Below are positions 1-64,000 of a stretch of DNA of 64,000 bases, in pieces. The notes under the pieces are model-generated. The model was not told the DNA's origin, ran no database searches, and worked only from the letters and a program-made list of their open reading frames with translations. Each line of letters starts with the position of its first letter. Within the stretch, counting starts at the first letter, position 1. Both the position numbers and the translations under genes were made by a program. The stretch is from Gammaproteobacteria bacterium (GTDB lineage Bacteria > Pseudomonadota > Gammaproteobacteria > Ga0077536): positions 2,272,001 through 2,336,000 of the forward strand of contig CAXXLL010000003.1 in assembly GCA_963662545.2 (NCBI GenBank), given 5' to 3'.

Positions 1-903
1 AAGGTCTTCACGCCGGGCGCGATCCGCAGCCTGCGTCCGGCGGTGGAAGATGCTGTCGCCCACCTGCTCGACCCGCTCCTAGCCAAGCCGGAGTTCGACT
101 TCATCAAGGAGTTTGCCTACCCGCTGCCAGCGAACGTGATCCTGATGATGCTGGGTTTGCCCGCGGAGGATATGGAAAGTCTGCACGAATGGTCCGCGCA
201 GATGCAGCCGTTCATTGGCGGCGCCACGACATCCCCGGACAAGTATGCTAAGGCGCAGGAGGGGGCTATCGCGATGGCGGAGTATTTCCGCGCGGCGATC
301 CGTGAACGGGTATCACGCCCGCGGAACGATATGTTGTCGAAGCTCGTCGCGTGCCGCGAGAAGGACGACGCGCTGAGCGAGGATGAAGTGATCGGCACCG
401 CCATGCTCTTTCTTTTCGGCGGCCATGAAACGACGACCAATCTGATCGGCAACGGCGTCCGCGCCCTACTCCAGCATCCTGATCAGTTGGCGCGCTTGCG
501 AGCAGAGCCAAGCTTAATCCGCAAGGCGGTCGAGGAGATCTTGCGCTACGACGGTCCGACGCTGGCCACGGTGCGCGTCGTCAAGCACCCTCACGAGCGC
601 CACGGCCAAAAGCTCGCGCAAGGCGATCGCGTGTTCGTCATGATCCATGGCGCCAATCACGACGAACGCCGTTTCGAAGATCCCGATGAGTTCAATATCG
701 AACGCGATCCAAACCCGCACCTGACGTTCAACTACGGTATCCATTTCTGTCTCGGTGCGCCGCTTGCGCGGCTCGAAGGCGACGTCGCGATCGGCGCCGT
801 GATCGAACGCATGCCGTCCTTGAAGCTGGCCCGGGACAGCTACGACTACATGGACACCATGGTCATGCGCGGCGTGCGGGAGATGCCCGTGAAGCAGGGC
901 TAG
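1..903 (+). CDS. Cytochrome P450 (5' end outside window)
   Basis: Frame open from base 1; I-helix GGHETT, ExxR (EILR), heme motif FNYGIHFCLG. Confidence 0.95.
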   Translation, partial: KVFTPGAIRSLRPAVEDAVAHLLDPLLAKPEFDFIKEFAYPLPANVILMMLGLPAEDMESLHEWSAQMQPFIGGATTSPDKYAKAQEGAIAMAEYFRAAIRERVSRPRNDMLSKLVACREKDDALSEDEVIGTAMLFLFGGHETTTNLIGNGVRALLQHPDQLARLRAEPSLIRKAVEEILRYDGPTLATVRVVKHPHERHGQKLAQGDRVFVMIHGANHDERRFEDPDEFNIERDPNPHLTFNYGIHFCLGAPLARLEGDVAIGAVIERMPSLKLARDSYDYMDTMVMRGVREMPVKQG

Positions 904-949
904 GCAAGCCGTGGCTCCAGCAGAAACAGCGTTCGTATTTCGCAGCTGT

Positions 950-2173
950 TTAGAGAGAAGGGTTATCCAATGGCAATCCCAGCAAGACCCGACCGTATGA
1001 AACGCCATTCACATCCCAATTGTGGGTAAAGTGGCGGCTCGCCGCGCACATATCGCGATAGCTGCGTTCAATGGGATTATTTTCATAGACCCCCCGTCCC
1101 ATTACTGCATCCCAGATAACATTGGCAGCGCGCCACGCTTGTCGGCCAATAAAAGCTCCGTGAGCGCGGTACTTAGTACGCTCCTCGTCGCTTGGCAGCG
1201 TGCCCGCTTGCGCATGCGCCACGATTTCATCGCAGATACCGCGCGCAATCGCGTGCGCGGAGTCCACGCATACCGCGGCTTCGGCGACCTTGAGATGTTG
1301 CGGCACTTCCAGGCGTGAAACTTTCCCGGACATTAACGCCTTATGTCCGGCGATATAGTCCCGGTAATATTCCAGCATGCCGGATGCGATTCCGAGCGTC
1401 GCGCTCGTGATCAAGATGCCGAACTGCATGTAGCTAGGCATTTGATACATGGGCGCGGTGTTCACCCGATTACCGGGCGAAGGTCCGCCTTTGAGGTGTT
1501 CGATCGGAACCGTTCGGTGATCCGGTATGAAAGCGTCATCTACAACGATGTCGTGGCTGCCCGATCCCCTTAAGCCTATGGAGTGCCAGGTATCGATGAT
1601 CTCGAAAGTGCCGTTCTGCATGAGGAAATAGCGTTCCTCGTCGTCGCCATGCGGGTTCTCGACCATGCCCGAGAGAATGCACCAATCGCAGGTGTTGACA
1701 CCGCTGACGAAAGGCCAGCGACCGGTCAGGCGATAACCACCATCGACTTTTCGTGCCTTTCCCTTGAGCGGGATCAGGATGCCCGAGATGAGGCTTTCAG
1801 GTTTCACACCCCAAATCTCGTCCTGCGCCTCGACCGGCCATTGCGACACCATGTAGTTATGCCCGATGTATTGCGCGAGGCACCATCCGGTCGAGCCGCA
1901 ACCGCGGCCGACCCGCGTCAGGATTTCGACCATTCCGAAAAAATGGCCTTCGCAACCACCATAGCGCGACGGCTGAAGAATACGGGCAACGCCCGTTGTT
2001 TCTAGATCCTTTTTCGTCGCCAATGGCAACTGGCGGAGTTCTTCGGTCTCCTCGGCACGTTCGCGGAGAATCGGGATCAGCGACTCTGCACGTGCCACGA
2101 GTTCTTCATAGGTGCCAACCGGTTTCGGGGGTCGCCCGTCCGCGAGCTGCACCTGCGTAGATGAGGTTGACAT
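950..2173 (-). CDS. Acyl-CoA dehydrogenase-fold flavin-dependent monooxygenase, oxygenase subunit (HsaA-like)
   Basis: LRERAEETEELRQLP, GRWPFVSG, DTWHSIGLRGSGSHD and IERSYRD motifs. Confidence 0.85.
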   Translation of the reverse strand: MSTSSTQVQLADGRPPKPVGTYEELVARAESLIPILRERAEETEELRQLPLATKKDLETTGVARILQPSRYGGCEGHFFGMVEILTRVGRGCGSTGWCLAQYIGHNYMVSQWPVEAQDEIWGVKPESLISGILIPLKGKARKVDGGYRLTGRWPFVSGVNTCDWCILSGMVENPHGDDEERYFLMQNGTFEIIDTWHSIGLRGSGSHDIVVDDAFIPDHRTVPIEHLKGGPSPGNRVNTAPMYQMPSYMQFGILITSATLGIASGMLEYYRDYIAGHKALMSGKVSRLEVPQHLKVAEAAVCVDSAHAIARGICDEIVAHAQAGTLPSDEERTKYRAHGAFIGRQAWRAANVIWDAVMGRGVYENNPIERSYRDMCAASRHFTHNWDVNGVSYGRVLLGLPLDNPSL

Positions 2174-2290
2174 ATCTGGAATGCGATCCTGCAGTACGAA
2201 CGATGGGCTCAAGCATATCCGAGGCTACTCCCCTGGATCCATCGCCCGAGATCCCTCTGCCCCTTTTCCTCCTTTTGTATCGCGGTGCCG

Positions 2291-3040
2291 CTACTCAAAC
2301 AAAACGGCTGCCAATTCCGGGATCGCGCGAATGGCGTATTCAGGGTCCGGGACGCCGGCCGGCAAGCCGGCACCACGCGCGTTGACCCAGGCGATATCCA
2401 TCCCGATACCGTTCGCGCCGACGATATCATCCTCGATTGAATCGCCGACAAAGAGTGCTTCTTGAGGCGCAACACCGAGCAGTTCCAGGGTGTCGGTAAA
2501 TATCTTAGCGTGCGGTTTGCGCCAACCGTGATCATCGGACACCACGACATGGTGGAAAAACGGTCTGGCGCCGTCGCGCTCGATGATATGGCGGGCGGTC
2601 GGACCATGATCGAAATTTGAAACCAGGGCAATAGGATAGACTTCGTAAACGCGTCCCAGGAATTCAGTATGCTCTGCAGGGACCTCTACCGCACCGATAA
2701 GTTTTTCCAAATGTCTAACCGATAATTCCTTGGCCAATTCGTTGGTAGCATCGCAATCCATTAATCCCGCTTTGGTGAGTGCCAGCTTGAATCGCTGCAC
2801 GGAAGGGATCTCACGCATATCACGCGCGCGGCGTTCGGCGAGCTCCTCATTGGCGGCAGTAAAGGCGTTGAAAAAATCTCCGAACAGAAGATCGGGTGCG
2901 TGCTCTTCAAGCGCCGCTTGAAGGACGCCCATGGTAGAAGGAGACGTTTTACCCTGCCACGTAAATCTGGGCATGCGCTCGGGCCGCCACAGCGCGACGG
3001 TCCCGAAGAGGTCGAACAAAATCGCTTTGTACTGCTTCAC
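2291..3040 (-). CDS. HAD-superfamily hydrolase
   Basis: FDLFGT motif I, VSN motif II, RKP and VGDSIEDDI motifs. Confidence 0.9.
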   Translation of the reverse strand: MKQYKAILFDLFGTVALWRPERMPRFTWQGKTSPSTMGVLQAALEEHAPDLLFGDFFNAFTAANEELAERRARDMREIPSVQRFKLALTKAGLMDCDATNELAKELSVRHLEKLIGAVEVPAEHTEFLGRVYEVYPIALVSNFDHGPTARHIIERDGARPFFHHVVVSDDHGWRKPHAKIFTDTLELLGVAPQEALFVGDSIEDDIVGANGIGMDIAWVNARGAGLPAGVPDPEYAIRAIPELAAVLFE

Positions 3041-3186
3041 ACCGACTATCCTCGAAGTATCTTTCGCTCACAGCATCGTGATGCGGGCACGGATAATAGC
3101 TCAGCTAATCGGAACGGCGGATATAATTCACCCTACAATAAAGCTGAATAGTCGCTAGGCTCTACTCACCAAAGGAACTGAGAAAG

Positions 3187-4014
3187 ATGTCGGCCGAATC
3201 GGAGCGATCGCACCAGAGCAATACCTTGCGCGACCTGGAGAAGCTCCCACTCGACGAAGTCCGATCGAGGATCCGTGCAAACGCTTATACCGGCCACACC
3301 GCGGGTCTCGCAGCAGGCTACCAGCAATCTAATGTCGTGATCCTGACTGTATCCGACGCGCTCGACTTCTTTCGTTATTGCCAGCGGAATCCAAAGCCTT
3401 GTCCATTGATCTACGTTTCCGATACCGGCGATCCTTCGATGCGTGAACTCGGCCGCGATATCGACATCCGCACCGATGTCCCGCTCTACAACGTCTATCG
3501 CGGCGGGCACTTGATTGAACAACGCCCCGAGATAGGCAAATTGTGGCGCAGGGATTTCGTTACATTCGCGCTGGGCTGTTCCTTTACCTTTGAGCACGCA
3601 CTCGTCTCAGCCGGCATCCCGATGCGCCATATCGAAAATGATCGGACAGTGTCCGTGTTCCGCACTTCGATCGAAACGACGCCCGCCGGGCGATTCAGCG
3701 GCAACCTGGTCGTTTCTATGCGTCCCGTGAAAAAATCCGATCTCGAAACAGTAAGGCGCACCTGCACTCACTTTCCGCATGCGCACGGCCCGCCGATACA
3801 TCAAGGCGATCCCGCGGAGATTGGGGTGATGGATATCACTCGCCCGGACTGGGGCGACGCCGTCGAGATTCGGGCGGACGAAGTCCCGGTGTTCTGGGCC
3901 TGCGGCGTGACGCCCCAGAACGCATTGTTGAATGCAAAGCCCGAACTGTGTATCACGCATACGCCGGGACGTATGTTGCTCACCGAGCTGGATGCCGAGC
4001 CCGACCAAAATTGA
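3187..4014 (+). CDS. Putative hydro-lyase (DUF1445 / D-glutamate cyclase family)
   Basis: FCQRNPKPCP-like, DIRTDVP, GCSFTFE, VFWACGVTPQ and THTPG motifs. Confidence 0.9.
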   Translation: MSAESERSHQSNTLRDLEKLPLDEVRSRIRANAYTGHTAGLAAGYQQSNVVILTVSDALDFFRYCQRNPKPCPLIYVSDTGDPSMRELGRDIDIRTDVPLYNVYRGGHLIEQRPEIGKLWRRDFVTFALGCSFTFEHALVSAGIPMRHIENDRTVSVFRTSIETTPAGRFSGNLVVSMRPVKKSDLETVRRTCTHFPHAHGPPIHQGDPAEIGVMDITRPDWGDAVEIRADEVPVFWACGVTPQNALLNAKPELCITHTPGRMLLTELDAEPDQN

Positions 4015-4202
4015 AAACCGTATACGTCTAATCTGGAATAACGACAGACGATCTCGGATCATTGCGGGCCGAGCAACGCTTCGCCACCGCGCTATTGGGT
4101 ATGAGCCGCTATTGGGCCGCGGTATCCGCCGGGCCGCTTGCGCGGCTGGACCCGGTCTCCGGGTAAATGCCGTCGACCCGCGCGCGATCGGCTTGCGGAA
4201 CT

Positions 4203-4310
4203 TCAGGCGCGAACGCTGACGACGAGTTTCCCCTTCGCCTGGTTCGATTCCATGTACTCGCACGCGGCAACCACCTCCTCAAAGGCGAATACCCGGTCGA
4301 TACTGTTGCT
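4203..4310 (-). pseudogene. C-terminal remnant of an MDR-family (zinc-type) oxidoreductase
   Basis: IDRVFAFEEVVAACEYMESNQAKGKLVV resembles the MDR C-terminus; no upstream body. Confidence 0.55.
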
Positions 4311-4552
4311 GATGGGCATGGCCATCTTGGTATTTGTACTGCAGCCGTCGGCAAACATTGTCCCGACGTTTGATAATCGCTTTTCCAATGCGCCGGTCGC
4401 GTTATTTTTCGACCGGATTGAATAGATATGTCCGGGGCGCGGCTGCGCTCGTAACCCTTATAGTGGGCATCATGCTCATGATGAAAACCGGCGGGGGCGT
4501 CGGTTTTTACCCCGCTGCCAGCTTTCATTTCCCGCCACCCGTTCCGTAAGTG

Positions 4553-5710
4553 TCATACGAACGTAATGGGATCGAGCTTCGCTCCCGGAAACACGTCGTT
4601 TTCAACCAAACCCTGGTCGAAGCCCAGGTGATCGACAAGCGCACCCGCGAATACATCGCGGATATCACGGGTGGGCTTGAGGTCACGTCCGTCCAACAGT
4701 GCATTCGGGCTCAGGCCCGGCCAGTCCGCGATGAGGCGACCGCCGGAGACGGCGCCTCCGACGGCAAAGGCGAGCGTGCCGGTGCCGTGATCCGTGCCGT
4801 TCGTCCCGTTGATGCTGACAGTTCGACCGAATTCCGTGAATACGATCATGACGGTGTCGTCCCAGACGCGGCCAGTCCCTGCCGATATCGTCGCCAGAGC
4901 ATCGTCGAGTTGCCCGAGCCTGTTGGCCAGGGGACCCTGGGCGCCGCCCTGGTTGGCGTGTGTGTCCCAGCCGCCCCAGTCAAGCGCGATCACCATCGGC
5001 CCGTCGGCTCGAGTCAGAAATTCGATCAAGGGATCGAGCACCGCCTGCAGTTGTCCACGTCGTCCCCGCTGCCTGCCGCGCAGTGACATGCTCGAAGGGC
5101 CGTCGAGTGCGACCTCCAGGCGTTCGGCGAAGAACGGATCATTCGAATAAAGATCGCGGATGCGGCGCAGGGTATCGTCGTCGATCTGCGGGAGCGCCGA
5201 CGGTGCCCAGGTTTGAATCGGGGCTTGACCCCGAACGATGAGCGGTACGTTTGAGCCGATCGACAAAACGGGAAGATCGGGAAACACGCCGGCGGCACGA
5301 TTGAGCCAGCCCGTGACTTCGCCGGGATCGGAGGTGCCGTTTTCCAGGATTTTCTGTGCATCGAAGTGTGAACGTGAACGGTAAGGCGTCGCGACCGCAT
5401 GGAACAAAACCGCTTCGCCGCGCCGGTAGAGATCGTACAGCGTTTGCAGTCGCGGGTGCAGGCCAAACAATCCGTCGAGTTTGAGAAGACCATTCTCCGA
5501 GCCCGGCGGCGGCACGGTCAGTTGCCCTCTGAAAGAGTTGAAATCAGGATCCCCGTAGGGTGCCACGACAGCCAGACCGTCGAGGCCGCCGCGAAGATTC
5601 AACAGCACCAGACGAGGCCGGCGCTTGGCATCGGCCCCAAGTGCAACTGGCGATAACGCGTTCAGCGCCACGCTGGCGGCCAGGTATTCGAGCAATTCAC
5701 GACGATTCAT
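4553..5710 (-). CDS. DUF1501 family protein, Tat-like N-terminus
   Basis: MNRRELL start; LRGGLDGL, RSRSHFDAQ, GGWDTHANQ, TEFGRT and GTDHG motifs; adjacent to DUF1800. Confidence 0.9.
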   Translation of the reverse strand: MNRRELLEYLAASVALNALSPVALGADAKRRPRLVLLNLRGGLDGLAVVAPYGDPDFNSFRGQLTVPPPGSENGLLKLDGLFGLHPRLQTLYDLYRRGEAVLFHAVATPYRSRSHFDAQKILENGTSDPGEVTGWLNRAAGVFPDLPVLSIGSNVPLIVRGQAPIQTWAPSALPQIDDDTLRRIRDLYSNDPFFAERLEVALDGPSSMSLRGRQRGRRGQLQAVLDPLIEFLTRADGPMVIALDWGGWDTHANQGGAQGPLANRLGQLDDALATISAGTGRVWDDTVMIVFTEFGRTVSINGTNGTDHGTGTLAFAVGGAVSGGRLIADWPGLSPNALLDGRDLKPTRDIRDVFAGALVDHLGFDQGLVENDVFPGAKLDPITFV

Positions 5711-5715
5711 AAATG

Positions 5716-7125
5716 CTACCTCCATTGAAATTCCGGGCTTGCGAGCAGCAAGCTCAGGCCCTGCTCCGCTGATTCCGCGCGGGAGACGGCGAGCCGCGTG
5801 TGCTCGTCGATGGTGTCGCCGAACGCTTGACGGATCAGTCGCATCGGGTCGTATCGATTGCCGATTCGCTGTCCTACGGCGGCCGCCCATTCGATGCGTT
5901 TCATCAAGGCGTCGGCGCCGTTCCAGAATGCCGCCTGTTCCGGCCATCCGGCTGGCGACCCCGGTGTCCACGGCCGTTGCCCGAGATGCTCGAACGATCC
6001 GATGAGGATCCTAGGCTCACGGGGAACGAAGTCGAGCAGCCGGAAAGCCGAGATCAGAAAGTCGTTGGGCGTTTTGAACTTCGCTCTGGTTTCGGACCAG
6101 ACGAGGGGATGATCCACCATCGATAGGTAGACCGAGGGAAGATGGCCGTCCGTTTCCATGAAGACGCCGGCCATGCGTTCAATGACGTCCACCGGCGGAT
6201 CCTCTGAGACGAAATGCCGCGCCAGTTTGGCGCTGACGTATTTCGCCGTACTCGGATGACGGGCGAGATCTTCCAGTATCTCCACCGCTTGCGTTTCACC
6301 GGCCTCGGCATAGCGATTTCCGAGGACGGTTCTCGAACCGGGTTCGTGCATCGGTTCACGGAACACAAACGTCCCGACCGGTTCAAGTTGACCGCGCGGG
6401 TTGATCCCCCCGATCGACCAGCCGGTGAGCGCTTTCGCCAACGCCTTGACGTCTTGCTGGATATAGCCACCGTCAACGCCGAGCGTATGCAGCTCCAGGA
6501 TCTCACGTCCCAGGTTTTCGTTCAGCCCCGGCGTACCCTGCGCGCGCTTCCTGCCTTGTATGAATCTCGCAGCCCGTGAGTTGACGCCCATGGAGCGTTG
6601 ATTGTCGAGGTAGAGCACCATGGCGGGATGCCGTTCTACGGCGAGCAGCATGTCGATGAAGCGCGCGTTGACATGGGGTCGAACCGCTTCGAATTCGAGC
6701 GCGCCGGCAAGGGCGAGGGTCTGAGGTTTATCGGAGGACACGGCGAAGTGGTTGGCCCAGAAGTGGGTCAAGCGCTCGAAGAATGAATTGGGTGAGGTCG
6801 CCGCCAGGTGAGTGCGGGCTTCGACCTGCGCCATGTACGCTGGCACAGCATGCTGCTTGAGTCCCGCTTTGATCTTCTCCGCAAGATCGCCTGCCGGTTG
6901 CGCGTGACGGTCACGCCTGGCCATTCGTTGCTCGTGGAAATCGCCGATGAGCACTGCGGAGCCGGGCAAACTGCCGATCGCCTCCGGTACCGCAGACGCG
7001 TTATCGAGCTGCGCCATGAGCCATGCTTTTGGGTCGGCCTCCGCCGCCCGGATCTCGCCCGGTTTGGCGCCGAATCCGAAGCGATTCGCCGCAATCACCG
7101 CGCTTTGATAATCGTCTAAACTCAC
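5716..7125 (-). CDS. DUF1800 family protein
   Basis: AANRFGFGA, FWANHFAVS, NENLGREILELHTLG and SPEFQWR motifs; GTG start inferred. Confidence 0.9.
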   Translation of the reverse strand: MSLDDYQSAVIAANRFGFGAKPGEIRAAEADPKAWLMAQLDNASAVPEAIGSLPGSAVLIGDFHEQRMARRDRHAQPAGDLAEKIKAGLKQHAVPAYMAQVEARTHLAATSPNSFFERLTHFWANHFAVSSDKPQTLALAGALEFEAVRPHVNARFIDMLLAVERHPAMVLYLDNQRSMGVNSRAARFIQGRKRAQGTPGLNENLGREILELHTLGVDGGYIQQDVKALAKALTGWSIGGINPRGQLEPVGTFVFREPMHEPGSRTVLGNRYAEAGETQAVEILEDLARHPSTAKYVSAKLARHFVSEDPPVDVIERMAGVFMETDGHLPSVYLSMVDHPLVWSETRAKFKTPNDFLISAFRLLDFVPREPRILIGSFEHLGQRPWTPGSPAGWPEQAAFWNGADALMKRIEWAAAVGQRIGNRYDPMRLIRQAFGDTIDEHTRLAVSRAESAEQGLSLLLASPEFQWR

Positions 7126-7341
7126 GCCCGTGAACCTCCGACGGATTGAAGCCCTTAGGCTATCAACGCGCGAAGGGGCGTTCGGTTGACGGGCGGCTGA
7201 AAATCCCGCCGGCCCTTGCAACACCCGATGCAGCGGTGCTCAGAGCTACCTTGCCTCCTCCTTATGGCTGGCTTTCTTTCTCAATACCGGATGACTCGGA
7301 ACGCATGCAGTTTCAAGAAAACTTCGCGCTCAGGATCAGCG

Positions 7342-7608
7342 TTATTCCGATGAACGCAACAGCGCGGTAATGTCCGCCAAGCTCTCTATTGCCAACATGG
7401 TGTCGGTGTCCAGCGGCCGCCCCAGGTACTGTTCAAGCGCCAGGATCAAATTCATGTGCGCCAGACTGTCCCATCGCTCGGTACGCCCGATAGCGGCGTC
7501 GCTTTCCAGTTCGTCGACGTTCAAGTGGAGGGCGTTTGCCAGGAGCTGACGGGCCGTAACGGCGTTCTCCGCATCTGGATTCATTGCACTTCCAGCAGGA
7601 AAACTCAT
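7342..7608 (-). CDS. Acyl carrier protein
   Basis: WDSLAHMNLILALE phosphopantetheine-site motif; ATG overlaps the GNAT stop codon. Confidence 0.85.
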   Translation of the reverse strand: MSFPAGSAMNPDAENAVTARQLLANALHLNVDELESDAAIGRTERWDSLAHMNLILALEQYLGRPLDTDTMLAIESLADITALLRSSE

Positions 7609-8171
7609 TGATCCTGCGCCGCTATCCACTCCTCGCGCAGTAAACCGAAATTCAACAGGTCGCGTCGGTTACCGTCGGGCCCCACTGCGTGCTGGCGCAA
7701 CACACCTTCGCAGGTGAAACCCTGCGCCTTGTAGTTGAAGACCGAAGCAAAGTTGCGACCGTCGACCTGGCCGTGAACCTTGAATACCCTGAGATCCTCG
7801 AACAGAAACCGTAGGACCCGGGCGCGCACCTCCAATACCACGCGCCGCCCCCAGTAGGCCTTGTTGCCGATCACCGTGTTGGTTTTAGCGCAGCCCGCGG
7901 ACTCGAGAAAGATGGCGATAAAGCCGATCGGTAACGCTTCTTCTCCGGGGAATATGCCGAGGTGGAACCTCTGCCGGTTGTCGAAGTTACCGATATGGCG
8001 TAGCGCCTCACGCCTGCCCCAATGGCGCGGCTTCTGTCCTAGGCCGTCCTGAACTTCCGCATCGTTCCACCAACTGACATAAGTATCGGTGGCATCCGCC
8101 GCCGTCAGAGACCGTAATCGATAATTCTCGGTTTCCAATTGCAGAATCTGACCCGGCTTCCATTGGCTCAC
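7605..8171 (-). CDS. GNAT N-acyltransferase (RimJ/RimL-like)
   Basis: IGNKAYWGR, N..S...YKAQGFTCEGVLRQH and GLLREEW motifs. Confidence 0.85.
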   Translation of the reverse strand: MSQWKPGQILQLETENYRLRSLTAADATDTYVSWWNDAEVQDGLGQKPRHWGRREALRHIGNFDNRQRFHLGIFPGEEALPIGFIAIFLESAGCAKTNTVIGNKAYWGRRVVLEVRARVLRFLFEDLRVFKVHGQVDGRNFASVFNYKAQGFTCEGVLRQHAVGPDGNRRDLLNFGLLREEWIAAQDQ

Positions 8172-9637
8172 TTCTTTTCGCCCCGCAGGCACATTTCGCG
8201 CACGGTATCACGGTTGATCTTACCGCGATCCGTTTTCGGGAGCTCATCCACAATGAACCAGCGTTCGGGAACACATTCGCGGCGAATGTGCTCGATACAC
8301 CAGCGCCTGAGATCCTCTGCCGAAAGCTCGACTTGATCGTCCAATTTAACGGCCACCGCAACTACTTCACCCGCAATTTCATCCGGAAGCCCGAACGCAC
8401 AGGCTTCCAGCACGCCGTCGTGACGTTCCAACAACAGATCGATCTCTTCCGGCGATACTTTCATGCCGCCGCGATTGATCTCATGCTTTAGACGGCCGGT
8501 CAGACGAATAAAACCCTCATGATCGATCCTGCCGATATCACCCGTGCTGAACCAGCCGTCGCGCATGACCGCCGCAGTCAAGTCCGGCCGCCGGAAATAG
8601 CCGTTCATCAATGCCGGCGGCCGCAGCAGCAATTCACCCTCTCCACTCGACATAATCTTCCCATCGGGCGTGCGGATCGCCGCATCACCACCCCACATCG
8701 CGCCGACCAGGCCATCCTCAGGCACCCGCTCGCAGGCCGAGCTGCCCGCGATCCAATTGGCGGTTTCGGTAATCCCGTACATATTGCGAACATCCCGTGT
8801 ACCTGACCATTCGATAATCGCGCGGATCAGTTCCTTTGACACCGGGGCCGAGCCGACGTTGATCTGACACAGGCTGTTACGCGTCGGTGGCGGCGACATT
8901 TTCAGTGCGATCCTCCAAAACGACGGCACCGAACTCATAAAGGTAATTTCGTTCTCGTCGACCGTCGTACCCAATGCCGCGGCAGCGCGTACCCCTCCGC
9001 CTGGAGCGAGATACAGGTCCGCCTCCGCGAACAGGGGGGTCAGGCAATTGCCGATCAGTCCGTGGCCGAAATGGGTCGGCAAAACGCAGAGGCTTCGACC
9101 TAGGGTTTCATGAGCGATGTAACGGTGGTTGTAATCGATGCGAGCGCGCAGTGATCCGAAGTCATGGACGACGCCCTTGGGGTCGCCGGTGGTTCCTGAG
9201 GTAAACAGAATCAGTGCGGGATCGCCAGCACGGCAATTCAAGATCAATGGCGATTCGCGATCATCGCCTGGCAGCGCCAGGCCCGTTATCAGCCGGACGT
9301 TGCGGGAAAGCCGTGCTTGCAGCACGCGCTCACCCAATATGAGAGCGACCGGTTCCGTGAACGCCACGACGTTTGTCAGCTCGGAGTCGGTCAACGCGGG
9401 ATTCACGCATGCGGCGCAAGCGCCCAGCGACCACACCGCGAATAAATCGGCAAAGAACTCGGGCGTGCCCCCGTGAGCGATGATGACGCGGCTGCCGGGG
9501 CCGGCACCCGCTTCCGAGAAAAGCGCCCGACGCGCCTCGACGGCACCGCAGATCCCGCGTCCCGTCCACACCTTGTTGCGAACCAGGTCGTGGATCGACG
9601 CCAGCTCGCTCAGATCGAATTCGCTGTCGTTCAACAC
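8168..9637 (-). CDS. Class I adenylate-forming enzyme (acyl-CoA/ACP ligase)
   Basis: FTSGTTGDPKG, YGITET, TGDIG, GRLK...NRGG and LPKTDRGK motifs. Confidence 0.93.
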   Translation of the reverse strand: MLNDSEFDLSELASIHDLVRNKVWTGRGICGAVEARRALFSEAGAGPGSRVIIAHGGTPEFFADLFAVWSLGACAACVNPALTDSELTNVVAFTEPVALILGERVLQARLSRNVRLITGLALPGDDRESPLILNCRAGDPALILFTSGTTGDPKGVVHDFGSLRARIDYNHRYIAHETLGRSLCVLPTHFGHGLIGNCLTPLFAEADLYLAPGGGVRAAAALGTTVDENEITFMSSVPSFWRIALKMSPPPTRNSLCQINVGSAPVSKELIRAIIEWSGTRDVRNMYGITETANWIAGSSACERVPEDGLVGAMWGGDAAIRTPDGKIMSSGEGELLLRPPALMNGYFRRPDLTAAVMRDGWFSTGDIGRIDHEGFIRLTGRLKHEINRGGMKVSPEEIDLLLERHDGVLEACAFGLPDEIAGEVVAVAVKLDDQVELSAEDLRRWCIEHIRRECVPERWFIVDELPKTDRGKINRDTVREMCLRGEKK

Positions 9638-9968
9638 TTCATTGCCTCAACGGCGACCAATGCTCGGGGCCGTTTCGATACACCGTTAAGCGGAGTTCTC
9701 ACCGCCAAGCCGAATGCCCGACTCAGCGAGTACAACCTGATGGCCGCGCAAACTCAAGCCGAATAGACCCTGGATTCCGTTCGAATCAGCAGGTTGCCCG
9801 AGATCATCGTCAAGCTACGCGTGACTATGCACTCGTTTCACGGATTGAGCCCTTTTATACTGCCCGTGCGCGCCGCTCTATACCGCCGGCACCTTCCGGA
9901 GGACGAAGCGAGGGCCGCGATGAGATCGTGCGAGTCGGCGCGCCTGCGGATTTCACTATCACGCGGAC

Positions 9969-10907
9969 GTGAAAGGAGGATCCCCAGTGATGGTATCTAG
10001 TGACCGGACAACGAGCAAAATGGCGAGGCCCAGCGTAGGCATTGCCTTCATTGTTCGAGAAAAGTTCGGCTGGGCGCTGGCAGCCTTGAGACGAATCTAT
10101 CAATTGGTGGATACGCCTTTCACGCTCTACTTCGTCGATTGCGGATACCCGATCATCGTACGCAGGGAGATCGATGCATTTCTGGCGGGCCGGACGAACA
10201 AAGTTCACATCGCGGCCGAGCGTTTTCTGTACCCTAATGAATCGCTGAATCTGATCATTCCGCGGTTGCAGGAAGATTACCTGTGCATTATTCAGAACGA
10301 TGTACTCATCGAGCCCGGCTACATGAGCGCGATGCTTGCCACTTTCGACAAGTATGCTTGCGACATGGTGTGGCCGATGACCTTCGAGCTGCAAGGCGGC
10401 ATGCGCAAACCCCATCGCGATGAATTCACTGATACGCGAATCCGAGAAGTCGACGGCAGGCTGTTGGTCCAGGTACGCGAACCCCCACCGGCGGTGCCAC
10501 CCCCACCGGTTCGCCGGATCCAGCATTTCGAACTACATACCCTGATGCTGACGACTCGCGCGGCCAATCTCGTCTGGCCTTTCCCCGCGATCAATTCCCG
10601 TGAGCACATCGACCTTGCGGTGCACGCGTTTCGGCGCGGGATGACCGTGTACGCGAACGAAGACGCACGCGCGAGCTATGTGCTTCCACCCATCCGGGAT
10701 TACGATCAGGCGTTTTTCCGATTCCGGTGGGATTTACCGGTCGCCAAGGGCTCGCATGTGTGCGTTGCGCGTCGGTGGAATATCAATCCTTTTCCGGGTT
10801 CCTTGTACTTCGTGAAGCAGCATAATGGCTATGCGGCGCCGGACAGGGTGTTGCACGATCGACCGGAGGCCTGTGAACCAGACATATACGCACCGGAATC
10901 AGTGTGA
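9969..10907 (+). CDS. Glycosyltransferase family 2-like protein
   Basis: LYFVDCG, IIQNDV and EHIDL GT-A-like motifs; start uncertain. Confidence 0.7.
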   Translation: MKGGSPVMVSSDRTTSKMARPSVGIAFIVREKFGWALAALRRIYQLVDTPFTLYFVDCGYPIIVRREIDAFLAGRTNKVHIAAERFLYPNESLNLIIPRLQEDYLCIIQNDVLIEPGYMSAMLATFDKYACDMVWPMTFELQGGMRKPHRDEFTDTRIREVDGRLLVQVREPPPAVPPPPVRRIQHFELHTLMLTTRAANLVWPFPAINSREHIDLAVHAFRRGMTVYANEDARASYVLPPIRDYDQAFFRFRWDLPVAKGSHVCVARRWNINPFPGSLYFVKQHNGYAAPDRVLHDRPEACEPDIYAPESV

Positions 10908-11000
10908 TCACAAAAGCGGAAACCCGCTGTTGAAGTTATGGCTCGCCGGTCCTGAACTCCACTTTGGCCACGTCTTGTTCCAAAGAGAAGTGAAGAGATT

Positions 11001-12215
11001 TCAAGTCGAGTTCGTCCCGTCATTACTTGGCAACAAAGAGGTAATTGTTTCCAGGATGGAGTCCGTCAGCGTTTCTCCTCTAAACCCGCGATAAGAAGCG
11101 GCGAATTTTCGCGCCGACGCCTTATAAGTTTCCATATTGCACAGCATGTCCAGCTTCAACTCCATGCTCTTTGGTTGGCGTCTGGGCGCCGACAGGCCGG
11201 CGCCCAGACGTTCTACGTTTCGAGCTACCAGACTTTGTTCTGCGTGTAAGGGCAACAGCAGGAGTGGTATCCCGGAAAGCAGTAACTGAGTCGTAGCGCC
11301 GTGGGTCGCATTACAGATGGCAACGTCGGCAGTCCGACCTACCGCGTCCATGTCAAGCGGCCGCTGGACGAACCGCAAAGACTCCGAGGCGTATTGCCGC
11401 TCGATGTCCGGCGGAATCTTGTCACCGAAAATCAAGGTGGGATGCCTCTTGCGGTTCAGGGTGGCCAACAACATCGGCAGCGTACTGAACGGTTTCAGAT
11501 AGGCGAAAACCCCTGGCCCCGGGCATGCCGGCCATTTCGGTTCGTCTCCGGGCGGTGATTTCAGAATTCCTACGTACTTGGCGTTCGGTCGTTCAGGGTA
11601 ATGATCCATCTCGGGCAGCGTGCGTAGAAGTTTCTCATCCGCGTCAAGCAACTCTCCAAATCGCGTCAGCCCTCTGAGCTCATTGAGCTCCAGCGCCTCG
11701 TTGATGGTGCGAAGTACATTGTCTTCAAAGGCCAGCAGTTCGCTCTCGTCCTGCTGTGGGTCCTCTTCGGATTGCAGACACGGGATGGGACTAACATCCG
11801 GAGGAAGGTGAAAACCGGTGCCGATCGCAATACGTCGTGCCCGGCTGCCCCTGGCTGCCAACATGGCCGTCGGACTGTAATCGAACACCAGTAAATCGGG
11901 GTCGATCAAAGCGTAAAGATTCTTCCAGGCGGCAATCATGCTGGCCAAGCGACCTGCATCGTCATATCCGTTGTTATGCAGGATCTTGGCGTAGGTGTTA
12001 ATCGGCATGATGACATTGACGTGGCGCGGCAGGACCATCGGAGCCTGGTACCACTTCGTTTTAAAGCCTCCGAACTGGTCGTGGGCCTTGTGCAGCGACC
12101 TCAGAGCAAAACTGACCTGGTGACCCTGATCCTCGAGCTGCGATATCAGTTCGATATAGGGGGTTGTGTGTCCGGTGCCCTGACCGAGTTCCCAGGTGAA
12201 CAGTATTTTTGCCAA
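11001..12215 (-). CDS. GT-B fold glycosyltransferase (GT1/GT28-like)
   Basis: N-terminal WELGQGTGH; C-terminal ICNATHGATTQLLLSGIPLLLLPLHAEQ. Confidence 0.85.
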   Translation of the reverse strand: MAKILFTWELGQGTGHTTPYIELISQLEDQGHQVSFALRSLHKAHDQFGGFKTKWYQAPMVLPRHVNVIMPINTYAKILHNNGYDDAGRLASMIAAWKNLYALIDPDLLVFDYSPTAMLAARGSRARRIAIGTGFHLPPDVSPIPCLQSEEDPQQDESELLAFEDNVLRTINEALELNELRGLTRFGELLDADEKLLRTLPEMDHYPERPNAKYVGILKSPPGDEPKWPACPGPGVFAYLKPFSTLPMLLATLNRKRHPTLIFGDKIPPDIERQYASESLRFVQRPLDMDAVGRTADVAICNATHGATTQLLLSGIPLLLLPLHAEQSLVARNVERLGAGLSAPRRQPKSMELKLDMLCNMETYKASARKFAASYRGFRGETLTDSILETITSLLPSNDGTNST

Positions 12216-12219
12216 GCCC

Positions 12220-13596
12220 TTACTCCACAGCCATTGAGTCCGCAACCCATTTTGAGAACGCCTCATCGAGTTGCCGGGCAGCCGCTTCCCATGATTCATA
12301 TTCGGTTTGGCGAAAGATCCTCATCGATGGGTACCACGGGGTCGTATCCGCCCCGAAGGCACCCCAGCGCCAATCCGAATAATGGATCAACATTAACCAG
12401 ACCGGCACGCCGAGCGCACCTGCCTGGTGGGCCGCCGCAGTGTCGATCGTAATGATCAAGTCCAGCTCTTTCATCAGCGCGCCGGAATCATGAAAATCAT
12501 GGATTCGCGATGATAGATCGGTGATCAGCCAGTCCACTGCCAGCGCCCGCATCTGTTTTTTTTCATCGCCCAGTTGCAGGCTATAAAAAGAAACCTTGCG
12601 ATGGCGCAGTAACGGCGCGTAATACGAGAGAGGAATGGAACGATCCGGCATCGGCTTGCCCGCCCAGACCAGGCCTATTTTGAGCTGCGTCTCCCTGCGC
12701 ATTTCCAGCCCCGGTCTTTCTAGCGATGCGTCGACATCCAGGTAACTGGTGATGCGGACGTCCTCCACACTGTAGTTGAGAATCGCAGGGATGCTGGTCA
12801 CTAATTGACAGTAATCGTAATCCGGCACGGGATCTTTGTACTCAATCAACTCGATGCCCCCTCCGAGGGACCGGAATAGGCGCATGAGCTCATGCGGTGT
12901 CTGCAGAATGACTCGCGCACCCATTTCAATGAGTTTCGGCACAAAACGACTGAACTGGATGACATCACCAAAGCGTTGCTCGTAGGCGAGAAAAATCGTC
13001 TTACCCTGCAGCGGTTGACCGGTCCACTTTTCGCCGATCAATTCCGGAAACGTGGTCGTCGGATGGTGCACGCGTGCCTCGTAGTCTTCCCACGCATTCT
13101 GGTAATCCCCCAGCGTCAACCGAGCCACCGCCCGCAGCCATTGGCTGATCGCCTTGATGTCGTCCGCGTCCTCTTCGCCCGCGAGTATCGTGTCGAAATA
13201 TTCCAGGGCCTGCCTGCTTTCGTTCATTCGAAGCAGTTGCTCGCCCTTATTGAACAAGGCGTAGATATTATCTGGCTCCAGCGTCAGCGCCTTGTCGAAT
13301 GCTTCCATGCTTTCGGTCCTTCTCCCCATGTTCCTGAGACACACGCCCAGTGTGGAGTAAATACTGGCGTTATCGGCTTGGAGCGCGGCCGCTCTTTGCA
13401 ACGCGACTACCGCCGCCTCCTTGCGATCGATTTCATTTAGGAGAACGCCCGCTTTGTAATAGGCGAGCCAGTGCCGGGGGGCGTTTAGGGTAAGCCGAAT
13501 GTAGGCATCGATGGCCTGGGGGTATTGCTTGGCCTTGCGCAGGGCCTCGGCCTGTTCGAATAATTTCTCCAGTTCGGCGGTATGACTTGCGGCCAT
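12220..13596 (-). CDS. TPR-containing glycosyltransferase (GT9-like C-terminus)
   Basis: N-terminal TPRs; YEAR, EQRFGDVIQFSRF, IGLVWAG and LDLIITIDTAAAHQAGALG..W motifs. Confidence 0.88.
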   Translation of the reverse strand: MAASHTAELEKLFEQAEALRKAKQYPQAIDAYIRLTLNAPRHWLAYYKAGVLLNEIDRKEAAVVALQRAAALQADNASIYSTLGVCLRNMGRRTESMEAFDKALTLEPDNIYALFNKGEQLLRMNESRQALEYFDTILAGEEDADDIKAISQWLRAVARLTLGDYQNAWEDYEARVHHPTTTFPELIGEKWTGQPLQGKTIFLAYEQRFGDVIQFSRFVPKLIEMGARVILQTPHELMRLFRSLGGGIELIEYKDPVPDYDYCQLVTSIPAILNYSVEDVRITSYLDVDASLERPGLEMRRETQLKIGLVWAGKPMPDRSIPLSYYAPLLRHRKVSFYSLQLGDEKKQMRALAVDWLITDLSSRIHDFHDSGALMKELDLIITIDTAAAHQAGALGVPVWLMLIHYSDWRWGAFGADTTPWYPSMRIFRQTEYESWEAAARQLDEAFSKWVADSMAVE

Positions 13597-13620
13597 GAGG
13601 GTGCGCCCAGAAAATTCCTT

Positions 13621-14382
13621 CTAGAAAATGAAATACCGGCCGTAGGGCGTACCCTGAAAATGATCCTGTAATTCGGGATAGTTGACAATTTCTTCGTTCG
13701 GACGAAGGCGTGCAATCTTACGCAGATGTGGTTTCGCCTCGATCGCGTGGTCGACCCCCAGAAAAGAAAATACTCTAACCATGGTCGTAGTGAAATTCTC
13801 GCTAATATCCGTGTATTCAACATCGAGTATACGGTGTGTTTGCTCGATATCTTCGAATGCTGACAGAGTTTTTTCGAATCGCTGAAACAGGGATTTGCAT
13901 TCGTGCGGAGGCAAAACGAAGCGAGGACTCTTTTCGATGTTTTCCGGGCTATGCCAGCGGCGGGTGATCCTTGCTCGTACGTAAGAACACACGATCTCGA
14001 GCAGGTTTTCTCTCTGGGTTCGAACGATCTTGATCTCGCTACGGTCGCTGATATAACGCCAGACATCGCTGTTCGGGCCATTCAGAGCCTGGTCGTAGAG
14101 GAGCTTGAATCCAACTGCTTTAGCCGGCCTCTCGACGGCGTAAAACTCTTCGATGTAGGCGCGACCGCTTTCGTTTTGCTCACACGGACGCACAGGCTGC
14201 GTCGGCGCATTTGCGATCTTCCATCCCGCTCCCAAGGTAAGCCGTGCCGCCTCATTTTTCCGGACTCCGATCACGTCGTTGAATAATTCACCGTAAAACC
14301 GTACTTCCGGGTGCGTTATGAGCGATCCGCCGATAACCGTCGTGCCCGAGCGGGCACACCCGCTCAGTATGAAATTAACCAT
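13621..14382 (-). CDS. Stand-alone sulfotransferase (Stf0-like)
   Basis: PAPS-binding ARSGTT, HP....GELF, GFKLLY and RENLL...S motifs. Confidence 0.85.
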   Translation of the reverse strand: MVNFILSGCARSGTTVIGGSLITHPEVRFYGELFNDVIGVRKNEAARLTLGAGWKIANAPTQPVRPCEQNESGRAYIEEFYAVERPAKAVGFKLLYDQALNGPNSDVWRYISDRSEIKIVRTQRENLLEIVCSYVRARITRRWHSPENIEKSPRFVLPPHECKSLFQRFEKTLSAFEDIEQTHRILDVEYTDISENFTTTMVRVFSFLGVDHAIEAKPHLRKIARLRPNEEIVNYPELQDHFQGTPYGRYFIF

Positions 14383-14436
14383 GGGCGAAAAGTCCGTGAC
14401 TCCTGCTCGCGCGTATACGCGTCCTTGTCATCGCTT

Positions 14437-15915
14437 TCACTGACCCGGCTGCGGGCGGCGAACGGTAAACTTCTCCAGCGCCTTTGAAGGATCTGGCCGC
14501 GCAAGGATAGTTTCGAGGGCAAGCTTTACGGCGCTGATCACCCTGTTCCATGAGCGCGTATGGTCCTGTCGAAACAGGCGCACTGACCAATACCAGTCCG
14601 AGTGACAACCGTCCGGGCCCCAGCGCCAGTCGGGTGCTTTAGCCAGCAGGACCCAGGTTGGCCTGCCCAGCGTGCCTGCCAGGTGAGCGATGGCGGTATC
14701 GGACGTGATGATCAGATCGAGCGCCTGCATCTCGGCCGCGGTCTCGGCAAAGTCGCTCAGTTCAGCAGTTAGATTGACCATGTCGAAGGCATTCGCCTGC
14801 TCGGCGAGCGGCCCGGTTTGGAGTGAGAAAAATTGAGCCTGTGCGACCTCGAAGAGCGGCTCGAACGCGGCAATGGGCACGGACCTCAGAAAATTATCAC
14901 GAAACTCGAGCCGCCCGCTCCAGGCCACCCCGATCCGGAGTCTGGCCGTCGGTGCGGCGTGACGGACCTTCTCTGCCCAGCGCGCATTTGCGTCCTCGGG
15001 AATGCGTAACAATTCCCGGCAATCCGGAATATTGTGTGGTCGAGTGGCAAACAATCGGGGGAGTCCGGACAGCGTGCTGTATGCACCCGCCCGCGGAACA
15101 TCTCTCCATTGGGTATAACTCTCCGCGACGCCCGGGACTGTGTCCAGAATTCGTGCCATTGGTTCGCTGCGAACCAAAATGACTTTACCGCAGCGTTCTG
15201 ACACCAGCGGTATGTAACGGCAAAATTGAAAACAATCACCGTAACCCTGATCCGCGATCAAAAGCACGGCGTCATCGAGAGTCTTGCCGTCCCAGTGCGG
15301 AATCTTGAATTTAGGGAGAAGTGAACGGCTGCTGCGCAGGTGATACCGCGTTTCGTACTCCATCCACCCGGCGCGCCATTTTCCTCGCATGAGTAAGGCG
15401 TGCGCCAGTTCCATGTGCGCTGCGGCGAAATCCCGGTGATCAGTGACTAAATGTACCAAGGTTTGGGTCGCCGCCTCGAACTCGCACTGCTGGTAGTAGA
15501 TGCGGCTTTTCAGTAGCTGAACGTCCGGGTCCGCCCGGCGCTCAGGATCTATTTCGCCGAATGCGGCCTGTGCATCTTCGATGCGACCTATCTTCAGGAG
15601 GTCCGACGAATAGGACACCCATAACGCTTTGTTCCCCGGTCTCAGGCGCGTTGCCTTGTGCATGAGTTCGACGGCCGCAAGGCAGTTATTCAATTGGCGC
15701 TGGACCATTGCCGCGAGGGCCAGTATTTCGACGTCGTCGGGCGCCGATGAAAGGAGCCGATCGCTCAATGGCAATGCGTCATCGAGACTGCGGGCTTGTA
15801 TCAACTGGCGAAGCCGGATCCGATCCTGAGAATCCACAAGCTGCCCCGTGGCCACGGACGCACCGTCTTGTGTTGCCGCGTCCCCGGACGACGCGTGGGA
15901 TTTTAAGGCAACCAT
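14437..15915 (-). CDS. TPR-containing glycosyltransferase (GT9-like C-terminus)
   Basis: TPRs; YETR, DQGYGDCFQFCRY, IGVAWSG and LDLIITSDTAIAHLAGTLG..W..PDWRW motifs. Confidence 0.88.
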   Translation of the reverse strand: MVALKSHASSGDAATQDGASVATGQLVDSQDRIRLRQLIQARSLDDALPLSDRLLSSAPDDVEILALAAMVQRQLNNCLAAVELMHKATRLRPGNKALWVSYSSDLLKIGRIEDAQAAFGEIDPERRADPDVQLLKSRIYYQQCEFEAATQTLVHLVTDHRDFAAAHMELAHALLMRGKWRAGWMEYETRYHLRSSRSLLPKFKIPHWDGKTLDDAVLLIADQGYGDCFQFCRYIPLVSERCGKVILVRSEPMARILDTVPGVAESYTQWRDVPRAGAYSTLSGLPRLFATRPHNIPDCRELLRIPEDANARWAEKVRHAAPTARLRIGVAWSGRLEFRDNFLRSVPIAAFEPLFEVAQAQFFSLQTGPLAEQANAFDMVNLTAELSDFAETAAEMQALDLIITSDTAIAHLAGTLGRPTWVLLAKAPDWRWGPDGCHSDWYWSVRLFRQDHTRSWNRVISAVKLALETILARPDPSKALEKFTVRRPQPGQ

Positions 15916-16739
15916 AGCTTGGCCAGCTCCGGCCAGTCCCGCACCCAGCAACACGAATGATCAAATGCTTCGATGCGCTTGACCTGCGGCTGGTGAGATG
16001 CGGGAAACCGCGCGCGATAGCTGTTGGCCGTTGCCTCGGTAACGTTTTTATCCTTACCGCCGATCAGGTGAAGCTGTGGAAGATCAAGCAGTGACGATGC
16101 GAAATCGGCGGGGTTCAGCGAATCGTGCAGCGGTGTGATTTGATGCTCGCGGGTCCAGCTTTGATGATCGAGCATGCCGGCCACCGTAACCAGTTGAATC
16201 ACATCGTCTCGCCGCGCCGCCAGCAACGCGGCAACGGCACCCCCTCCGGAGTAACCGACCAGTCGAAGCTTATCTGCGCCAAACATTGCCATGAGCGCAT
16301 CCAGCGCCTGGCTGCTCGCCTCGACGACATCGCCGGAATATCTTCCGGCCGTCCAAACGTGCTTTTCGCACCCGTTCCGATCGGTATCCGCTATGAACTG
16401 GCACGGGCGGGCGAGGTAGGCCACGGCGCCATAGGGGTGTCGCATCGCAAGCTCTAAGCCGACCGGGTTGATCGGGGTCGGGTCACCGGAGGAGCGGCTC
16501 CCACTGATCCAGGCCAAGCCGTCACCCTCGATATAGACGGTCAGCGTTTTCGCGCGCTGCGGTGCCTGAGGCAAAAAACCTGTGAGGATGAACGGTTCGG
16601 TCTTTAGGCGCACTGATTTCCACTCAGCGGTATGGGCAAGATTCAAGGCGTGGTCGTGGCGCGACTGGCTGGATGGTACGAGGTGCGTACAGCTTGCGAC
16701 AGCGGTTATAAACAATGCAGACAGCGTTCCCCGCAACAT
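15903..16739 (-). CDS. Lipoprotein alpha/beta hydrolase
   Basis: Lipobox VAS-C; YIEGDG; nucleophile GYSGG; D and H candidates (GGKD, DHSCCW). Confidence 0.85.
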   Translation of the reverse strand: MLRGTLSALFITAVASCTHLVPSSQSRHDHALNLAHTAEWKSVRLKTEPFILTGFLPQAPQRAKTLTVYIEGDGLAWISGSRSSGDPTPINPVGLELAMRHPYGAVAYLARPCQFIADTDRNGCEKHVWTAGRYSGDVVEASSQALDALMAMFGADKLRLVGYSGGGAVAALLAARRDDVIQLVTVAGMLDHQSWTREHQITPLHDSLNPADFASSLLDLPQLHLIGGKDKNVTEATANSYRARFPASHQPQVKRIEAFDHSCCWVRDWPELAKLWLP

Positions 16740-16755
16740 CGCAATGACCGGCGCG

Positions 16756-18906
16756 CTAGTCGACCGGCGCAAGCTCGCCCAGAGCATCGATCAAGGGTCC
16801 AAGAAACTTTTCATAACATCGCCAGCGCTCTATCGATGAGGTATAGATCGGTTCGCGCACCTGCGTAACGCTGGCGGTCCGGATAGCGCGCTTGGTCTTA
16901 TGGGGTTCCAGGCAGGCATCGTCCCATTCCAGGCCGCAGTAATCGATCAGTCGCCGTGTCGGTGTTTCATTGTCGGAAACCAGCTCCTCGTAGTGCAGGT
17001 CCAGAAATGCACCCTCGGGGAGAACGCTGCGCCAGTGGTCCATGACCTCAACGTACTTTCGGTAATATGAACCCAGTTCCACCAGATCGTAGGTATGATC
17101 CTGGCCGCTGTGAAACAAGCGATTGAAACAAGACAGGCAGGTATCCAGCGGATTGCGCCGCATATGGATGATCCGCGCATTCGGTAACATCAGGTGAATC
17201 AAGCCAAGCAGCAGGAAGTTCGCCGGCATCTTGTCAGTAATCCTGACCGCATCCGGCGCTCTTTGTCGGAGGCCTTTGATGTAAGACTCGCCCCAGGCCG
17301 CGAGATGTTCGTGATTCAAATCCTTGAAATTGTCGCCAAAGGACACGTCGACCGAATCTGCGCTGGTTGACATCGATCCGATGTTCAGCAGGTCATAAAG
17401 CTCGCCGGCACCGTACACCGCGGGATGGCTGGCGATGATCTGCTCGGTCAGGGTGGTGCCCGAACGCGGCATGCCGAGTATGAAGATGGGGACATCGGAC
17501 GGGTTGTCGTGACCGCTCAGCACCTCGATCCGGGACCGATTCATTTGCGCCATGACATTGTCGAACAAGCGCATCTTTTCTTCATGGTCGTAGCCGTTGC
17601 TCGCACGCTTCGAGCGACAGCCTTGCGCATAATGCTCGAAGGCCTTGTCGTAATCCTTTATATCCTCGTAACACTTTCCGAGCGCGAAGTGCAGGAAGGT
17701 CGTTTTGTCTTCGGGCAGATGCGCAGCGTGCTTCATTTCTTCTACCAGGGCCGCCAGATTATCGTCGCCGGTACGAGTTTTTCTGACCTGGGTGATATAG
17801 AAACGTGACGCCAACGGTTCGCTGCTGACCGCGAGTGAATGGACGAAGAGGTCTTCGGCCTCCGCGAGCCTGCCCGCCTCCATGTAGAGAATGCCCTTGC
17901 CGAGCAGCGCGCTACCGAGCGCCGGGTCGAGCGCCAACGCCTTGTCGAAGCTCTCCACGGACAGGTCGAAGTAACCCATGCGGCTGTGGACCTGCCCCAG
18001 CGTGCTGTGGACTTCGGCCTTTTCCGGAGCGATACGTACGGCGGTCGTGGCCGCCTGCACCGCCTTATCCAGTTCGTTCTTTTCCTGAAAGACGCGCGCC
18101 AGGCCTTGATGAGCCTCGGCGTAATCGGGCCGGAGTTCTATCGCGCGCAGGAACATCGGCTCTGCGAGGTCGAACTGTTCGAGCGCATTTCGGGCGAAGC
18201 CCAGGTTGCAAAGCGCGTCACTGTAATTCGAATTGAGCTGCAGCGCCGCCTCCAGTATGGGTATGGCTTCCGCCGCGCGCTCATCCTGCACCAGCACGGT
18301 ACCGAGATTATTCAGTGGCTCGGTGTAATTCGGATCGGCGACGATGGCCTGCCGGTAATAGTCGATTGCAGCTTTCAGGTCCTTGCGTTCACGACAGATA
18401 CTGCCCAGGTTGTTCAGCGCCGGGGCCAGATCGGGTTTGAGATCCAAGGCTCGCTTTTGGTGTATCTCGGCTGCATCGAAATCCTGCTTGTCGTAGTAGG
18501 CAATGCCCAGATTGCTATGCGCGCCGAAAGAATCAGGGGCCAGGGCGACCGCCCTTTCCCCGTGTTCGATCGCCTCATCCAGGCGGCCGCCTTGACGGCA
18601 CAGCTCGGTGTAGTTGACCAGAAACGGTACGTTCGTCCCGTCACCGGCGATGGCCCTACGGACGCAATCCAGAGCCGTGTCGATCTTGCCGACCTTGTGC
18701 GCGATGATACCCAGCAGGTGCAACGCGTGGGGCTGATTGGGGTGCTTGGCAAGGATTTGCCTGAGTGATACCTCGGCCTGTTGCAGTCGGCCCGCACCCT
18801 GATCACGGTTGGCCCGTTGCAGTGCCTCCGCCAAGCTCATCTGCCCGGGTTGCGTGTGCGCGACGAAGGGTTCTGTGGCCACTGCTTTTCTTGGTTTTTT
18901 CGGCAT
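16756..18906 (-). CDS. TPR-containing sulfotransferase
   Basis: About 10 TPRs, then PIFILGMPRSGTTLTEQI, TDKMPAN, RRNPLD..LS and TASVTQVR. Confidence 0.93.
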   Translation of the reverse strand: MPKKPRKAVATEPFVAHTQPGQMSLAEALQRANRDQGAGRLQQAEVSLRQILAKHPNQPHALHLLGIIAHKVGKIDTALDCVRRAIAGDGTNVPFLVNYTELCRQGGRLDEAIEHGERAVALAPDSFGAHSNLGIAYYDKQDFDAAEIHQKRALDLKPDLAPALNNLGSICRERKDLKAAIDYYRQAIVADPNYTEPLNNLGTVLVQDERAAEAIPILEAALQLNSNYSDALCNLGFARNALEQFDLAEPMFLRAIELRPDYAEAHQGLARVFQEKNELDKAVQAATTAVRIAPEKAEVHSTLGQVHSRMGYFDLSVESFDKALALDPALGSALLGKGILYMEAGRLAEAEDLFVHSLAVSSEPLASRFYITQVRKTRTGDDNLAALVEEMKHAAHLPEDKTTFLHFALGKCYEDIKDYDKAFEHYAQGCRSKRASNGYDHEEKMRLFDNVMAQMNRSRIEVLSGHDNPSDVPIFILGMPRSGTTLTEQIIASHPAVYGAGELYDLLNIGSMSTSADSVDVSFGDNFKDLNHEHLAAWGESYIKGLRQRAPDAVRITDKMPANFLLLGLIHLMLPNARIIHMRRNPLDTCLSCFNRLFHSGQDHTYDLVELGSYYRKYVEVMDHWRSVLPEGAFLDLHYEELVSDNETPTRRLIDYCGLEWDDACLEPHKTKRAIRTASVTQVREPIYTSSIERWRCYEKFLGPLIDALGELAPVD

Positions 18907-18936
18907 GGTTCTGCGTCGTCGGCACTCGATTTGAAA

Positions 18937-20614
18937 TCACGAACCGTAGGGCTTGCTATGGTCGCGATAGGCTTCGACCATCGCGAGCAGGGGCGCCAGA
19001 TGCGTTTCGCCAAAACGTTTCCAGCGGGCGAGCGAGCTCGTGTAGATCGGTTGGCGAACCTGAGCCACGCTGGCCGTTTTGACCTTCCTTTCGCTCTTGT
19101 AGAATTCCAGGCAGGCATCGTCCCAGGGCAGACCGATATATTCCAGCATGCGCCGGGCCTCCTTCCCGGTGTCCGCCACGACGTCCTCGTAGCACACATC
19201 GAGGATGGTGCCTGCGGGCAGGACCTCGTGCCAGTGCCGCATCAGCCTGATATAGCGAACGTAAAAACGGCCGATGCATTCGAGATCGTAGGCGAAGCCC
19301 ATGGTCTCGTTGAACAGTTTGGCATAGCAGGAGAAGCACGAATCCATCGGATCGCGCATCGAATGGATGATCCGCGAGTGCGGGAACATCAGGTAGATCA
19401 TACCGATATAGAAAAAGTTGGCGGGGCTCTTGTCGGTGATGTAGCGGTGGTGCGGCGCATGCTGCCAGACGCGATCGAGGTACTCACGGGCCAGGACTTC
19501 GATATCGTCCATGCTCAGCGCAGGAAGCGGGTCGGTAAAGGGACTCCCCGGCGCGGCCCCGGGGGCGCCCATGATCACTTCATTCAGGTCACCCAGTTCG
19601 CCGGCGCCATGCACTGCAGGGTGACTGGCAAGGATCTGCTCGATCAGGGTCGTGCCGGAACGCGGCATGCCGAGGATAAAGATCGGCGTGCGTTCATCTG
19701 CACCTGCTTGTCGCCGTTCGTCAAAGAAACGGGTGTCGAACAAGGCCATGACACGTTCGGCCCGATCGTCGGCCTGCGCTTCATTCTGAGGAATCAGCGC
19801 GTGCTGCTTGCGGTTGCCTTCGACATAGGCTGCGAAAGCACGGTCGTACTGGCCGATGTCCTCGCGCGCCTTGCCCAGCGCGAAATAGTAACGAATGCCC
19901 GTTTCTGAATCCGCCTCCGGTGGATTGGAACTCATCGATTCGAGTGCCGTCAGGTGCGGATCGTTGGGCTCATAGGTCTTGAGCGACGACAAATTGTAGT
20001 GCGCGCTGACGAAGTCGGGCCGGGCTGCGATGGCGGCTTCGAAACAGACAACGGCCTCGTCGAGGCGACCGTCAGCACTGTAAACGGCGCCCAGGTTATT
20101 CTGTGCTTCGGCGTTGGCGGCGACCGTAGGCAGCTTCCGAGCCGGCTTTGTCATCCAGATGCTCGAGAACGGCACCGAGGTTGTTCCACGCCTCCGCGTG
20201 CTCGGGCTTAAGTTCGAGAGCGCGCTCGCAGGATGTTTTGGCCTGCGCGTAATCCTTATTGTCGACGCAAGCGAGACCTAGATTGTAGTGCGCCGTCGCG
20301 TCGTCCGGTTTGAGCTCCGTGGCCAAGCGGCCGGCGGTAATGGCTCGTTCCAGTTGGCCGAGCCGGCGAAACAATTCGCCGATGTTGCGGTGATAGATGG
20401 ATACCTTGCCATCGATTTCGATCGCGCGGGCGATCATATCTGCGGCCAGCGGTAAGTTGTCCGCGCGTAGAGCCATCAGCCCGAGTGCATGATAGGCGGG
20501 ATGAAAGTCGGGCGCCTGGGCCACGATCTGACGGTAGCGCGCTTCTGCTTCCGCCGGCTTTCCGGCGAAGCGCAGCCGATCGGCCGCTGCCATCGCCTGG
20601 GCAGGTGTCATCAT
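18937..20614 (-). pseudogene. Second TPR-containing sulfotransferase, frameshifted near 20120
   Basis: TPR ORF 20096-20614 and TPR-sulfotransferase ORF 18937-20175 overlap in different frames; a TPR is shortened at the junction; GMPRSGTT is intact. Confidence 0.8.
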
Positions 20615-20698
20615 GCGGAACAGGCCTTCAACATTCTCCAAGCCGGGGGCAGATGCTACCCAAATGCAGGGGCGATGTAGAGTTGGCTCGCACGGTCG

Positions 20699-20741
20699 GC
20701 TAGCCCGCCTATTGCATGAAGCGTGCAATAGGCGGGCTAGC
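20699..20741. repeat. Perfect 18-bp inverted repeat (REP-like or regulatory hairpin)
   Basis: gctagcccgcctattgca-N7-tgcaataggcgggctagc. Confidence 0.75.
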
Positions 20742-20832
20742 GGTCCAGCGCGGCGGAATATCGAACAAAATGATTGCGTTAGTTTCGTCGTTCATGCGAC
20801 TATTGCGGGTGGTATTGTGGTGTAAAAGTACA

Positions 20833-20874
20833 AAACAACAGACGGTTCCAGACGATTCCAGTAGTCTGTTGTTT
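20833..20874. promoter_or_regulatory. AT-rich inverted repeat in the divergent intergenic region
   Basis: aaacaacagac-N20-gtctgttgttt, extendable with one indel. Confidence 0.45.
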
Positions 20875-20954
20875 ATACTGAGAAAAATACCACTGACAGA
20901 ACGTGCCGACGGACCAGAACCGAAGAGGGCCGCGGTGTGCGCCAGTCTTAGCAG

Positions 20955-23849
20955 GGTAGTACTTACGGTATTTACCTTTACAGCGCTTCCGTCGACGGCG
21001 GCATCATCAACAGTGGCACGATCATGTCTGGTAGCGAAGGCATTAGAATACGAAGCGATTCGACGATCGACGGCGGGATGACTAACAGTGGCACGATCAC
21101 GGCTAGTGGAGTAGGCATTAGGCTAAGCGATTCGACGATCAACGGCGGAATGAGCAACAGTGGCACGATCACGGCTGGTAGCGAAGGCATTCGTATAAAG
21201 CGATCGACGATCAGCGGCGGGATGACCAATAGTGGCACGATTACGGCTACTAAAGAAGGCATTTTTATAACCAAATTGACGCTCAACGGTGACTTTACCA
21301 ATAGTGGCACGATCGCGGCTGGTTCCACCGGCATAAGACTAAAAAATTCGACGATCAATGGTGACTTCACCAACAGCGGCACCATCTTCGCGGACGGCGA
21401 AGGCATATACCTCTACGGTACGACCGTCGACGGGTCGTTCATCACCGGCAGCTTGATCGACGCGACCGATGATGCGGTCCATATCCACGACAGCACCATC
21501 GGCGGCGACTTGATCAACAACGGCACAATAATCTCTGATAGCGCCGGCTTCGACATCGATTCATCGTCCCTCATCAAAGGCTCTGTCGTCAACAGCGGCT
21601 TGATAATGGCGGACGAGGAAGGGTTCGATATAAATACTGCGACCATCGAAGGCTCGATCACCAACAGCGGCACAATTATCTCAGATGATGACGACGGCAT
21701 CGAAATCGATGATTCGACGATCAAAGGCTCGCTCGTCAATAGCGGCTTGATAATGGCGGACGACGAAGGGTTCGATATAGATGATACGACCATCGAAGGC
21801 TCGATCACCAACAGCGGCACAATAATCTCCACTGGAGAGGAAGGTATCGATATCGGTTCTTCGACCATCGAAGGCTCGCTCACCAACAGCGGCTTGATAA
21901 GGTCGACCGAAGAAGGTATCGATATCGATGATTCGACCATTAAAGGCTCGCTCATCAACAGCGGCACAATAGACGCCACTAAAGATGACGGCATCACAAT
22001 CAGATCATCGACCATCGAAGGTTCGCTTACCAACAGCGGAACGATCACGGGTACCAAGATTGGCCTCCTTGTGACCAAATCGGAGATCAGCGGCGGGATT
22101 ATCAACAGCGGTACCATCGGTGCCACGATGAGCGAAGCGCTGGTCGTGGACGATATGGATGAGGTCACCACAATCACCAATACCGGCCTGCTCGATGGCG
22201 CTGTCCGGTTCGATGACAATATCCTGAATCTGGCAGGCACCTCAGGACGCATTACCGGCATCGTCACCGGCACCGCAGGTTCGATCGTCAATGTCAGGGG
22301 CACTTTTACGACCGAAGCCGACTTCAATGTCGACAATTTCATCGTCGCGCCCACCGGCTGGCTCCAAGTGGCCAATAACATCACGCCGATGAGCGGGACC
22401 GTCAGCAACCTCGGCGTCCTGGCGGCGAAACCAGGAACCATGGGCACCATCACGGGCGGGTATACGCAGACCGGGGCGGGCGCCCTCGGCGCAGTCCTCA
22501 ATAACTCCAACTACAGCCAGTTGATGGTAACCGGCACGGCCGATCTTTCGGCCAATGACGCGGTCACCGTGTTCGTCAATGCCCTGCTGGTTCCCGGGCA
22601 GGAGTTCGACGACATATTGACGGCGGGCACGCTGACGTCTGGCACCAGCCTGACCACCACCGACGACAGTGTGCTGTGGAAGTTTACCGCGCTGCCGGAT
22701 GGCAACACGGTGGATCTCGTTGCCGCTCGCGATGCGTTCTTGGCGAATCTCGCGAGTCCTTACGCAACCGAAGTCGGCCAGGCGCTCGATGCGCTGCTGG
22801 ATTCCGGCCAGTTCAGTGCGGAAATGCGGACCTTATTGTCCCAGATCGCCGCACTGGACACGGCGGCTGAAGTGACCAACGCGGTCGACCAGCTGGTCTC
22901 GGTACTCGTCGGCCAGGGTGCGTTCGCTGCAGCACAGGCCGTGAACCAGATATCCGCTATCGTGGGTAGTCAGATCGACGGCCAGCGCGGTCTTTCCGCG
23001 GGCGACCCAATGTTCAGGGAAGGGCACTGGTGGATCAAACCGTTCGGAGGATTCGGGGACCACGATGTGCGCAAGGGCGTGCCCGGATTCGATCTGTTCA
23101 GCTACGGCATCGCCGCAGGCGCCGACGTCAAGCCGAACGATAATCTGTTCGTCGGGGCCGCGTTCGCGTGGTCGGAAGCGGAGATCGAAGCCGATACGAT
23201 CAGTCAGAACGAGCTCGACATCCAGACCTATCAGCTCGCCCTCTATGGATCCTACGATCTGGACGCGCGCAACTACATCGATGCGCATGCCATCGTCGGC
23301 TGGAACGACAACGAAAGCCGACGCGACGTGACGATCGGGGCATTTAAGAGCACCGCCAGCGCGGACTACGACAGCTTCTTTACGCGCATCTATGCGGGTT
23401 TGGGGCGCAAGTACGCGGTCAACGATCAGTTCACCGTGAGTCCGGTGATCAACATCCGCTACACCTATATCGACGAAGACGGCTACACCGAGACCGGCGC
23501 CCCGATAGCCCTTGCCGTCGGGAGCAACGACACAGATTCCCTGGTCCTCGGATTGGACGGCGTCGGGCATTACACCTTCGGGCCGGGTAACGCGTACTCC
23601 ATTACCGCACGGGCCGGTGTGGGCTACGATGCGATCACGGACCGTACGCTGGTGTCCTCCAACTTCGTGGCCGGCGGCGGGACTTTCGCGACACGGGATG
23701 CAGAGCCCGACGAGTTCGTGTACCACGCCAGCTTCGGCCTGAACTCGGCCGCCGGCACGACGACATCCGTCAGCATCGAATACGAGTTCGAAGGACGGCA
23801 GGATTTCGACGTGCACGGGTTCTCCGCGACGGTGCGATGGCGGTTCTAG
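20955..23849 (+). CDS. Type Va autotransporter with repetitive beta-helical passenger; no N-terminal signal peptide visible
   Basis: About 16 repeats of ~24-25 aa (GI.I..STI.G.LTNSGTI); C-terminal beta-barrel ending VRWRF; in-frame TAG at 20949; first ATG at 21024 lies inside the repeats. Confidence 0.9.
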   Translation, partial: GSTYGIYLYSASVDGGIINSGTIMSGSEGIRIRSDSTIDGGMTNSGTITASGVGIRLSDSTINGGMSNSGTITAGSEGIRIKRSTISGGMTNSGTITATKEGIFITKLTLNGDFTNSGTIAAGSTGIRLKNSTINGDFTNSGTIFADGEGIYLYGTTVDGSFITGSLIDATDDAVHIHDSTIGGDLINNGTIISDSAGFDIDSSSLIKGSVVNSGLIMADEEGFDINTATIEGSITNSGTIISDDDDGIEIDDSTIKGSLVNSGLIMADDEGFDIDDTTIEGSITNSGTIISTGEEGIDIGSSTIEGSLTNSGLIRSTEEGIDIDDSTIKGSLINSGTIDATKDDGITIRSSTIEGSLTNSGTITGTKIGLLVTKSEISGGIINSGTIGATMSEALVVDDMDEVTTITNTGLLDGAVRFDDNILNLAGTSGRITGIVTGTAGSIVNVRGTFTTEADFNVDNFIVAPTGWLQVANNITPMSGTVSNLGVLAAKPGTMGTITGGYTQTGAGALGAVLNNSNYSQLMVTGTADLSANDAVTVFVNALLVPGQEFDDILTAGTLTSGTSLTTTDDSVLWKFTALPDGNTVDLVAARDAFLANLASPYATEVGQALDALLDSGQFSAEMRTLLSQIAALDTAAEVTNAVDQLVSVLVGQGAFAAAQAVNQISAIVGSQIDGQRGLSAGDPMFREGHWWIKPFGGFGDHDVRKGVPGFDLFSYGIAAGADVKPNDNLFVGAAFAWSEAEIEADTISQNELDIQTYQLALYGSYDLDARNYIDAHAIVGWNDNESRRDVTIGAFKSTASADYDSFFTRIYAGLGRKYAVNDQFTVSPVINIRYTYIDEDGYTETGAPIALAVGSNDTDSLVLGLDGVGHYTFGPGNAYSITARAGVGYDAITDRTLVSSNFVAGGGTFATRDAEPDEFVYHASFGLNSAAGTTTSVSIEYEFEGRQDFDVHGFSATVRWRF

Positions 23850-23869
23850 CCGCGGTTTCACACTGACGC

Positions 23870-23898
23870 AAAAAGGGGCGGCTTACCGCCCCTTTTTT
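23870..23898. terminator. Bidirectional rho-independent terminator
   Basis: aaaaaggggcgg-ctta-ccgcccctttttt between convergent genes. Confidence 0.9.
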
Positions 23899-23996
23899 GT
23901 AACCATCGGTTGAGCTGCCAGGGCACGCACGTGTCGCGCACCAAGGCGTTTTCGACGGGGACTACAAACGGCCTCGCGGATTCAAGCTTGCGCCGC

Positions 23997-24677
23997 TCAC
24001 TGGGCCCATCCGCCCGATAAAGGAATACCCTGGCCGGCGAAGAAACCGCTTTCGTCACCCGCCAGAAATAAAGCGAAGCAGGCGTCCTCGCGCTGCGTAC
24101 CCAGACGGCCCGCCGGCACCTGCCGTTTGAGCGATTTGACGAAGGATTCTTTGGCCATCAACTCAGGCGGGTAATAGTCTTCGCTCTCCACGTAGTTCTG
24201 CGCAATGAGATTGAACTGGACGTTATGCGCCGCGACTTCCACACCGACAGCCTGAACGTAGCCGAGCTGGGCCGCGCGCGCTGCACTGTAGGCCGCCAGC
24301 GTTTTCATGCCGCGCAGGGCCGAGGCGCTGCCATAAACGACGATCTTCCCGTGGCGGCGTTCGATCATCTGTGGCAGAATGGCGCGCGCGAGCCGATGCA
24401 GCGGGTGCACCATCAGCTCGAACGTAATGTGCCAGTCGGCGTCCGCGAGTTCGGTTGCGGCCGTGCCCGAAAACGTGGGTGACGCCAGATTGGCGATCAG
24501 TACGTCAATATCGCCGGCCTCGGCGACCGCCGCCTCACAGGCGCCCGCCACGCTTAAGTCGCGCGTATCGGCAATCACCGTTGCTCCTTCCTCGGTGAAG
24601 ACCTCCGCGGTGATCGGACCCATAAAATCGTCCGCCTGGGTCAGCAGGACGCGCTTGTTTTTCAATCGGTCCGGCAT
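23997..24677 (-). CDS. Short-chain dehydrogenase/reductase family protein
   Basis: IDVLIANL, GKIVVYGS, YSAAR and GQGIPLSGGW motifs. Confidence 0.88.
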   Translation of the reverse strand: MPDRLKNKRVLLTQADDFMGPITAEVFTEEGATVIADTRDLSVAGACEAAVAEAGDIDVLIANLASPTFSGTAATELADADWHITFELMVHPLHRLARAILPQMIERRHGKIVVYGSASALRGMKTLAAYSAARAAQLGYVQAVGVEVAAHNVQFNLIAQNYVESEDYYPPELMAKESFVKSLKRQVPAGRLGTQREDACFALFLAGDESGFFAGQGIPLSGGWAQ

Positions 24678-24710
24678 GGTGTGCTCCTTGTTCAGTGGGG
24701 TTCAGATAGC

Positions 24711-25343
24711 TCAACGGCTCGGAAAATTCGCACTGCGCGCAGCGAGGTAGGCGGGTCGCCGAGTATGCCTCGCGTGGTAAGCCGCCAGGGACTCCGGAAG
24801 TTCCAGCCTGCAGTGCAGCGCCCAGTCGCAACAGGTGCTCAGAAAGATGTCCGCTTTGCTGAGCTGTCTGCCGGCGATGAACTCGCGCTCGTCGTCGAGC
24901 AGTTCAGCGATGACCAATGCCTGGCGTCCAAAATAAGCCCGCGCCGATGCAACGGCCGCCGGTGCTTCGCCGTAAATCGTCGGGAGTTCTTCGTGGCGGC
25001 GCAGTACATAAAGGGCGGTGGCGTCGAGTTCCATGAGTACAAAGCAGCTCCATTGTTCAATGTGCGCGGCGGCGGCGGGACCGGCCGCTTGCGTGCCGAA
25101 CTGCTCGAACAAGTAGTCGGTGATCGCGCCGCTCTCCGTCAGTGACAGCTCGCCGTCCTGAAAAGCGGGAATTTTTCGGCCCGGGCTGACGCGCAGAAAC
25201 GCCGGGTCGTCCATGTCGGCCGTGCGCGCACGCACGGGGTGGCTGATATAGTCCAATCCGAACTCGTGCAGCGCCCAGTAGACACGCATGGTGCGAGCCG
25301 TGCCGATACCCCAGACATGAAACGTCGGTGCGATCCTCGGCAT
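24711..25343 (-). CDS. Glutathione S-transferase family protein
   Basis: SPGRKIP, LTESGAI..YL and LSKADI motifs. Confidence 0.9.
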   Translation of the reverse strand: MPRIAPTFHVWGIGTARTMRVYWALHEFGLDYISHPVRARTADMDDPAFLRVSPGRKIPAFQDGELSLTESGAITDYLFEQFGTQAAGPAAAAHIEQWSCFVLMELDATALYVLRRHEELPTIYGEAPAAVASARAYFGRQALVIAELLDDEREFIAGRQLSKADIFLSTCCDWALHCRLELPESLAAYHARHTRRPAYLAARSANFPSR

Positions 25344-25367
25344 TACGAATGCATAGCGCCAGCCCGT

Positions 25368-26555
25368 TTATGCCGAGCTGATGACGCGTGCGGCCGCCAG
25401 TTCGTGAATCTCCGACGAGGAATACCTGAGTTCGCGCAGCACCTCGGCATTGTGGGCGCCAAGCGCGGGGGCGATCGGCTGGGGATGTTCGGGAGCACCC
25501 TCGAAACGCGCTGCCGCACGGGGCTGGCGCACGCGTCCCAGCACCGGGTGCTCGTATTCCTCGATCAGCTGGTTGTTCCTGACCTGCGCGTGTTCGAGCA
25601 CTTCGGCCCGCATCAGTATGGGGGCGCACGGCACGCCGTAGCCGTCGAGGCGTGCCAGCCAATCCGCGCTGGTGCGGGTTTCAAGCACGCGCGCGGTCTC
25701 TGCGATGCGGACTTTGGCGTTGATGATGCGGGCCGAGGTTGAACTAAAGCGTTCGTCGGTGATCCACTCGGGTCGTTCGAGTGCATCGCACATGCCGCGC
25801 CATTCCTGATCCGACATGGCGCCGGCCGTGATGTATCCGTCTAGCGTTTTAAAAACGAGATCCTGGGCGATCTGCCCCACTTTCAGATCGCGTTCCTGGT
25901 CGATCACGGTCAGGTTGATCATGCCTTCGGGCCAGAGGTAGGCGATCATGGCGTCGAGCATGGCGATCTTCACGTGCTGCCCTTTGCCCCCGCGTTCGCG
26001 CGCAAGCAGCGCCGCCGTAATCGCCTGCGCCGCGGTCAGCGCGGTGGTCTTGTCGGGGATCACGGTGCGCATCATGCATGGCCGACCGGTTTCACTATCA
26101 GCCTGGATATCCGTCAAGCCGGACAGCGCCTGGATAATGGGGTCGTACACACGCTTGTGGGCATAGGGGCCGGTTTCGCCAAAACCGCTGATGGAAACGT
26201 AGACGATATCGGGCGTAATGGCGCGCACAAGATCGTAGCCGAGGCCTAGTTTCTCGATCGCGCCGGGCCGAAAGTTTTGTACGAACACATCGGCTGTCCG
26301 GGCCAGCCGGCGTATGATCTCGAGCCCTTGTTCGCTTCTGAGATCCAATGCCACGGCACGCTTACCGCGATTGATATTCAGAAATCCCGAGGTCATGCCG
26401 TCACGGCCGACGCCCATCTGGCGGGTAATGTCGCCGCCTAGCGGTTCTATCTTAATGACATCGGCGCCCTGATCGGCCAGCAGCATGGTCGCCGCCGGAC
26501 CGGAGAGCACCCGGCTCAGATCAACGATGCGGTAGCCTGTGAGCGGACCTGGCAT
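25368..26555 (-). CDS. CaiB/BaiF family III CoA transferase
   Basis: DLSRVLSGP, LADQGADVIKIE, NRGKR, QNFRPG and YDPIIQA motifs. Confidence 0.93.
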   Translation of the reverse strand: MPGPLTGYRIVDLSRVLSGPAATMLLADQGADVIKIEPLGGDITRQMGVGRDGMTSGFLNINRGKRAVALDLRSEQGLEIIRRLARTADVFVQNFRPGAIEKLGLGYDLVRAITPDIVYVSISGFGETGPYAHKRVYDPIIQALSGLTDIQADSETGRPCMMRTVIPDKTTALTAAQAITAALLARERGGKGQHVKIAMLDAMIAYLWPEGMINLTVIDQERDLKVGQIAQDLVFKTLDGYITAGAMSDQEWRGMCDALERPEWITDERFSSTSARIINAKVRIAETARVLETRTSADWLARLDGYGVPCAPILMRAEVLEHAQVRNNQLIEEYEHPVLGRVRQPRAAARFEGAPEHPQPIAPALGAHNAEVLRELRYSSSEIHELAAARVISSA

Positions 26556-26609
26556 CGACTTGTTATAACGAGTCGCGTCGCCCTCGTCCACGCCATGGAG
26601 TGGACCGTC

Positions 26610-27281
26610 TCACCCAAGTTCGGCCATCACACGCTCGATCAGCTTCCCGCGGAATCCGCGCTTGGTCGCTGCAAACGCAGCAGCATCGAGCGCTGTCATG
26701 GCGCGCGCCTTGTCGATCGCACACGTTCTGATGGCCTCCGCTTGCACCACGGCGTCGAGGAAGCCTGCCTCGATCGCGGCTTGCGGTAGGTAAAGCCGCG
26801 CGCCGATGGCGGCCTCCGTCAGATGAAGCGGTGAAAGCCGCGCCTGTGCGAGTTCGATGCCGAAAAGCGGCAGGGTGAGGCCGATCGCGGTTTCATTGAG
26901 TCCAATTTTGAAATCGCCGCTGGCGCCGAACCGGTAATCGCTGGCCAACAACATAAAAGCCCCGAGGGCAATAGCATGGCCTGTCGCCGCAGTCACCAGC
27001 GGCTGGGGATGCCCGTAGAGGCGCATGATGGTGCTGACACCGCGGTGGAGCAGACGCTTTAATTCCGCTTCGTCACCGCCGTTGATGACCTTGAGGTCGA
27101 AACCGCCGCTCAGGATCCCGGGGCGACCCAGCAGCACGACCGCCTGCGACTCCGCAAGCGCACGGTCGAGCGCGTCATTGATCGCGTCAAGCATCTCGAA
27201 TCCGGCCGCGTTGACCTTGCCGTCGTCGAGCGCGATAACAGCAACGGTGTCCTCGACCTCGAAAGTCAGTTTGCCCTTCAT
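26610..27281 (-). CDS. Enoyl-CoA hydratase/isomerase (crotonase) family protein
   Basis: LDDGKVNA, SGGFDL, GHAIALG and GLNETAIG motifs. Confidence 0.92.
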   Translation of the reverse strand: MKGKLTFEVEDTVAVIALDDGKVNAAGFEMLDAINDALDRALAESQAVVLLGRPGILSGGFDLKVINGGDEAELKRLLHRGVSTIMRLYGHPQPLVTAATGHAIALGAFMLLASDYRFGASGDFKIGLNETAIGLTLPLFGIELAQARLSPLHLTEAAIGARLYLPQAAIEAGFLDAVVQAEAIRTCAIDKARAMTALDAAAFAATKRGFRGKLIERVMAELG

Positions 27282-27567
27282 GAGAATACTCCATGCCGCC
27301 AATGGCGATAGTGAGTTAAGTCAAAACGCTTAGGCCGAATCAACGAAATTTCGTCGGCCGTGGCCGAATTCCACCAGGCGCGACTATCGAAAAATAACAT
27401 TCACGGCACCCGATGCAAGAACGGCTTCCGCGAAAATTACGGCGCTTCGGTGAATAGAGCAAAGCCCAGGACCTTCTTGCATCGAACACCGGGCCGTGGT
27501 TTGGGCGAGCGATTGGATACCGACGCTCGCTGGTGCAGCGCGCTATCATCGGACGCGGAGTGATTTA

Positions 27568-28983
27568 ATGACCGAACAAGACACGCGTACGGCGATAATC
27601 CGTTCCTCGATTCTCCACAACCGATGGCCCGGTGTCCCGCCGCGCCAGGGTTTAGGCGTGCTTGCGATCCTGTTCCAGCTCGAACACTCGCAGTGGTGGC
27701 CGGCCGAAGTGCTACAGGCGCGCCAGTTCCTTCAGCTCGATTCCTTGCTGGGCTTCGCCTGCAAATCGGTGCCGTACTACCGGGAGCGCTTTGCCAGGAT
27801 CGGCTGGCAAGCGGGCGAACCGCTGACGAGCGAGATCTGGTCTGAGCTGCCGCTGTTGCGACGTTCGGACATCGAAGAACACGCCCGGGATCTGCTCGCC
27901 GGATCGATGACTGCGCACGGCAAGACCATCGTAAAGCACACCTCTGGGTCGTCGGGCCGCCCTATCGCGGTGACGCGAACCGAACTCGCGGGCCTCTTCT
28001 GGAGCGCACTCACGCTCCGCGATCACCTGTGGCATCGTCGCGACTTTTCGGCCGGACTGGTCACCATCCGTTCGGGGCGTAACGCCACCGATCCGCTCGC
28101 CGTTCAAAACCAGGCGTCGTGGGGAACCCCCGCGGGCCTCATTTACGACACCGGACCCATGACCTTGTTTTATCATAGGATGCCGCTCGCACGGCAAGCG
28201 GAGATCTTGTGCGCGCGAAACCCGCGTTACCTGCTCGCCTATCCGAGCAACGTGCTCGAGCTTGCCGATTACTTCCGCGCAAAGGGTTTGAGCCTGCCCG
28301 CGCTCACCGAGGTCCGTACCTACGGCGAACCGGTCGACGAGGACGTGCGGGACGAATGCCGGAATGTCTGGGGCGTGCCGGTCACCGATATGTATAGCTG
28401 CGAGGAAGTGGGATATCTCGCGCTGCAGTGTCCCGAGCATCAACATTATCACGTGCAGTCCGAGGCCGTGCTGGTCGAGATCCTGGACGAATTCAACCAG
28501 GCGTGCGCGCCGGGGCAGATCGGCCGGGTGGTGGTCACTTCGCTGCACGATTTCGCGATGCCGCTCATCCGCTACGAGATAGGCGATTACGCCGAAGCGG
28601 CGTCCCCGTGCGACTGCGGCCGCGGTCTGCCCGTGGTCACGCGGGTGCCAGGGCGGCGCCGCAATCTGGCGGCACTGCCCGATGGCCGTTGTTTCGTGCC
28701 CGAGGTGCGAAAGGCAAGCTGGACTTCGATCGGCCGCATCGAGCGCTTGCAGCTCGTGCAGAAGCTAATCGGACAAATCGAAATCAACGTCGCCGCTGCC
28801 TCACCCCTAACCGAAGTCGAGCGGCGGGCACTGATTGCGGCGATCGGGGCGGATTTGCGCCATCCCTTCGAACTCTCGATCACTGAGCTCGACGAGATCC
28901 CGCGTCACGACAATGGTAAATTGGAATCGTTCGTCTCAGAAATTTCGTGGCCCGACGATGCACCGCCCCGCATCGTTGCGTAG
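27568..28983 (+). CDS. Phenylacetate-CoA ligase-like (PaaK/CapK family) protein
   Basis: TSGSSGRP, AYPSN, YSCEEVG, MPLIRYEIGD, CDCGRG and NGK motifs. Confidence 0.88.
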   Translation: MTEQDTRTAIIRSSILHNRWPGVPPRQGLGVLAILFQLEHSQWWPAEVLQARQFLQLDSLLGFACKSVPYYRERFARIGWQAGEPLTSEIWSELPLLRRSDIEEHARDLLAGSMTAHGKTIVKHTSGSSGRPIAVTRTELAGLFWSALTLRDHLWHRRDFSAGLVTIRSGRNATDPLAVQNQASWGTPAGLIYDTGPMTLFYHRMPLARQAEILCARNPRYLLAYPSNVLELADYFRAKGLSLPALTEVRTYGEPVDEDVRDECRNVWGVPVTDMYSCEEVGYLALQCPEHQHYHVQSEAVLVEILDEFNQACAPGQIGRVVVTSLHDFAMPLIRYEIGDYAEAASPCDCGRGLPVVTRVPGRRRNLAALPDGRCFVPEVRKASWTSIGRIERLQLVQKLIGQIEINVAAASPLTEVERRALIAAIGADLRHPFELSITELDEIPRHDNGKLESFVSEISWPDDAPPRIVA

Positions 28984-29379
28984 CGTGCGGATCAGTGGTG
29001 CGTCTCCGTTAAAGCACCAGCCTTAAGTAGGCGATTCGGGTTGCATCCAGTGCCATTTCGTAGCAACTCAAAACTCACGGGGGCGAGTTTGCGACCAAGT
29101 GCTGCAAAGGCTGCCGCCCAGAACGCCGATTCGAACCGGCTCACACATGGCGGATCCTCTTCAGACCGCAGCGCCGACACTCGATCCGCTCAACGCTGCC
29201 ACCTTCTCCGAAGCCGAACGTCGCGTCGATGACGCGAAAGTCGTGAAAGCCCAGCCAGCAGATAAGGCGGCCGACTGCGCCTAACAACTTCGTGTAATTA
29301 GCGGGCAATGTCTCACCTCGCTGAACCTTGCGGTGTTTCTCCAGGGGCCGGAGAATCGGTCCCTAGAGAAAGGGCTGTT

Positions 29380-29580
29380 TGGCGGTGGGGGGAGTCTGGT
29401 GCGAACTGCTCTCCCCTGTTTACAGGGAAAATACAGGGAATATCTTTCGATTTCCGCCAGAAAATCCAGCTGTGCTTTATAAATATCCTGCGTTAATAGC
29501 GCGTTACGGCACCCTACGACAAAACGAGTCGGAAGTTAACAGGGAATTATCAGGGAATCGGAACTTTAACACTCCCTGCT
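29380..29580. other. att-like junction motif with CAGGGAA repeats
   Basis: tggcggtgggggg..gcgaac followed by four cagggaa and two inverted ccctg; sits where gene-dense DNA ends. Confidence 0.45.
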
Positions 29581-29693
29581 AAATCAACCCGGACGAATAT
29601 TTAGGAGGGGCAGGCAATCGATACCGCTCGTACATTGATTTTGATCGGATCATGCGGCGATTATTCTTTAATCCAACTTAACTTGTTAGCACC

Positions 29694-29737
29694 TTTCAGA
29701 CTCCCATCGCCGCATGAATAGGAATTCGCCACCCACA
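29694..29737 (+). mobile_element. Right-end remnant of an IS481-like element
   Basis: Encodes FQTPIAA* (compare YQLPVAA* at 32100), followed by aattcgccacccaca matching the IS terminal repeat. Confidence 0.7.
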
Positions 29738-29812
29738 GGTTGAATATCTCGTCCGCCTGATCTCAGGTTAAAGACTCGAACGGAGCACGCACAACAAGGA
29801 GTGCCTCCTAGC

Positions 29813-30055
29813 TCACTCGATCCAACGCATGATTTCAATCGTATAGTCTTCAGTCGGCGGTAATTTCACGACATATAATCGGCAGTTTTCTGGAACACCA
29901 AGAGTCGTCCGGCTTCCATTCCCCATGGTGAGCGGTTCATGATCTTCGAGACTCCGGCGAACCTCTATCATGCCCGACGTTGGTGTCGTCGTTACGAGTA
30001 TTTCGACGGCGTTCGCCTCGGGTGGGATCTCGGATGAAAAGTCGTGCTCTATCAT
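29813..30055 (-). CDS. Hypothetical protein
   Basis: 80-aa ORF with protein-like composition; ATG overlaps an upstream stop codon. Confidence 0.4.
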   Translation of the reverse strand: MIEHDFSSEIPPEANAVEILVTTTPTSGMIEVRRSLEDHEPLTMGNGSRTTLGVPENCRLYVVKLPPTEDYTIEIMRWIE

Positions 30056-30367
30056 CCGACGATCTCTATCAGAAATGAGCGGTGGGCGTTAGCCGGCGTG
30101 CAAAAACATACCGCGTCCAGATTAGATTTTGGGTGGTCGGCTACCGTGAAACGCAGATCGAAAGATCTTGTATAGCCGTTGCCGTCGAACGGTTCGAGGG
30201 ACACGACGTAAACCACAAGCGATTCCTGGATAGATGAATAAGCGTGGATTACCGTTCCAGTATGCAGGACCGTCGTTTTGCCGACCGGTCGCGGCGCTGC
30301 ATCCAAGGATGCCGATGCGTGACTCCCTCGTGAGTACCGTTTTGCGTCGACCAATGATCCGACCGCC

Positions 30368-30839
30368 TCAGTGTTGATAGATGAAACCGCCGTAGAGGTA
30401 TTTGGTCGCCTCGGCCCCGAGTACAAGAACCCGGTGTCCCCGCTCGATTAATTCAGATCGGCGCAGTTGATCCAACGCAACCCAAATCGCTGCCGAACCG
30501 AGGTTGCCGAGCCGATCGGCCGTTACGAATATTTTTTCGACCGCAACCTTGAAATGATCACTGAACTGTTTTGCAAGGCGACCGTTGGCCTGGTGCGGCA
30601 GGATCCAATCGAATTCATCCAGCCGGTAGCCGCGTGCCGTGATCGCTTCAACGCCGCGAATGAATAATTCCCGCCCGAATTTTTTCACGTTTTCCGCGCG
30701 GTGCTGAAAGACCGGCAGTCCGTGAACGGTTCTGGGATCGGCCGATCCGCCGCCTTCAATACAGATGCCGGGATCTTTGCCGACACCGATTTGGCCGGTG
30801 AATATCTCGGAAATCTTGTGCCGCGGCGAGCCGTCATCC
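30368..30839 (-). pseudogene. 3' fragment of a 3-oxoacyl-ACP synthase III (FabH-like) gene truncated by IS
   Basis: LPHQANG and GNLGSA motifs; the frame stays open upstream to the IS end at 30840. Confidence 0.85.
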
Positions 30840-32120
30840 TGTGGGTGGCGAATTCCAATTTTGAACAGAAAGAGTGCAATTTCCTAGTCTTGTCAGCGTC
30901 GCCTAGCTGGATACGATAATGGGATGCGAGAAGGGATTTTCCTGCTCATCCATCTCATGGTGACGATCGCCAAATTACTAGGTCTGGGCGGCGTCCGATC
31001 GGTGGTCGCCGAATCGCTCCTGGTCAAACACCAATTACTGATTCTCAATCGCTCGCGCGAGCGCGCGCCGAACCTGCGCCCCATGGACCGAGTCATAGCT
31101 GGACTCTGCAGCCCGGGTCGTGCGTTCTGGTCATCGTGCTAAAACCCTCCACAATCATATGAAGCGGAAATATCGATTGCTGTTTACGCCTAATGCTTGC
31201 TTCATGCGCCCAGCCCGGGTCGTGCGTTCTGGTATCGTGCTAAAACCCTCCACAATCATGAGCTTTCACCGAGCCCTCGTGAAGCGGAAATATCGATTGC
31301 TGTTTACGCCTAAACACCGTGGAAAGCCAGGTCCGAAAGGACCTTCTCCCCAGCTGATCGCCGCGATCGTTGAGATGAAACTGAGTAATCCACGCTTTGG
31401 CTGCCGGCGGATCGCCGAGCAGATTTCGTTTGTCTTCGGCGTGCAGATCGATAAGGACGTGGTGCGTCGTGTACTGGCCAAGCACTACCATCCGGGGCCG
31501 GGTTCTGGTGGTCCGAGTTGGCTGACGTTCCTCGGGCACACAAAGGACAGCCTCTGGAGCGTTGATTTATTTCGGTGCGAATCGCTGATCATAAATACCC
31601 ACTGGGTGATGGTCGTCATGGACCAATTCACTCGGCGGATTATCGGCTTCGCCGTTCATGCCGGGGTGGTCGATGGACCCGCGGCTTGCCGCATGTTCAA
31701 CGAGGCGACTGCCGGATTAGGAGCCCTACCCCGGTATCTCAGCAGTGACAACGATCCGTTGTTCGAGTTCCACCGCTGGAAGGCAAACCTGCGGATCCTC
31801 GAAGTAACGGAGATAAAGACTGTCCCATACGTACCCTTATCTCATCCGTTCGTCGAGAGATTGATCGGCACCGTTCGGCGCGAATTCCTCGATTTCGTGC
31901 CGTTCTGGAACGCCCATGATCTGCAGCAGAAGCTTCGTAATTTTCGGGAATACTACAATCGCGTGCGAGTTCACCGGGCGTTGGATGGCGCCACGCCGGA
32001 CGTAGCATCGGCAAGAGCCGAACCGCCAGTCGTCCGTCTGGATGAATATCGGTGGGAAAACTACTGCGGCGGGCTTTATCAGCTACCTGTGGCCGCATAA
32101 CGCTTAATTCGCCACCAACA
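30840..32120 (+). mobile_element. IS481-like insertion sequence (integrase-core transposase, frameshifted)
   Basis: Ends tgtgggtggcgaatt / aattcgccaccaaca; ORFs 30924-31142 and 31120-32100 with SVDLF, SDND and VERLIG; internal ~85-bp duplication. Confidence 0.8.
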
Positions 32121-32182
32121 CGTGGGTAGAGATTAGCCCTACGGACCTCTTCTCAGTAAAAACAGAAGCTTACTGAATGTTA

Positions 32183-32196
32183 TGGCGGAGAGAGAG
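32183..32196 (-). other. att core: 3' end of a tRNA-Ser-type gene (ctctctctccgcca)
   Basis: tggcggagagagag lies 170 bp upstream of the integrase; the rest of the tRNA is absent. Confidence 0.7.
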
Positions 32197-32365
32197 TCCG
32201 CTATAATATAGTTCTACCAAGTCCAGAGTAGTCCATAAGATTCGAATATTCATGTACTTGTTATCCTATACTATCCAGAGCCAACTGCTATAATCCATAC
32301 ATATCGGGGGACCGTTTGGGGGACTTACCCAATGGAGCTCCACCGACAAGAACAGGATTTATGGC

Positions 32366-33580
32366 ATGCCGATACACAAGCTCAACCCGCGCAAAGTTAC
32401 AACCGTAGGCCCCGGCAAGTATGAGGACGGCGGCGGGCTTCGCCTGGTGGTTGCCGGTTCGGGAGCGAAGAAATGGGTGCTGCGCTTCACCATCGACGGC
32501 AAGCGTCGGGAGATGGGCCTGGGCAGCTTCCCGGATGTAGGATTGGCCGAAGCACGGGACCAAGCTGCGGCCTACCGGAAACAGGCCAAGGCCGGGGTTG
32601 ATCCGATCGAGGCGCGGCAGACCGGGATCGAGACAACGCCCACCTTCACCACCTGCGCGGCCCGCTATATCCAGACCCATCGACGCGCCTGGAAGAACGC
32701 CAAACACGCCCGACAGTGGGTGCGCACGCTCAAGACCTACGCCCGGCCGGTGATGGGCTCGAAGCGGGTGGACATCATCGTTACGGAGGATGTTTTGAAA
32801 ATCCTCAAACCCATCTGGACCACCAAGACCGAGACCGCCAAGCGGGTCCAGGGGCGGGTCGAAAACATCCTCGATTACGCCGCCGCGCACCAGTACCGCG
32901 ACCCGCTGAACCCCGCCCGCTGGCGCGGCCATCTGGACAAACTGTTACCGAAGCCGGCACGGGTGAAGCAGGTTACCCACCATCCGGCCATGCCCCACAC
33001 CGAAGTCCCCGCCTTCATGGCGGAGTTGTCGGACAACGACAGTGTCTCCGCGTTGGCGCTGCGGTTTCTGATCTTGACGGCCACCCGCACCAATGAGGTG
33101 CTACACGCGCAATGGCAAGAGGTTGACCGGGAGGCCGCTGTCTGGACCATCCCCGCTGACCGGATGAAGACCCGGCGCGAACACCGGGTGCCGCTGTCAG
33201 ACGCGGCTCTAGCGGTTCTGCAGGCGCTGCCCTGCCTCGAAGGCAATCCCTATCTCTTTCCCGGTGCCCGGCATGGCCACCCTCTGTCGAACATGGCTCT
33301 GCTGCTGCTGATGCGCGGCATGGGGTACGGGGGCTGTGGCGAGCGGGGTCACTACGTGCCCCACGGTTTCCGCTCCAGCTTCCGTGACTGGTCCGGTGAG
33401 GTCTCCAGCTTCCCGCGCGACGTGGCGGAGATGGCCCTGGCCCACGTCATCGAGAACAAGGTAGAAGCTGCCTACCGACGCGGCGATTTGTTCACCAAGC
33501 GCCGCAAGATGATGCAGGAATGGGCGGCCTACGTCGGCAAGCCACAAGCCGAAGTCATACCGATCGGCACACACGCCTGA
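32366..33580 (+). CDS. P4-like tyrosine integrase with arm-binding N-terminal domain
   Basis: YEDGGGLRL..KWVLRF..MGLG; catalytic R (ATRTNE), K (MKT), HGFR, LAH, AAY. Confidence 0.95.
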   Translation: MPIHKLNPRKVTTVGPGKYEDGGGLRLVVAGSGAKKWVLRFTIDGKRREMGLGSFPDVGLAEARDQAAAYRKQAKAGVDPIEARQTGIETTPTFTTCAARYIQTHRRAWKNAKHARQWVRTLKTYARPVMGSKRVDIIVTEDVLKILKPIWTTKTETAKRVQGRVENILDYAAAHQYRDPLNPARWRGHLDKLLPKPARVKQVTHHPAMPHTEVPAFMAELSDNDSVSALALRFLILTATRTNEVLHAQWQEVDREAAVWTIPADRMKTRREHRVPLSDAALAVLQALPCLEGNPYLFPGARHGHPLSNMALLLLMRGMGYGGCGERGHYVPHGFRSSFRDWSGEVSSFPRDVAEMALAHVIENKVEAAYRRGDLFTKRRKMMQEWAAYVGKPQAEVIPIGTHA

Positions 33581-33758
33581 AATGGTCAGGGCCCCCTGGG
33601 AGGGACAGACCCTGTTCTATCCCGCAAGCCGCGTTTGCACGGCCCGCTCCATCCGCGGGTGATACCCGTCAATAACCTGGCGCGCTCGGGACTGTGTTTG
33701 TCTCGATATTTATGTGGCGACACAGTCATTCGTCACGACTCACATGCGCGGCATCGCG

Positions 33759-33826
33759 GCCGTGACACTTTTCGCAGCCGGTCCTTCCGTAACCGGCAAA
33801 ACCGATGAAACCGACACCGCCCGCCA
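33759..33826 (+). repeat. 68-bp motif, copy 1 (inverted copy at 62457-62524)
   Basis: 58/68 ungapped identity with a 31-bp identical core. Confidence 0.85.
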
Positions 33827-34125
33827 CGCCCCATCGTAAACCTGGACGAACCGCAACGAACCAATCTCTCGAGTCGGTGACGACATGGTGAAGACCTGGG
33901 GAAAGCCGGTCATTGCATAAACGTTGAGCGGGCATCTAAACCTCATCACCTCGGCGCTACAGTGCGCAGGGATCGCGGTTGAGCGACAGAAAAGCGGCCG
34001 GCGGCTGATTTTCGAGTATTCGGCTTACCCGAAGGGAAACACTGAAGGGCGTCCCCATGCGCGCGGGGCGGTGGTGGAGAGACATTCGAACCCATCCCTG
34101 AACGAACACCATAGGAGAACCATTG

Positions 34126-34664
34126 ATGAAGCACACCGAAATGATGGCCTTGTCAAATCGGGGGGGCACACGCACCGCGGTGGAACGCGCGAGCGCGTGG
34201 CTGCTGTCGCACTTGGAGGCGGGTAGCTGCTTGGACGCCGCCGGCTGGGTGAGGGCACGCGACATTGAGGTGGCGCGTTCGAAGACGGGCGTAAGTCGTG
34301 CCGCGCTAAACCGGGCCCGCAGGTGGTTGCAGAAAACCGGACACATCGAGAAATGTCGGCGCGGCTATCAAGGACCGTGGATGTATCGCCGGGTGGCCTC
34401 GACGTCCAGGCACTGTCCGTTGTGCGGTGCGGTCAACGGTGTGCCGGCCCCGGTCGAGCCGGTGCCGACATCCGAGCCCCCCAGCCTGCGGTGGCGATCC
34501 GCTACCTTGGCCGGCGGTCCTGGTACACCGATGGATTGTATGGGACCGGCCTCGTGTGGCACGGCCCCGGTGACATCCAGCCGATCACGGATGCCGACAA
34601 GGCACGGCGCATGGCCCGGAATCACCCGGATGCCTATGAGCTCGTCGAGGTCGAGTCCGACTGA
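34126..34664 (+). pseudogene. Frameshifted hypothetical protein (putative wHTH, CxxC, phage-like C-terminus)
   Basis: aggaga RBS; VSRAALNRARRWL, CPLCG; C-terminus IRYLGRRSWYTDGLYGTG in another frame after a C-run near 34480. Confidence 0.45.
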
Positions 34665-35182
34665 CCGCGTTCAGGCGCCTGAGCCAAGGCAAACAAACGG
34701 CGCACAAGACCTGTTCCAACTGCCAACCGCTGAAACGCAAAGGGTCACCAAGACCGTAACAAACAGCGTCGCACCTGCGGTCCGGTTGCCTCGTTGGGCC
34801 CACCCCCAGCGGAAAACGAGGGCAATATTGCTCAGCATGAAGAAGCGACCTTCAAAGCCGGTTGACACACTCGCGGCTGCCAACCTTTTGCGTCACCGTT
34901 GACATGGTATTCGGTCATTTGATCAGCATACTGCCTCATTGACGGTGATAATGTTCAATGGTCTTCTCCTTTCACAAGGCGATTACATACGATTGTACCC
35001 AAAGCGGGCGCCGGGCGAACGGACACCCGACGCCCTATGCCGACCTTGGAAGTTCGCGCAAACAGGGCCGACAATCTGATAGACGAGCGCCGAAGCGGAG
35101 AGAAACGACAAGAGCCGCCCCGGCGCTCTGGCCCTGCGTAAACGAGTAGTCAAACGCAGAGATTTTGGCAGAAGCTAGCGGG

Positions 35183-35359
35183 TTATTTCTGAGGGGCGGG
35201 CGACCCGCGCCGCGGCGGAGGATCGTTGGGAAACAGGGCTTTGACTCCGCGCCGGAATCGCTCGTACAGCTCTTCGCCGGTCGTTTCCTCGGTGGCGTAA
35301 GGCTTGATGCGCATGTCTTCGTGGTAATCGCGTGGCGGTCGTTTTTTCAACTTTGGCAT
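35183..35359 (-). CDS. Small hypothetical protein (PRDY motif)
   Basis: Similar to the second small ORF at 36005-36178. Confidence 0.45.
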   Translation of the reverse strand: MPKLKKRPPRDYHEDMRIKPYATEETTGEELYERFRRGVKALFPNDPPPRRGSPAPQK

Positions 35360-35703
35360 GGAGGCATTTTTTTGATAACAATAGTTTATCGCAAAATCGC
35401 AATCAATCCGGGCCCCTGCCAAGCGTTGACAAAGTGACCACTAAGCAACCATAGCCGTTGTCGTTTATTCGTCAACAACTATATACGATTGACGATCTCA
35501 ACGTCGCTATAGCACACCGCCCACCGTGACAACTCATGTGGTCCGCCCTGTCGGGCCACCCGCTGAACACAACAGCTGTTCAATGCAGCGCTGGGTAGCT
35601 CCCGGTGCTGGGCGAATAAGCGGGACTTTCCGCGATCACGTGGGTTGTCACAATGGCCCGGTGCCCTTTGCCGGGAAGGTCCCGATACACAGGAGAACTC
35701 ACC

Positions 35704-35979
35704 ATGAAGAAAGCCTTAGCGGTGCTGGCTTTACCGGCGCATTCTGCGTGGGCGCAAGAGTCCGCGTCTCCGAAAATCGCTACCCCCATCGGACTTGCTC
35801 CCCCGCAAAGCTACGTCCACATTGTCTGCGACAAGGACGAAGGTGAGGAAGATTGCGTCGTCGCCTTCCGGTGCCATGGCTACTTCGAGGCAGTGACGTG
35901 GACGGTCGACGTCGAGCCGGGGCTGTTCAACTACTGGCCGGGCAAAACCGATAGCTCGGGGAATTATGTACGAAAGTGA
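35704..35979 (+). pseudogene. Secreted hypothetical protein, probably 3'-truncated
   Basis: aggaga RBS; signal peptide MKKALAVLAL..AWA-Q; ends at a putative mobile-element end (35958). Confidence 0.5.
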
Positions 35980-36004
35980 CGAAAAGCCGCTTAGCGGCTG
36001 ATCG

Positions 36005-36178
36005 TTAAGTCTTTTCAGCTTTTGGCTTTTCCGGTCCGTAGCCAGCGCCGCTGAGCACGACTTTGACGAACCAATGGGCTCGGTCCAGCAGCTCTTTTCG
36101 AGTTGCGTTCTCAGGTGGTGGTGGGGCGAAGCGAAGATCTGCGTCGTAGTCTCGCGGGGCTGCTTTAGGCTTTGACGT
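36005..36178 (-). pseudogene. Small PRDY-motif ORF with ACG in place of the start codon
   Basis: ggagag RBS 5 nt upstream; TSKPKAAPRDYDADLRF..ATRKELLDR. Confidence 0.4.
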
Positions 36179-36432
36179 GTTGTCTCTCCATTGGCACCAC
36201 GCCGAAGGGTACCACGCCCCAGATCACATACAAGCCCACTTGGTGACTATCTTCGGGAATCCCGCGACGTCGGGTTACCCGTTGAATACAACAGCCTATC
36301 GTGGCGCTGGAGTAGCTACCAGCGTCGGGTGAACAGGCGGGGATTTCTCCTTTTTCCGAGGATGGTCGCCAATGGCCCGGCATGTTGAGTTGCACCGAAA
36401 ATTGACCCACCCGGAAGAGCCAGTATGGCTCA

Positions 36433-37206
36433 TTATTTTGATGATTTTCTAGTCTTCTTTTCCTTTTTGTTTTGCATCGAACTGTTCTTGAAGCGGAAGC
36501 TATCATTTCCGGTCTCAGCGATGTGGCAATGATGCGTGAACCGGTCCAACAGCGCTGTTGTCATTTTTGGATCAACGAACACGCTGGACCACTCCGAGAA
36601 ACTCAGATTAGTGGTAATGATGACGCTGGTGCGTTCATAGAGCTTGCTGAGTAAATGGAAGAGCAACGCACCGCCGGCTTGCGAGAATGGCAGATATCCG
36701 AGTTCGTCAAGAATGACGAGGTCCGTATGAACTAAACGCTTGGCCATTTTCCCAGGTTTTCTCTCTGCCTTTTCTTGTTCAAGCAGATTGACGAGTTCAA
36801 TGGTAGAGAAGCAGCGAACCCGTAAATGATGATGCCTGATGGCATGGACGCCGATCGCGGTTGCCAAATGGGTTTTGCCGGTACCGGGTCCACCGATGAG
36901 GACGAGGTTATGTGCATCGTCGATGAAGTCGCCGGCATGGAGCGTGCTGATCAAAGCCTGGTCAACGGTACTCTCGGTGAAGTCGAAACCGGCTAAATCG
37001 CGGTAAGCAGGGAAGCGAGCAACCTTCATTTGATAGTTGATCGACCGCACTTCGCGCTCGGCGACTTCGGCTTTAAGCAGTGACGCTAGAAGGGGCTCGG
37101 CTTGGCGGTAGGCCGGCGCCTGTTGTAGGGCGAGTTCACCGATAGCGTCAGCCATGCCGTGGAGTTTCAGCGACTTCAAGGTCGTTACCAGTGCGTCAGT
37201 CTGCAT
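36433..37206 (-). CDS. istB: IS21 helper ATPase IstB
   Basis: [22 protein letters not shown] and LLDR motifs. Confidence 0.93.
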
Positions 37207-38717
37207 GGGTAACCTCCCGTAAATGATCGTAGCGATCAACATTGGCTTGGGGCTCTTCAATCAAGCTCAGTCCGGCCGGTGCGTCGATGCGCGCTGGTGC
37301 GGTTGTTTCGAGCAACCGATTGAGGATATTGATAACGTGTTGCTTCGAAGGCGCGCCAGTTTCAAGCGCGAGTTCGACGGCACACAGCACCGTCTGCTCG
37401 TCGTGGTGCAAGACCAACGCCAAAACCTCGACCATCTCGCGATCGCCACCAGGGCGCTTGAGTCGTGTTGATTGGAGACGTTTGAACCCGTCAGGGAGCT
37501 CGGCAAAGGGAGCCCCATTACGCAACGCGCCCGGCTTGCGTTGCACCACGGCCAAATAATGACGCCCGTCGTATAAGACTTGCGCGGTGCGGTCATGACC
37601 CTGCGAGAACAGCCTGGGATGTTCGACGACTTTGCTACCTTCAGCGACAATCACGAGTCGATTCGCATAAACGCGTAGACTCACGGCGTGGTTCGCGAAT
37701 GCAGCCGGCACACGGTAACGATTGCGCTCGAACGCGATCAAACAGGTTGGCGACACCCGTTTAGTGTGCTCGATGAATCCATCGAACGGCGGCGGCATCC
37801 GCATCAGTGCTGTTTGCTCATCTACCCAGACCGCGGCGATGGTGCATCGGTTGCTCGGGGTGACGAACCTCATGCCACAGCATCTGACAACGAGCGGCCA
37901 ACCAGGTATTAAGTTCGTCCAGGTCAACAAACTTCGGTGCATCGTGCCAGAACCGTGACCGCGAGTCCCTCACGTTCTTCTCGATCTGGCCCTTCTCCCA
38001 GCCGGCGGCGGGGCTGCAAAATGTCGCCTCGAGTAAGAAGTGGCTGGCCATCGCCTGGAAACGCGCGTTGACCTCGCGGATCTTACCCCGACCAACCCGG
38101 TTCACGGCCGTCTTCATGTTGTCGTAAATACCCCGCTGAGGCACACCGCCCAGCACGGCCAACGCGTGGTTGTGCGCATCGAATAACATCTCGTGCGTTT
38201 GCAGCGGGTAAGCACGTAGGACGAATGCGCGGCTGTAGGAGAGTTTGAAATGCGCGATCATGAGCTTGCGGCGCTCGCCGCCGATCACTGCCCAGTCTTC
38301 GGACCAATCAAACTGAAAAGCCTCTCCCGGCTCGAACACCAACGGGACAAACGTCCCACGGGCCGCCTTTACCCCCTCTTGGCGCCGCGTCCGCCACGCG
38401 CGCGCGAATGCTGCGACCCGGTCGTAGGAACCGCGATATCCCAGATGAACCAAGTCGCCGTAGAGTTGGCGTAAATTACGCCGTTGTTTGCGGCTACGAC
38501 CCGATTCTCGCGTCAGCCACGACGCCAGCGTTTCCGCATCGTCATCTATTTTGCTGGGGGTCGTGCGCTTGGGATACGCAGGCTCCACCTCGCCGCTCGC
38601 CAAATACTTAGCAATCGTGTTCCTGGATAACTTCGTTCGACGGGATATCTCTCGGATCGACTGGCCTTCCCGAAAATGCCAGCGTCTAATAACACTCAAT
38701 AAATCCACGTCCATCAC
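37196..38717 (-). pseudogene. istA: IS21 transposase IstA, frameshifted near 37845
   Basis: FQFDW, YDNMKT and EKGQIE motifs; 2-bp deletion relative to the intact copy at 50799-52322. Confidence 0.9.
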
Positions 38718-38823
38718 TCCTTCTGTCTCCTGCTCGGTTCCGAGCAGGCAAGGGTCTATGAGTGGATCAAATTTGGATGCAAATACCTACCTTAAGTGGA
38801 TCACTTTTAAGTGCAAATCAACA

Positions 38824-39398
38824 GACAGCCTCTGGAGCGTCGATTTATTTCGGTGCGAATCACTGATCATAAATACCCACTGGGTGATGGTCGTCATGGA
38901 ACAATTCACTCGGCGGATTATCGGCTTCGCCGTTCATGCCGGGGTGGTCGACGGATCCGCGGCCTGCCGCATGTTCAACGAGGCGACTGCCGGATCAGGA
39001 GCCCGACCCCGATATCTCAGCAGTGACAACGATCCGTTGTTCGAGTTCCACCGTTGAAAGGCAAACCTGCGGATCCTCGAAGTAACGGAGATAAAGACTG
39101 TCCCATACGTACCCTTATCTCATCCGTTCGTCGAGAGATTGATCGGCACCGTTCGGCGCGAATTCCTCGATTTCGTGCCGTTCTGGAACGCCCATGATCT
39201 GCAGCAGAAGCTTCGTAATTTTCGGGAATACTACAATCGCGTGCGAGTTCACCGGGCGTTGGATGGCGCCACGCCGGACGTAGCATCGGCAAGAGCCGAA
39301 CCGCCAGTCGTCCGTCTGGATGAATATCGGTGGGAAAACTACTGCGGCGGGCTTTATCAGCTACCTGTGGCCGCATAACGCTTAATTCGCCACCAACA
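38824..39398 (+). mobile_element. 3' half of a second IS481-like copy, with an internal stop
   Basis: Near-identical to 31546-32120; TGA at 39055; ends aattcgccaccaaca. Confidence 0.9.
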
Positions 39399-39431
39399 GG
39401 TCAGGGCGCTCCGCAGCGGTGAAATCACCCC

Positions 39432-39816
39432 TCAACGGCGCGTAATCGGCCAAGCGAACCACGCTCTCTGGGCATGCTGTTTGGCGAGGATCATGAGATT
39501 GTGGCCACGCCGCTCTGCGCCGAGCCGATAGGCGAGCCTGTCCGCAACCTGCTTCCAGGCCCAGCCGGACACCCGTTTGAGATGGTAGGCCTTGGCGCTG
39601 AGCGAAGCTTGCTTGCACGTGGCGCAATATTTCCTGAGCTGCTTTTTCTGCTGCGCCCACAGTGCCTGACCGCAAACTTTACAAGTGCCGGGCAAGCCCG
39701 AGCCTGTGGCCGATCTGCGAGACGCGCTGTTTCGTGATCCCCAGATCTGCGCTGATCTCGCGCTGCGTTTTCCGGCCCCACCACGCCCGTATGTTAAGAT
39801 TGACTTTCCATGCCAT
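39432..39816 (-). pseudogene. Frameshifted HTH plus zinc-ribbon hypothetical protein
   Basis: TQREISADLGITKQRVSQI (HTH-like), then CKVC...CATC in another frame. Confidence 0.5.
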
Positions 39817-40209
39817 CAAGGTTGGTTCGTTGACTTCGCCATCAGCATCTCTTATTGAGTCGGCCTTTGCACGGTATTTCCAATCTGCCTTCTTGCCACC
39901 ATGTTCGCCATCAGCACATGCGGGACAAATTGAGGTGACAGGCTAACGGAGGATTTCTGGTTCATCCTCGTTAGAGAAAGGAACAAAAATGAGGCAGGAA
40001 TCCATGAACACGAGCGGGCTCGCTGAGTGGCGGAAATTCTCACCAGCGATAACTGCTGCCGTATTCCCCCTATTCAGAGAAGAAGCCGCTGCGCACCCTG
40101 ATTGAACACTCCGAGCACACACCGACCGTCGCCGAAAACGCAGGCCATCTCGCCGTAAAACACGAGCGCAGGATGAGAAAGGACCCGTGGGCATGAATTC
40201 CGTGCTTTC

Positions 40210-41169
40210 ATGCTTTCATTCCTACTGTTTGTCGTCGCCCTGTGGGGGCTTGCACTACACCCAGCGCAGGCTGGATCGGGACTCTATCTGAGTAGTGAGT
40301 TGGGCGCCAACTTCGCCCCAAACCTGGATACGCTCGGCACGTCCAACGACCGGGCCAGCGCGTGTGACGAGTTCATCAATCCCATGTTCGCAACCGTCAC
40401 ACAAACACCAGGGTACGAGAACTACAACTGTACGGGGCCCAATCGCGGTGCGACTGGCGACTGGGAGAACACGCTCGACGCTGCCGAGGGCATTCTGGCC
40501 GGCGTGGCGGTGGGGTATGGCTTGCGGGAGACATACCCGGACCACTTTCTGGGCCGGTTCCGTTTTGAGGTGGAGTACTTCTACCGTGACACCGAATACG
40601 ACCAGACGGCCGACATCCCCAGTGCCGCGGGCGAGAGCGGCGACAAGCTGGCCCAGGAGATCCTGACGGCGACCGACCGCATCGGCAGCGTCACATCGCA
40701 CAATCTGTTTGGGAATCTGTACGTCGACTTCCCGAACAGCAGCCGCTTCACGCCCTATGTGGGGGTTGGCGTGGGCGTGGGATTTACCGACATGGACTAC
40801 GGCAGTCTGTGGGCGCGCAACCCCGATCCCAACGCGATCACCACGGGCGTCGGATTGCCCAACGCGGACGCCATCCGCCGGAATCTTGCCGGGACGACCA
40901 GCAGCGCGCAAACCAAGCTTTCCGACACGCTGTTCGGCTACCAGGTCCTGTTCGGCGTGGACTATGCGCTCACCGAAGCGCTCACGCTGGGGGTCAAGGG
41001 CCGCTGGGTCAACTTCGAGACCTTCAGCGATGGCGGCATCGTCTGGGATCCGCTGCGCAGTCATCCACCCCATCTGCGCAGAGACTTGAGCGAACCCGTA
41101 GCGGGTTGGTTCAAGACACAGGACATCGAAATGTTCGCGGTCAGCGTAACCATGAAATACCACTTCTAG
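40210..41169 (+). CDS. Outer-membrane beta-barrel protein (opacity/OmpW-like)
   Basis: Signal peptide ending AQA; RFEVEYFYR, FTPYVGVGVG, FGYQVLFGVDY; C-terminal YHF. Confidence 0.85.
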   Translation: MLSFLLFVVALWGLALHPAQAGSGLYLSSELGANFAPNLDTLGTSNDRASACDEFINPMFATVTQTPGYENYNCTGPNRGATGDWENTLDAAEGILAGVAVGYGLRETYPDHFLGRFRFEVEYFYRDTEYDQTADIPSAAGESGDKLAQEILTATDRIGSVTSHNLFGNLYVDFPNSSRFTPYVGVGVGVGFTDMDYGSLWARNPDPNAITTGVGLPNADAIRRNLAGTTSSAQTKLSDTLFGYQVLFGVDYALTEALTLGVKGRWVNFETFSDGGIVWDPLRSHPPHLRRDLSEPVAGWFKTQDIEMFAVSVTMKYHF

Positions 41170-41335
41170 GGAAGATCTGAACGACGCGGGCAAGGGTCAA
41201 AACGCGCCGACAGGCGCGCACGCCTGAGAAGTTGCTCGACCGAAAGGGCCGGTCAGACGCCGAGAAGATCGCCGCTAGGTGGGCCGAGGCGAGCGATGCC
41301 CACCAAGTCATCCGCAAAAACGCGCATCTGCGTTA

Positions 41336-41449
41336 GATTCGAACAACATCCGTACCACCCGTTCCCGTACCTCAGGGGAATAGTTGTTTGATTTGCTCAC
41401 CACGCCTCCTCTCAAGAAATGGAGCCTCCGGGAAAGTCGGGGCGGTTCA
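41336..41449 (-). mobile_element. IS3-family left-end remnant
   Basis: tgaaccgccccgactttcccggaggctcc end, then (M)SKSNNYSPEVRERVVRML OrfA-like start. Confidence 0.75.
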
Positions 41450-41516
41450 CTCGATGATGGATGCTTGAAGTCATAGGAGGTCTTTGACTGTGGAGTTTTT
41501 TAGATCCGTAATTGAT

Positions 41517-43521
41517 TGTAAATAGGCATCGAAAACTGACCCACTATCGGCGTCGAATATTGACCCACCCAGAAAGGGGTTATTGCATTAATCTCTGTGT
41601 TTGATTCTCCAACTGTCATTGCCTGTTTCGATGATGTCGCAGTGATGCGTGACACGATCAAGAAGCGCTGTGGTCATCATTCTTTTCGCCGAATACGGTT
41701 GGCCATTCGCCGAACGCCAGGTTGGTGGTGATGATGACGGAAGTGCGCTGATACAGATGCGAGAGCAAATGGAAAACGAGCTGTCCGCCATTCTTTGAGA
41801 ACGGCAGATAACCGAGTTCATCGAGCACCACAAGTTCCGTGTATTTAGCCAATCGATCGGCAAGACGGCCACCTTTGCCGTTCAGTTTTTCCTGCTCAAG
41901 CTGGTTGGCAAGATCAACGAGATTGAAGAACTTGGCTCGATAGCCGGAGCGCACAGCTTGCGAGGCGATGGCGGTTGCCAAATGGGTTTTGCCGGTGCCA
42001 GTGCCGCCGACAAAGACAATGTTGCGGTGCTCCTCGATAAAGTCACCAGCATAGAGGTCCTTGATCTGAGTCTCTTCGATGGCGAGTTTGTCGAACTCGA
42101 AGCTGTCCAGATCTTTGGGCACCGGGAATCGCGCCTGGGTCATGCGGTAACGGATCGAACGTGCCTGGCGCTCACTGACCTCGATCTCGAAGAGTTGTTC
42201 GATAACGGTCTCGGTCGTTTGCTTGCGCTTGCGGGCAGTGGCGAGTACTTCATCATAGGCTTTCGGGATCGCCACGAACTTCAGGGACTTCATCAGCCCC
42301 ATAACATAATCACGCAACATGGACCACCTCCTTCCTGAAGCGGTCATAACGAGCGCAGTCTGCGACCGGCGGTTCGCTGAGTTCCAGATGAGCCGGGATG
42401 GTGACAATCTCGGGACTCGGTTCCTCATGTTGCCGGGCCAGCAGGTTGATGATGACGTCGCGGCTCACCGAGCCGTTGCCGAGGGCCTCGTTGCAGGCAT
42501 CGGCGACGGCATCCAGACCATAGCCTGGCACGCAGGCGAGGATATCGACCAGTTGGCGATCCCAGTCGGGATAATGCTTCAACCGCTGCCAGGTACGATG
42601 AATGGATCGGGGCAGATCCCAGTCCTTGAACGGCGCGCCATTGCGTAACGCACCCGGCTTCTTCTGCAGCACTGGCAGGTAATGCCAGGGGTTGAAAATC
42701 ATCTGATCGCGCTGGAAGCAGCGTGAGTGCTGGGCTACACACTCGCCATCGTGCAACACCACGATTTTATCGGCATAACTTCTGGGTTCTGCGGTCCGGC
42801 CCGCGGCTTTGCAGTCAACGCTGTATCGATTACGGTCGAAGTTCACCAGCGAGGTAGAACTGACACGCACGGTACGCTCGGCATAACCGTCAAAGGCGCG
42901 TGGCAATGTCAGTAACGACGGCCGTTCCGACTCAAACACTGACCATACTGTCTGATCCTTGAGCACCGGGTGACGCTGCTTCTTTGCCCATTGCAGGCAC
43001 TCGGCCTGCAATGCGTGGTTGAGCTCATCGAGGTTCCTGGCCTTGCGGGTGGGCGTGAACAGTCGACGCCGGACCGTGCGTACCTGGTTCTCCACCTGAC
43101 CCTTCTCCCAGCCTGCAGCCGGCGTGCAGGCGACCGGCTCAAAAAGATAATGGCTGGCCAGTTCCTCAAAGCGGCGGTTGAAGTCGCGTTCCTTGCCACG
43201 CAAGATACGGCACACCGCTGTCTTCATGTTGTCGTAAATGCCGCGCCGGGCGACACCGCCGAAAAACTCGAAGGCTCTGCGATGGGCATCGAACACCATC
43301 TCCTGTGACTCGCGAAGATAAGCAACCGTCAGAAAGAATCGGCTGTGACAAAGGCGGATGTGAGCAATCTTTACTTCAGTCATGGCGCCGGCAATGACGA
43401 TCTTCTCGTGGCTCCAGTCAAACTGAAACGCCTCGCCAGGTTCAAACACCAGCGGGATGTAAGCATCTGTAGGCGTTCCCTGATGCTCTTCTCGCCAGTT
43501 CTTCACAAAACGGCGCACACT
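41517..43521 (-). mobile_element. IS21-family element type B, 5'-truncated (partial istA 42310-43521; istB 41588-42320 frameshifted near 41680)
   Basis: tgtaaat end with repeated tgacccac; FQFDW, YDNMKT, EKGQVE; GGTGTGKT; cut by the type C element. Confidence 0.9.
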
Positions 43522-43620
43522 TGCGTATTCCGGCGAAGCCGATCACTGATTCCATTTGATGCCGATCACCTGTTCCGGTCATGCCGATCGCTCATCGGAG
43601 CGTAGCGACGCAGGTGTAGT

Positions 43621-44379
43621 TTATTGTGCCGAGTGATCGGGCTGAGTCAAGTTCGCTTGTTTTTTCCGCATGGATTCTCCTTTTAAATTGATCGTGTAGG
43701 CGTTGTGCACGAGCCGGTCGAGGATGGCATCGGCGAGCGTGGGATCGCCGATGACCTCGTGCCATTGTTTGACGGGTAATTGCGATGTCACGATGGTCGA
43801 GTGCAACGCGTGCCGGTCGTCGAGGATGTCGAGCAGGTCCCGCCGTTGTTCAGCATTGAGTATCGCGAGTCCCCAGTCATCGAGGATGACGAGGTCAGTC
43901 TTGGCAAGCTGCGCGAGGAGCTTGTGCTAGGTGCCGTCGCCGCGTGCGAGGGTGATGTTGGTGAGCAATCGCGGGACACGGAGATAGCGTGCCGAGAAGC
44001 CGTTACGACAAGCGCTATGAGCAATGGCGCAGGCGAGATAGGTTTTGCCGACGCCGGTGGGTCCGGTGATGAGGACGTTGAGATGGTCGTTGATGAAGCG
44101 GCAGCGGGCAAGTTCATTGAGGGTGGATTTATCGAGGCCGCGGGGTGCGCGATGATCGATGTCCTCCACGGTGGCGTTGAGCTTGAGCTGGGCGCGGCGG
44201 AGTCGATAGGTGAGTTGCCGGTTCGAGCGTACAGCGTGCTCACGTTCGACGAGGAAGGCGAGCCGGTCGTCGAAGGATAAGTCGTTGAGGTCGGTGCGTT
44301 GCAGCTGCTCTTCGAAGGCCTGGGCCATGCCGGTGAGCTTCATGCTTTGCAGTTGGTCGAGGGTCGGATGATTCAGCAT
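43621..44379 (-). pseudogene. istB: IstB with premature TAG at 43927
   Basis: GPTGVGKT; LDDWG and DAILDRLVH continue in frame after the stop. Confidence 0.9.
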
Positions 44380-44391
44380 CGATGTTTCTCC

Positions 44392-45933
44392 TTAATGATA
44401 GTAGCCGGGTCCACGGAGATTGCCGTGGTCGGCGGGCAGCGTGGATTCCGTCGGTGGATTCAGGGGTTGCTGGTCGAGTCCTTTTTTGAGGATGGACTCG
44501 ATACTTTTGTAACGATGGGTGCCGAGGATGAGCGCGCGGGCACAGGCCGCATTCAGTCGTTTATCGCCGTAGCTTTTGGCCAGCCGCAAGATCCCGAGGC
44601 AGGCACGGTAACCCTGCTCCGGGTGGGGTCGTTCAGCTAAGACTTGGGTGATGAGGGCGGCGGTCTCGGGGCCTATCTTCGCGGCCCAACGCTGTAATCG
44701 CTCGGGTGAGAACTGGGCCAAGTGCCGATGCTGCTCGGGCATATGCGCGGTGATGGTGGTATGCCGCCCGGGTTGATTGACACGGCGATGACAGGCCACG
44801 CGTTGGCCCTGATGGAAGCACTCGATGGTGGATGCCGTCACACGAACATCGAGTTGTCGTTTCACGAGATGATGCGGCACGGAGTAGTAATGGCGCTCGA
44901 CCTCGATGTGATAGTCGATATGCACGCGTGCCTGCTTCCACTCGGCGTATTCATAGGGGGTACTCGGTAGCGGTTTCAGCGCGGGTCGGTCGATGGCCTC
45001 GAACTGGCTCTGGCGAGAACCGGGTAGTTTCTTGAAGGGTCGAAGGTTGAGCCGGATGAGCAGTTCAGCGATGGCGGCATTGAACTCGGCCAGCGAGAAG
45101 AACTGCCGATGACGCAGCGCCGCGAGGAGAGTGCGTTCGACGATCTGGACACCGACTTCGACTTTGGCTTTATCGCGTGGTTTGCGCGCCCGGGTTGGCA
45201 CGACAGCGACGCCATAATGGGTGGCCATGTCCTGGTAGGTGGGATTCAAGTCGGGCTCGTAGCGATGCGCGAGCGTGACACCGCTTTTGAGGTTATCCGG
45301 CACCACGATGTTGGGCACACCGCCAAAGAAGCTGAATGCGCGGGTGTGGGCGCCGATCCAATCCGGCCGACTTTGCGTCCACGTCGCCTCCGCATACGTA
45401 TAGTTCGAGGCGCCCAGCACGGCGACAAAGATCTCGGCCTGGCGCACCTCACCGGTCATGCGGTCAATCACCGGCATCGTCTGCCCGGCATCGTCGACGA
45501 ACAGTTTGTCGCCGGCCAGATGCGTCTGGCGCATCACGACATCGAGATGGTCTCGCCAGGCACGATAACGCTCGCAGAAGGCGGAATACATGAGGCCGTC
45601 GGGATGGGCGGCCTTGTACTCCATCCACAGCAGCATCAGGGTCACGCTTTTGCGCCGCAGTTCGCGATGAATATCGGCGAAGTCCGGCAACGGTCGTGGG
45701 CCACTGGGCGGGTTGGCGCTTGAGCCGTACAGCGCCTGCTCCAGGGCGGTGTCGCTCATGCTCTCGGGCAACGGCCAAGCGATGTTCGCGGCACGCGCCC
45801 GACTCAGGCAATCACTGACCGTCGAGGCCGACGCCTTGATGGCGCGGGCTATCGCCCGGTTACTGAGTGCGGCGGCATGATGCAGCCGCACAATATCGCG
45901 TATTTTGCGCATGGATAACCTCGTCGTGGCCAT
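44392..45933 (-). CDS. istA: IS21 transposase IstA
   Basis: N-terminal HTH; FVD, VPDNLKSGV, DKAKVE and YYSVP motifs. Confidence 0.95.
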   Translation of the reverse strand: MATTRLSMRKIRDIVRLHHAAALSNRAIARAIKASASTVSDCLSRARAANIAWPLPESMSDTALEQALYGSSANPPSGPRPLPDFADIHRELRRKSVTLMLLWMEYKAAHPDGLMYSAFCERYRAWRDHLDVVMRQTHLAGDKLFVDDAGQTMPVIDRMTGEVRQAEIFVAVLGASNYTYAEATWTQSRPDWIGAHTRAFSFFGGVPNIVVPDNLKSGVTLAHRYEPDLNPTYQDMATHYGVAVVPTRARKPRDKAKVEVGVQIVERTLLAALRHRQFFSLAEFNAAIAELLIRLNLRPFKKLPGSRQSQFEAIDRPALKPLPSTPYEYAEWKQARVHIDYHIEVERHYYSVPHHLVKRQLDVRVTASTIECFHQGQRVACHRRVNQPGRHTTITAHMPEQHRHLAQFSPERLQRWAAKIGPETAALITQVLAERPHPEQGYRACLGILRLAKSYGDKRLNAACARALILGTHRYKSIESILKKGLDQQPLNPPTESTLPADHGNLRGPGYYH

Positions 45934-46544
45934 GGAATTCCCCCGGACGGCAAAACGTCCAGGGTGCCATGGGCCAGTTGTTATCCTGCGGTCGTCAACG
46001 CTCCTTCAGTGCTCGAAACCGATCCCGGCAATCGCCCGAAAGTGATCGCGATGAGCCGGAATCGATGATCGGCATGCGCTGGAATCAGTGATCGGCATCA
46101 GCTGGAATGGGTGATCGGCTTGCGCCGGAATCGGTGATCGGCATGGGCTGGAATACGCACCTGGACCAAACAATGCGGTCAGGACAGGTTGGGGATGGTG
46201 GGCGGCGGTTACGCTACCCTGACTTGGTTCGATAACTGCCTGCTTCAGAGTTCCCACAAGCTGCTGAAACAGAACCTGATCGGCTATCGATATGGTATTC
46301 AAGAAGAGTGCGCTGCATCTAATAGGCTGGTGGGTATGAAGGACGAACTACACGAAATACGTCAATAGGTGCGAAAAAAACTCCAGGGCGGTGACGAACC
46401 TCCCTGGGCATGGTACCAATACATGAACTCGTCGAGACGCTGGATGTCATCCTGGATGGCTATGGAGGCGAATACTACGCTGGAAGATTCGCTTCAATCG
46501 GAGTCACGTCAAGATAGCGCACTCCGATTATGGGACCGAGCGAA

Positions 46545-46936
46545 CCAGCCATGCAGTCCTTGCCTGGACGCAGGACACCGGTGTTCAATGGCATTACATC
46601 GCACCGGGCAAGCCGACCCAAAACGCCTTTTGCGAAGCGTTTGAAGCGTTTAATGGTCGGTTTCGCGACGAATGTCTGAATGAGAACCTGTTTCGTCATC
46701 TCGCCCATGCCCGATAGGTCATCGCCCTATGGGTTCACGATTATAATGACGTGCGTCCGCACTCCGCACTCGGATATCTCACACCCGCTGCCTACGCGGC
46801 GGCGTTGCAATCCAAACGGGATGACGCGCTCAAATGCCTTGACGGCTCCGCAAATCACCCAGTTGATCAACCCGCACAAATGCGCAAAATGCAACCGCCA
46901 ACGCTAGATCACATTGGATGATCGTTGGGCGTCACA
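46545..46936 (+). mobile_element. IS3-family transposase 3' remnant with right end
   Basis: [26 protein letters not shown]...YN..RPHSALGYLTP with an internal stop; ends ...gcgtcaca. Confidence 0.85.
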
Positions 46937-46940
46937 GCAG

Positions 46941-49556
46941 GTGTTCTCTACCGTGAAAAATCGCAAAGAATATAGATGGCTAACATTATATGGAATGGTG
47001 GGCATGTTGACATCAGTAACCGGGGTTGCTCAAGAGAATATCCTGGAGGAAGTTGTCACCACCGGTACACGCTCCAAAGCGAGAGTCGTTCAGGACTCAC
47101 CTGCTCCGATTGACGTAATCGCTGGTGATGATTTCGTCAATCAAGGTGACAGCGATCTGGGGAATCTGCTGCGTAATATCGTTCCTTCCCTTAATATCAA
47201 CACCCAACCTATCAGCGATGCCGGCACCATTGTCCGACCCTCAAACCTCCGGGGGCTAGCGCCAGACCATACCTTGGTCCTAGTCAACGGCAAGCGCCGC
47301 CACCGCGCGAGTATTATTACTTGGGTAGGAAACGGTATCGCAAACGGATCGCAGGGTCCTGATCTTGCGTCCATACCGGCCATCGCCCTGAAACGGGTTG
47401 AAGTGCTGCGTGATGGTGCCTCGGCCCAGTACGGCAGTGACGCCATCGCCGGCGTGATCAACTTCATCTTGAAAGACTATGATGAGGGCGCCACATTTGA
47501 GGCACGTTACGGCCAGACGACCGAAAATGATGGGGACATGTTTCGCGTCTCCGGCAATATCGGCCTGCCTTTCACCGCCTCGGGCTTCGCCAACCTGAGT
47601 TTCGAATACGGTGAGACGGACCCCACCGTCCGCAGCATTCAGAGAAATGATGCACAGGCCCTGATCGACGAAAGCAATACCCTTACTACGGGGATGGGGG
47701 CACTGGACAGCTATTTGGGTGAACGTGGCGCGGCCGTGCCCGCGCCTGCGATGATCTGGGGTTCACCGGTCATTGATGAGGATCTCAAACTTTGGGGCAA
47801 CCTGGGGGTGGAGCTCGGCAACCACAATAACTTCTATACCCACGCCAACTACTTGTCGAAAGAAGTGGATGGTGGTTTCTACTACCGCCACCCCAATACC
47901 CGTGGCGGGGTGTTCGGAACCGGCGGTGGCACCCAGCTGCTGATCGGCGACCTGACGCCTGACGGGTCAGCAGGGTGTCCTGCTGTGGGAGTTGCCGACG
48001 ATGGTACCGTCCTCGCGGATGATCGTGATGCATGGAACCAGGTACTCGAAAACGACAACTGTTTCACTCTGCAGAAACTGTTACCCGGCGGCTTTACCCC
48101 GCGTTTTGGCGGAAAGCTGACCGATGTTTCCCTGGTTAGCGGTGTGGAAGGCGAAGCCGACAGTAAGCTTGGCGCGTTTAGTTGGGATTTCAGTGCGAGT
48201 TACGGTCAGAATGAGGTGGACTTCTTCATCTACAACACGGTGAATGCCTCCCTGGGACCGGACACGCCACTCTCTTTTGACCCCGGCGCCTACATACAGA
48301 CAGAGGTGAATTTCAATGTTGATCTGGGCTACGCGCCTACGGATGCCATCAGTATCGCAATTGGTTACGAATGGCGCGAGGAAGAGTTTGAAATTCGCAT
48401 CGGCGAGCAGGCATCGTGGGAGGATGGGCCCTTGGCGGACCAAGGCTTCACGCCAGCATCCAACGGTTTCTCAGGCTTTGGCCCCCGTACCGCCGGCGTT
48501 TTCTCCCGCTATAACGATGCGTTCTATTTTGATACCGAATGGGAACTGACTGACAACGCGCTGCTGACCGGGGCGGTACGCCACGAGGAATTCGAAGACT
48601 TTGGCGGTACCACCAACTGGAAGGTAGGCGGCAACTTGCGTCTATTCAAGCAACTCGGTTTCAGGGCCACCGCCAGTACTGGGTTCAAGGCACCGACACC
48701 GGGTCAGTCCAATGCTTTCAATATCTCCACCGTATTTAATCAAAGCCTAGGAGATCTGGTCAACGAGGGAACCATTCCCTCCACCCATCCACTTGCCGTG
48801 GCGTATGGCGGCCAGGAGTTGAGTCCCGAGGAGTCGCTGAACCTGACCGCTGGTACTTTTTTCAACATCTTCGATTTGGATGTGTCAGTTGACTATTACA
48901 ACATCAAGGTCAAGGATCGCTTGAACCTGTCTACAGAGCGGAACGTATGTCCCGGTGATCGGCCGGCGGTTCCTGATCCCAGCTGTACTGCCTATTTCAG
49001 CGATCTTCAAGGCGATCTCCTGGCTGAGGCGAAAACCCTACAATCATTCAAGTTTTTCATCAATGATTTTAATACGAGAACCCAGGGTGTAGATATCGTG
49101 GCCACTTACCCCATTGCTTGGGCTAGTGGCAAGACCGATCTCAACTTCGCCTTCAATCATACGGAAACCAAGGTCATCAAAAGAAATCCGGAGACGGTGG
49201 GTGAGGAACGGGTCAAGCAAATTGAGGAGGGGATACCTGAAACACGCTGGAATCTTTCCGCTAACCACGGTATGGATGAATGGCGTTTCCTGGGGCGGGT
49301 CAGCTACTACGGCGGCTGGTATGACTCAGAAGACGGTAATACCTACGGCGGTGAGTACCTGTTTGATCTGGAGGCAGCATACACGCTCGACGGGCGAATG
49401 ACCTTTACTGCGGGTGTGCAGAACGTCTTTAACGAGAAAGGGGATAAGAATCCAAAGGCGCGAGATCAGACCGGTAATCTCTACAGCCAGTATTCACCGT
49501 TCGGGTTTGACGGCACCTTCTATTACCTCAGGATTGGTTACCAGTTTGACTATTAA
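46941..49556 (+). CDS. TonB-dependent outer-membrane receptor
   Basis: TonB box EEVVTTGTR; plug motifs LRGLAPDHTLVLVNGKR and RVEVLRDGASAQYGSDAIAGVINF; C-terminal YQFDY; start uncertain. Confidence 0.95.
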   Translation: MFSTVKNRKEYRWLTLYGMVGMLTSVTGVAQENILEEVVTTGTRSKARVVQDSPAPIDVIAGDDFVNQGDSDLGNLLRNIVPSLNINTQPISDAGTIVRPSNLRGLAPDHTLVLVNGKRRHRASIITWVGNGIANGSQGPDLASIPAIALKRVEVLRDGASAQYGSDAIAGVINFILKDYDEGATFEARYGQTTENDGDMFRVSGNIGLPFTASGFANLSFEYGETDPTVRSIQRNDAQALIDESNTLTTGMGALDSYLGERGAAVPAPAMIWGSPVIDEDLKLWGNLGVELGNHNNFYTHANYLSKEVDGGFYYRHPNTRGGVFGTGGGTQLLIGDLTPDGSAGCPAVGVADDGTVLADDRDAWNQVLENDNCFTLQKLLPGGFTPRFGGKLTDVSLVSGVEGEADSKLGAFSWDFSASYGQNEVDFFIYNTVNASLGPDTPLSFDPGAYIQTEVNFNVDLGYAPTDAISIAIGYEWREEEFEIRIGEQASWEDGPLADQGFTPASNGFSGFGPRTAGVFSRYNDAFYFDTEWELTDNALLTGAVRHEEFEDFGGTTNWKVGGNLRLFKQLGFRATASTGFKAPTPGQSNAFNISTVFNQSLGDLVNEGTIPSTHPLAVAYGGQELSPEESLNLTAGTFFNIFDLDVSVDYYNIKVKDRLNLSTERNVCPGDRPAVPDPSCTAYFSDLQGDLLAEAKTLQSFKFFINDFNTRTQGVDIVATYPIAWASGKTDLNFAFNHTETKVIKRNPETVGEERVKQIEEGIPETRWNLSANHGMDEWRFLGRVSYYGGWYDSEDGNTYGGEYLFDLEAAYTLDGRMTFTAGVQNVFNEKGDKNPKARDQTGNLYSQYSPFGFDGTFYYLRIGYQFDY

Positions 49557-49578
49557 TCCGAGCTGTCGGATACCAGAC

Positions 49579-49760
49579 TGAGGTGGCCTCGGTATGTCGG
49601 ACAGCTTGGCGGCTTGCTCAAGGTGTATTCCGGTTGTCATTCATGCCGCCAGAAACCCTTTGAATCGATCGTCCTGTCGCTGATGTTGCGCCTGGGGATG
49701 TGGGCAAGGCGCGTAGCGGCTTGTCCATCCTCTCCACAGGCGGCTCGCCGCGGTAGGCCT
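49579..49760 (-). mobile_element. Probable IS3-family right-end remnant
   Basis: Minus strand ends ...ctgtccgacataccgaggccacctca after an ORF tail ...GFLAA*. Confidence 0.5.
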
Positions 49761-50035
49761 CGGCCGGGGTGCTCTTGCTCTTGACCGTACCCCTCGACCA
49801 GAGCCACGTTTGATGTGGGAGATTGAGCCTATCAGGCAGCTTCCTGGTGATCTAGCCCTAGATTTCTGGTCCAGATCTAAAGTGGTAAAAAGCCATAGAG
49901 GAGATCTGAACCCTGGAGTTGACCCGCTTTCGTGGATACCTGACCCTTTTAGAAGGAAGATTGTTGAGTTGCATCGAAAAGTGATCCGGTAATTGCACCG
50001 AAAATTGATCCACCCGGAAGAGCCAGTATGGCTCA

Positions 50036-50809
50036 TTATTTTGATGATTTTCTAGTCTTCTTTTCCTTTTTGTTTTGCATCGAACTGTTCTTGAAGCGGA
50101 AGCTATCATTTCCGGTCTCAGCGATGTGGCAATGATGCGTGAACCGGTCCAACAGCGCTGTTGTCATTTTTGGATCAACGAACACGCTGGACCACTCCGA
50201 GAAACTCAGATTAGTGGTAATGATGACGCTGGTGCGTTCATAGAGCTTGCTGAGTAAATGGAAGAGCAACGCACCGCCGGCTTGCGAGAATGGCAGATAT
50301 CCGAGTTCGTCAAGAATGACGAGGTCCGTATGAACTAAACGCTTGGCCATTTTCCCAGGTTTTCTCTCTGCCTTTTCTTGTTCAAGCAGATTGACGAGTT
50401 CAATGGTAGAGAAGCAGCGAACCCGTAAATGATGATGCCTGATGGCATGGACGCCGATCGCGGTTGCCAAATGGGTTTTGCCGGTACCGGGTCCACCGAT
50501 GAGGACGAGGTTATGTGCATCGTCGATGAAGTCGCCGGCATGGAGCGTGCTGATCAAAGCCTGGTCAACGGTACTCTCGGTGAAGTCGAAACCGGCTAAA
50601 TCGCGGTAAGCAGGGAAGCGAGCAACCTTCATTTGATAGTTGATCGACCGCACTTCGCGCTCGGCGACTTCGGCTTTAAGCAGTGACGCTAGAAGGGGCT
50701 CGGCTTGGCGGTAGGCCGGCGCCTGTTGTAGGGCGAGTTCACCGATAGCGTCAGCCATGCCGTGGAGTTTCAGCGACTTCAAGGTCGTTACCAGTGCGTC
50801 AGTCTGCAT
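50036..50809 (-). CDS. istB: IS21 helper ATPase IstB
   Basis: Same translation as 36433-37206; Walker A and B present. Confidence 0.93.
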
Positions 50810-52322
50810 GGGTAACCTCCCGTAAATGATCGTAGCGATCAACATTGGCTTGGGGCTCTTCAATCAAGCTCAGTCCGGCCGGTGCGTCGATGCGCGCTGG
50901 TGCGGTTGTTTCGAGCAACCGATTGAGGATATTGATAACGTGTTGCTTCGAAGGCGCGCCAGTTTCAAGCGCGAGTTCGACGGCACACAGCACCGTCTGC
51001 TCGTCGTGGTGCAAGACCAACGCCAAAACCTCGACCATCTCGCGATCGCCACCAGGGCGCTTGAGTCGTGTTGATTGGAGACGTTTGAACCCGTCAGGGA
51101 GCTCGGCAAAGGGAGCCCCATTACGCAACGCGCCCGGCTTGCGTTGCACCACGGCCAAATAATGACGCCCGTCGTATAAGACTTGCGCGGTGCGGTCATG
51201 ACCCTGCGAGAACAGCCTGGGATGTTCGACGACTTTGCTACCTTCAGCGACAATCACGAGTCGATTCGCATAAACGCGTAGACTCACGGCGTGGTTCGCG
51301 AATGCAGCCGGCACACGGTAACGATTGCGCTCGAACGCGATCAAACAGGTTGGCGACACCCGTTTAGTGTGCTCGATGAATCCATCGAACGGCGGCGGCA
51401 TCCGCATCAGTGCTGTTTGCTCATCTACCCAGACCTCGGCGATGGTCCGCATCGGTTGCTCGGGGTGACGAACCTCATGCCACAGCATCTGACAACGAGC
51501 GGCCAACCAGGTATTAAGTTCGTCCAGGTCAACAAACTTCGGTGCATCGTGCCAGAACCGTGACCGCGAGTCCCTCACGTTCTTCTCGATCTGGCCCTTC
51601 TCCCAGCCGGCGGCGGGGCTGCAAAATGTCGCCTCGAGTAAGAAGTGGCTGGCCATCGCCTGGAAACGCGCGTTGACCTCGCGGATCTTACCCCGACCAA
51701 CCCGGTTCACGGCCGTCTTCATGTTGTCGTAAATACCCCGCTGAGGCACACCGCCCAGCACGGCCAACGCGTGGTTGTGCGCATCGAATAACATCTCGTG
51801 CGTTTGCAGCGGGTAAGCACGTAGGACGAATGCGCGGCTGTAGGAGAGTTTGAAATGCGCGATCATGAGCTTGCGGCGCTCGCCGCCGATCACTGCCCAG
51901 TCTTCGGACCAATCAAACTGAAAAGCCTCTCCCGGCTCGAACACCAACGGGACAAACGTCCCACGGGCCGCCTTTACCCCCTCTTGGCGCCGCGTCCGCC
52001 ACGCGCGCGCGAATGCTGCGACCCGGTCGTAGGAACCGCGATATCCCAGATGAACCAAGTCGCCGTAGAGTTGGCGTAAATTACGCCGTTGTTTGCGGCT
52101 ACGACCCGATTCTCGCGTCAGCCACGACGCCAGCGTTTCCGCATCGTCATCTATTTTGCTGGGGGTCGTGCGCTTGGGATACGCAGGCTCCACCTCGCCG
52201 CTCGCCAAATACTTAGCAATCGTGTTCCTGGATAACTTCGTTCGACGGGATATCTCTCGGATCGACTGGCCTTCCCGAAAATGCCAGCGTCTAATAACAC
52301 TCAATAAATCCACGTCCATCAC
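50799..52322 (-). CDS. istA: IS21 transposase IstA
   Basis: 507 aa; HTH plus DDE motifs FQFDW, YDNMKT, EKGQIE. Confidence 0.95.
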
Positions 52323-52750
52323 TCCTTCTGTCTCCTGCTCGGTTCCGAGCAGGCAAGGGTCTATGAGTGGATCAAATTTGGATGCAAATACCTACCTTAA
52401 GTGGATCACTTTTAAGTGCAAATCAACAATCGTGGATCTGATAGCGGCGCAGTTGCGGCCGTTGGAGCATGCGCTAGAGCGCGATTTGAAACAGTTGAAG
52501 TAGACGCGCAGTTTTGCGTATTGCGCATTACGAAACAGCCGACGGTCGCGCCCCGTGTGGCATTGTGTAGAGGGTATAGTTATATCCAGAAAAAATATAT
52601 CGCGGCCCAATGCCCTTCGCATATGGTTCAAAATCGGCAATATTTCTAAACGTGCCGAAGGAAACGACACCCGTCTAAGAGTTCCCCGTTTACTCCTTGG
52701 CGTCAGGTGCCGAACGAACTGTCAGGCAAGGTAGGGAGTTTTATAGATAA

Positions 52751-53116
52751 TTAGAAGGGTGCTTTGCCCACCTCCCATGTGGGCAAATAGTCACTGGCCA
52801 CATAGCCCTGTGCGCACTCATTCCGCAAGTATCTGTAAGCTTCGGCCCGTTCTTCCGGTGGTAACCCCGTTACGGCCTTTTCTGTTTCCCATGCTTGCTT
52901 GTTGAAGTTCTCGCCCTCTAGCTCACTGTGAAGCTCAATTGCAGCGTCATCGATATTGGCAATATCTGCGCCCTGGTCTTCTGCCAGTTGATACATGCAA
53001 GGCATCCACACCCACGAAAAAAATTCCCCTCTGTAATCCGTGTCCGCAAGGCTTGGTGCGGTGAGCGGTATGGATAGAGCAAGCAGAACAATTGTCCTTT
53101 TGCCAAGATGCACCAT
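52751..53116 (-). CDS. Secreted hypothetical protein
   Basis: Signal peptide-like KRTIVLLALSIPLTAPSLA-D; two Cys. Confidence 0.55.
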   Translation of the reverse strand: MVHLGKRTIVLLALSIPLTAPSLADTDYRGEFFSWVWMPCMYQLAEDQGADIANIDDAAIELHSELEGENFNKQAWETEKAVTGLPPEERAEAYRYLRNECAQGYVASDYLPTWEVGKAPF

Positions 53117-53227
53117 CTTTTTGAGCAAACACCGCTTCACGGGGCTAACCAGTGGCTTTAGTAAGAACCTCGACAAGAGTGCCGCGATGGTAAACTTGTT
53201 GTTCCTCCACTTACAACTTCTGTCTTA

Positions 53228-53382
53228 TTCATAAGACGCTCGGCGTAACGCCAGCGATGGAGACCGGTATTACCGATACTCTGCGTGACATGGAATGGAT
53301 CGTCGGCCTGATTGATGCTCGTGCTTCAAAGCCTAACCGCCCCAAGATCTACAAAAAGCGCACCGTCGAAGCCGCCCGATGA
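53228..53382 (+). mobile_element. C-terminal remnant of an IS1-family-like transposase
   Basis: HKTLGVTPAM..GITD...MEWIV..ID......RPKIYKKR. Confidence 0.6.
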
Positions 53383-53623
53383 CGACTACCGGAAATTCAT
53401 GGTGGAGGGCAAAAGGTCAGAGAGACGGGGTCGGAAAAACCAGTGCTGCACGCTGGGCTGTCAAGCATATCGCTGAAGCGATTTGGATCCGATCCACGAA
53501 CACCCTATGGGCCCGCGGCGCATGCATGCTGCACTTGAGAGGCCGGACATACGACAGTACCTGACCGCATGTCACGAGTTGTTCAAATTTCTGCTTGCAT
53601 TGCAGGGGGCGTCCACATACGTG

Positions 53624-53997
53624 CAATGAAGCGCTACGGCGCGCCACAAGTCATCGTGACGGACCGACTACGTTCCTACGGTGCCGCGATGAAGGTCATG
53701 GGGTCGAGGGTCGTCAGCTTTGTGGTCGGTGGCTCAACAATCGAGCCGAAAACTCACACCCACCGTTCCGCCGACGAGAAGGAGTGATGGCCAGGTTCAG
53801 AGACATCGAGACCCTGCATAAATTCGCCTCCATCCATGCTTCGACCCACAATCACTTTCACCACGAATGTCATCTCAACCGCCGCGATATTTTTTTACAA
53901 GACCGGGCCGGTGCCCTGGCCGAGTGGCGTCAACTTGCAGCCTGACAGTCCTCAATTGTAGGTTCTACAGGTCTGATCTAGTTAGTCTGGCAATGCC
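53624..53997 (+). mobile_element. IS6-family transposase 3' remnant with right end
   Basis: IVTDRLRSYGAA, frameshift, GRWLNNRAENSH.PFRRRE, ALAEWRQLAA; ends ...gcaatgcc. Confidence 0.85.
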
Positions 53998-54037
53998 CAA
54001 CGGCGGGTTGACTAAAAACAATTCGCTCACACAGTTC

Positions 54038-54072
54038 GCTACCGGCTACCGGCTACCGGCTACCGGCTACCG
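54038..54072 (+). repeat. Heptamer tandem repeat (GCTACCG)x5
   Basis: Five perfect units read directly. Confidence 0.95.
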
Positions 54073-54104
54073 AAACACTGCCGGCCATCGAGGCGTTAGC
54101 CCAT

Positions 54105-56567
54105 TGTTGAGTTGCATCGAAAAGTGATCCGGGATTTGCATTGAAAATTGACCCACCCGGAAGAGCCAGTATGGCTCGTTACTTTGATAATTTTCTAGTC
54201 TTCTTTTCCTTTTTCTCGCGTATTGAACTGTTTTTGAATCGATAGCTATCATTGCCAGTCTCAGCGATATGGCAGTGATGCGTGAATCGGTCCAAAAGTG
54301 CGGTCGTCATTTTCGGGTCGACGAACACGCTCGACCATTCAGAAAAACTGAGATTCGTCGTGATGACGACGCTGGTACGTTCGTATAGCTTGCTCAGTAA
54401 ATGGAAGAGCAATGCGCCGCCCGCTCGCGAGAATGGTAAATAACCGAGTTCATCGAGAATGACGAGATCGGCATGGACAAGACGATTAGCCATTTGTCCG
54501 GGTTTGCCGTCTGCCTTTTCTTGCTCAAGCAGGTTGACAAGTTCGATGGTAGAGAAGCAGCGAACGCGCAGATGAAGATGTCTGATCGCATGGACGCCAA
54601 TCGCCGTTGCTAAATGGGTCTTGCCTGTCCCAGGTCCGCCGATGAACACGACGTGGTGTGCGTCGTCGATGAAATCACCGGCATGGAGAGAACCAGCGTT
54701 TGGTCAACGGCGCTCTCGGCGCAGTTGAAACCAGCCAAGTCACGGTATGCCGGGAAGCGAGCCACTTTCATTTGATAGTTGATCGAGCGCACTTCACGCT
54801 CTGCAACTTCCGCTTTGAGCAGTGACTCTAGCAGCGGCTCGGCTTGGTGATAAGCGGGCGCTTGTTGTTGAGCGAGTTCACCGATAGCGTCAGCCATGCC
54901 GTGAAGTTTTAACGATTTTAAGGTCGTCACCATGGCCTCAGCTGGCATGCATGCGCTCCCGTAAGTGATCGTAGCGATCGACATTGGCTTGCGGCTCTGC
55001 AGTCAAACTTAATCCAGCCGGCGTGTCGATAGGCGCCGGCGCGGTTGCTGCGAGCAACCGGTTTAGAATATTTATAACGTGCTGCTTCGATGGTGCGCCG
55101 GTTTCAAGCGCGAGTTCTACCGCACACAACACGGTCTGTTCGTCGTGGTGTAACACCAACGCCAGGATGTCGACCATCTCGCGGTCTCCTCCAGGACGTT
55201 TGAGCAGCATTGACTGGAGGCGTTTGAAGGCTGCTGGCAGTTCCGCAAATGGTGCACCGTTGCGCAATGCACCCGGTTTGCGTTGTAGCACCGCCAGATA
55301 ATGACGCCAGTCGTATAACACTTGCGCCACACGGTCATGGCCTTGCGCAAACAATCGAGGATGTTCAACGACTGGATGACCTTCGGCGGCAACGACGAGG
55401 CGGTCCGCGTAAACCCGTAAGCTCACAGCATGGTTCGCGAAAGCCGCGGGCACGCTGTAACGATTACGTTCGAACGCGATCAAACACGTTGGCGAGACGC
55501 GTTTGGTGTGTTCGATGAATCCATCAAACGGTGGTGGCATCCGCATCAGCGCCGGTCGTTCATCCGCCCAGACCTCAGCGATGGTCTGTGTCGGCTGCTC
55601 CGGATGGCGGACTTCGTGCCATAGAGTCTGACAACGCGCACTCAACCAGGTGTTGAGTTCGTCCAGGTCGGCAAACTTCGGCGCGTCGTGCCACAGTCGC
55701 GACCGTGAGTCTCTCACCCCTTTCTCGACCTGGCCCTTCTCCCAGCCGGCGGCGGGGTTACAAAATGTGGCCTCGAATAAGAAGTGACTGGCCATTGCTT
55801 GGAAACGCGCGTTGACCGCTCGGGCTTTGCCTCGGCCGACACGATCCACCGCCGTCTTCATGTTGTCGTAAATGCCGCGCTGCGGCACACCGCCGAGCAC
55901 CGCTAACCCGTGGTTGTGGGCGTCGAAGAGCATCTCGTGGGTCTGCAACGGGTAGGCCCTGAGGATGAACGCACGGCTATAAGACAGCTTGAAATGCGCG
56001 ACCATCAGCTTACGGCGCTCGCCACCGATCACTGCCCAATCTTCCGACCAATCAAACTGGAACGCTTCTCCTGGTGCAAACACCAGCGGGACAAACGCGG
56101 CGCGGCTCGCTTTTACTGCTTCTTGCTGCTGCGCCCGCCAAGCTCGTGCGAACGCGGCGACCCGGTCGTAGGAACCACGATACCCCAGGTGAACCAAGTC
56201 CCTGTAGAGCTGGCGTAAATTGCGCCGTTGTTTGCGACTCCGCCCTGATTCCCGCGTTAACCAAGACGACAGTACGTCCGCGTAGTCATCTATTTTGCTA
56301 GGCGTTTTGCGCGTCGGATACACCGGCTCAACCTCACCGTTGGCCAGATACTTGCGGATTGTGTTTCTGGATAGCTTCGTCCGTCGTGCTATCTCTCGGA
56401 TCGATAGGCCCTCGCGAAAGTGCCATCGCCTAATTACGCTTAATAAATCCACCGTTATCACTCCTTTTGTCTCCTGCTCGATTCCGAGCAGGATAGGGTC
56501 TATGGGTGGATCAAAATTAGATGCAAATACCTACCTCAAGTGGATCACTTTTAAGTGCAAATCAACA
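54105..56567 (-). mobile_element. IS21-family element, diverged type A isoform (istA 54938-56461 intact; istB 54179-54948 frameshifted near 54690)
   Basis: Same tgttga/tcaaca ends; IstA closely similar to 50799-52322. Confidence 0.95.
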
Positions 56568-56777
56568 TAGATGCCCACGACAGCGAGTCAAGACCGCATG
56601 GCATCCTCTCTGCATGCTGCAATGCATTGTGAATGCGCAGTAAGGTATTGCAACGTCCCGTATCACCCACGAATGACTTGAATTGAACATCGAAGTTGAG
56701 CACGTCGTGGAATAGCTGGTGCGCAGAGCCAGGGCAGTCGAAACCCTACTCCGTGCCGGCCAAATTGGAGACCGCCA

Positions 56778-57946
56778 TGAGCGAATACGATCCTCTTCCG
56801 CCTGGGCCTGACGGCCAATACATAGCCCATCCCAAAGCGATGGGGCAATTGGCTAACCGCCTCAAGGCATCACCCGAGGAATTGGCCGTATGGGTATTTA
56901 TGGGACCGGAACTTGGCGGTCTTCGTGCCTACCTCAATGCCAATGAGCTCGATCCGCCGCCCGAGTTTTGTTTTGATCCGTACCTGGGAGACGACCCATA
57001 TTGCCTAGATTACCTGTCACCCTTGGTGGCGTGCTGGTTTCGGCAACAGGACATCCTGAATTTCAGTCCTACCAGGCGGTTCATCGCAGGCCGAGCGCTC
57101 ATGGACCGCTGGCGCCCGCATTTGGGCATGCAAGTCGAGGCGTTCATACGTGCCAAAATTGAGGAGGACCGCCTTCTAGACATTCATCCGATTTCTGGCT
57201 TGACGCAAGGAAGTATGTCCGGCGACAAGTGGTATCCGCCCATCTCGAGCGGCTTATTTGAGCTGTCTAAAATTGAAGCCATCGAAAAGGAGGATTTTAA
57301 CCTCGCGGAGAGTGGTACATCAGAGACGACTGCAAACGGGCAAGCGGGATGTGGTATCGCCCCGGACGCAAACCTGGGAGGAGCAACTGATCCTTGCGCC
57401 GAATTCCGCGCGATGGAACATCTCGAGCCTAGCGATGTCACCATCGCATTTGTCGGCGATCGAAATGATGACGGGCTGGGGGCAAATAACATGCTCGAGA
57501 TTTCTGCGCGCGGCATCAAAAAACGCGTTTCTCTCGCGGAACTTGATCTCATCAATAGACGAACTGGCCGGTTGAATTGCCAAGGCGGCATCCTTTGGGG
57601 CTTGGCGAAAAAACACATGCTGCCGCGGAGTGATAAGAATGTGAAAAGGATGTCCCGGTTGCGGTCGTCGCTGCGCTATTGCCTCGGTCTGCGTGGAGAT
57701 CCGTTTGAGGACTACAAGCTCGGAGGCAGTTGGCAGCCTAGGTTCCAGATCGATGACAGGCGAGGTGCGGCGGATGAACGCGCCAGGAGAGCGGCTGAAA
57801 AACGCACGGAATCCTTTGAGCAAGCCATTGAGCGCGGCGACCAATTCACAGACTCGGACGACTCGATGAGGTCTGTCGACCATGAGGGGGACGACGCTGC
57901 TGTGTGGCTGGATAAGCGTGATTCTGGATTGGCCGGCAGTGCGTGA
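56778..57946 (+). CDS. Hypothetical protein upstream of alpA
   Basis: ggaga RBS before ATG 56778; ~390 aa; typical position for an element regulator. Confidence 0.7.
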
Positions 57947-58052
57947 CAAGTCATCGTGACAACATGACAAGTCAGCGACTTGTCATGACAAACGCAACCT
58001 CCCTCATTCCCCTGTTTTTCAGTCACTTAGGTGGAGTCGTGTGACATGTCAC
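57943..58052. promoter_or_regulatory. Cluster of TGACA boxes and palindromes upstream of alpA
   Basis: catgacaagtc-agc-gacttgtcatg (57963-57987), gtgacatgtcac (58041-58052) and further tgaca copies. Confidence 0.6.
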
Positions 58053-58100
58053 GTGTAATGTTATGCAGCATGGTGCTGTGCGATGCCAGGAGGTTTGCGC

Positions 58101-58343
58101 ATGACTTACACGATTCTTCGCTTGAGGGAAGTTCTCAGACGACGCGGTAGATCGAGAAGTGCGCATTACATGGATGTGGGCGCGCGCTTGTTTACGAAAC
58201 CGGTAGCGATCGGCGCCCGTGCGGTTGGCTGGCCCGAACGCGAAGTCGATACGCTCAATGCGGCTCGTATCGCCGGTAAATCAGACGATGAGATCCGGGC
58301 GCTCGTCGTACAACTCGAGGCTGCGCGCAGGGCCGCGGCGTAA
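58101..58343 (+). CDS. alpA: AlpA-family phage regulatory protein / excisionase
   Basis: ILRLREV..RRGRSRS.HY.....LFTKPV.IGARAVGWP..EV; aggagg RBS. Confidence 0.92.
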   Translation: MTYTILRLREVLRRRGRSRSAHYMDVGARLFTKPVAIGARAVGWPEREVDTLNAARIAGKSDDEIRALVVQLEAARRAAA

Positions 58344-58355
58344 GAGTTTCCCGCC

Positions 58356-61031
58356 ATGCGTTCGATTCTGACATCTCTGCCGGACGACGGCGGTGAAACC
58401 GAAACCGGTCTCGTTCATAACGGAGATTTTCTCGCGGCGGTATTTCGCCACGAGCTGGGCGATGCGCGGCCGCTGCTCGTCAGTTTCGAGGGTGACCCGG
58501 AGAACGTTCCCAGCACGGCATGGTCCGGGCGACCGTGGACGGGCACCCGTGACGACGCGATCAACTGCGCGGCTGGCGCGAATAATTACTTTACCTTGGC
58601 GACTTTCAGACCCGATGACACGGGGCGGTATCGCCCACAGAAGTCGCGCTTTCACGCGCTGTATGCAGTGATGCTCGACGACGTGGGCACAAAAGTCGTG
58701 ACGGAACCGCCGCCCCTTCAACCATCTTGGCTGTTGGAAACGTCGCCCGGTAACCATCAAGCAGGCTATCTCCTGAGCGAGCCGTTAAGCAACGGAGCGG
58801 CGGTCGACCGGCTGATGAATGCGATCATCGATGCCGGATTGTGTGGCCCCGGTGCGAATGGTCCGCGCTCGCGATTGGCTTGGCTGCCCTGCGCGAGCAA
58901 TGGAAAGCATGCGCCGCCGTTCCCTTGCCGCCTGATCGAATGGTTGCCCGGCTTGCGCTACTCGATCGATGAATTGGTCGATGGTTTGGAACTCGAGACC
59001 TCGCGCGCAAGGCGGCCCAGGGGTCGAGGATCCCGGCCGGCCCGACAGCGTCCGACTGACGGGGATCCTGTCTGTATAGCGCACCCCGAGGAGAATGCGC
59101 TGCTCGCCGCACTGCGCGACCGTGGCGCCCATTTCGTTCTCGCCCGGTCCGACAAGCGACCAATCACGCGCGGCTGGCTGAACTCGGCGCCAAGCTACGA
59201 GGCCGTATTGTCTCACGTTCGCAAAGGCGGACTCCTTGGAGTTGTCGCGTCGTCTCTCGGATGCGTTGTGGTGGACCTCGACAAAGGCCACCCCAGCACC
59301 GTGATAAACGTACTCGGCTCTCCCCTCTGCATCGTCGAGACACCTCGAGGTCATCATCTTTGGTATCGGGCCCCGAGTGGTGAGATTGGTAACCGGATAT
59401 GGGCGCTTGACGGCGCACACGGAGACATCCGTGGCTCGAAGGGTTCAATCATCCTTTGGAACGTCGCGGTCGTGGCCGCCGGATTGAGTCGCGTCGACGA
59501 TGCGGTCCCGGTGGAGTTGTCGAAGATTCCGAGGACACCATCGAAGCGGAAGCAACGCGGGCCCGATGCGGTTCGGGCGGCGAAGCCGGGCGATCGCAAC
59601 GGGACTTTGAATCGCGAGGTGTTCACGGCGGCAAAGGCTCGCAATCTCGACCGTGAAGCCTTCCAAGAGGCCGGTGTAGAAGCCGGGCTCCCTCTGTCGG
59701 AGGTGGTCGCCACTATCGCGAGTGCGGAACAGGCGGGCACCAATGCCGCGAGTTCCAGGCTTGACATCAACCAGCTCGGCGCGATTATCCGGGAGGAAGA
59801 CACCGGACGATGGGCATACACGGCCGGCCGCGGTTGGTACCGCCGCAGCGAAGGTGGATTGTGGCGACGGGACCCGCAAGCGCTAGCGCTACGCAGACGC
59901 TTCCAAGAGTTGATCGATATCGGCATCGCGCAGCGCGGGACTCGTGCTCGGCTCGCGGTCGAAACGGTGGAGCCGGCCTTTGCTGTCGATCCCGAGCGTT
60001 GGGATGCCGAGCCGCACTTGGTCGGCCTGCCGAGCGGGTGGGTATTCGACTTGCGGACCGGACAGGTGGTCGATGGCGGCGATGCTTTCATCACACGGCG
60101 GCTCGGCGTGGTTCCCGAGCGCGGCGAGCCGACCGCATGGCTGAGCTTTCTCGACGAGACCTTCTCATTGACGGGCGAGGCCGACCGGGTGGTCGCGTGG
60201 CTGCGGTGGTGGCTACGACGTTCGCTATCCGGCGATTGCCGTGATGAGTCGCTGGTATTCCTGTTTGGGCCGCGTGGCACGGGAAAATCGACCATTGCCG
60301 AGACGTGGCAACACGTGGTCGGTGAGTACGGCGCGACCGTGCCGGGCGAACGACTGACGAGTGACCGCGGCACTCACCGTCAATGGATCGCGAATCTGGC
60401 GGGCGTGCGGCACGTGTTCGTGAACGAGCTACCGGAACGCGGTCGATGGCAGACTCCGGATCTGAACGCGCTGGTGAGTGGGGAATCGATCACTGCGAAT
60501 TTCATGCGTCAAGGTGACTTCACGTTCCGCTCGCAGGCGCACGTGATCGTCGTGGGCAACCATCGGCCGCGGGTGTCGGCGCAGTCGGGGTTCTGGCGGC
60601 GGCTGCGATTGGTCGAGTGCCGACACGTTCCACGCGTACCGGACGACGGCTTGCAGGAGAGGCTTCGCGGTGAGGCCGGACGCATTCTGCAATGGGTGCT
60701 CGACGGTCCGGAAGCGCAACCGATAAAGCCAGTCGGCATGGACGCGAATGCGCGGACGTACATGGAAGAGGTCGATCATTTGGCGGCCTGGCTCAATGAG
60801 TGCGTGGAGCTCGACGGGAATGCTTTCGAAACTGCCGAGGCGCTTCGATCAAGTTATGAGGCATGGTCCAACCGCGAGGGTATCGACCCGCTAATGAGGC
60901 CGCGAACGCTGGGGATGAAGCTCACCGAACGGTTCGGCGCGGGATTCGACAAGAAGGTGTCTGGCAGGACCGTGAAGTGTCGCGCAGGTGTGAGGCTGCG
61001 AAAGGTTGCGGTTGCGGATGGTCGCGGATAA
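58356..61031 (+). CDS. Primase-helicase: RepB'-like primase, Prim-Pol, PriCT-like, D5-N, SF3 helicase
   Basis: AVMLDDVG and ETSPGNHQ; then KRP, VVDLD, ETPRGHHLWY, GDIRG; GDRNGTL; Walker A GPRGTGKST, VNE, GNHRP, FWRR. Confidence 0.88.
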   Translation: MRSILTSLPDDGGETETGLVHNGDFLAAVFRHELGDARPLLVSFEGDPENVPSTAWSGRPWTGTRDDAINCAAGANNYFTLATFRPDDTGRYRPQKSRFHALYAVMLDDVGTKVVTEPPPLQPSWLLETSPGNHQAGYLLSEPLSNGAAVDRLMNAIIDAGLCGPGANGPRSRLAWLPCASNGKHAPPFPCRLIEWLPGLRYSIDELVDGLELETSRARRPRGRGSRPARQRPTDGDPVCIAHPEENALLAALRDRGAHFVLARSDKRPITRGWLNSAPSYEAVLSHVRKGGLLGVVASSLGCVVVDLDKGHPSTVINVLGSPLCIVETPRGHHLWYRAPSGEIGNRIWALDGAHGDIRGSKGSIILWNVAVVAAGLSRVDDAVPVELSKIPRTPSKRKQRGPDAVRAAKPGDRNGTLNREVFTAAKARNLDREAFQEAGVEAGLPLSEVVATIASAEQAGTNAASSRLDINQLGAIIREEDTGRWAYTAGRGWYRRSEGGLWRRDPQALALRRRFQELIDIGIAQRGTRARLAVETVEPAFAVDPERWDAEPHLVGLPSGWVFDLRTGQVVDGGDAFITRRLGVVPERGEPTAWLSFLDETFSLTGEADRVVAWLRWWLRRSLSGDCRDESLVFLFGPRGTGKSTIAETWQHVVGEYGATVPGERLTSDRGTHRQWIANLAGVRHVFVNELPERGRWQTPDLNALVSGESITANFMRQGDFTFRSQAHVIVVGNHRPRVSAQSGFWRRLRLVECRHVPRVPDDGLQERLRGEAGRILQWVLDGPEAQPIKPVGMDANARTYMEEVDHLAAWLNECVELDGNAFETAEALRSSYEAWSNREGIDPLMRPRTLGMKLTERFGAGFDKKVSGRTVKCRAGVRLRKVAVADGRG

Positions 61032-61105
61032 TCGGTGTTCGTTACGCGCGCGTGTGAGAGGGTATATGGGATTTTGCGCAATCATCCGCAACCGCAACCG
61101 CAACC
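61004..61105. repeat. Inverted repeat with CCGCAA iterons at the primase 3' end (putative ori)
   Basis: ggttgcggttgcggatg (61004-61020) and catccgcaaccgcaacc (61083-61099); extends to 30 bp with 4 mismatches. Confidence 0.7.
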
Positions 61106-61587
61106 GGGAAACGGCGGCGATATCATGGCTCCGGGATCCTGCCGCGGTGTCATGCGGGGGTGCGGGCACCTCAGTCACCAATTCCATCAACTCGGTTATC
61201 GCGACGGCCGTAGGCGGCCGCAGCACACGGACGCCTTCTCCATTCGGTCCTCTAGGCATAGTCGCAAGTCTTGTCCGTCATCAGGATAAATGGGCAGCAG
61301 ATACGGTAATCTAACGGAGGCTTTGGCTCATCGTGGTTTTCGCACTAACGCGTGCCGAGGGGCGCGACGACCGTGGCGACCTATGCGCGGATGATGTGCT
61401 GGGAAAGCGACGCTTGGTTATGCTGAGATGGCGCCGCGTCTGATTCCGCAGGCCAGAAGGAACGCGGTGACGCTCCTCTCTGCTCCCCCCACTTGCCAGA
61501 GAAACGCTTACACCGCTTGGTGATTGCGCTTGGCCGTTGATGGGCTTTGACATGGGGCGAACCCGCACGCGATCTCGCCCCGCACGT

Positions 61588-62020
61588 CTACCATGTGCGC
61601 ACCGCCCTGCGAAACGATCGGTATTCTGGCTTGAACTGGCTGACGCGATGCCCGTTCTGCCCCGATGGGTGCGGGAAGCCTCAGAGGATAGGTGACCGGT
61701 CGAAGCCCAGATGGGGTGAGCACATCTTCCACGGTGCGACAGAGAGGGACGATCAGGCTGTTAGGCAGCTGTTCCAACTCCGACGGTAGGTTGGCATCGG
61801 CGATCTTGGATAACAGCCGCGAATTCGCCACTTTCGATGAACCGCTGTAGTTCTGCCGGTCCTTCAAGATGGGGTAACACAGTGCGGACGAGGAGTGGAG
61901 CTGGCTCGATGCGTCACCGAACAGCGCGGCCGTACTGGCTAGACTCAGACGTGTGGCCACTCCGATCTTAACGAGCCTGTCAATCAGATTCCTGCGCATC
62001 GGTCCCGCGAACGCCATCCG
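61588..62020 (-). pseudogene. Truncated, frameshifted uracil-DNA glycosylase-like protein
   Basis: AFAGPMRRNL...SALCYP...NYSG...IVPL, then GFPHPSGQNGHR in another frame. Confidence 0.6.
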
Positions 62021-62456
62021 CCTAGTCAGCTATCGCGGGTTTGTTTTAGGGCTGCCCGCGCGAGGCGCCGACAGATTGACAAGTGGACCCCTACCGTTGT
62101 GCCTCTGTGCCATTTTGAATCGGAACACCCCCCATCGATGCAAAAATCAGGGTCCCATTAATGCGTACTCCATAACTTCCGGGCGCCACATGGGCGGGCT
62201 CGTGTAACTATCCCCGGTTCGGGCACTCGATAGACGGTCCAGTCGAACATCAGCATATCTTCGTGCTTCTCGGCATCGGACACCTTGGCTGTGTTGACGT
62301 CGTCGTCCAGGCTCACGCCATTGATGAAGTCTGAGCCTGCGCGGCACACGAGCTACCTACGTACCACAAGGAAGGACCCAACATGAGGCTGAAAGCGGCG
62401 CTCAATCAACCCTCGGTAACGAAGATGGTGGTTTGGGCGTCACGAGAGCAGCTTCA

Positions 62457-62524
62457 TGGCTGGTGGTGTCGGTTTCATCGGTTTTGCCGGTTACGAACGG
62501 GGCGGTCGCCGAAAGTGTCACGGC
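62457..62524 (-). repeat. 68-bp motif, copy 2 (inverted relative to 33759-33826)
   Basis: 31-bp identical core ggtgtcggtttcatcggttttgccggttacg. Confidence 0.85.
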
Positions 62525-62891
62525 AAAAAGCCATCAGTAACAGGCTTGCCGACCAGACGAACCAGCTGCTGGCAAGCAGTTGAGCACAGCACCCGTGACC
62601 TCGACCCGGTGTCCATAAAGCGGTTTTACCACTGGCTTGCTAGGCAACCTGGGTATCAGTCGCCATTGTGATATTGCATAGACTGACTCCTCCGATTGGT
62701 CGGAGTCGGATGTGCGCGTGGCGACGGCGAAGCCTGAGCAGTTTGCCTGGCCTTGGATTGGGTGACGTCCCACATCACCACAGCATCTGCGGATGGGGTT
62801 ATCGAGCGCCGCGCTCGCGCTATAGCTTCGATGAAGCTGCAGCCTATTGATCTCATCTGTGGCTGTGCCAATCACGATACGTGGGCTAGGG

Positions 62892-64000
62892 TGCGTATTC
62901 CAGCCCATGCCGATCACCGATTCCGGCGCAAGCCGATCACCCATTCCAGCTGATGCCGATCACTGATTCCAGCGCATGCCGATCATCGATTCCGGCTCAT
63001 CGCGATCACTTTCGGGCGATTGCCGGGATCGGTTTCGAGCACTGAAGGAGCGTTGACGACCGCAGGATAACAACTGGCCCATGGCACCCTGGACGTTTTG
63101 CCGTCCGGGGGAATTCCATGGCCACGACGAGGTTATCCATGCGCAAAATACGCGATATTGTGCGGCTGCATCATGCCGCCGCACTCAGTAACCGGGCGAT
63201 AGCCCGCGCCATCAAGGCGTCGGCCTCGACGGTCAGTGATTGCCTGAGTCGGGCGCGTGCCGCGAACATCGCTTGGCCGTTGCCCGAGAGCATGAGCGAC
63301 ACCGCCCTGGAGCAGGCGCTGTACGGCTCAAGCGCCAACCCGCCCAGTGGCCCACGACCGTTGCCGGACTTCGCCGATATTCATCGCGAACTGCGGCGCA
63401 AAAGCGTGACCCTGATGCTGCTGTGGATGGAGTACAAGGCCGCCCATCCCGACGGCCTCATGTATTCCGCCTTCTGCGAGCGTTATCGTGCCTGGCGAGA
63501 CCATCTCGATGTCGTGATGCGCCAGACGCATCTGGCCGGCGACAAACTGTTCGTCGACGATGCCGGGCAGACGATGCCGGTGATTGACCGCATGACCGGT
63601 GAGGTGCGCCAGGCCGAGATCTTTGTCGCCGTGCTGGGCGCCTCGAACTATACGTATGCGGAGGCGACGTGGACGCAAAGTCGGCCGGATTGGATCGGCG
63701 CCCACACCCGCGCATTCAGCTTCTTTGGCGGTGTGCCCAACATCGTGGTGCCGGATAACCTCAAAAGCGGTGTCACGCTCGCGCATCGCTACGAGCCCGA
63801 CTTGAATCCCACCTACCAGGACATGGCCACCCATTATGGCGTCGCTGTCGTGCCAACCCGGGCGCGCAAACCACGCGATAAAGCCAAAGTCGAAGTCGGT
63901 GTCCAGATCGTCGAACGCACTCTCCTCGCGGCGCTGCGTCATCGGCAGTTCTTCTCGCTGGCCGAGTTCAATGCCGCCATCGCTGAACTGCTCATCCGGC
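62892..64000 (+). mobile_element. istA: IS21-family element type C, copy 2 (istA from 63118, runs off window)
   Basis: Reverse-complement match to the left end and istA of 43522-46159. Confidence 0.95.

Follow-up and report, generated by a model that had tools for sequence, protein, structure and literature searches.

An autotransporter gene linked to putative glycosylating and sulfating enzymes on a gammaproteobacterial accessory island

Does a compact run of sulfotransferase and glycosyltransferase genes that diverges from an autotransporter (AT) gene serve to decorate that autotransporter? We addressed this question in a 64,000-nucleotide stretch of a Gammaproteobacteria bacterium genome (the window; Table 1), for which the initial annotation had proposed a sulfated and possibly acylated glycan on the AT passenger. 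With modest confidence, and on the basis of gene linkage and folds, we consider it most likely that positions 11001 to 23849 are an instance of a conserved module, an autotransporter together with its decorating enzymes, carried on an island, and that this is a cytoplasmic, TPR-targeted system glycosylating and sulfating the AT passenger.

Table 1. Features of the island, with window coordinates and the evidence for each.
Feature	Position	Strand	Evidence
Accessory island, 19.4 kb	4541..23933		Missing from sister species
DUF1501 + DUF1800 pair, island cargo	4553..7224	-	PF07394 E 1.2e-26, PF08811 E 2.1e-113
AMP-ligase, GNAT, carrier-protein trio, island cargo	7342..9637	-	AMP-binding PF00501 E 5e-47 (8168-9637), GNAT PF13302 E 2e-11 (7605-8192), PP-binding PF00550 E 7e-5 (7342-7629)
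GT2-like gene, island cargo	9969..10907	+	ESM Atlas features (language-model look-alike search), 0.99 to PF00535 clusters
GT-B glycosyltransferase, GT1/MGT type, 432 aa as listed	11001..12299	-	Sub-threshold only: PF06722 (EryCIII-like) 23.2 vs 31.7 bits, TIGR01426 39.9 vs 260 bits
TPR-glycosyltransferase TPRGT458, TPR + GT9-fold domain	12220..13596	-	Pfam, TPR only; GT9 fold from modelled C-terminal domain
Small sulfotransferase ST253	13621..14382	-	PF13469 (Sulfotransfer_3) 32.7 bits vs cut-off 27
TPR-glycosyltransferase TPRGT505, GT9-like	14437..15954	-	TPR + PF01075 (Glyco_transf_9) 25 bits vs cut-off 22
Exported lipoprotein alpha/beta-hydrolase, 294 aa	15903..16787	-	Weak PF00561, 23.8 vs 25.8 bits; lipobox-like N-terminus + GYSGG nucleophile elbow
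TPR-sulfotransferase TPR-ST#2, 716 aa	16756..18906	-	Many TPRs + PF13469 E 4.4e-45
TPR-sulfotransferase TPR-ST#1	18937..20614	-	TPR domains + PF13469 (Sulfotransfer_3) E 2.8e-48 (18937-20175)
Perfect hairpin, 19-bp stem	20698..20743		AT-rich spacer between two divergent genes; read from sequence
AT, 5'-truncated: repeat passenger + beta-barrel	20952..23849	+	PF03797 E 3.9e-48 (21024-23849)

The minus-strand operon (20614 to 11001) runs, in order, through two TPR-sulfotransferases (TPR-STs), the hydrolase, TPRGT505, ST253, TPRGT458 and the GT1-like GT-B, all located by Pfam and folds where the initial annotation had placed them, with the hydrolase and GT-B matches below cut-off and TPR-ST#1 split. 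The split, near position 20120, reflects a 17-nt deletion in this assembly: in all four public runs, 20120 is followed by 17 additional letters and TPR-ST#1 is intact (frame offset 553 + 17 = 570, divisible by 3), and the orthologue in genome G193 is likewise intact (567 aa, 64% identical). TPR-ST#2 orthologues adjoin an AT in G006, G009 and G193 (47-55% identity) and form a clade (support 99/97). The AT-linked TPR-STs fall into two orthogroups (support 100/100 and 99/97) on the same side of the tree, a clustering that was equally tight in 0 of 500 label shuffles, and the neighbours of this genome's TPR-ST paralogue on contig C2 are unrelated. ST253 has orthologues in loci L021, L024, L026 and L028, its phosphosulfate-binding loop being kept in four orthologues, and at least one sulfotransferase is found in all seven AT-bearing or orthologous loci. 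The lipobox and GYSGG motif of the hydrolase are kept in its L024 and L026 orthologues, and a further orthologue (55% identical) lies within the G193 module.

With respect to the glycosyltransferases, the AF2 model of TPRGT458 (pLDDT 95.5) is closest over its whole chain to SPY/OGT structures (8dti, 5a01, 2jlb; Foldseek E 1e-11 to 1e-9), and its residues 193-456 match GT9 structures (Z 16.7-17.6), among them TibC (4rap; Z 16.7, rmsd 3.1, 245 aligned). According to this model, TPRGT458 is built like protein O-glycosyltransferases, with TPRs and GT-B, and its catalytic domain has a GT9 fold, as in TibC. Orthologues of TPRGT458 occur in seven other distinct loci (45-75% identity) and in 3 of 81 genomes of the order. 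Those of TPRGT505 (45-50% identity) and of the GT1-like GT-B (52-62% identity), whose real start is probably downstream of the listed one, are found in G009, L026 and L028; TPRGT505 is fused with a small sulfotransferase in L028 and in two database clusters (P0122 and P0123).

The AT itself is incomplete. Its frame begins right behind a stop (20949-20951) and inside a repeat unit, the first ATG follows at 21024, and the gene has neither a proper start nor a signal peptide, whereas intact AT orthologues do have a signal peptide. The missing N-terminal piece was not found in a search across the rest of the genome, and no second AT of the same type was detected there (one match to the AT protein query, only three PF03797 hits). 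The loss of start and signal peptide means that the product probably cannot be displayed in this species. The initial annotation, which had described an AT with a Ser/Thr/Asn-rich repeat passenger diverging from the enzyme run, was right about the divergence and the Ser/Thr-rich repeats, and the truncation amends its account of the gene: the passenger (S 13.5%, T 13.5%, N 5.2%, G 15.7%) holds 15 Ser/Thr-rich repeat units spaced 24-25 residues apart. The 80 nt of the hairpin spacer fold at -54.4 kcal/mol.

Comparison with other genomes supports, from gene order and homology, a linkage of AT and enzymes that extends beyond this genome, in agreement with the earlier suggestion that the enzymes belong with the neighbouring AT. 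TPRGT458 is found in eight distinct loci besides duplicates, six of them long enough for judging AT adjacency, and an AT adjoins it in five of these six (the window, G006, G009, L024 and L026), the G009 AT being cut N-terminally by the contig end; no AT is visible within 17 kb in L028. The loci range from 42 to 64% GC and vary in gene order and strand, with AT identities of 31-41% and enzyme identities of 45-75%. Furthermore, a search with the AT passenger matched two of the 400 genomes sampled from the class, namely this genome (G000) and G193, where an AT with ESPR signal and barrel diverges from a TPR-ST (567 aa), a TPR-ST (720 aa) and a hydrolase in the same order as in the window, and no TPR-GT9 is present anywhere in the complete genome searched. 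Within the order, the AT is found in G000 and G006, and G009 and G002 hold an N-terminal and a C-terminal fragment of it, respectively.

The same does not hold for the wider enzyme families. A TPR-ST homologue is present in 63 of the 400 sampled genomes, 39 of which have no PF03797 hit, and among the matches listed only G000 and G193 carry a TPR-ST and an AT within 10 kb (these tallies take in the unpublished genomes G375 and G220); likewise, an AT is missing from all eight distant TPR-GT9 loci. Most members of the broad TPR-ST and TPR-GT9 families have no AT link, and some lie by flagellins (L019, L043) or giant adhesins (Big_9/cadherin, L017). A usual lack of a type V neighbour, which the initial annotation held to speak against its proposal, is therefore seen in the broad families and not in the orthologous subgroup.

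The island is missing from the sister species G002, in whose contig C11 the match to window positions 897-4540 is followed directly by that to 23934-27359 (93-94% nucleotide identity), and it is near-identical in contigs of all four public runs. A region rich in IS21 elements adjoins it; sharing a mobile island can be enough to hold genes together. The DUF1501/DUF1800 pair lies inside the segment that G002 lacks and, like the AMP-ligase/GNAT/ACP trio and the GT2-like gene, is an island neighbour rather than a demonstrated part of the module. The suggested acylation of the glycan loses its footing here, since the trio and the GT2-like gene occur in none of five other loci compared and a plus-strand gene stands between the trio and the operon. 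The GT2 gene, said to follow the run, is this plus-strand gene; it has no Pfam or NCBIfam match, and its GT2 likeness is upheld only by the ESM Atlas features. Across the ORFs of 4553-23849, Pfam gave no match to a transporter, wzx/wzy or nucleotide-sugar family, as had been claimed from the letters. Elsewhere the genome encodes LPS-type GT9 genes and APS kinase, which is needed for PAPS synthesis.

We propose the following sequence of events. No signal peptides were found on the enzymes, as modification in the cytoplasm prior to export would require, and they would thus work there. Their TPR arrays may bind the repetitive Ser/Thr-rich passenger ahead of Sec export, as FlmG does with flagellins (TibC/AAH act on AIDA-type passengers), and both GT9-fold domains would attach a sugar to Ser/Thr, the usual donor for this fold being ADP-heptose. 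The GT1-like GT-B could lengthen the glycan or supply a second sugar, which the small sulfotransferase, fused to TPRGT505 in other genomes, would sulfate with PAPS. The two TPR-STs would act on the passenger or its glycan; since G193 keeps an AT and two TPR-STs without any TPR-GT9, they may, judging by this gene content, modify the protein directly rather than the glycan. The lipoprotein hydrolase would work after export. An adhesin gene that travels with protein-docking sugar and sulfate enzymes in several unrelated bacteria points to an undescribed form of bacterial surface-protein decoration.

Three other readings of the locus have to be weighed against this one. The enzymes might tailor a non-protein product (a glycolipid, an LPS or capsule component, a secondary metabolite), with the AT merely riding the same mobile block. 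The GT9 fold is that of LPS heptosyltransferases, and WaaF and WaaC match the TPRGT458 catalytic domain as well as TibC does; the GT-B is of the EryCIII/MGT (macrolide-GT) type, the best solved sequence relatives of the TPR-ST domain are polyketide-pathway sulfotransferases (4gox, E 4.7e-11), and the window also holds the AMP-ligase/ACP/GNAT trio. In L028, which shows no AT over 17 kb, the enzymes stand alongside a carbamoyltransferase, a GMC oxidoreductase and a haem-oxygenase-like enzyme, a mix that would equally suit the tailoring of small molecules or glycolipids; haem-oxygenase-like or GMC enzymes recur in L024 and L026. We nevertheless regard this explanation as unlikely, given that four of the enzymes bear TPR arrays in an overall build like that of OGT, SPY and FlmG, the locus has no exporter, flippase, lipid-carrier or nucleotide-sugar gene, the AT remains adjacent despite rearrangements (five of six loci, plus G193), and flagellins and adhesins adjoin distant paralogues. 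Less probable still is a protein target other than the AT, whether an unlinked substrate or the FG-GAP/ASPIC-UnbV protein that adjoins the module in both G006 and G009; in G377, a row of seven tandem TPR-STs is flanked by an FG-GAP protein and an SBBP repeat protein, and the enzymes of the window are intact despite the truncated AT. FG-GAP/ASPIC proteins are, however, absent from the window, L024, L026, L028 and G193 loci, and, enzymes apart, the AT is the one gene common to the window, G006, L024 and L026, recurring in G009 and G193.

A more serious possibility, though one to which we still give the lesser credence, is that whatever its ancestral function, the module in this genome is a decaying remnant, with the AT reduced to a pseudogene, the enzymes idle or newly orphaned, and nothing decorated. 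This would account for an AT that lacks start and signal peptide, with a truncated junction identical in the four public runs and in P0125, and is in line with the deletion in TPR-ST#1, a 1-nt deletion in TPRGT458 in one run at low depth, and the IS21-rich surroundings. Against it, the enzyme ORFs, TPR-ST#1 included, are whole in all four public runs, and the AT frame is open over 965 codons. Moreover, P0126, an AT from a relative with a 92%-identical TPRGT458, shares 67% identity overall with the window AT, with the barrel half much more conserved than the repeats and the frame unbroken, which is unlike the pattern expected of a dead gene.

The decoration system that we favour is uncharacterised and shares parts of its design with several known ones. 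Like TPST, it includes a sulfotransferase domain (TPR-ST#2) that matches TPST2 by sequence (E 4.3e-7, about 225 residues), and both would use PAPS, as is usual in the family; this domain is, however, fused to a TPR array and finds better PDB matches in the OLS and CurM sulfotransferases, and Tyr is neither frequent nor position-conserved in the repeats of the passenger (1.2-7.3% Tyr in the five ATs compared). As in OGT and SPINDLY (GT41), a TPR superhelix precedes the GT-B domain in TPRGT458, but whole-chain TM-scores are only 0.3-0.4 (rmsd >12 A), there is no GT41 Pfam match, and the catalytic domain fits GT9 enzymes (Z about 17) better than OGT (5a01; Z 13.3, rmsd 15.3). Enzymes of the HMW1C/NGT type are cytoplasmic GT41 N-glycosyltransferases that act on N-linked sequons of HMW1 and trimeric autotransporters; the resemblance lies in a type V adhesin glycosylated in the cytoplasm by a helical N-terminal domain plus GT-B enzyme, whereas those enzymes are not GT9 and work without sulfation, and the NSGT motif of the window passenger is not an N-X-S/T sequon. 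FlmG of Caulobacter, in the available part of PMC7591256, is a cytoplasmic TPR plus GT-B flagellin O-glycosyltransferase whose TPR domain binds its substrate, and no sulfotransferase partner is described in that part. The likeness, one of architecture, extends to the presumed targeting of a secreted repetitive surface protein before export, and flagellins adjoin a distant paralogue of the window TPR-glycosyltransferase in G037; the presumed substrate here is an AT rather than a flagellin, and the catalytic domain is GT9-fold. A further comparison is with AIDA-I/AAH and TibA/TibC, ATs that, according to the available part of PMC4358343, are heptosylated by an adjacent cytoplasmic heptosyltransferase of the BAHT family (TibC acting on TibA), and with which the window shares a repeat-rich type Va passenger, a dedicated neighbouring glycosyltransferase gene, a presumably cytoplasmic enzyme and a GT9-like catalytic domain that LPS heptosyltransferases fit equally. 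Unlike TibC/AAH, TPRGT458 has a TPR array in place of the N-terminal beta-barrel and only 2 Cys, so that the four-cysteine iron finger is absent, and unlike the AIDA-I/TibA systems, the window has two paralogous glycosyltransferases and a GT1-like GT-B, in a module that always or often also includes one to three sulfotransferases and an exported hydrolase.

The minus-strand enzymes that the initial annotation had listed between about 20614 and 11001 are recovered by Pfam, in a run whose intergenic gaps of -80 to +54 nt make it operon-like (see the table below). The hydrolase and its orthologues carry a lipobox and a GYSGG elbow, and no signal peptide is found in any transferase of the operon. 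For the gene beyond the run, only a language-model look-alike search points to GT2; neither Pfam nor NCBIfam gives a match, and a sequence search of the PDB with its product returned nothing useful.

Genes of the operon and its flanks, in window coordinates
Feature	Position	Strand	Evidence
TPR-ST#1 piece	20096-20728	-	TPRs only (Pfam)
TPR-ST#1 piece	18937-20175	-	TPR + PF13469, E 2.8e-48
TPR-ST#2	16756-18906	-	PF13469, E 4.4e-45
Alpha/beta-hydrolase	15903-16787	-	Weak Pfam match
TPRGT505 (TPR-glycosyltransferase)	14437-15954	-	TPR + GT9 match above cut-off
ST253 (small sulfotransferase)	13621-14382	-	PF13469, 32.7 bits vs cut-off 27
TPRGT458 (TPR-glycosyltransferase)	12220-13596	-	TPR by Pfam, without catalytic match
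EryCIII/MGT-like GT-B	11001-12299	-	Sub-threshold profile matches
Autotransporter (repeats + beta-domain)	21024-23849	+	PF03797, E 3.9e-48
GT2-like gene	9969-10907	+	Language-model look-alike search alone
AMP-ligase, GNAT, carrier protein (trio)	7342-9637, beyond the 9969-10907 gene	-	Pfam

Across orthologous loci, the autotransporter and these enzymes mostly stay together. Loci were collected with TPRGT458 from the same order (G006 and G009; 3 of 81 genomes of the order hold an orthologue), from species-representative genomes (L021 to L024) and from JGI metagenomes (L025 to L028); L025 is the same DNA as G009, and at 3.2 and 2.0 kb, respectively, L021 and L027 do not extend far enough for a judgement. 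An autotransporter adjoins the TPRGT458 orthologue in five of the six informative loci, namely the window, G006, G009, L024 and L026. It diverges from a TPR-sulfotransferase (TPR-ST) and TPRGT458 in G006, and in G009 its first ~60 codons, signal peptide included, diverge from a TPR-ST before the contig start cuts the gene. L024, from an Alcanivoracaceae MAG, has the order hydrolase, autotransporter, TPRGT458, ST253, contig end, while in L026 (GC 42%) TPRGT505 and the hydrolase diverge from the autotransporter, TPRGT458, ST253 and GT-B. The sixth locus, L028 (GC 45%), encodes both TPR-glycosyltransferases, GT-B and a TPRGT505-ST253 fusion, with no autotransporter in the 17 kb seen. The loci differ in gene order, strand and GC content, and the autotransporters are just 31 to 41% identical. 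All-versus-all comparison of six loci finds the TPR-glycosyltransferases, ST253, TPR-ST, autotransporter and GT-B (4 loci) as common families, with the hydrolase common to three loci and also present in the genome G193; none of the other loci has the trio, the GT2-like gene or DUF1800/DUF1501. Large FG-GAP/ASPIC-UnbV proteins adjoin the module in G006 and G009 (L016:27-2504 and L011:5349-8579), the G009 protein being fused to a permease-like N-terminus; the accessory block that holds the module in the window has no such gene.

With the passenger as the query, matches come from two genomes of the class out of 400 sampled evenly: the window's own and G193, a complete 2.9-Mb genome from another family. 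There the autotransporter diverges from a TPR-ST of 567 aa, a second of 720 aa and the hydrolase, ordered as in the window and set between housekeeping genes. No GT9 catalytic domain of this kind occurs in the complete G193 genome, all matches being to TPRs only. In a tree of the sulfotransferase halves, the six autotransporter-linked TPR-STs fall into a pair of orthogroups with support of 100/100 and 99/97. All six share one side of a branch that itself has weak support (68/61), and equally tight clustering arose in 0 of 500 label shuffles.

The neighbourhood survey thus upholds the proposed link for the orthologous loci and G193, but not for the broad TPR-ST and TPR-GT9 families, which are not specific to autotransporters. 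None of eight loci with distant TPR-GT9 paralogues (~27 to 35% identity) has a neighbouring autotransporter; one such paralogue lies beside two flagellins and fliD (L019, G037:C7) and another beside Big_9/cadherin giant adhesins (L017, G015:C42). TPR-ST homologues (E<=1e-60) occur in 63 of the 400 sampled genomes and PF03797 in 110, in tallies that take in the unpublished genomes G375 and G220; by cross-tabulation, 39 of the 63 have no autotransporter domain. Among the positions listed, which leave 87 autotransporter matches outside, only the window's genome and G193 place the two within 10 kb of each other. We read four of the next-best TPR-ST loci. In G362 (L043, G362:C3) the gene is part of a flagellin locus, with flgK/flgL on one side and fliC/fliD on the other; G377 (L041, G377:C3:134000-153999) has seven tandem TPR-STs in ~14 kb, set between genes for a beta-propeller repeat protein (SBBP/DUF7948) and for an FG-GAP protein; in G471 a GT9-like gene and a 2OG oxygenase accompany the TPR-ST; and G311 has two copies with uninformative neighbours. 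A third TPR-ST of the window's genome, on contig C2, has unrelated neighbours. This distribution fits TPR arrays as exchangeable targeting domains, with the autotransporter-directed enzymes as one sub-clade.

For the TPR-glycosyltransferase TPRGT458, an AlphaFold model from a 92-sequence alignment (pLDDT 95.5, pTM 0.91) supersedes an earlier one from 5 sequences (pLDDT 65, catalytic domain unusable). The model has ten helices forming a TPR array (residues 1-177), followed by a GT-B domain; with an N-terminal TPR array, a C-terminal GT-B domain and no signal peptide, the predicted build is that of the flagellin glycosyltransferase FlmG and of OGT. Whole-chain Foldseek searches rank the TPR-fused protein O-glycosyltransferases SPINDLY and OGT highest, at TM-scores of just 0.3 to 0.4. 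When residues 193-456 are aligned exhaustively to known structures (VIA-align), GT9 enzymes tie for the best match, with Z scores of 17.6 for 3tov, 17.4 for 1psw (WaaF), 16.9 for 2h1f (WaaC) and 16.7 for 4rap_A (TibC; rmsd 3.1, 245 aligned), and the catalytic domain scores higher on GT9 than on GT41 structures. Neither a GT41 nor a GT9 match is reported for TPRGT458 by Pfam, and its sequence profile finds only TPR proteins in the PDB; many of its homologues carry PF01075, as does TPRGT505 (25 bits versus a cut-off of 22, with 26.9 and 28 bits for the L028 orthologues). Ordinary LPS-type GT9 genes are also present in the genome.

Autotransporter heptosyltransferases of the TibC/AAH family move heptose from ADP-heptose to passenger Ser and are built with an N-terminal beta-barrel, a thumb made of a beta-hairpin, and a dodecameric ring. 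Their iron finger has four coordinating cysteines, according to PMC4358343. TPRGT458 was rejected as a member, as it has no N-terminal beta-barrel and its two cysteines (86 and 263) cannot form a four-cysteine iron finger; TPRGT505 has seven, scattered. A complex prediction of TPRGT458 with passenger residues 20-170 (92-row alignment) scored 0.00, which is evidence neither way.

The catalytic half of the TPR-STs is related by sequence to the OLS/CurM sulfotransferases (E 4.7e-11) and to TPST2 (E 4.3e-7). ST253 has no solved relative in a sequence search of the PDB and bears only a distant likeness to the Stf0-type carbohydrate sulfotransferases (NF047724, 26 bits versus a cut-off of 400), and its R-S/T-G-T-T phosphosulfate-binding loop is kept in four orthologues. 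It is fused behind TPRGT505 in L028 (12205-14445) and in the database clusters P0122 and P0123 (744 residues), which argues that it works on the product of that enzyme; the fusions span 744 to 746 aa in all. The genome has an APS kinase. Elsewhere in the genome, a Sulfotransfer_3 match beside two LPS-type GT9 heptosyltransferase genes (G000:C3:1744336-1747646, outside the window) may mark an LPS-core sulfation locus.

The Tyr that TPST and RaxST sulfate lies in acidic surroundings within a secreted protein. In the passenger repeats Tyr is infrequent and occupies no conserved position, and the G193 passenger contains 2.4% D and 0.7% E; for want of a conserved Tyr in the repeats, Tyr sulfation was not adopted as the main reading. 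Ser and Thr together make up 18 to 30% of the passenger. N-linked glycosylation was rejected, the recurrent NSGT motif being no N-X-S/T sequon.

The sister species G002 has a contig in which window position ~4540 is followed directly by ~23934, with 93 to 94% identity to either side, which makes 4541-23933 an accessory island. Besides the operon and the autotransporter, this island comprises DUF1501 and DUF1800, the trio and the GT2-like gene. No integrase is encoded inside these 19.4 kb, and the window has no tRNA gene. An imperfect direct repeat of ~28 nt, seen by eye at both ends (4514-4540 and 23914-23943; GCTGCCAG ... CGC(C)ACC), may be an insertion-site duplication; a repeat finder reported no such flanking repeat. 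No TPR-glycosyltransferase was found in G002 with the queries used, and a 52%-identical autotransporter is represented by its final 165 residues at one of the contig edges (G002:C88:6-503; L034/L035); with the upstream part unassembled, this fragment is uninformative. Window positions 29000-62000 form a second mobile region, with several IS21-type transposase/IstB pairs, of which two occur as near-identical copies (ORFs of 275 and 507 aa), a tyrosine integrase (32366-33580), a TonB-dependent receptor (46914-49556) and a Prim-Pol/D5 primase (58356-61031).

We compared window positions 4300-24100 with contigs from four public runs, each of a different study, and observe that the island is nearly identical in all four, with 0 to 13 differences per long contig. 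Apart from these four, some runs labelled sponge metagenome contain between one third and one half of the sampled words. In the window assembly, TPR-ST#1 has a frameshift near 20120, and each of the four runs carries 17 extra letters behind that position. The frame offset of 553 plus 17 gives 570, a multiple of three, so that TPR-ST#1 is whole in the four runs; merged, it would have ~564 residues, compared with 567 in the G193 orthologue. Since all four runs carry the 17 letters, their deletion is private to the window assembly, as either a mutation or an assembly error. A contig of one run, X8, lacks a single letter at 12556 within TPRGT458, which may be an assembly error (single contig, depth 5.7). 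Further joints in the run contigs have sides of only 20 to 38 letters and were taken for paralogues or other organisms.

The autotransporter has both its barrel and its repeats: PF03797, the C-terminal 12-stranded beta-barrel domain, is matched over positions 1-255 of 255, and the passenger has 15 Ser/Thr/Gly-rich units of 24 to 25 residues each, with the consensus I.I..STI.G..TNSGTI.A..EG. The passenger appears from its sequence to be of the repetitive beta-helix type, and the L026 orthologue matches Beta_helix and NosD. The start and the signal peptide, however, are absent. The frame opens in the middle of a repeat unit right after a stop at 20949-20951; no N-terminal Sec signal of the kind expected of type Va proteins follows from the first ATG (21024), and none was seen by eye in the read-through and upstream frames. 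Searching the genome by tblastn with three orthologous N-termini matched only the repeats of the same gene, no second autotransporter of this type occurs elsewhere in the genome, and the spacer 20615-20960 occurs once. All of the orthologues in G006, G009, L024, L026 and G193 begin with a signal peptide, that of G193 also matching ESPR (PF13018, E 4.6e-12). The run contigs bridge 20120-21669 without another indel, and the truncation is therefore real and shared. Within the AT-rich spacer between the TPR-ST#1 start and the truncated gene lies a perfect hairpin with a 19-bp stem (20698-20743), one arm of which matches 24 nt at just one other genomic site, on contig C2.

A working autotransporter requires a Sec signal, and for lack of an export signal the window's gene looks dead. 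Its open frame of 965 codons and two database proteins nevertheless argue against this. P0125, from another assembly, has first residues identical to those of the window's protein and one repeat unit fewer. P0126 as called also begins inside the repeats and is 67% identical to the window's protein overall, with a barrel half far more conserved than the repeats and no frame break; a pseudogene is not expected to stay open across such divergence. P0126 probably lies on the same 43,769-nt contig as P0002, a TPRGT458 that is 92% identical to the window's.

The module is, most likely, a cytoplasmic system that decorates the autotransporter passenger. Its folds, its fusions, the lack of signal peptides and the conserved linkage are observed, and each catalytic step is inferred: the TPR arrays would dock on the passenger repeats, the GT9-fold domains would glycosylate Ser/Thr and GT-B would extend the glycan, after which ST253 would sulfate a sugar and the TPR-STs either the glycan or the protein, with the lipoprotein hydrolase acting after export. 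Two observations speak against decoration of a protein: L028, in the part seen without an autotransporter, brings in a carbamoyltransferase along with a GMC oxidoreductase and a haem-oxygenase-like enzyme, and GT-B is of a small-molecule type. The complete genome of G193, which keeps the autotransporter with two TPR-STs and the hydrolase and has no TPR-GT9, suggests that the passenger may be sulfated directly, and makes this a live possibility. That the TPR-STs act on the passenger protein with no glycan involved, O-sulfating its Ser/Thr (or Tyr), we regard as rather unlikely; if true, direct sulfation would add a new post-translational modification to those of bacterial surface adhesins, and the TPR-ST family, sometimes flagellin-linked, would be a large unrecognised class of protein sulfotransferases whose TPRs select the target.

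The module is compact, numbering three or four genes in the G006 or G193 version, and could reveal if adhesins are sulfated by bacteria and if TPR arrays are interchangeable targeting devices for sugar and sulfate transferases. If they are, hundreds of "TPR repeat protein" annotations could be read as protein-modifying enzymes, and such genes were found in our survey beside flagellins, giant adhesins and autotransporters.

The module is thus real, conserved and uncharacterised, a variant of the adhesin glycosylation systems whose window copy has a truncated adhesin gene. Full-text literature searches returned no description of such a module and no paper in which a TPR-sulfotransferase is tied to an autotransporter or to the modification of proteins in bacteria. 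To our knowledge, glycosylation of an autotransporter by a neighbouring enzyme is limited to the AIDA-I/TibA heptosyltransferases and the HMW1C-like N-glycosyltransferases, and we know of no characterised case in which a bacterial surface protein or its glycan is sulfated. AIDA-I/AAH and TibA/TibC are the closest systems, with which the module has its logic and catalytic fold in common, whereas the accessory domains differ. The logic of TPR plus GT-B operates on flagellin in Caulobacter FlmG, where binding between the TPR domain and the substrate is described, by two-hybrid or pull-down, in PMC7591256. What is new here is the fusion of TPR and GT9, probably directed at an autotransporter, and, most of all, the constant presence of sulfotransferases.
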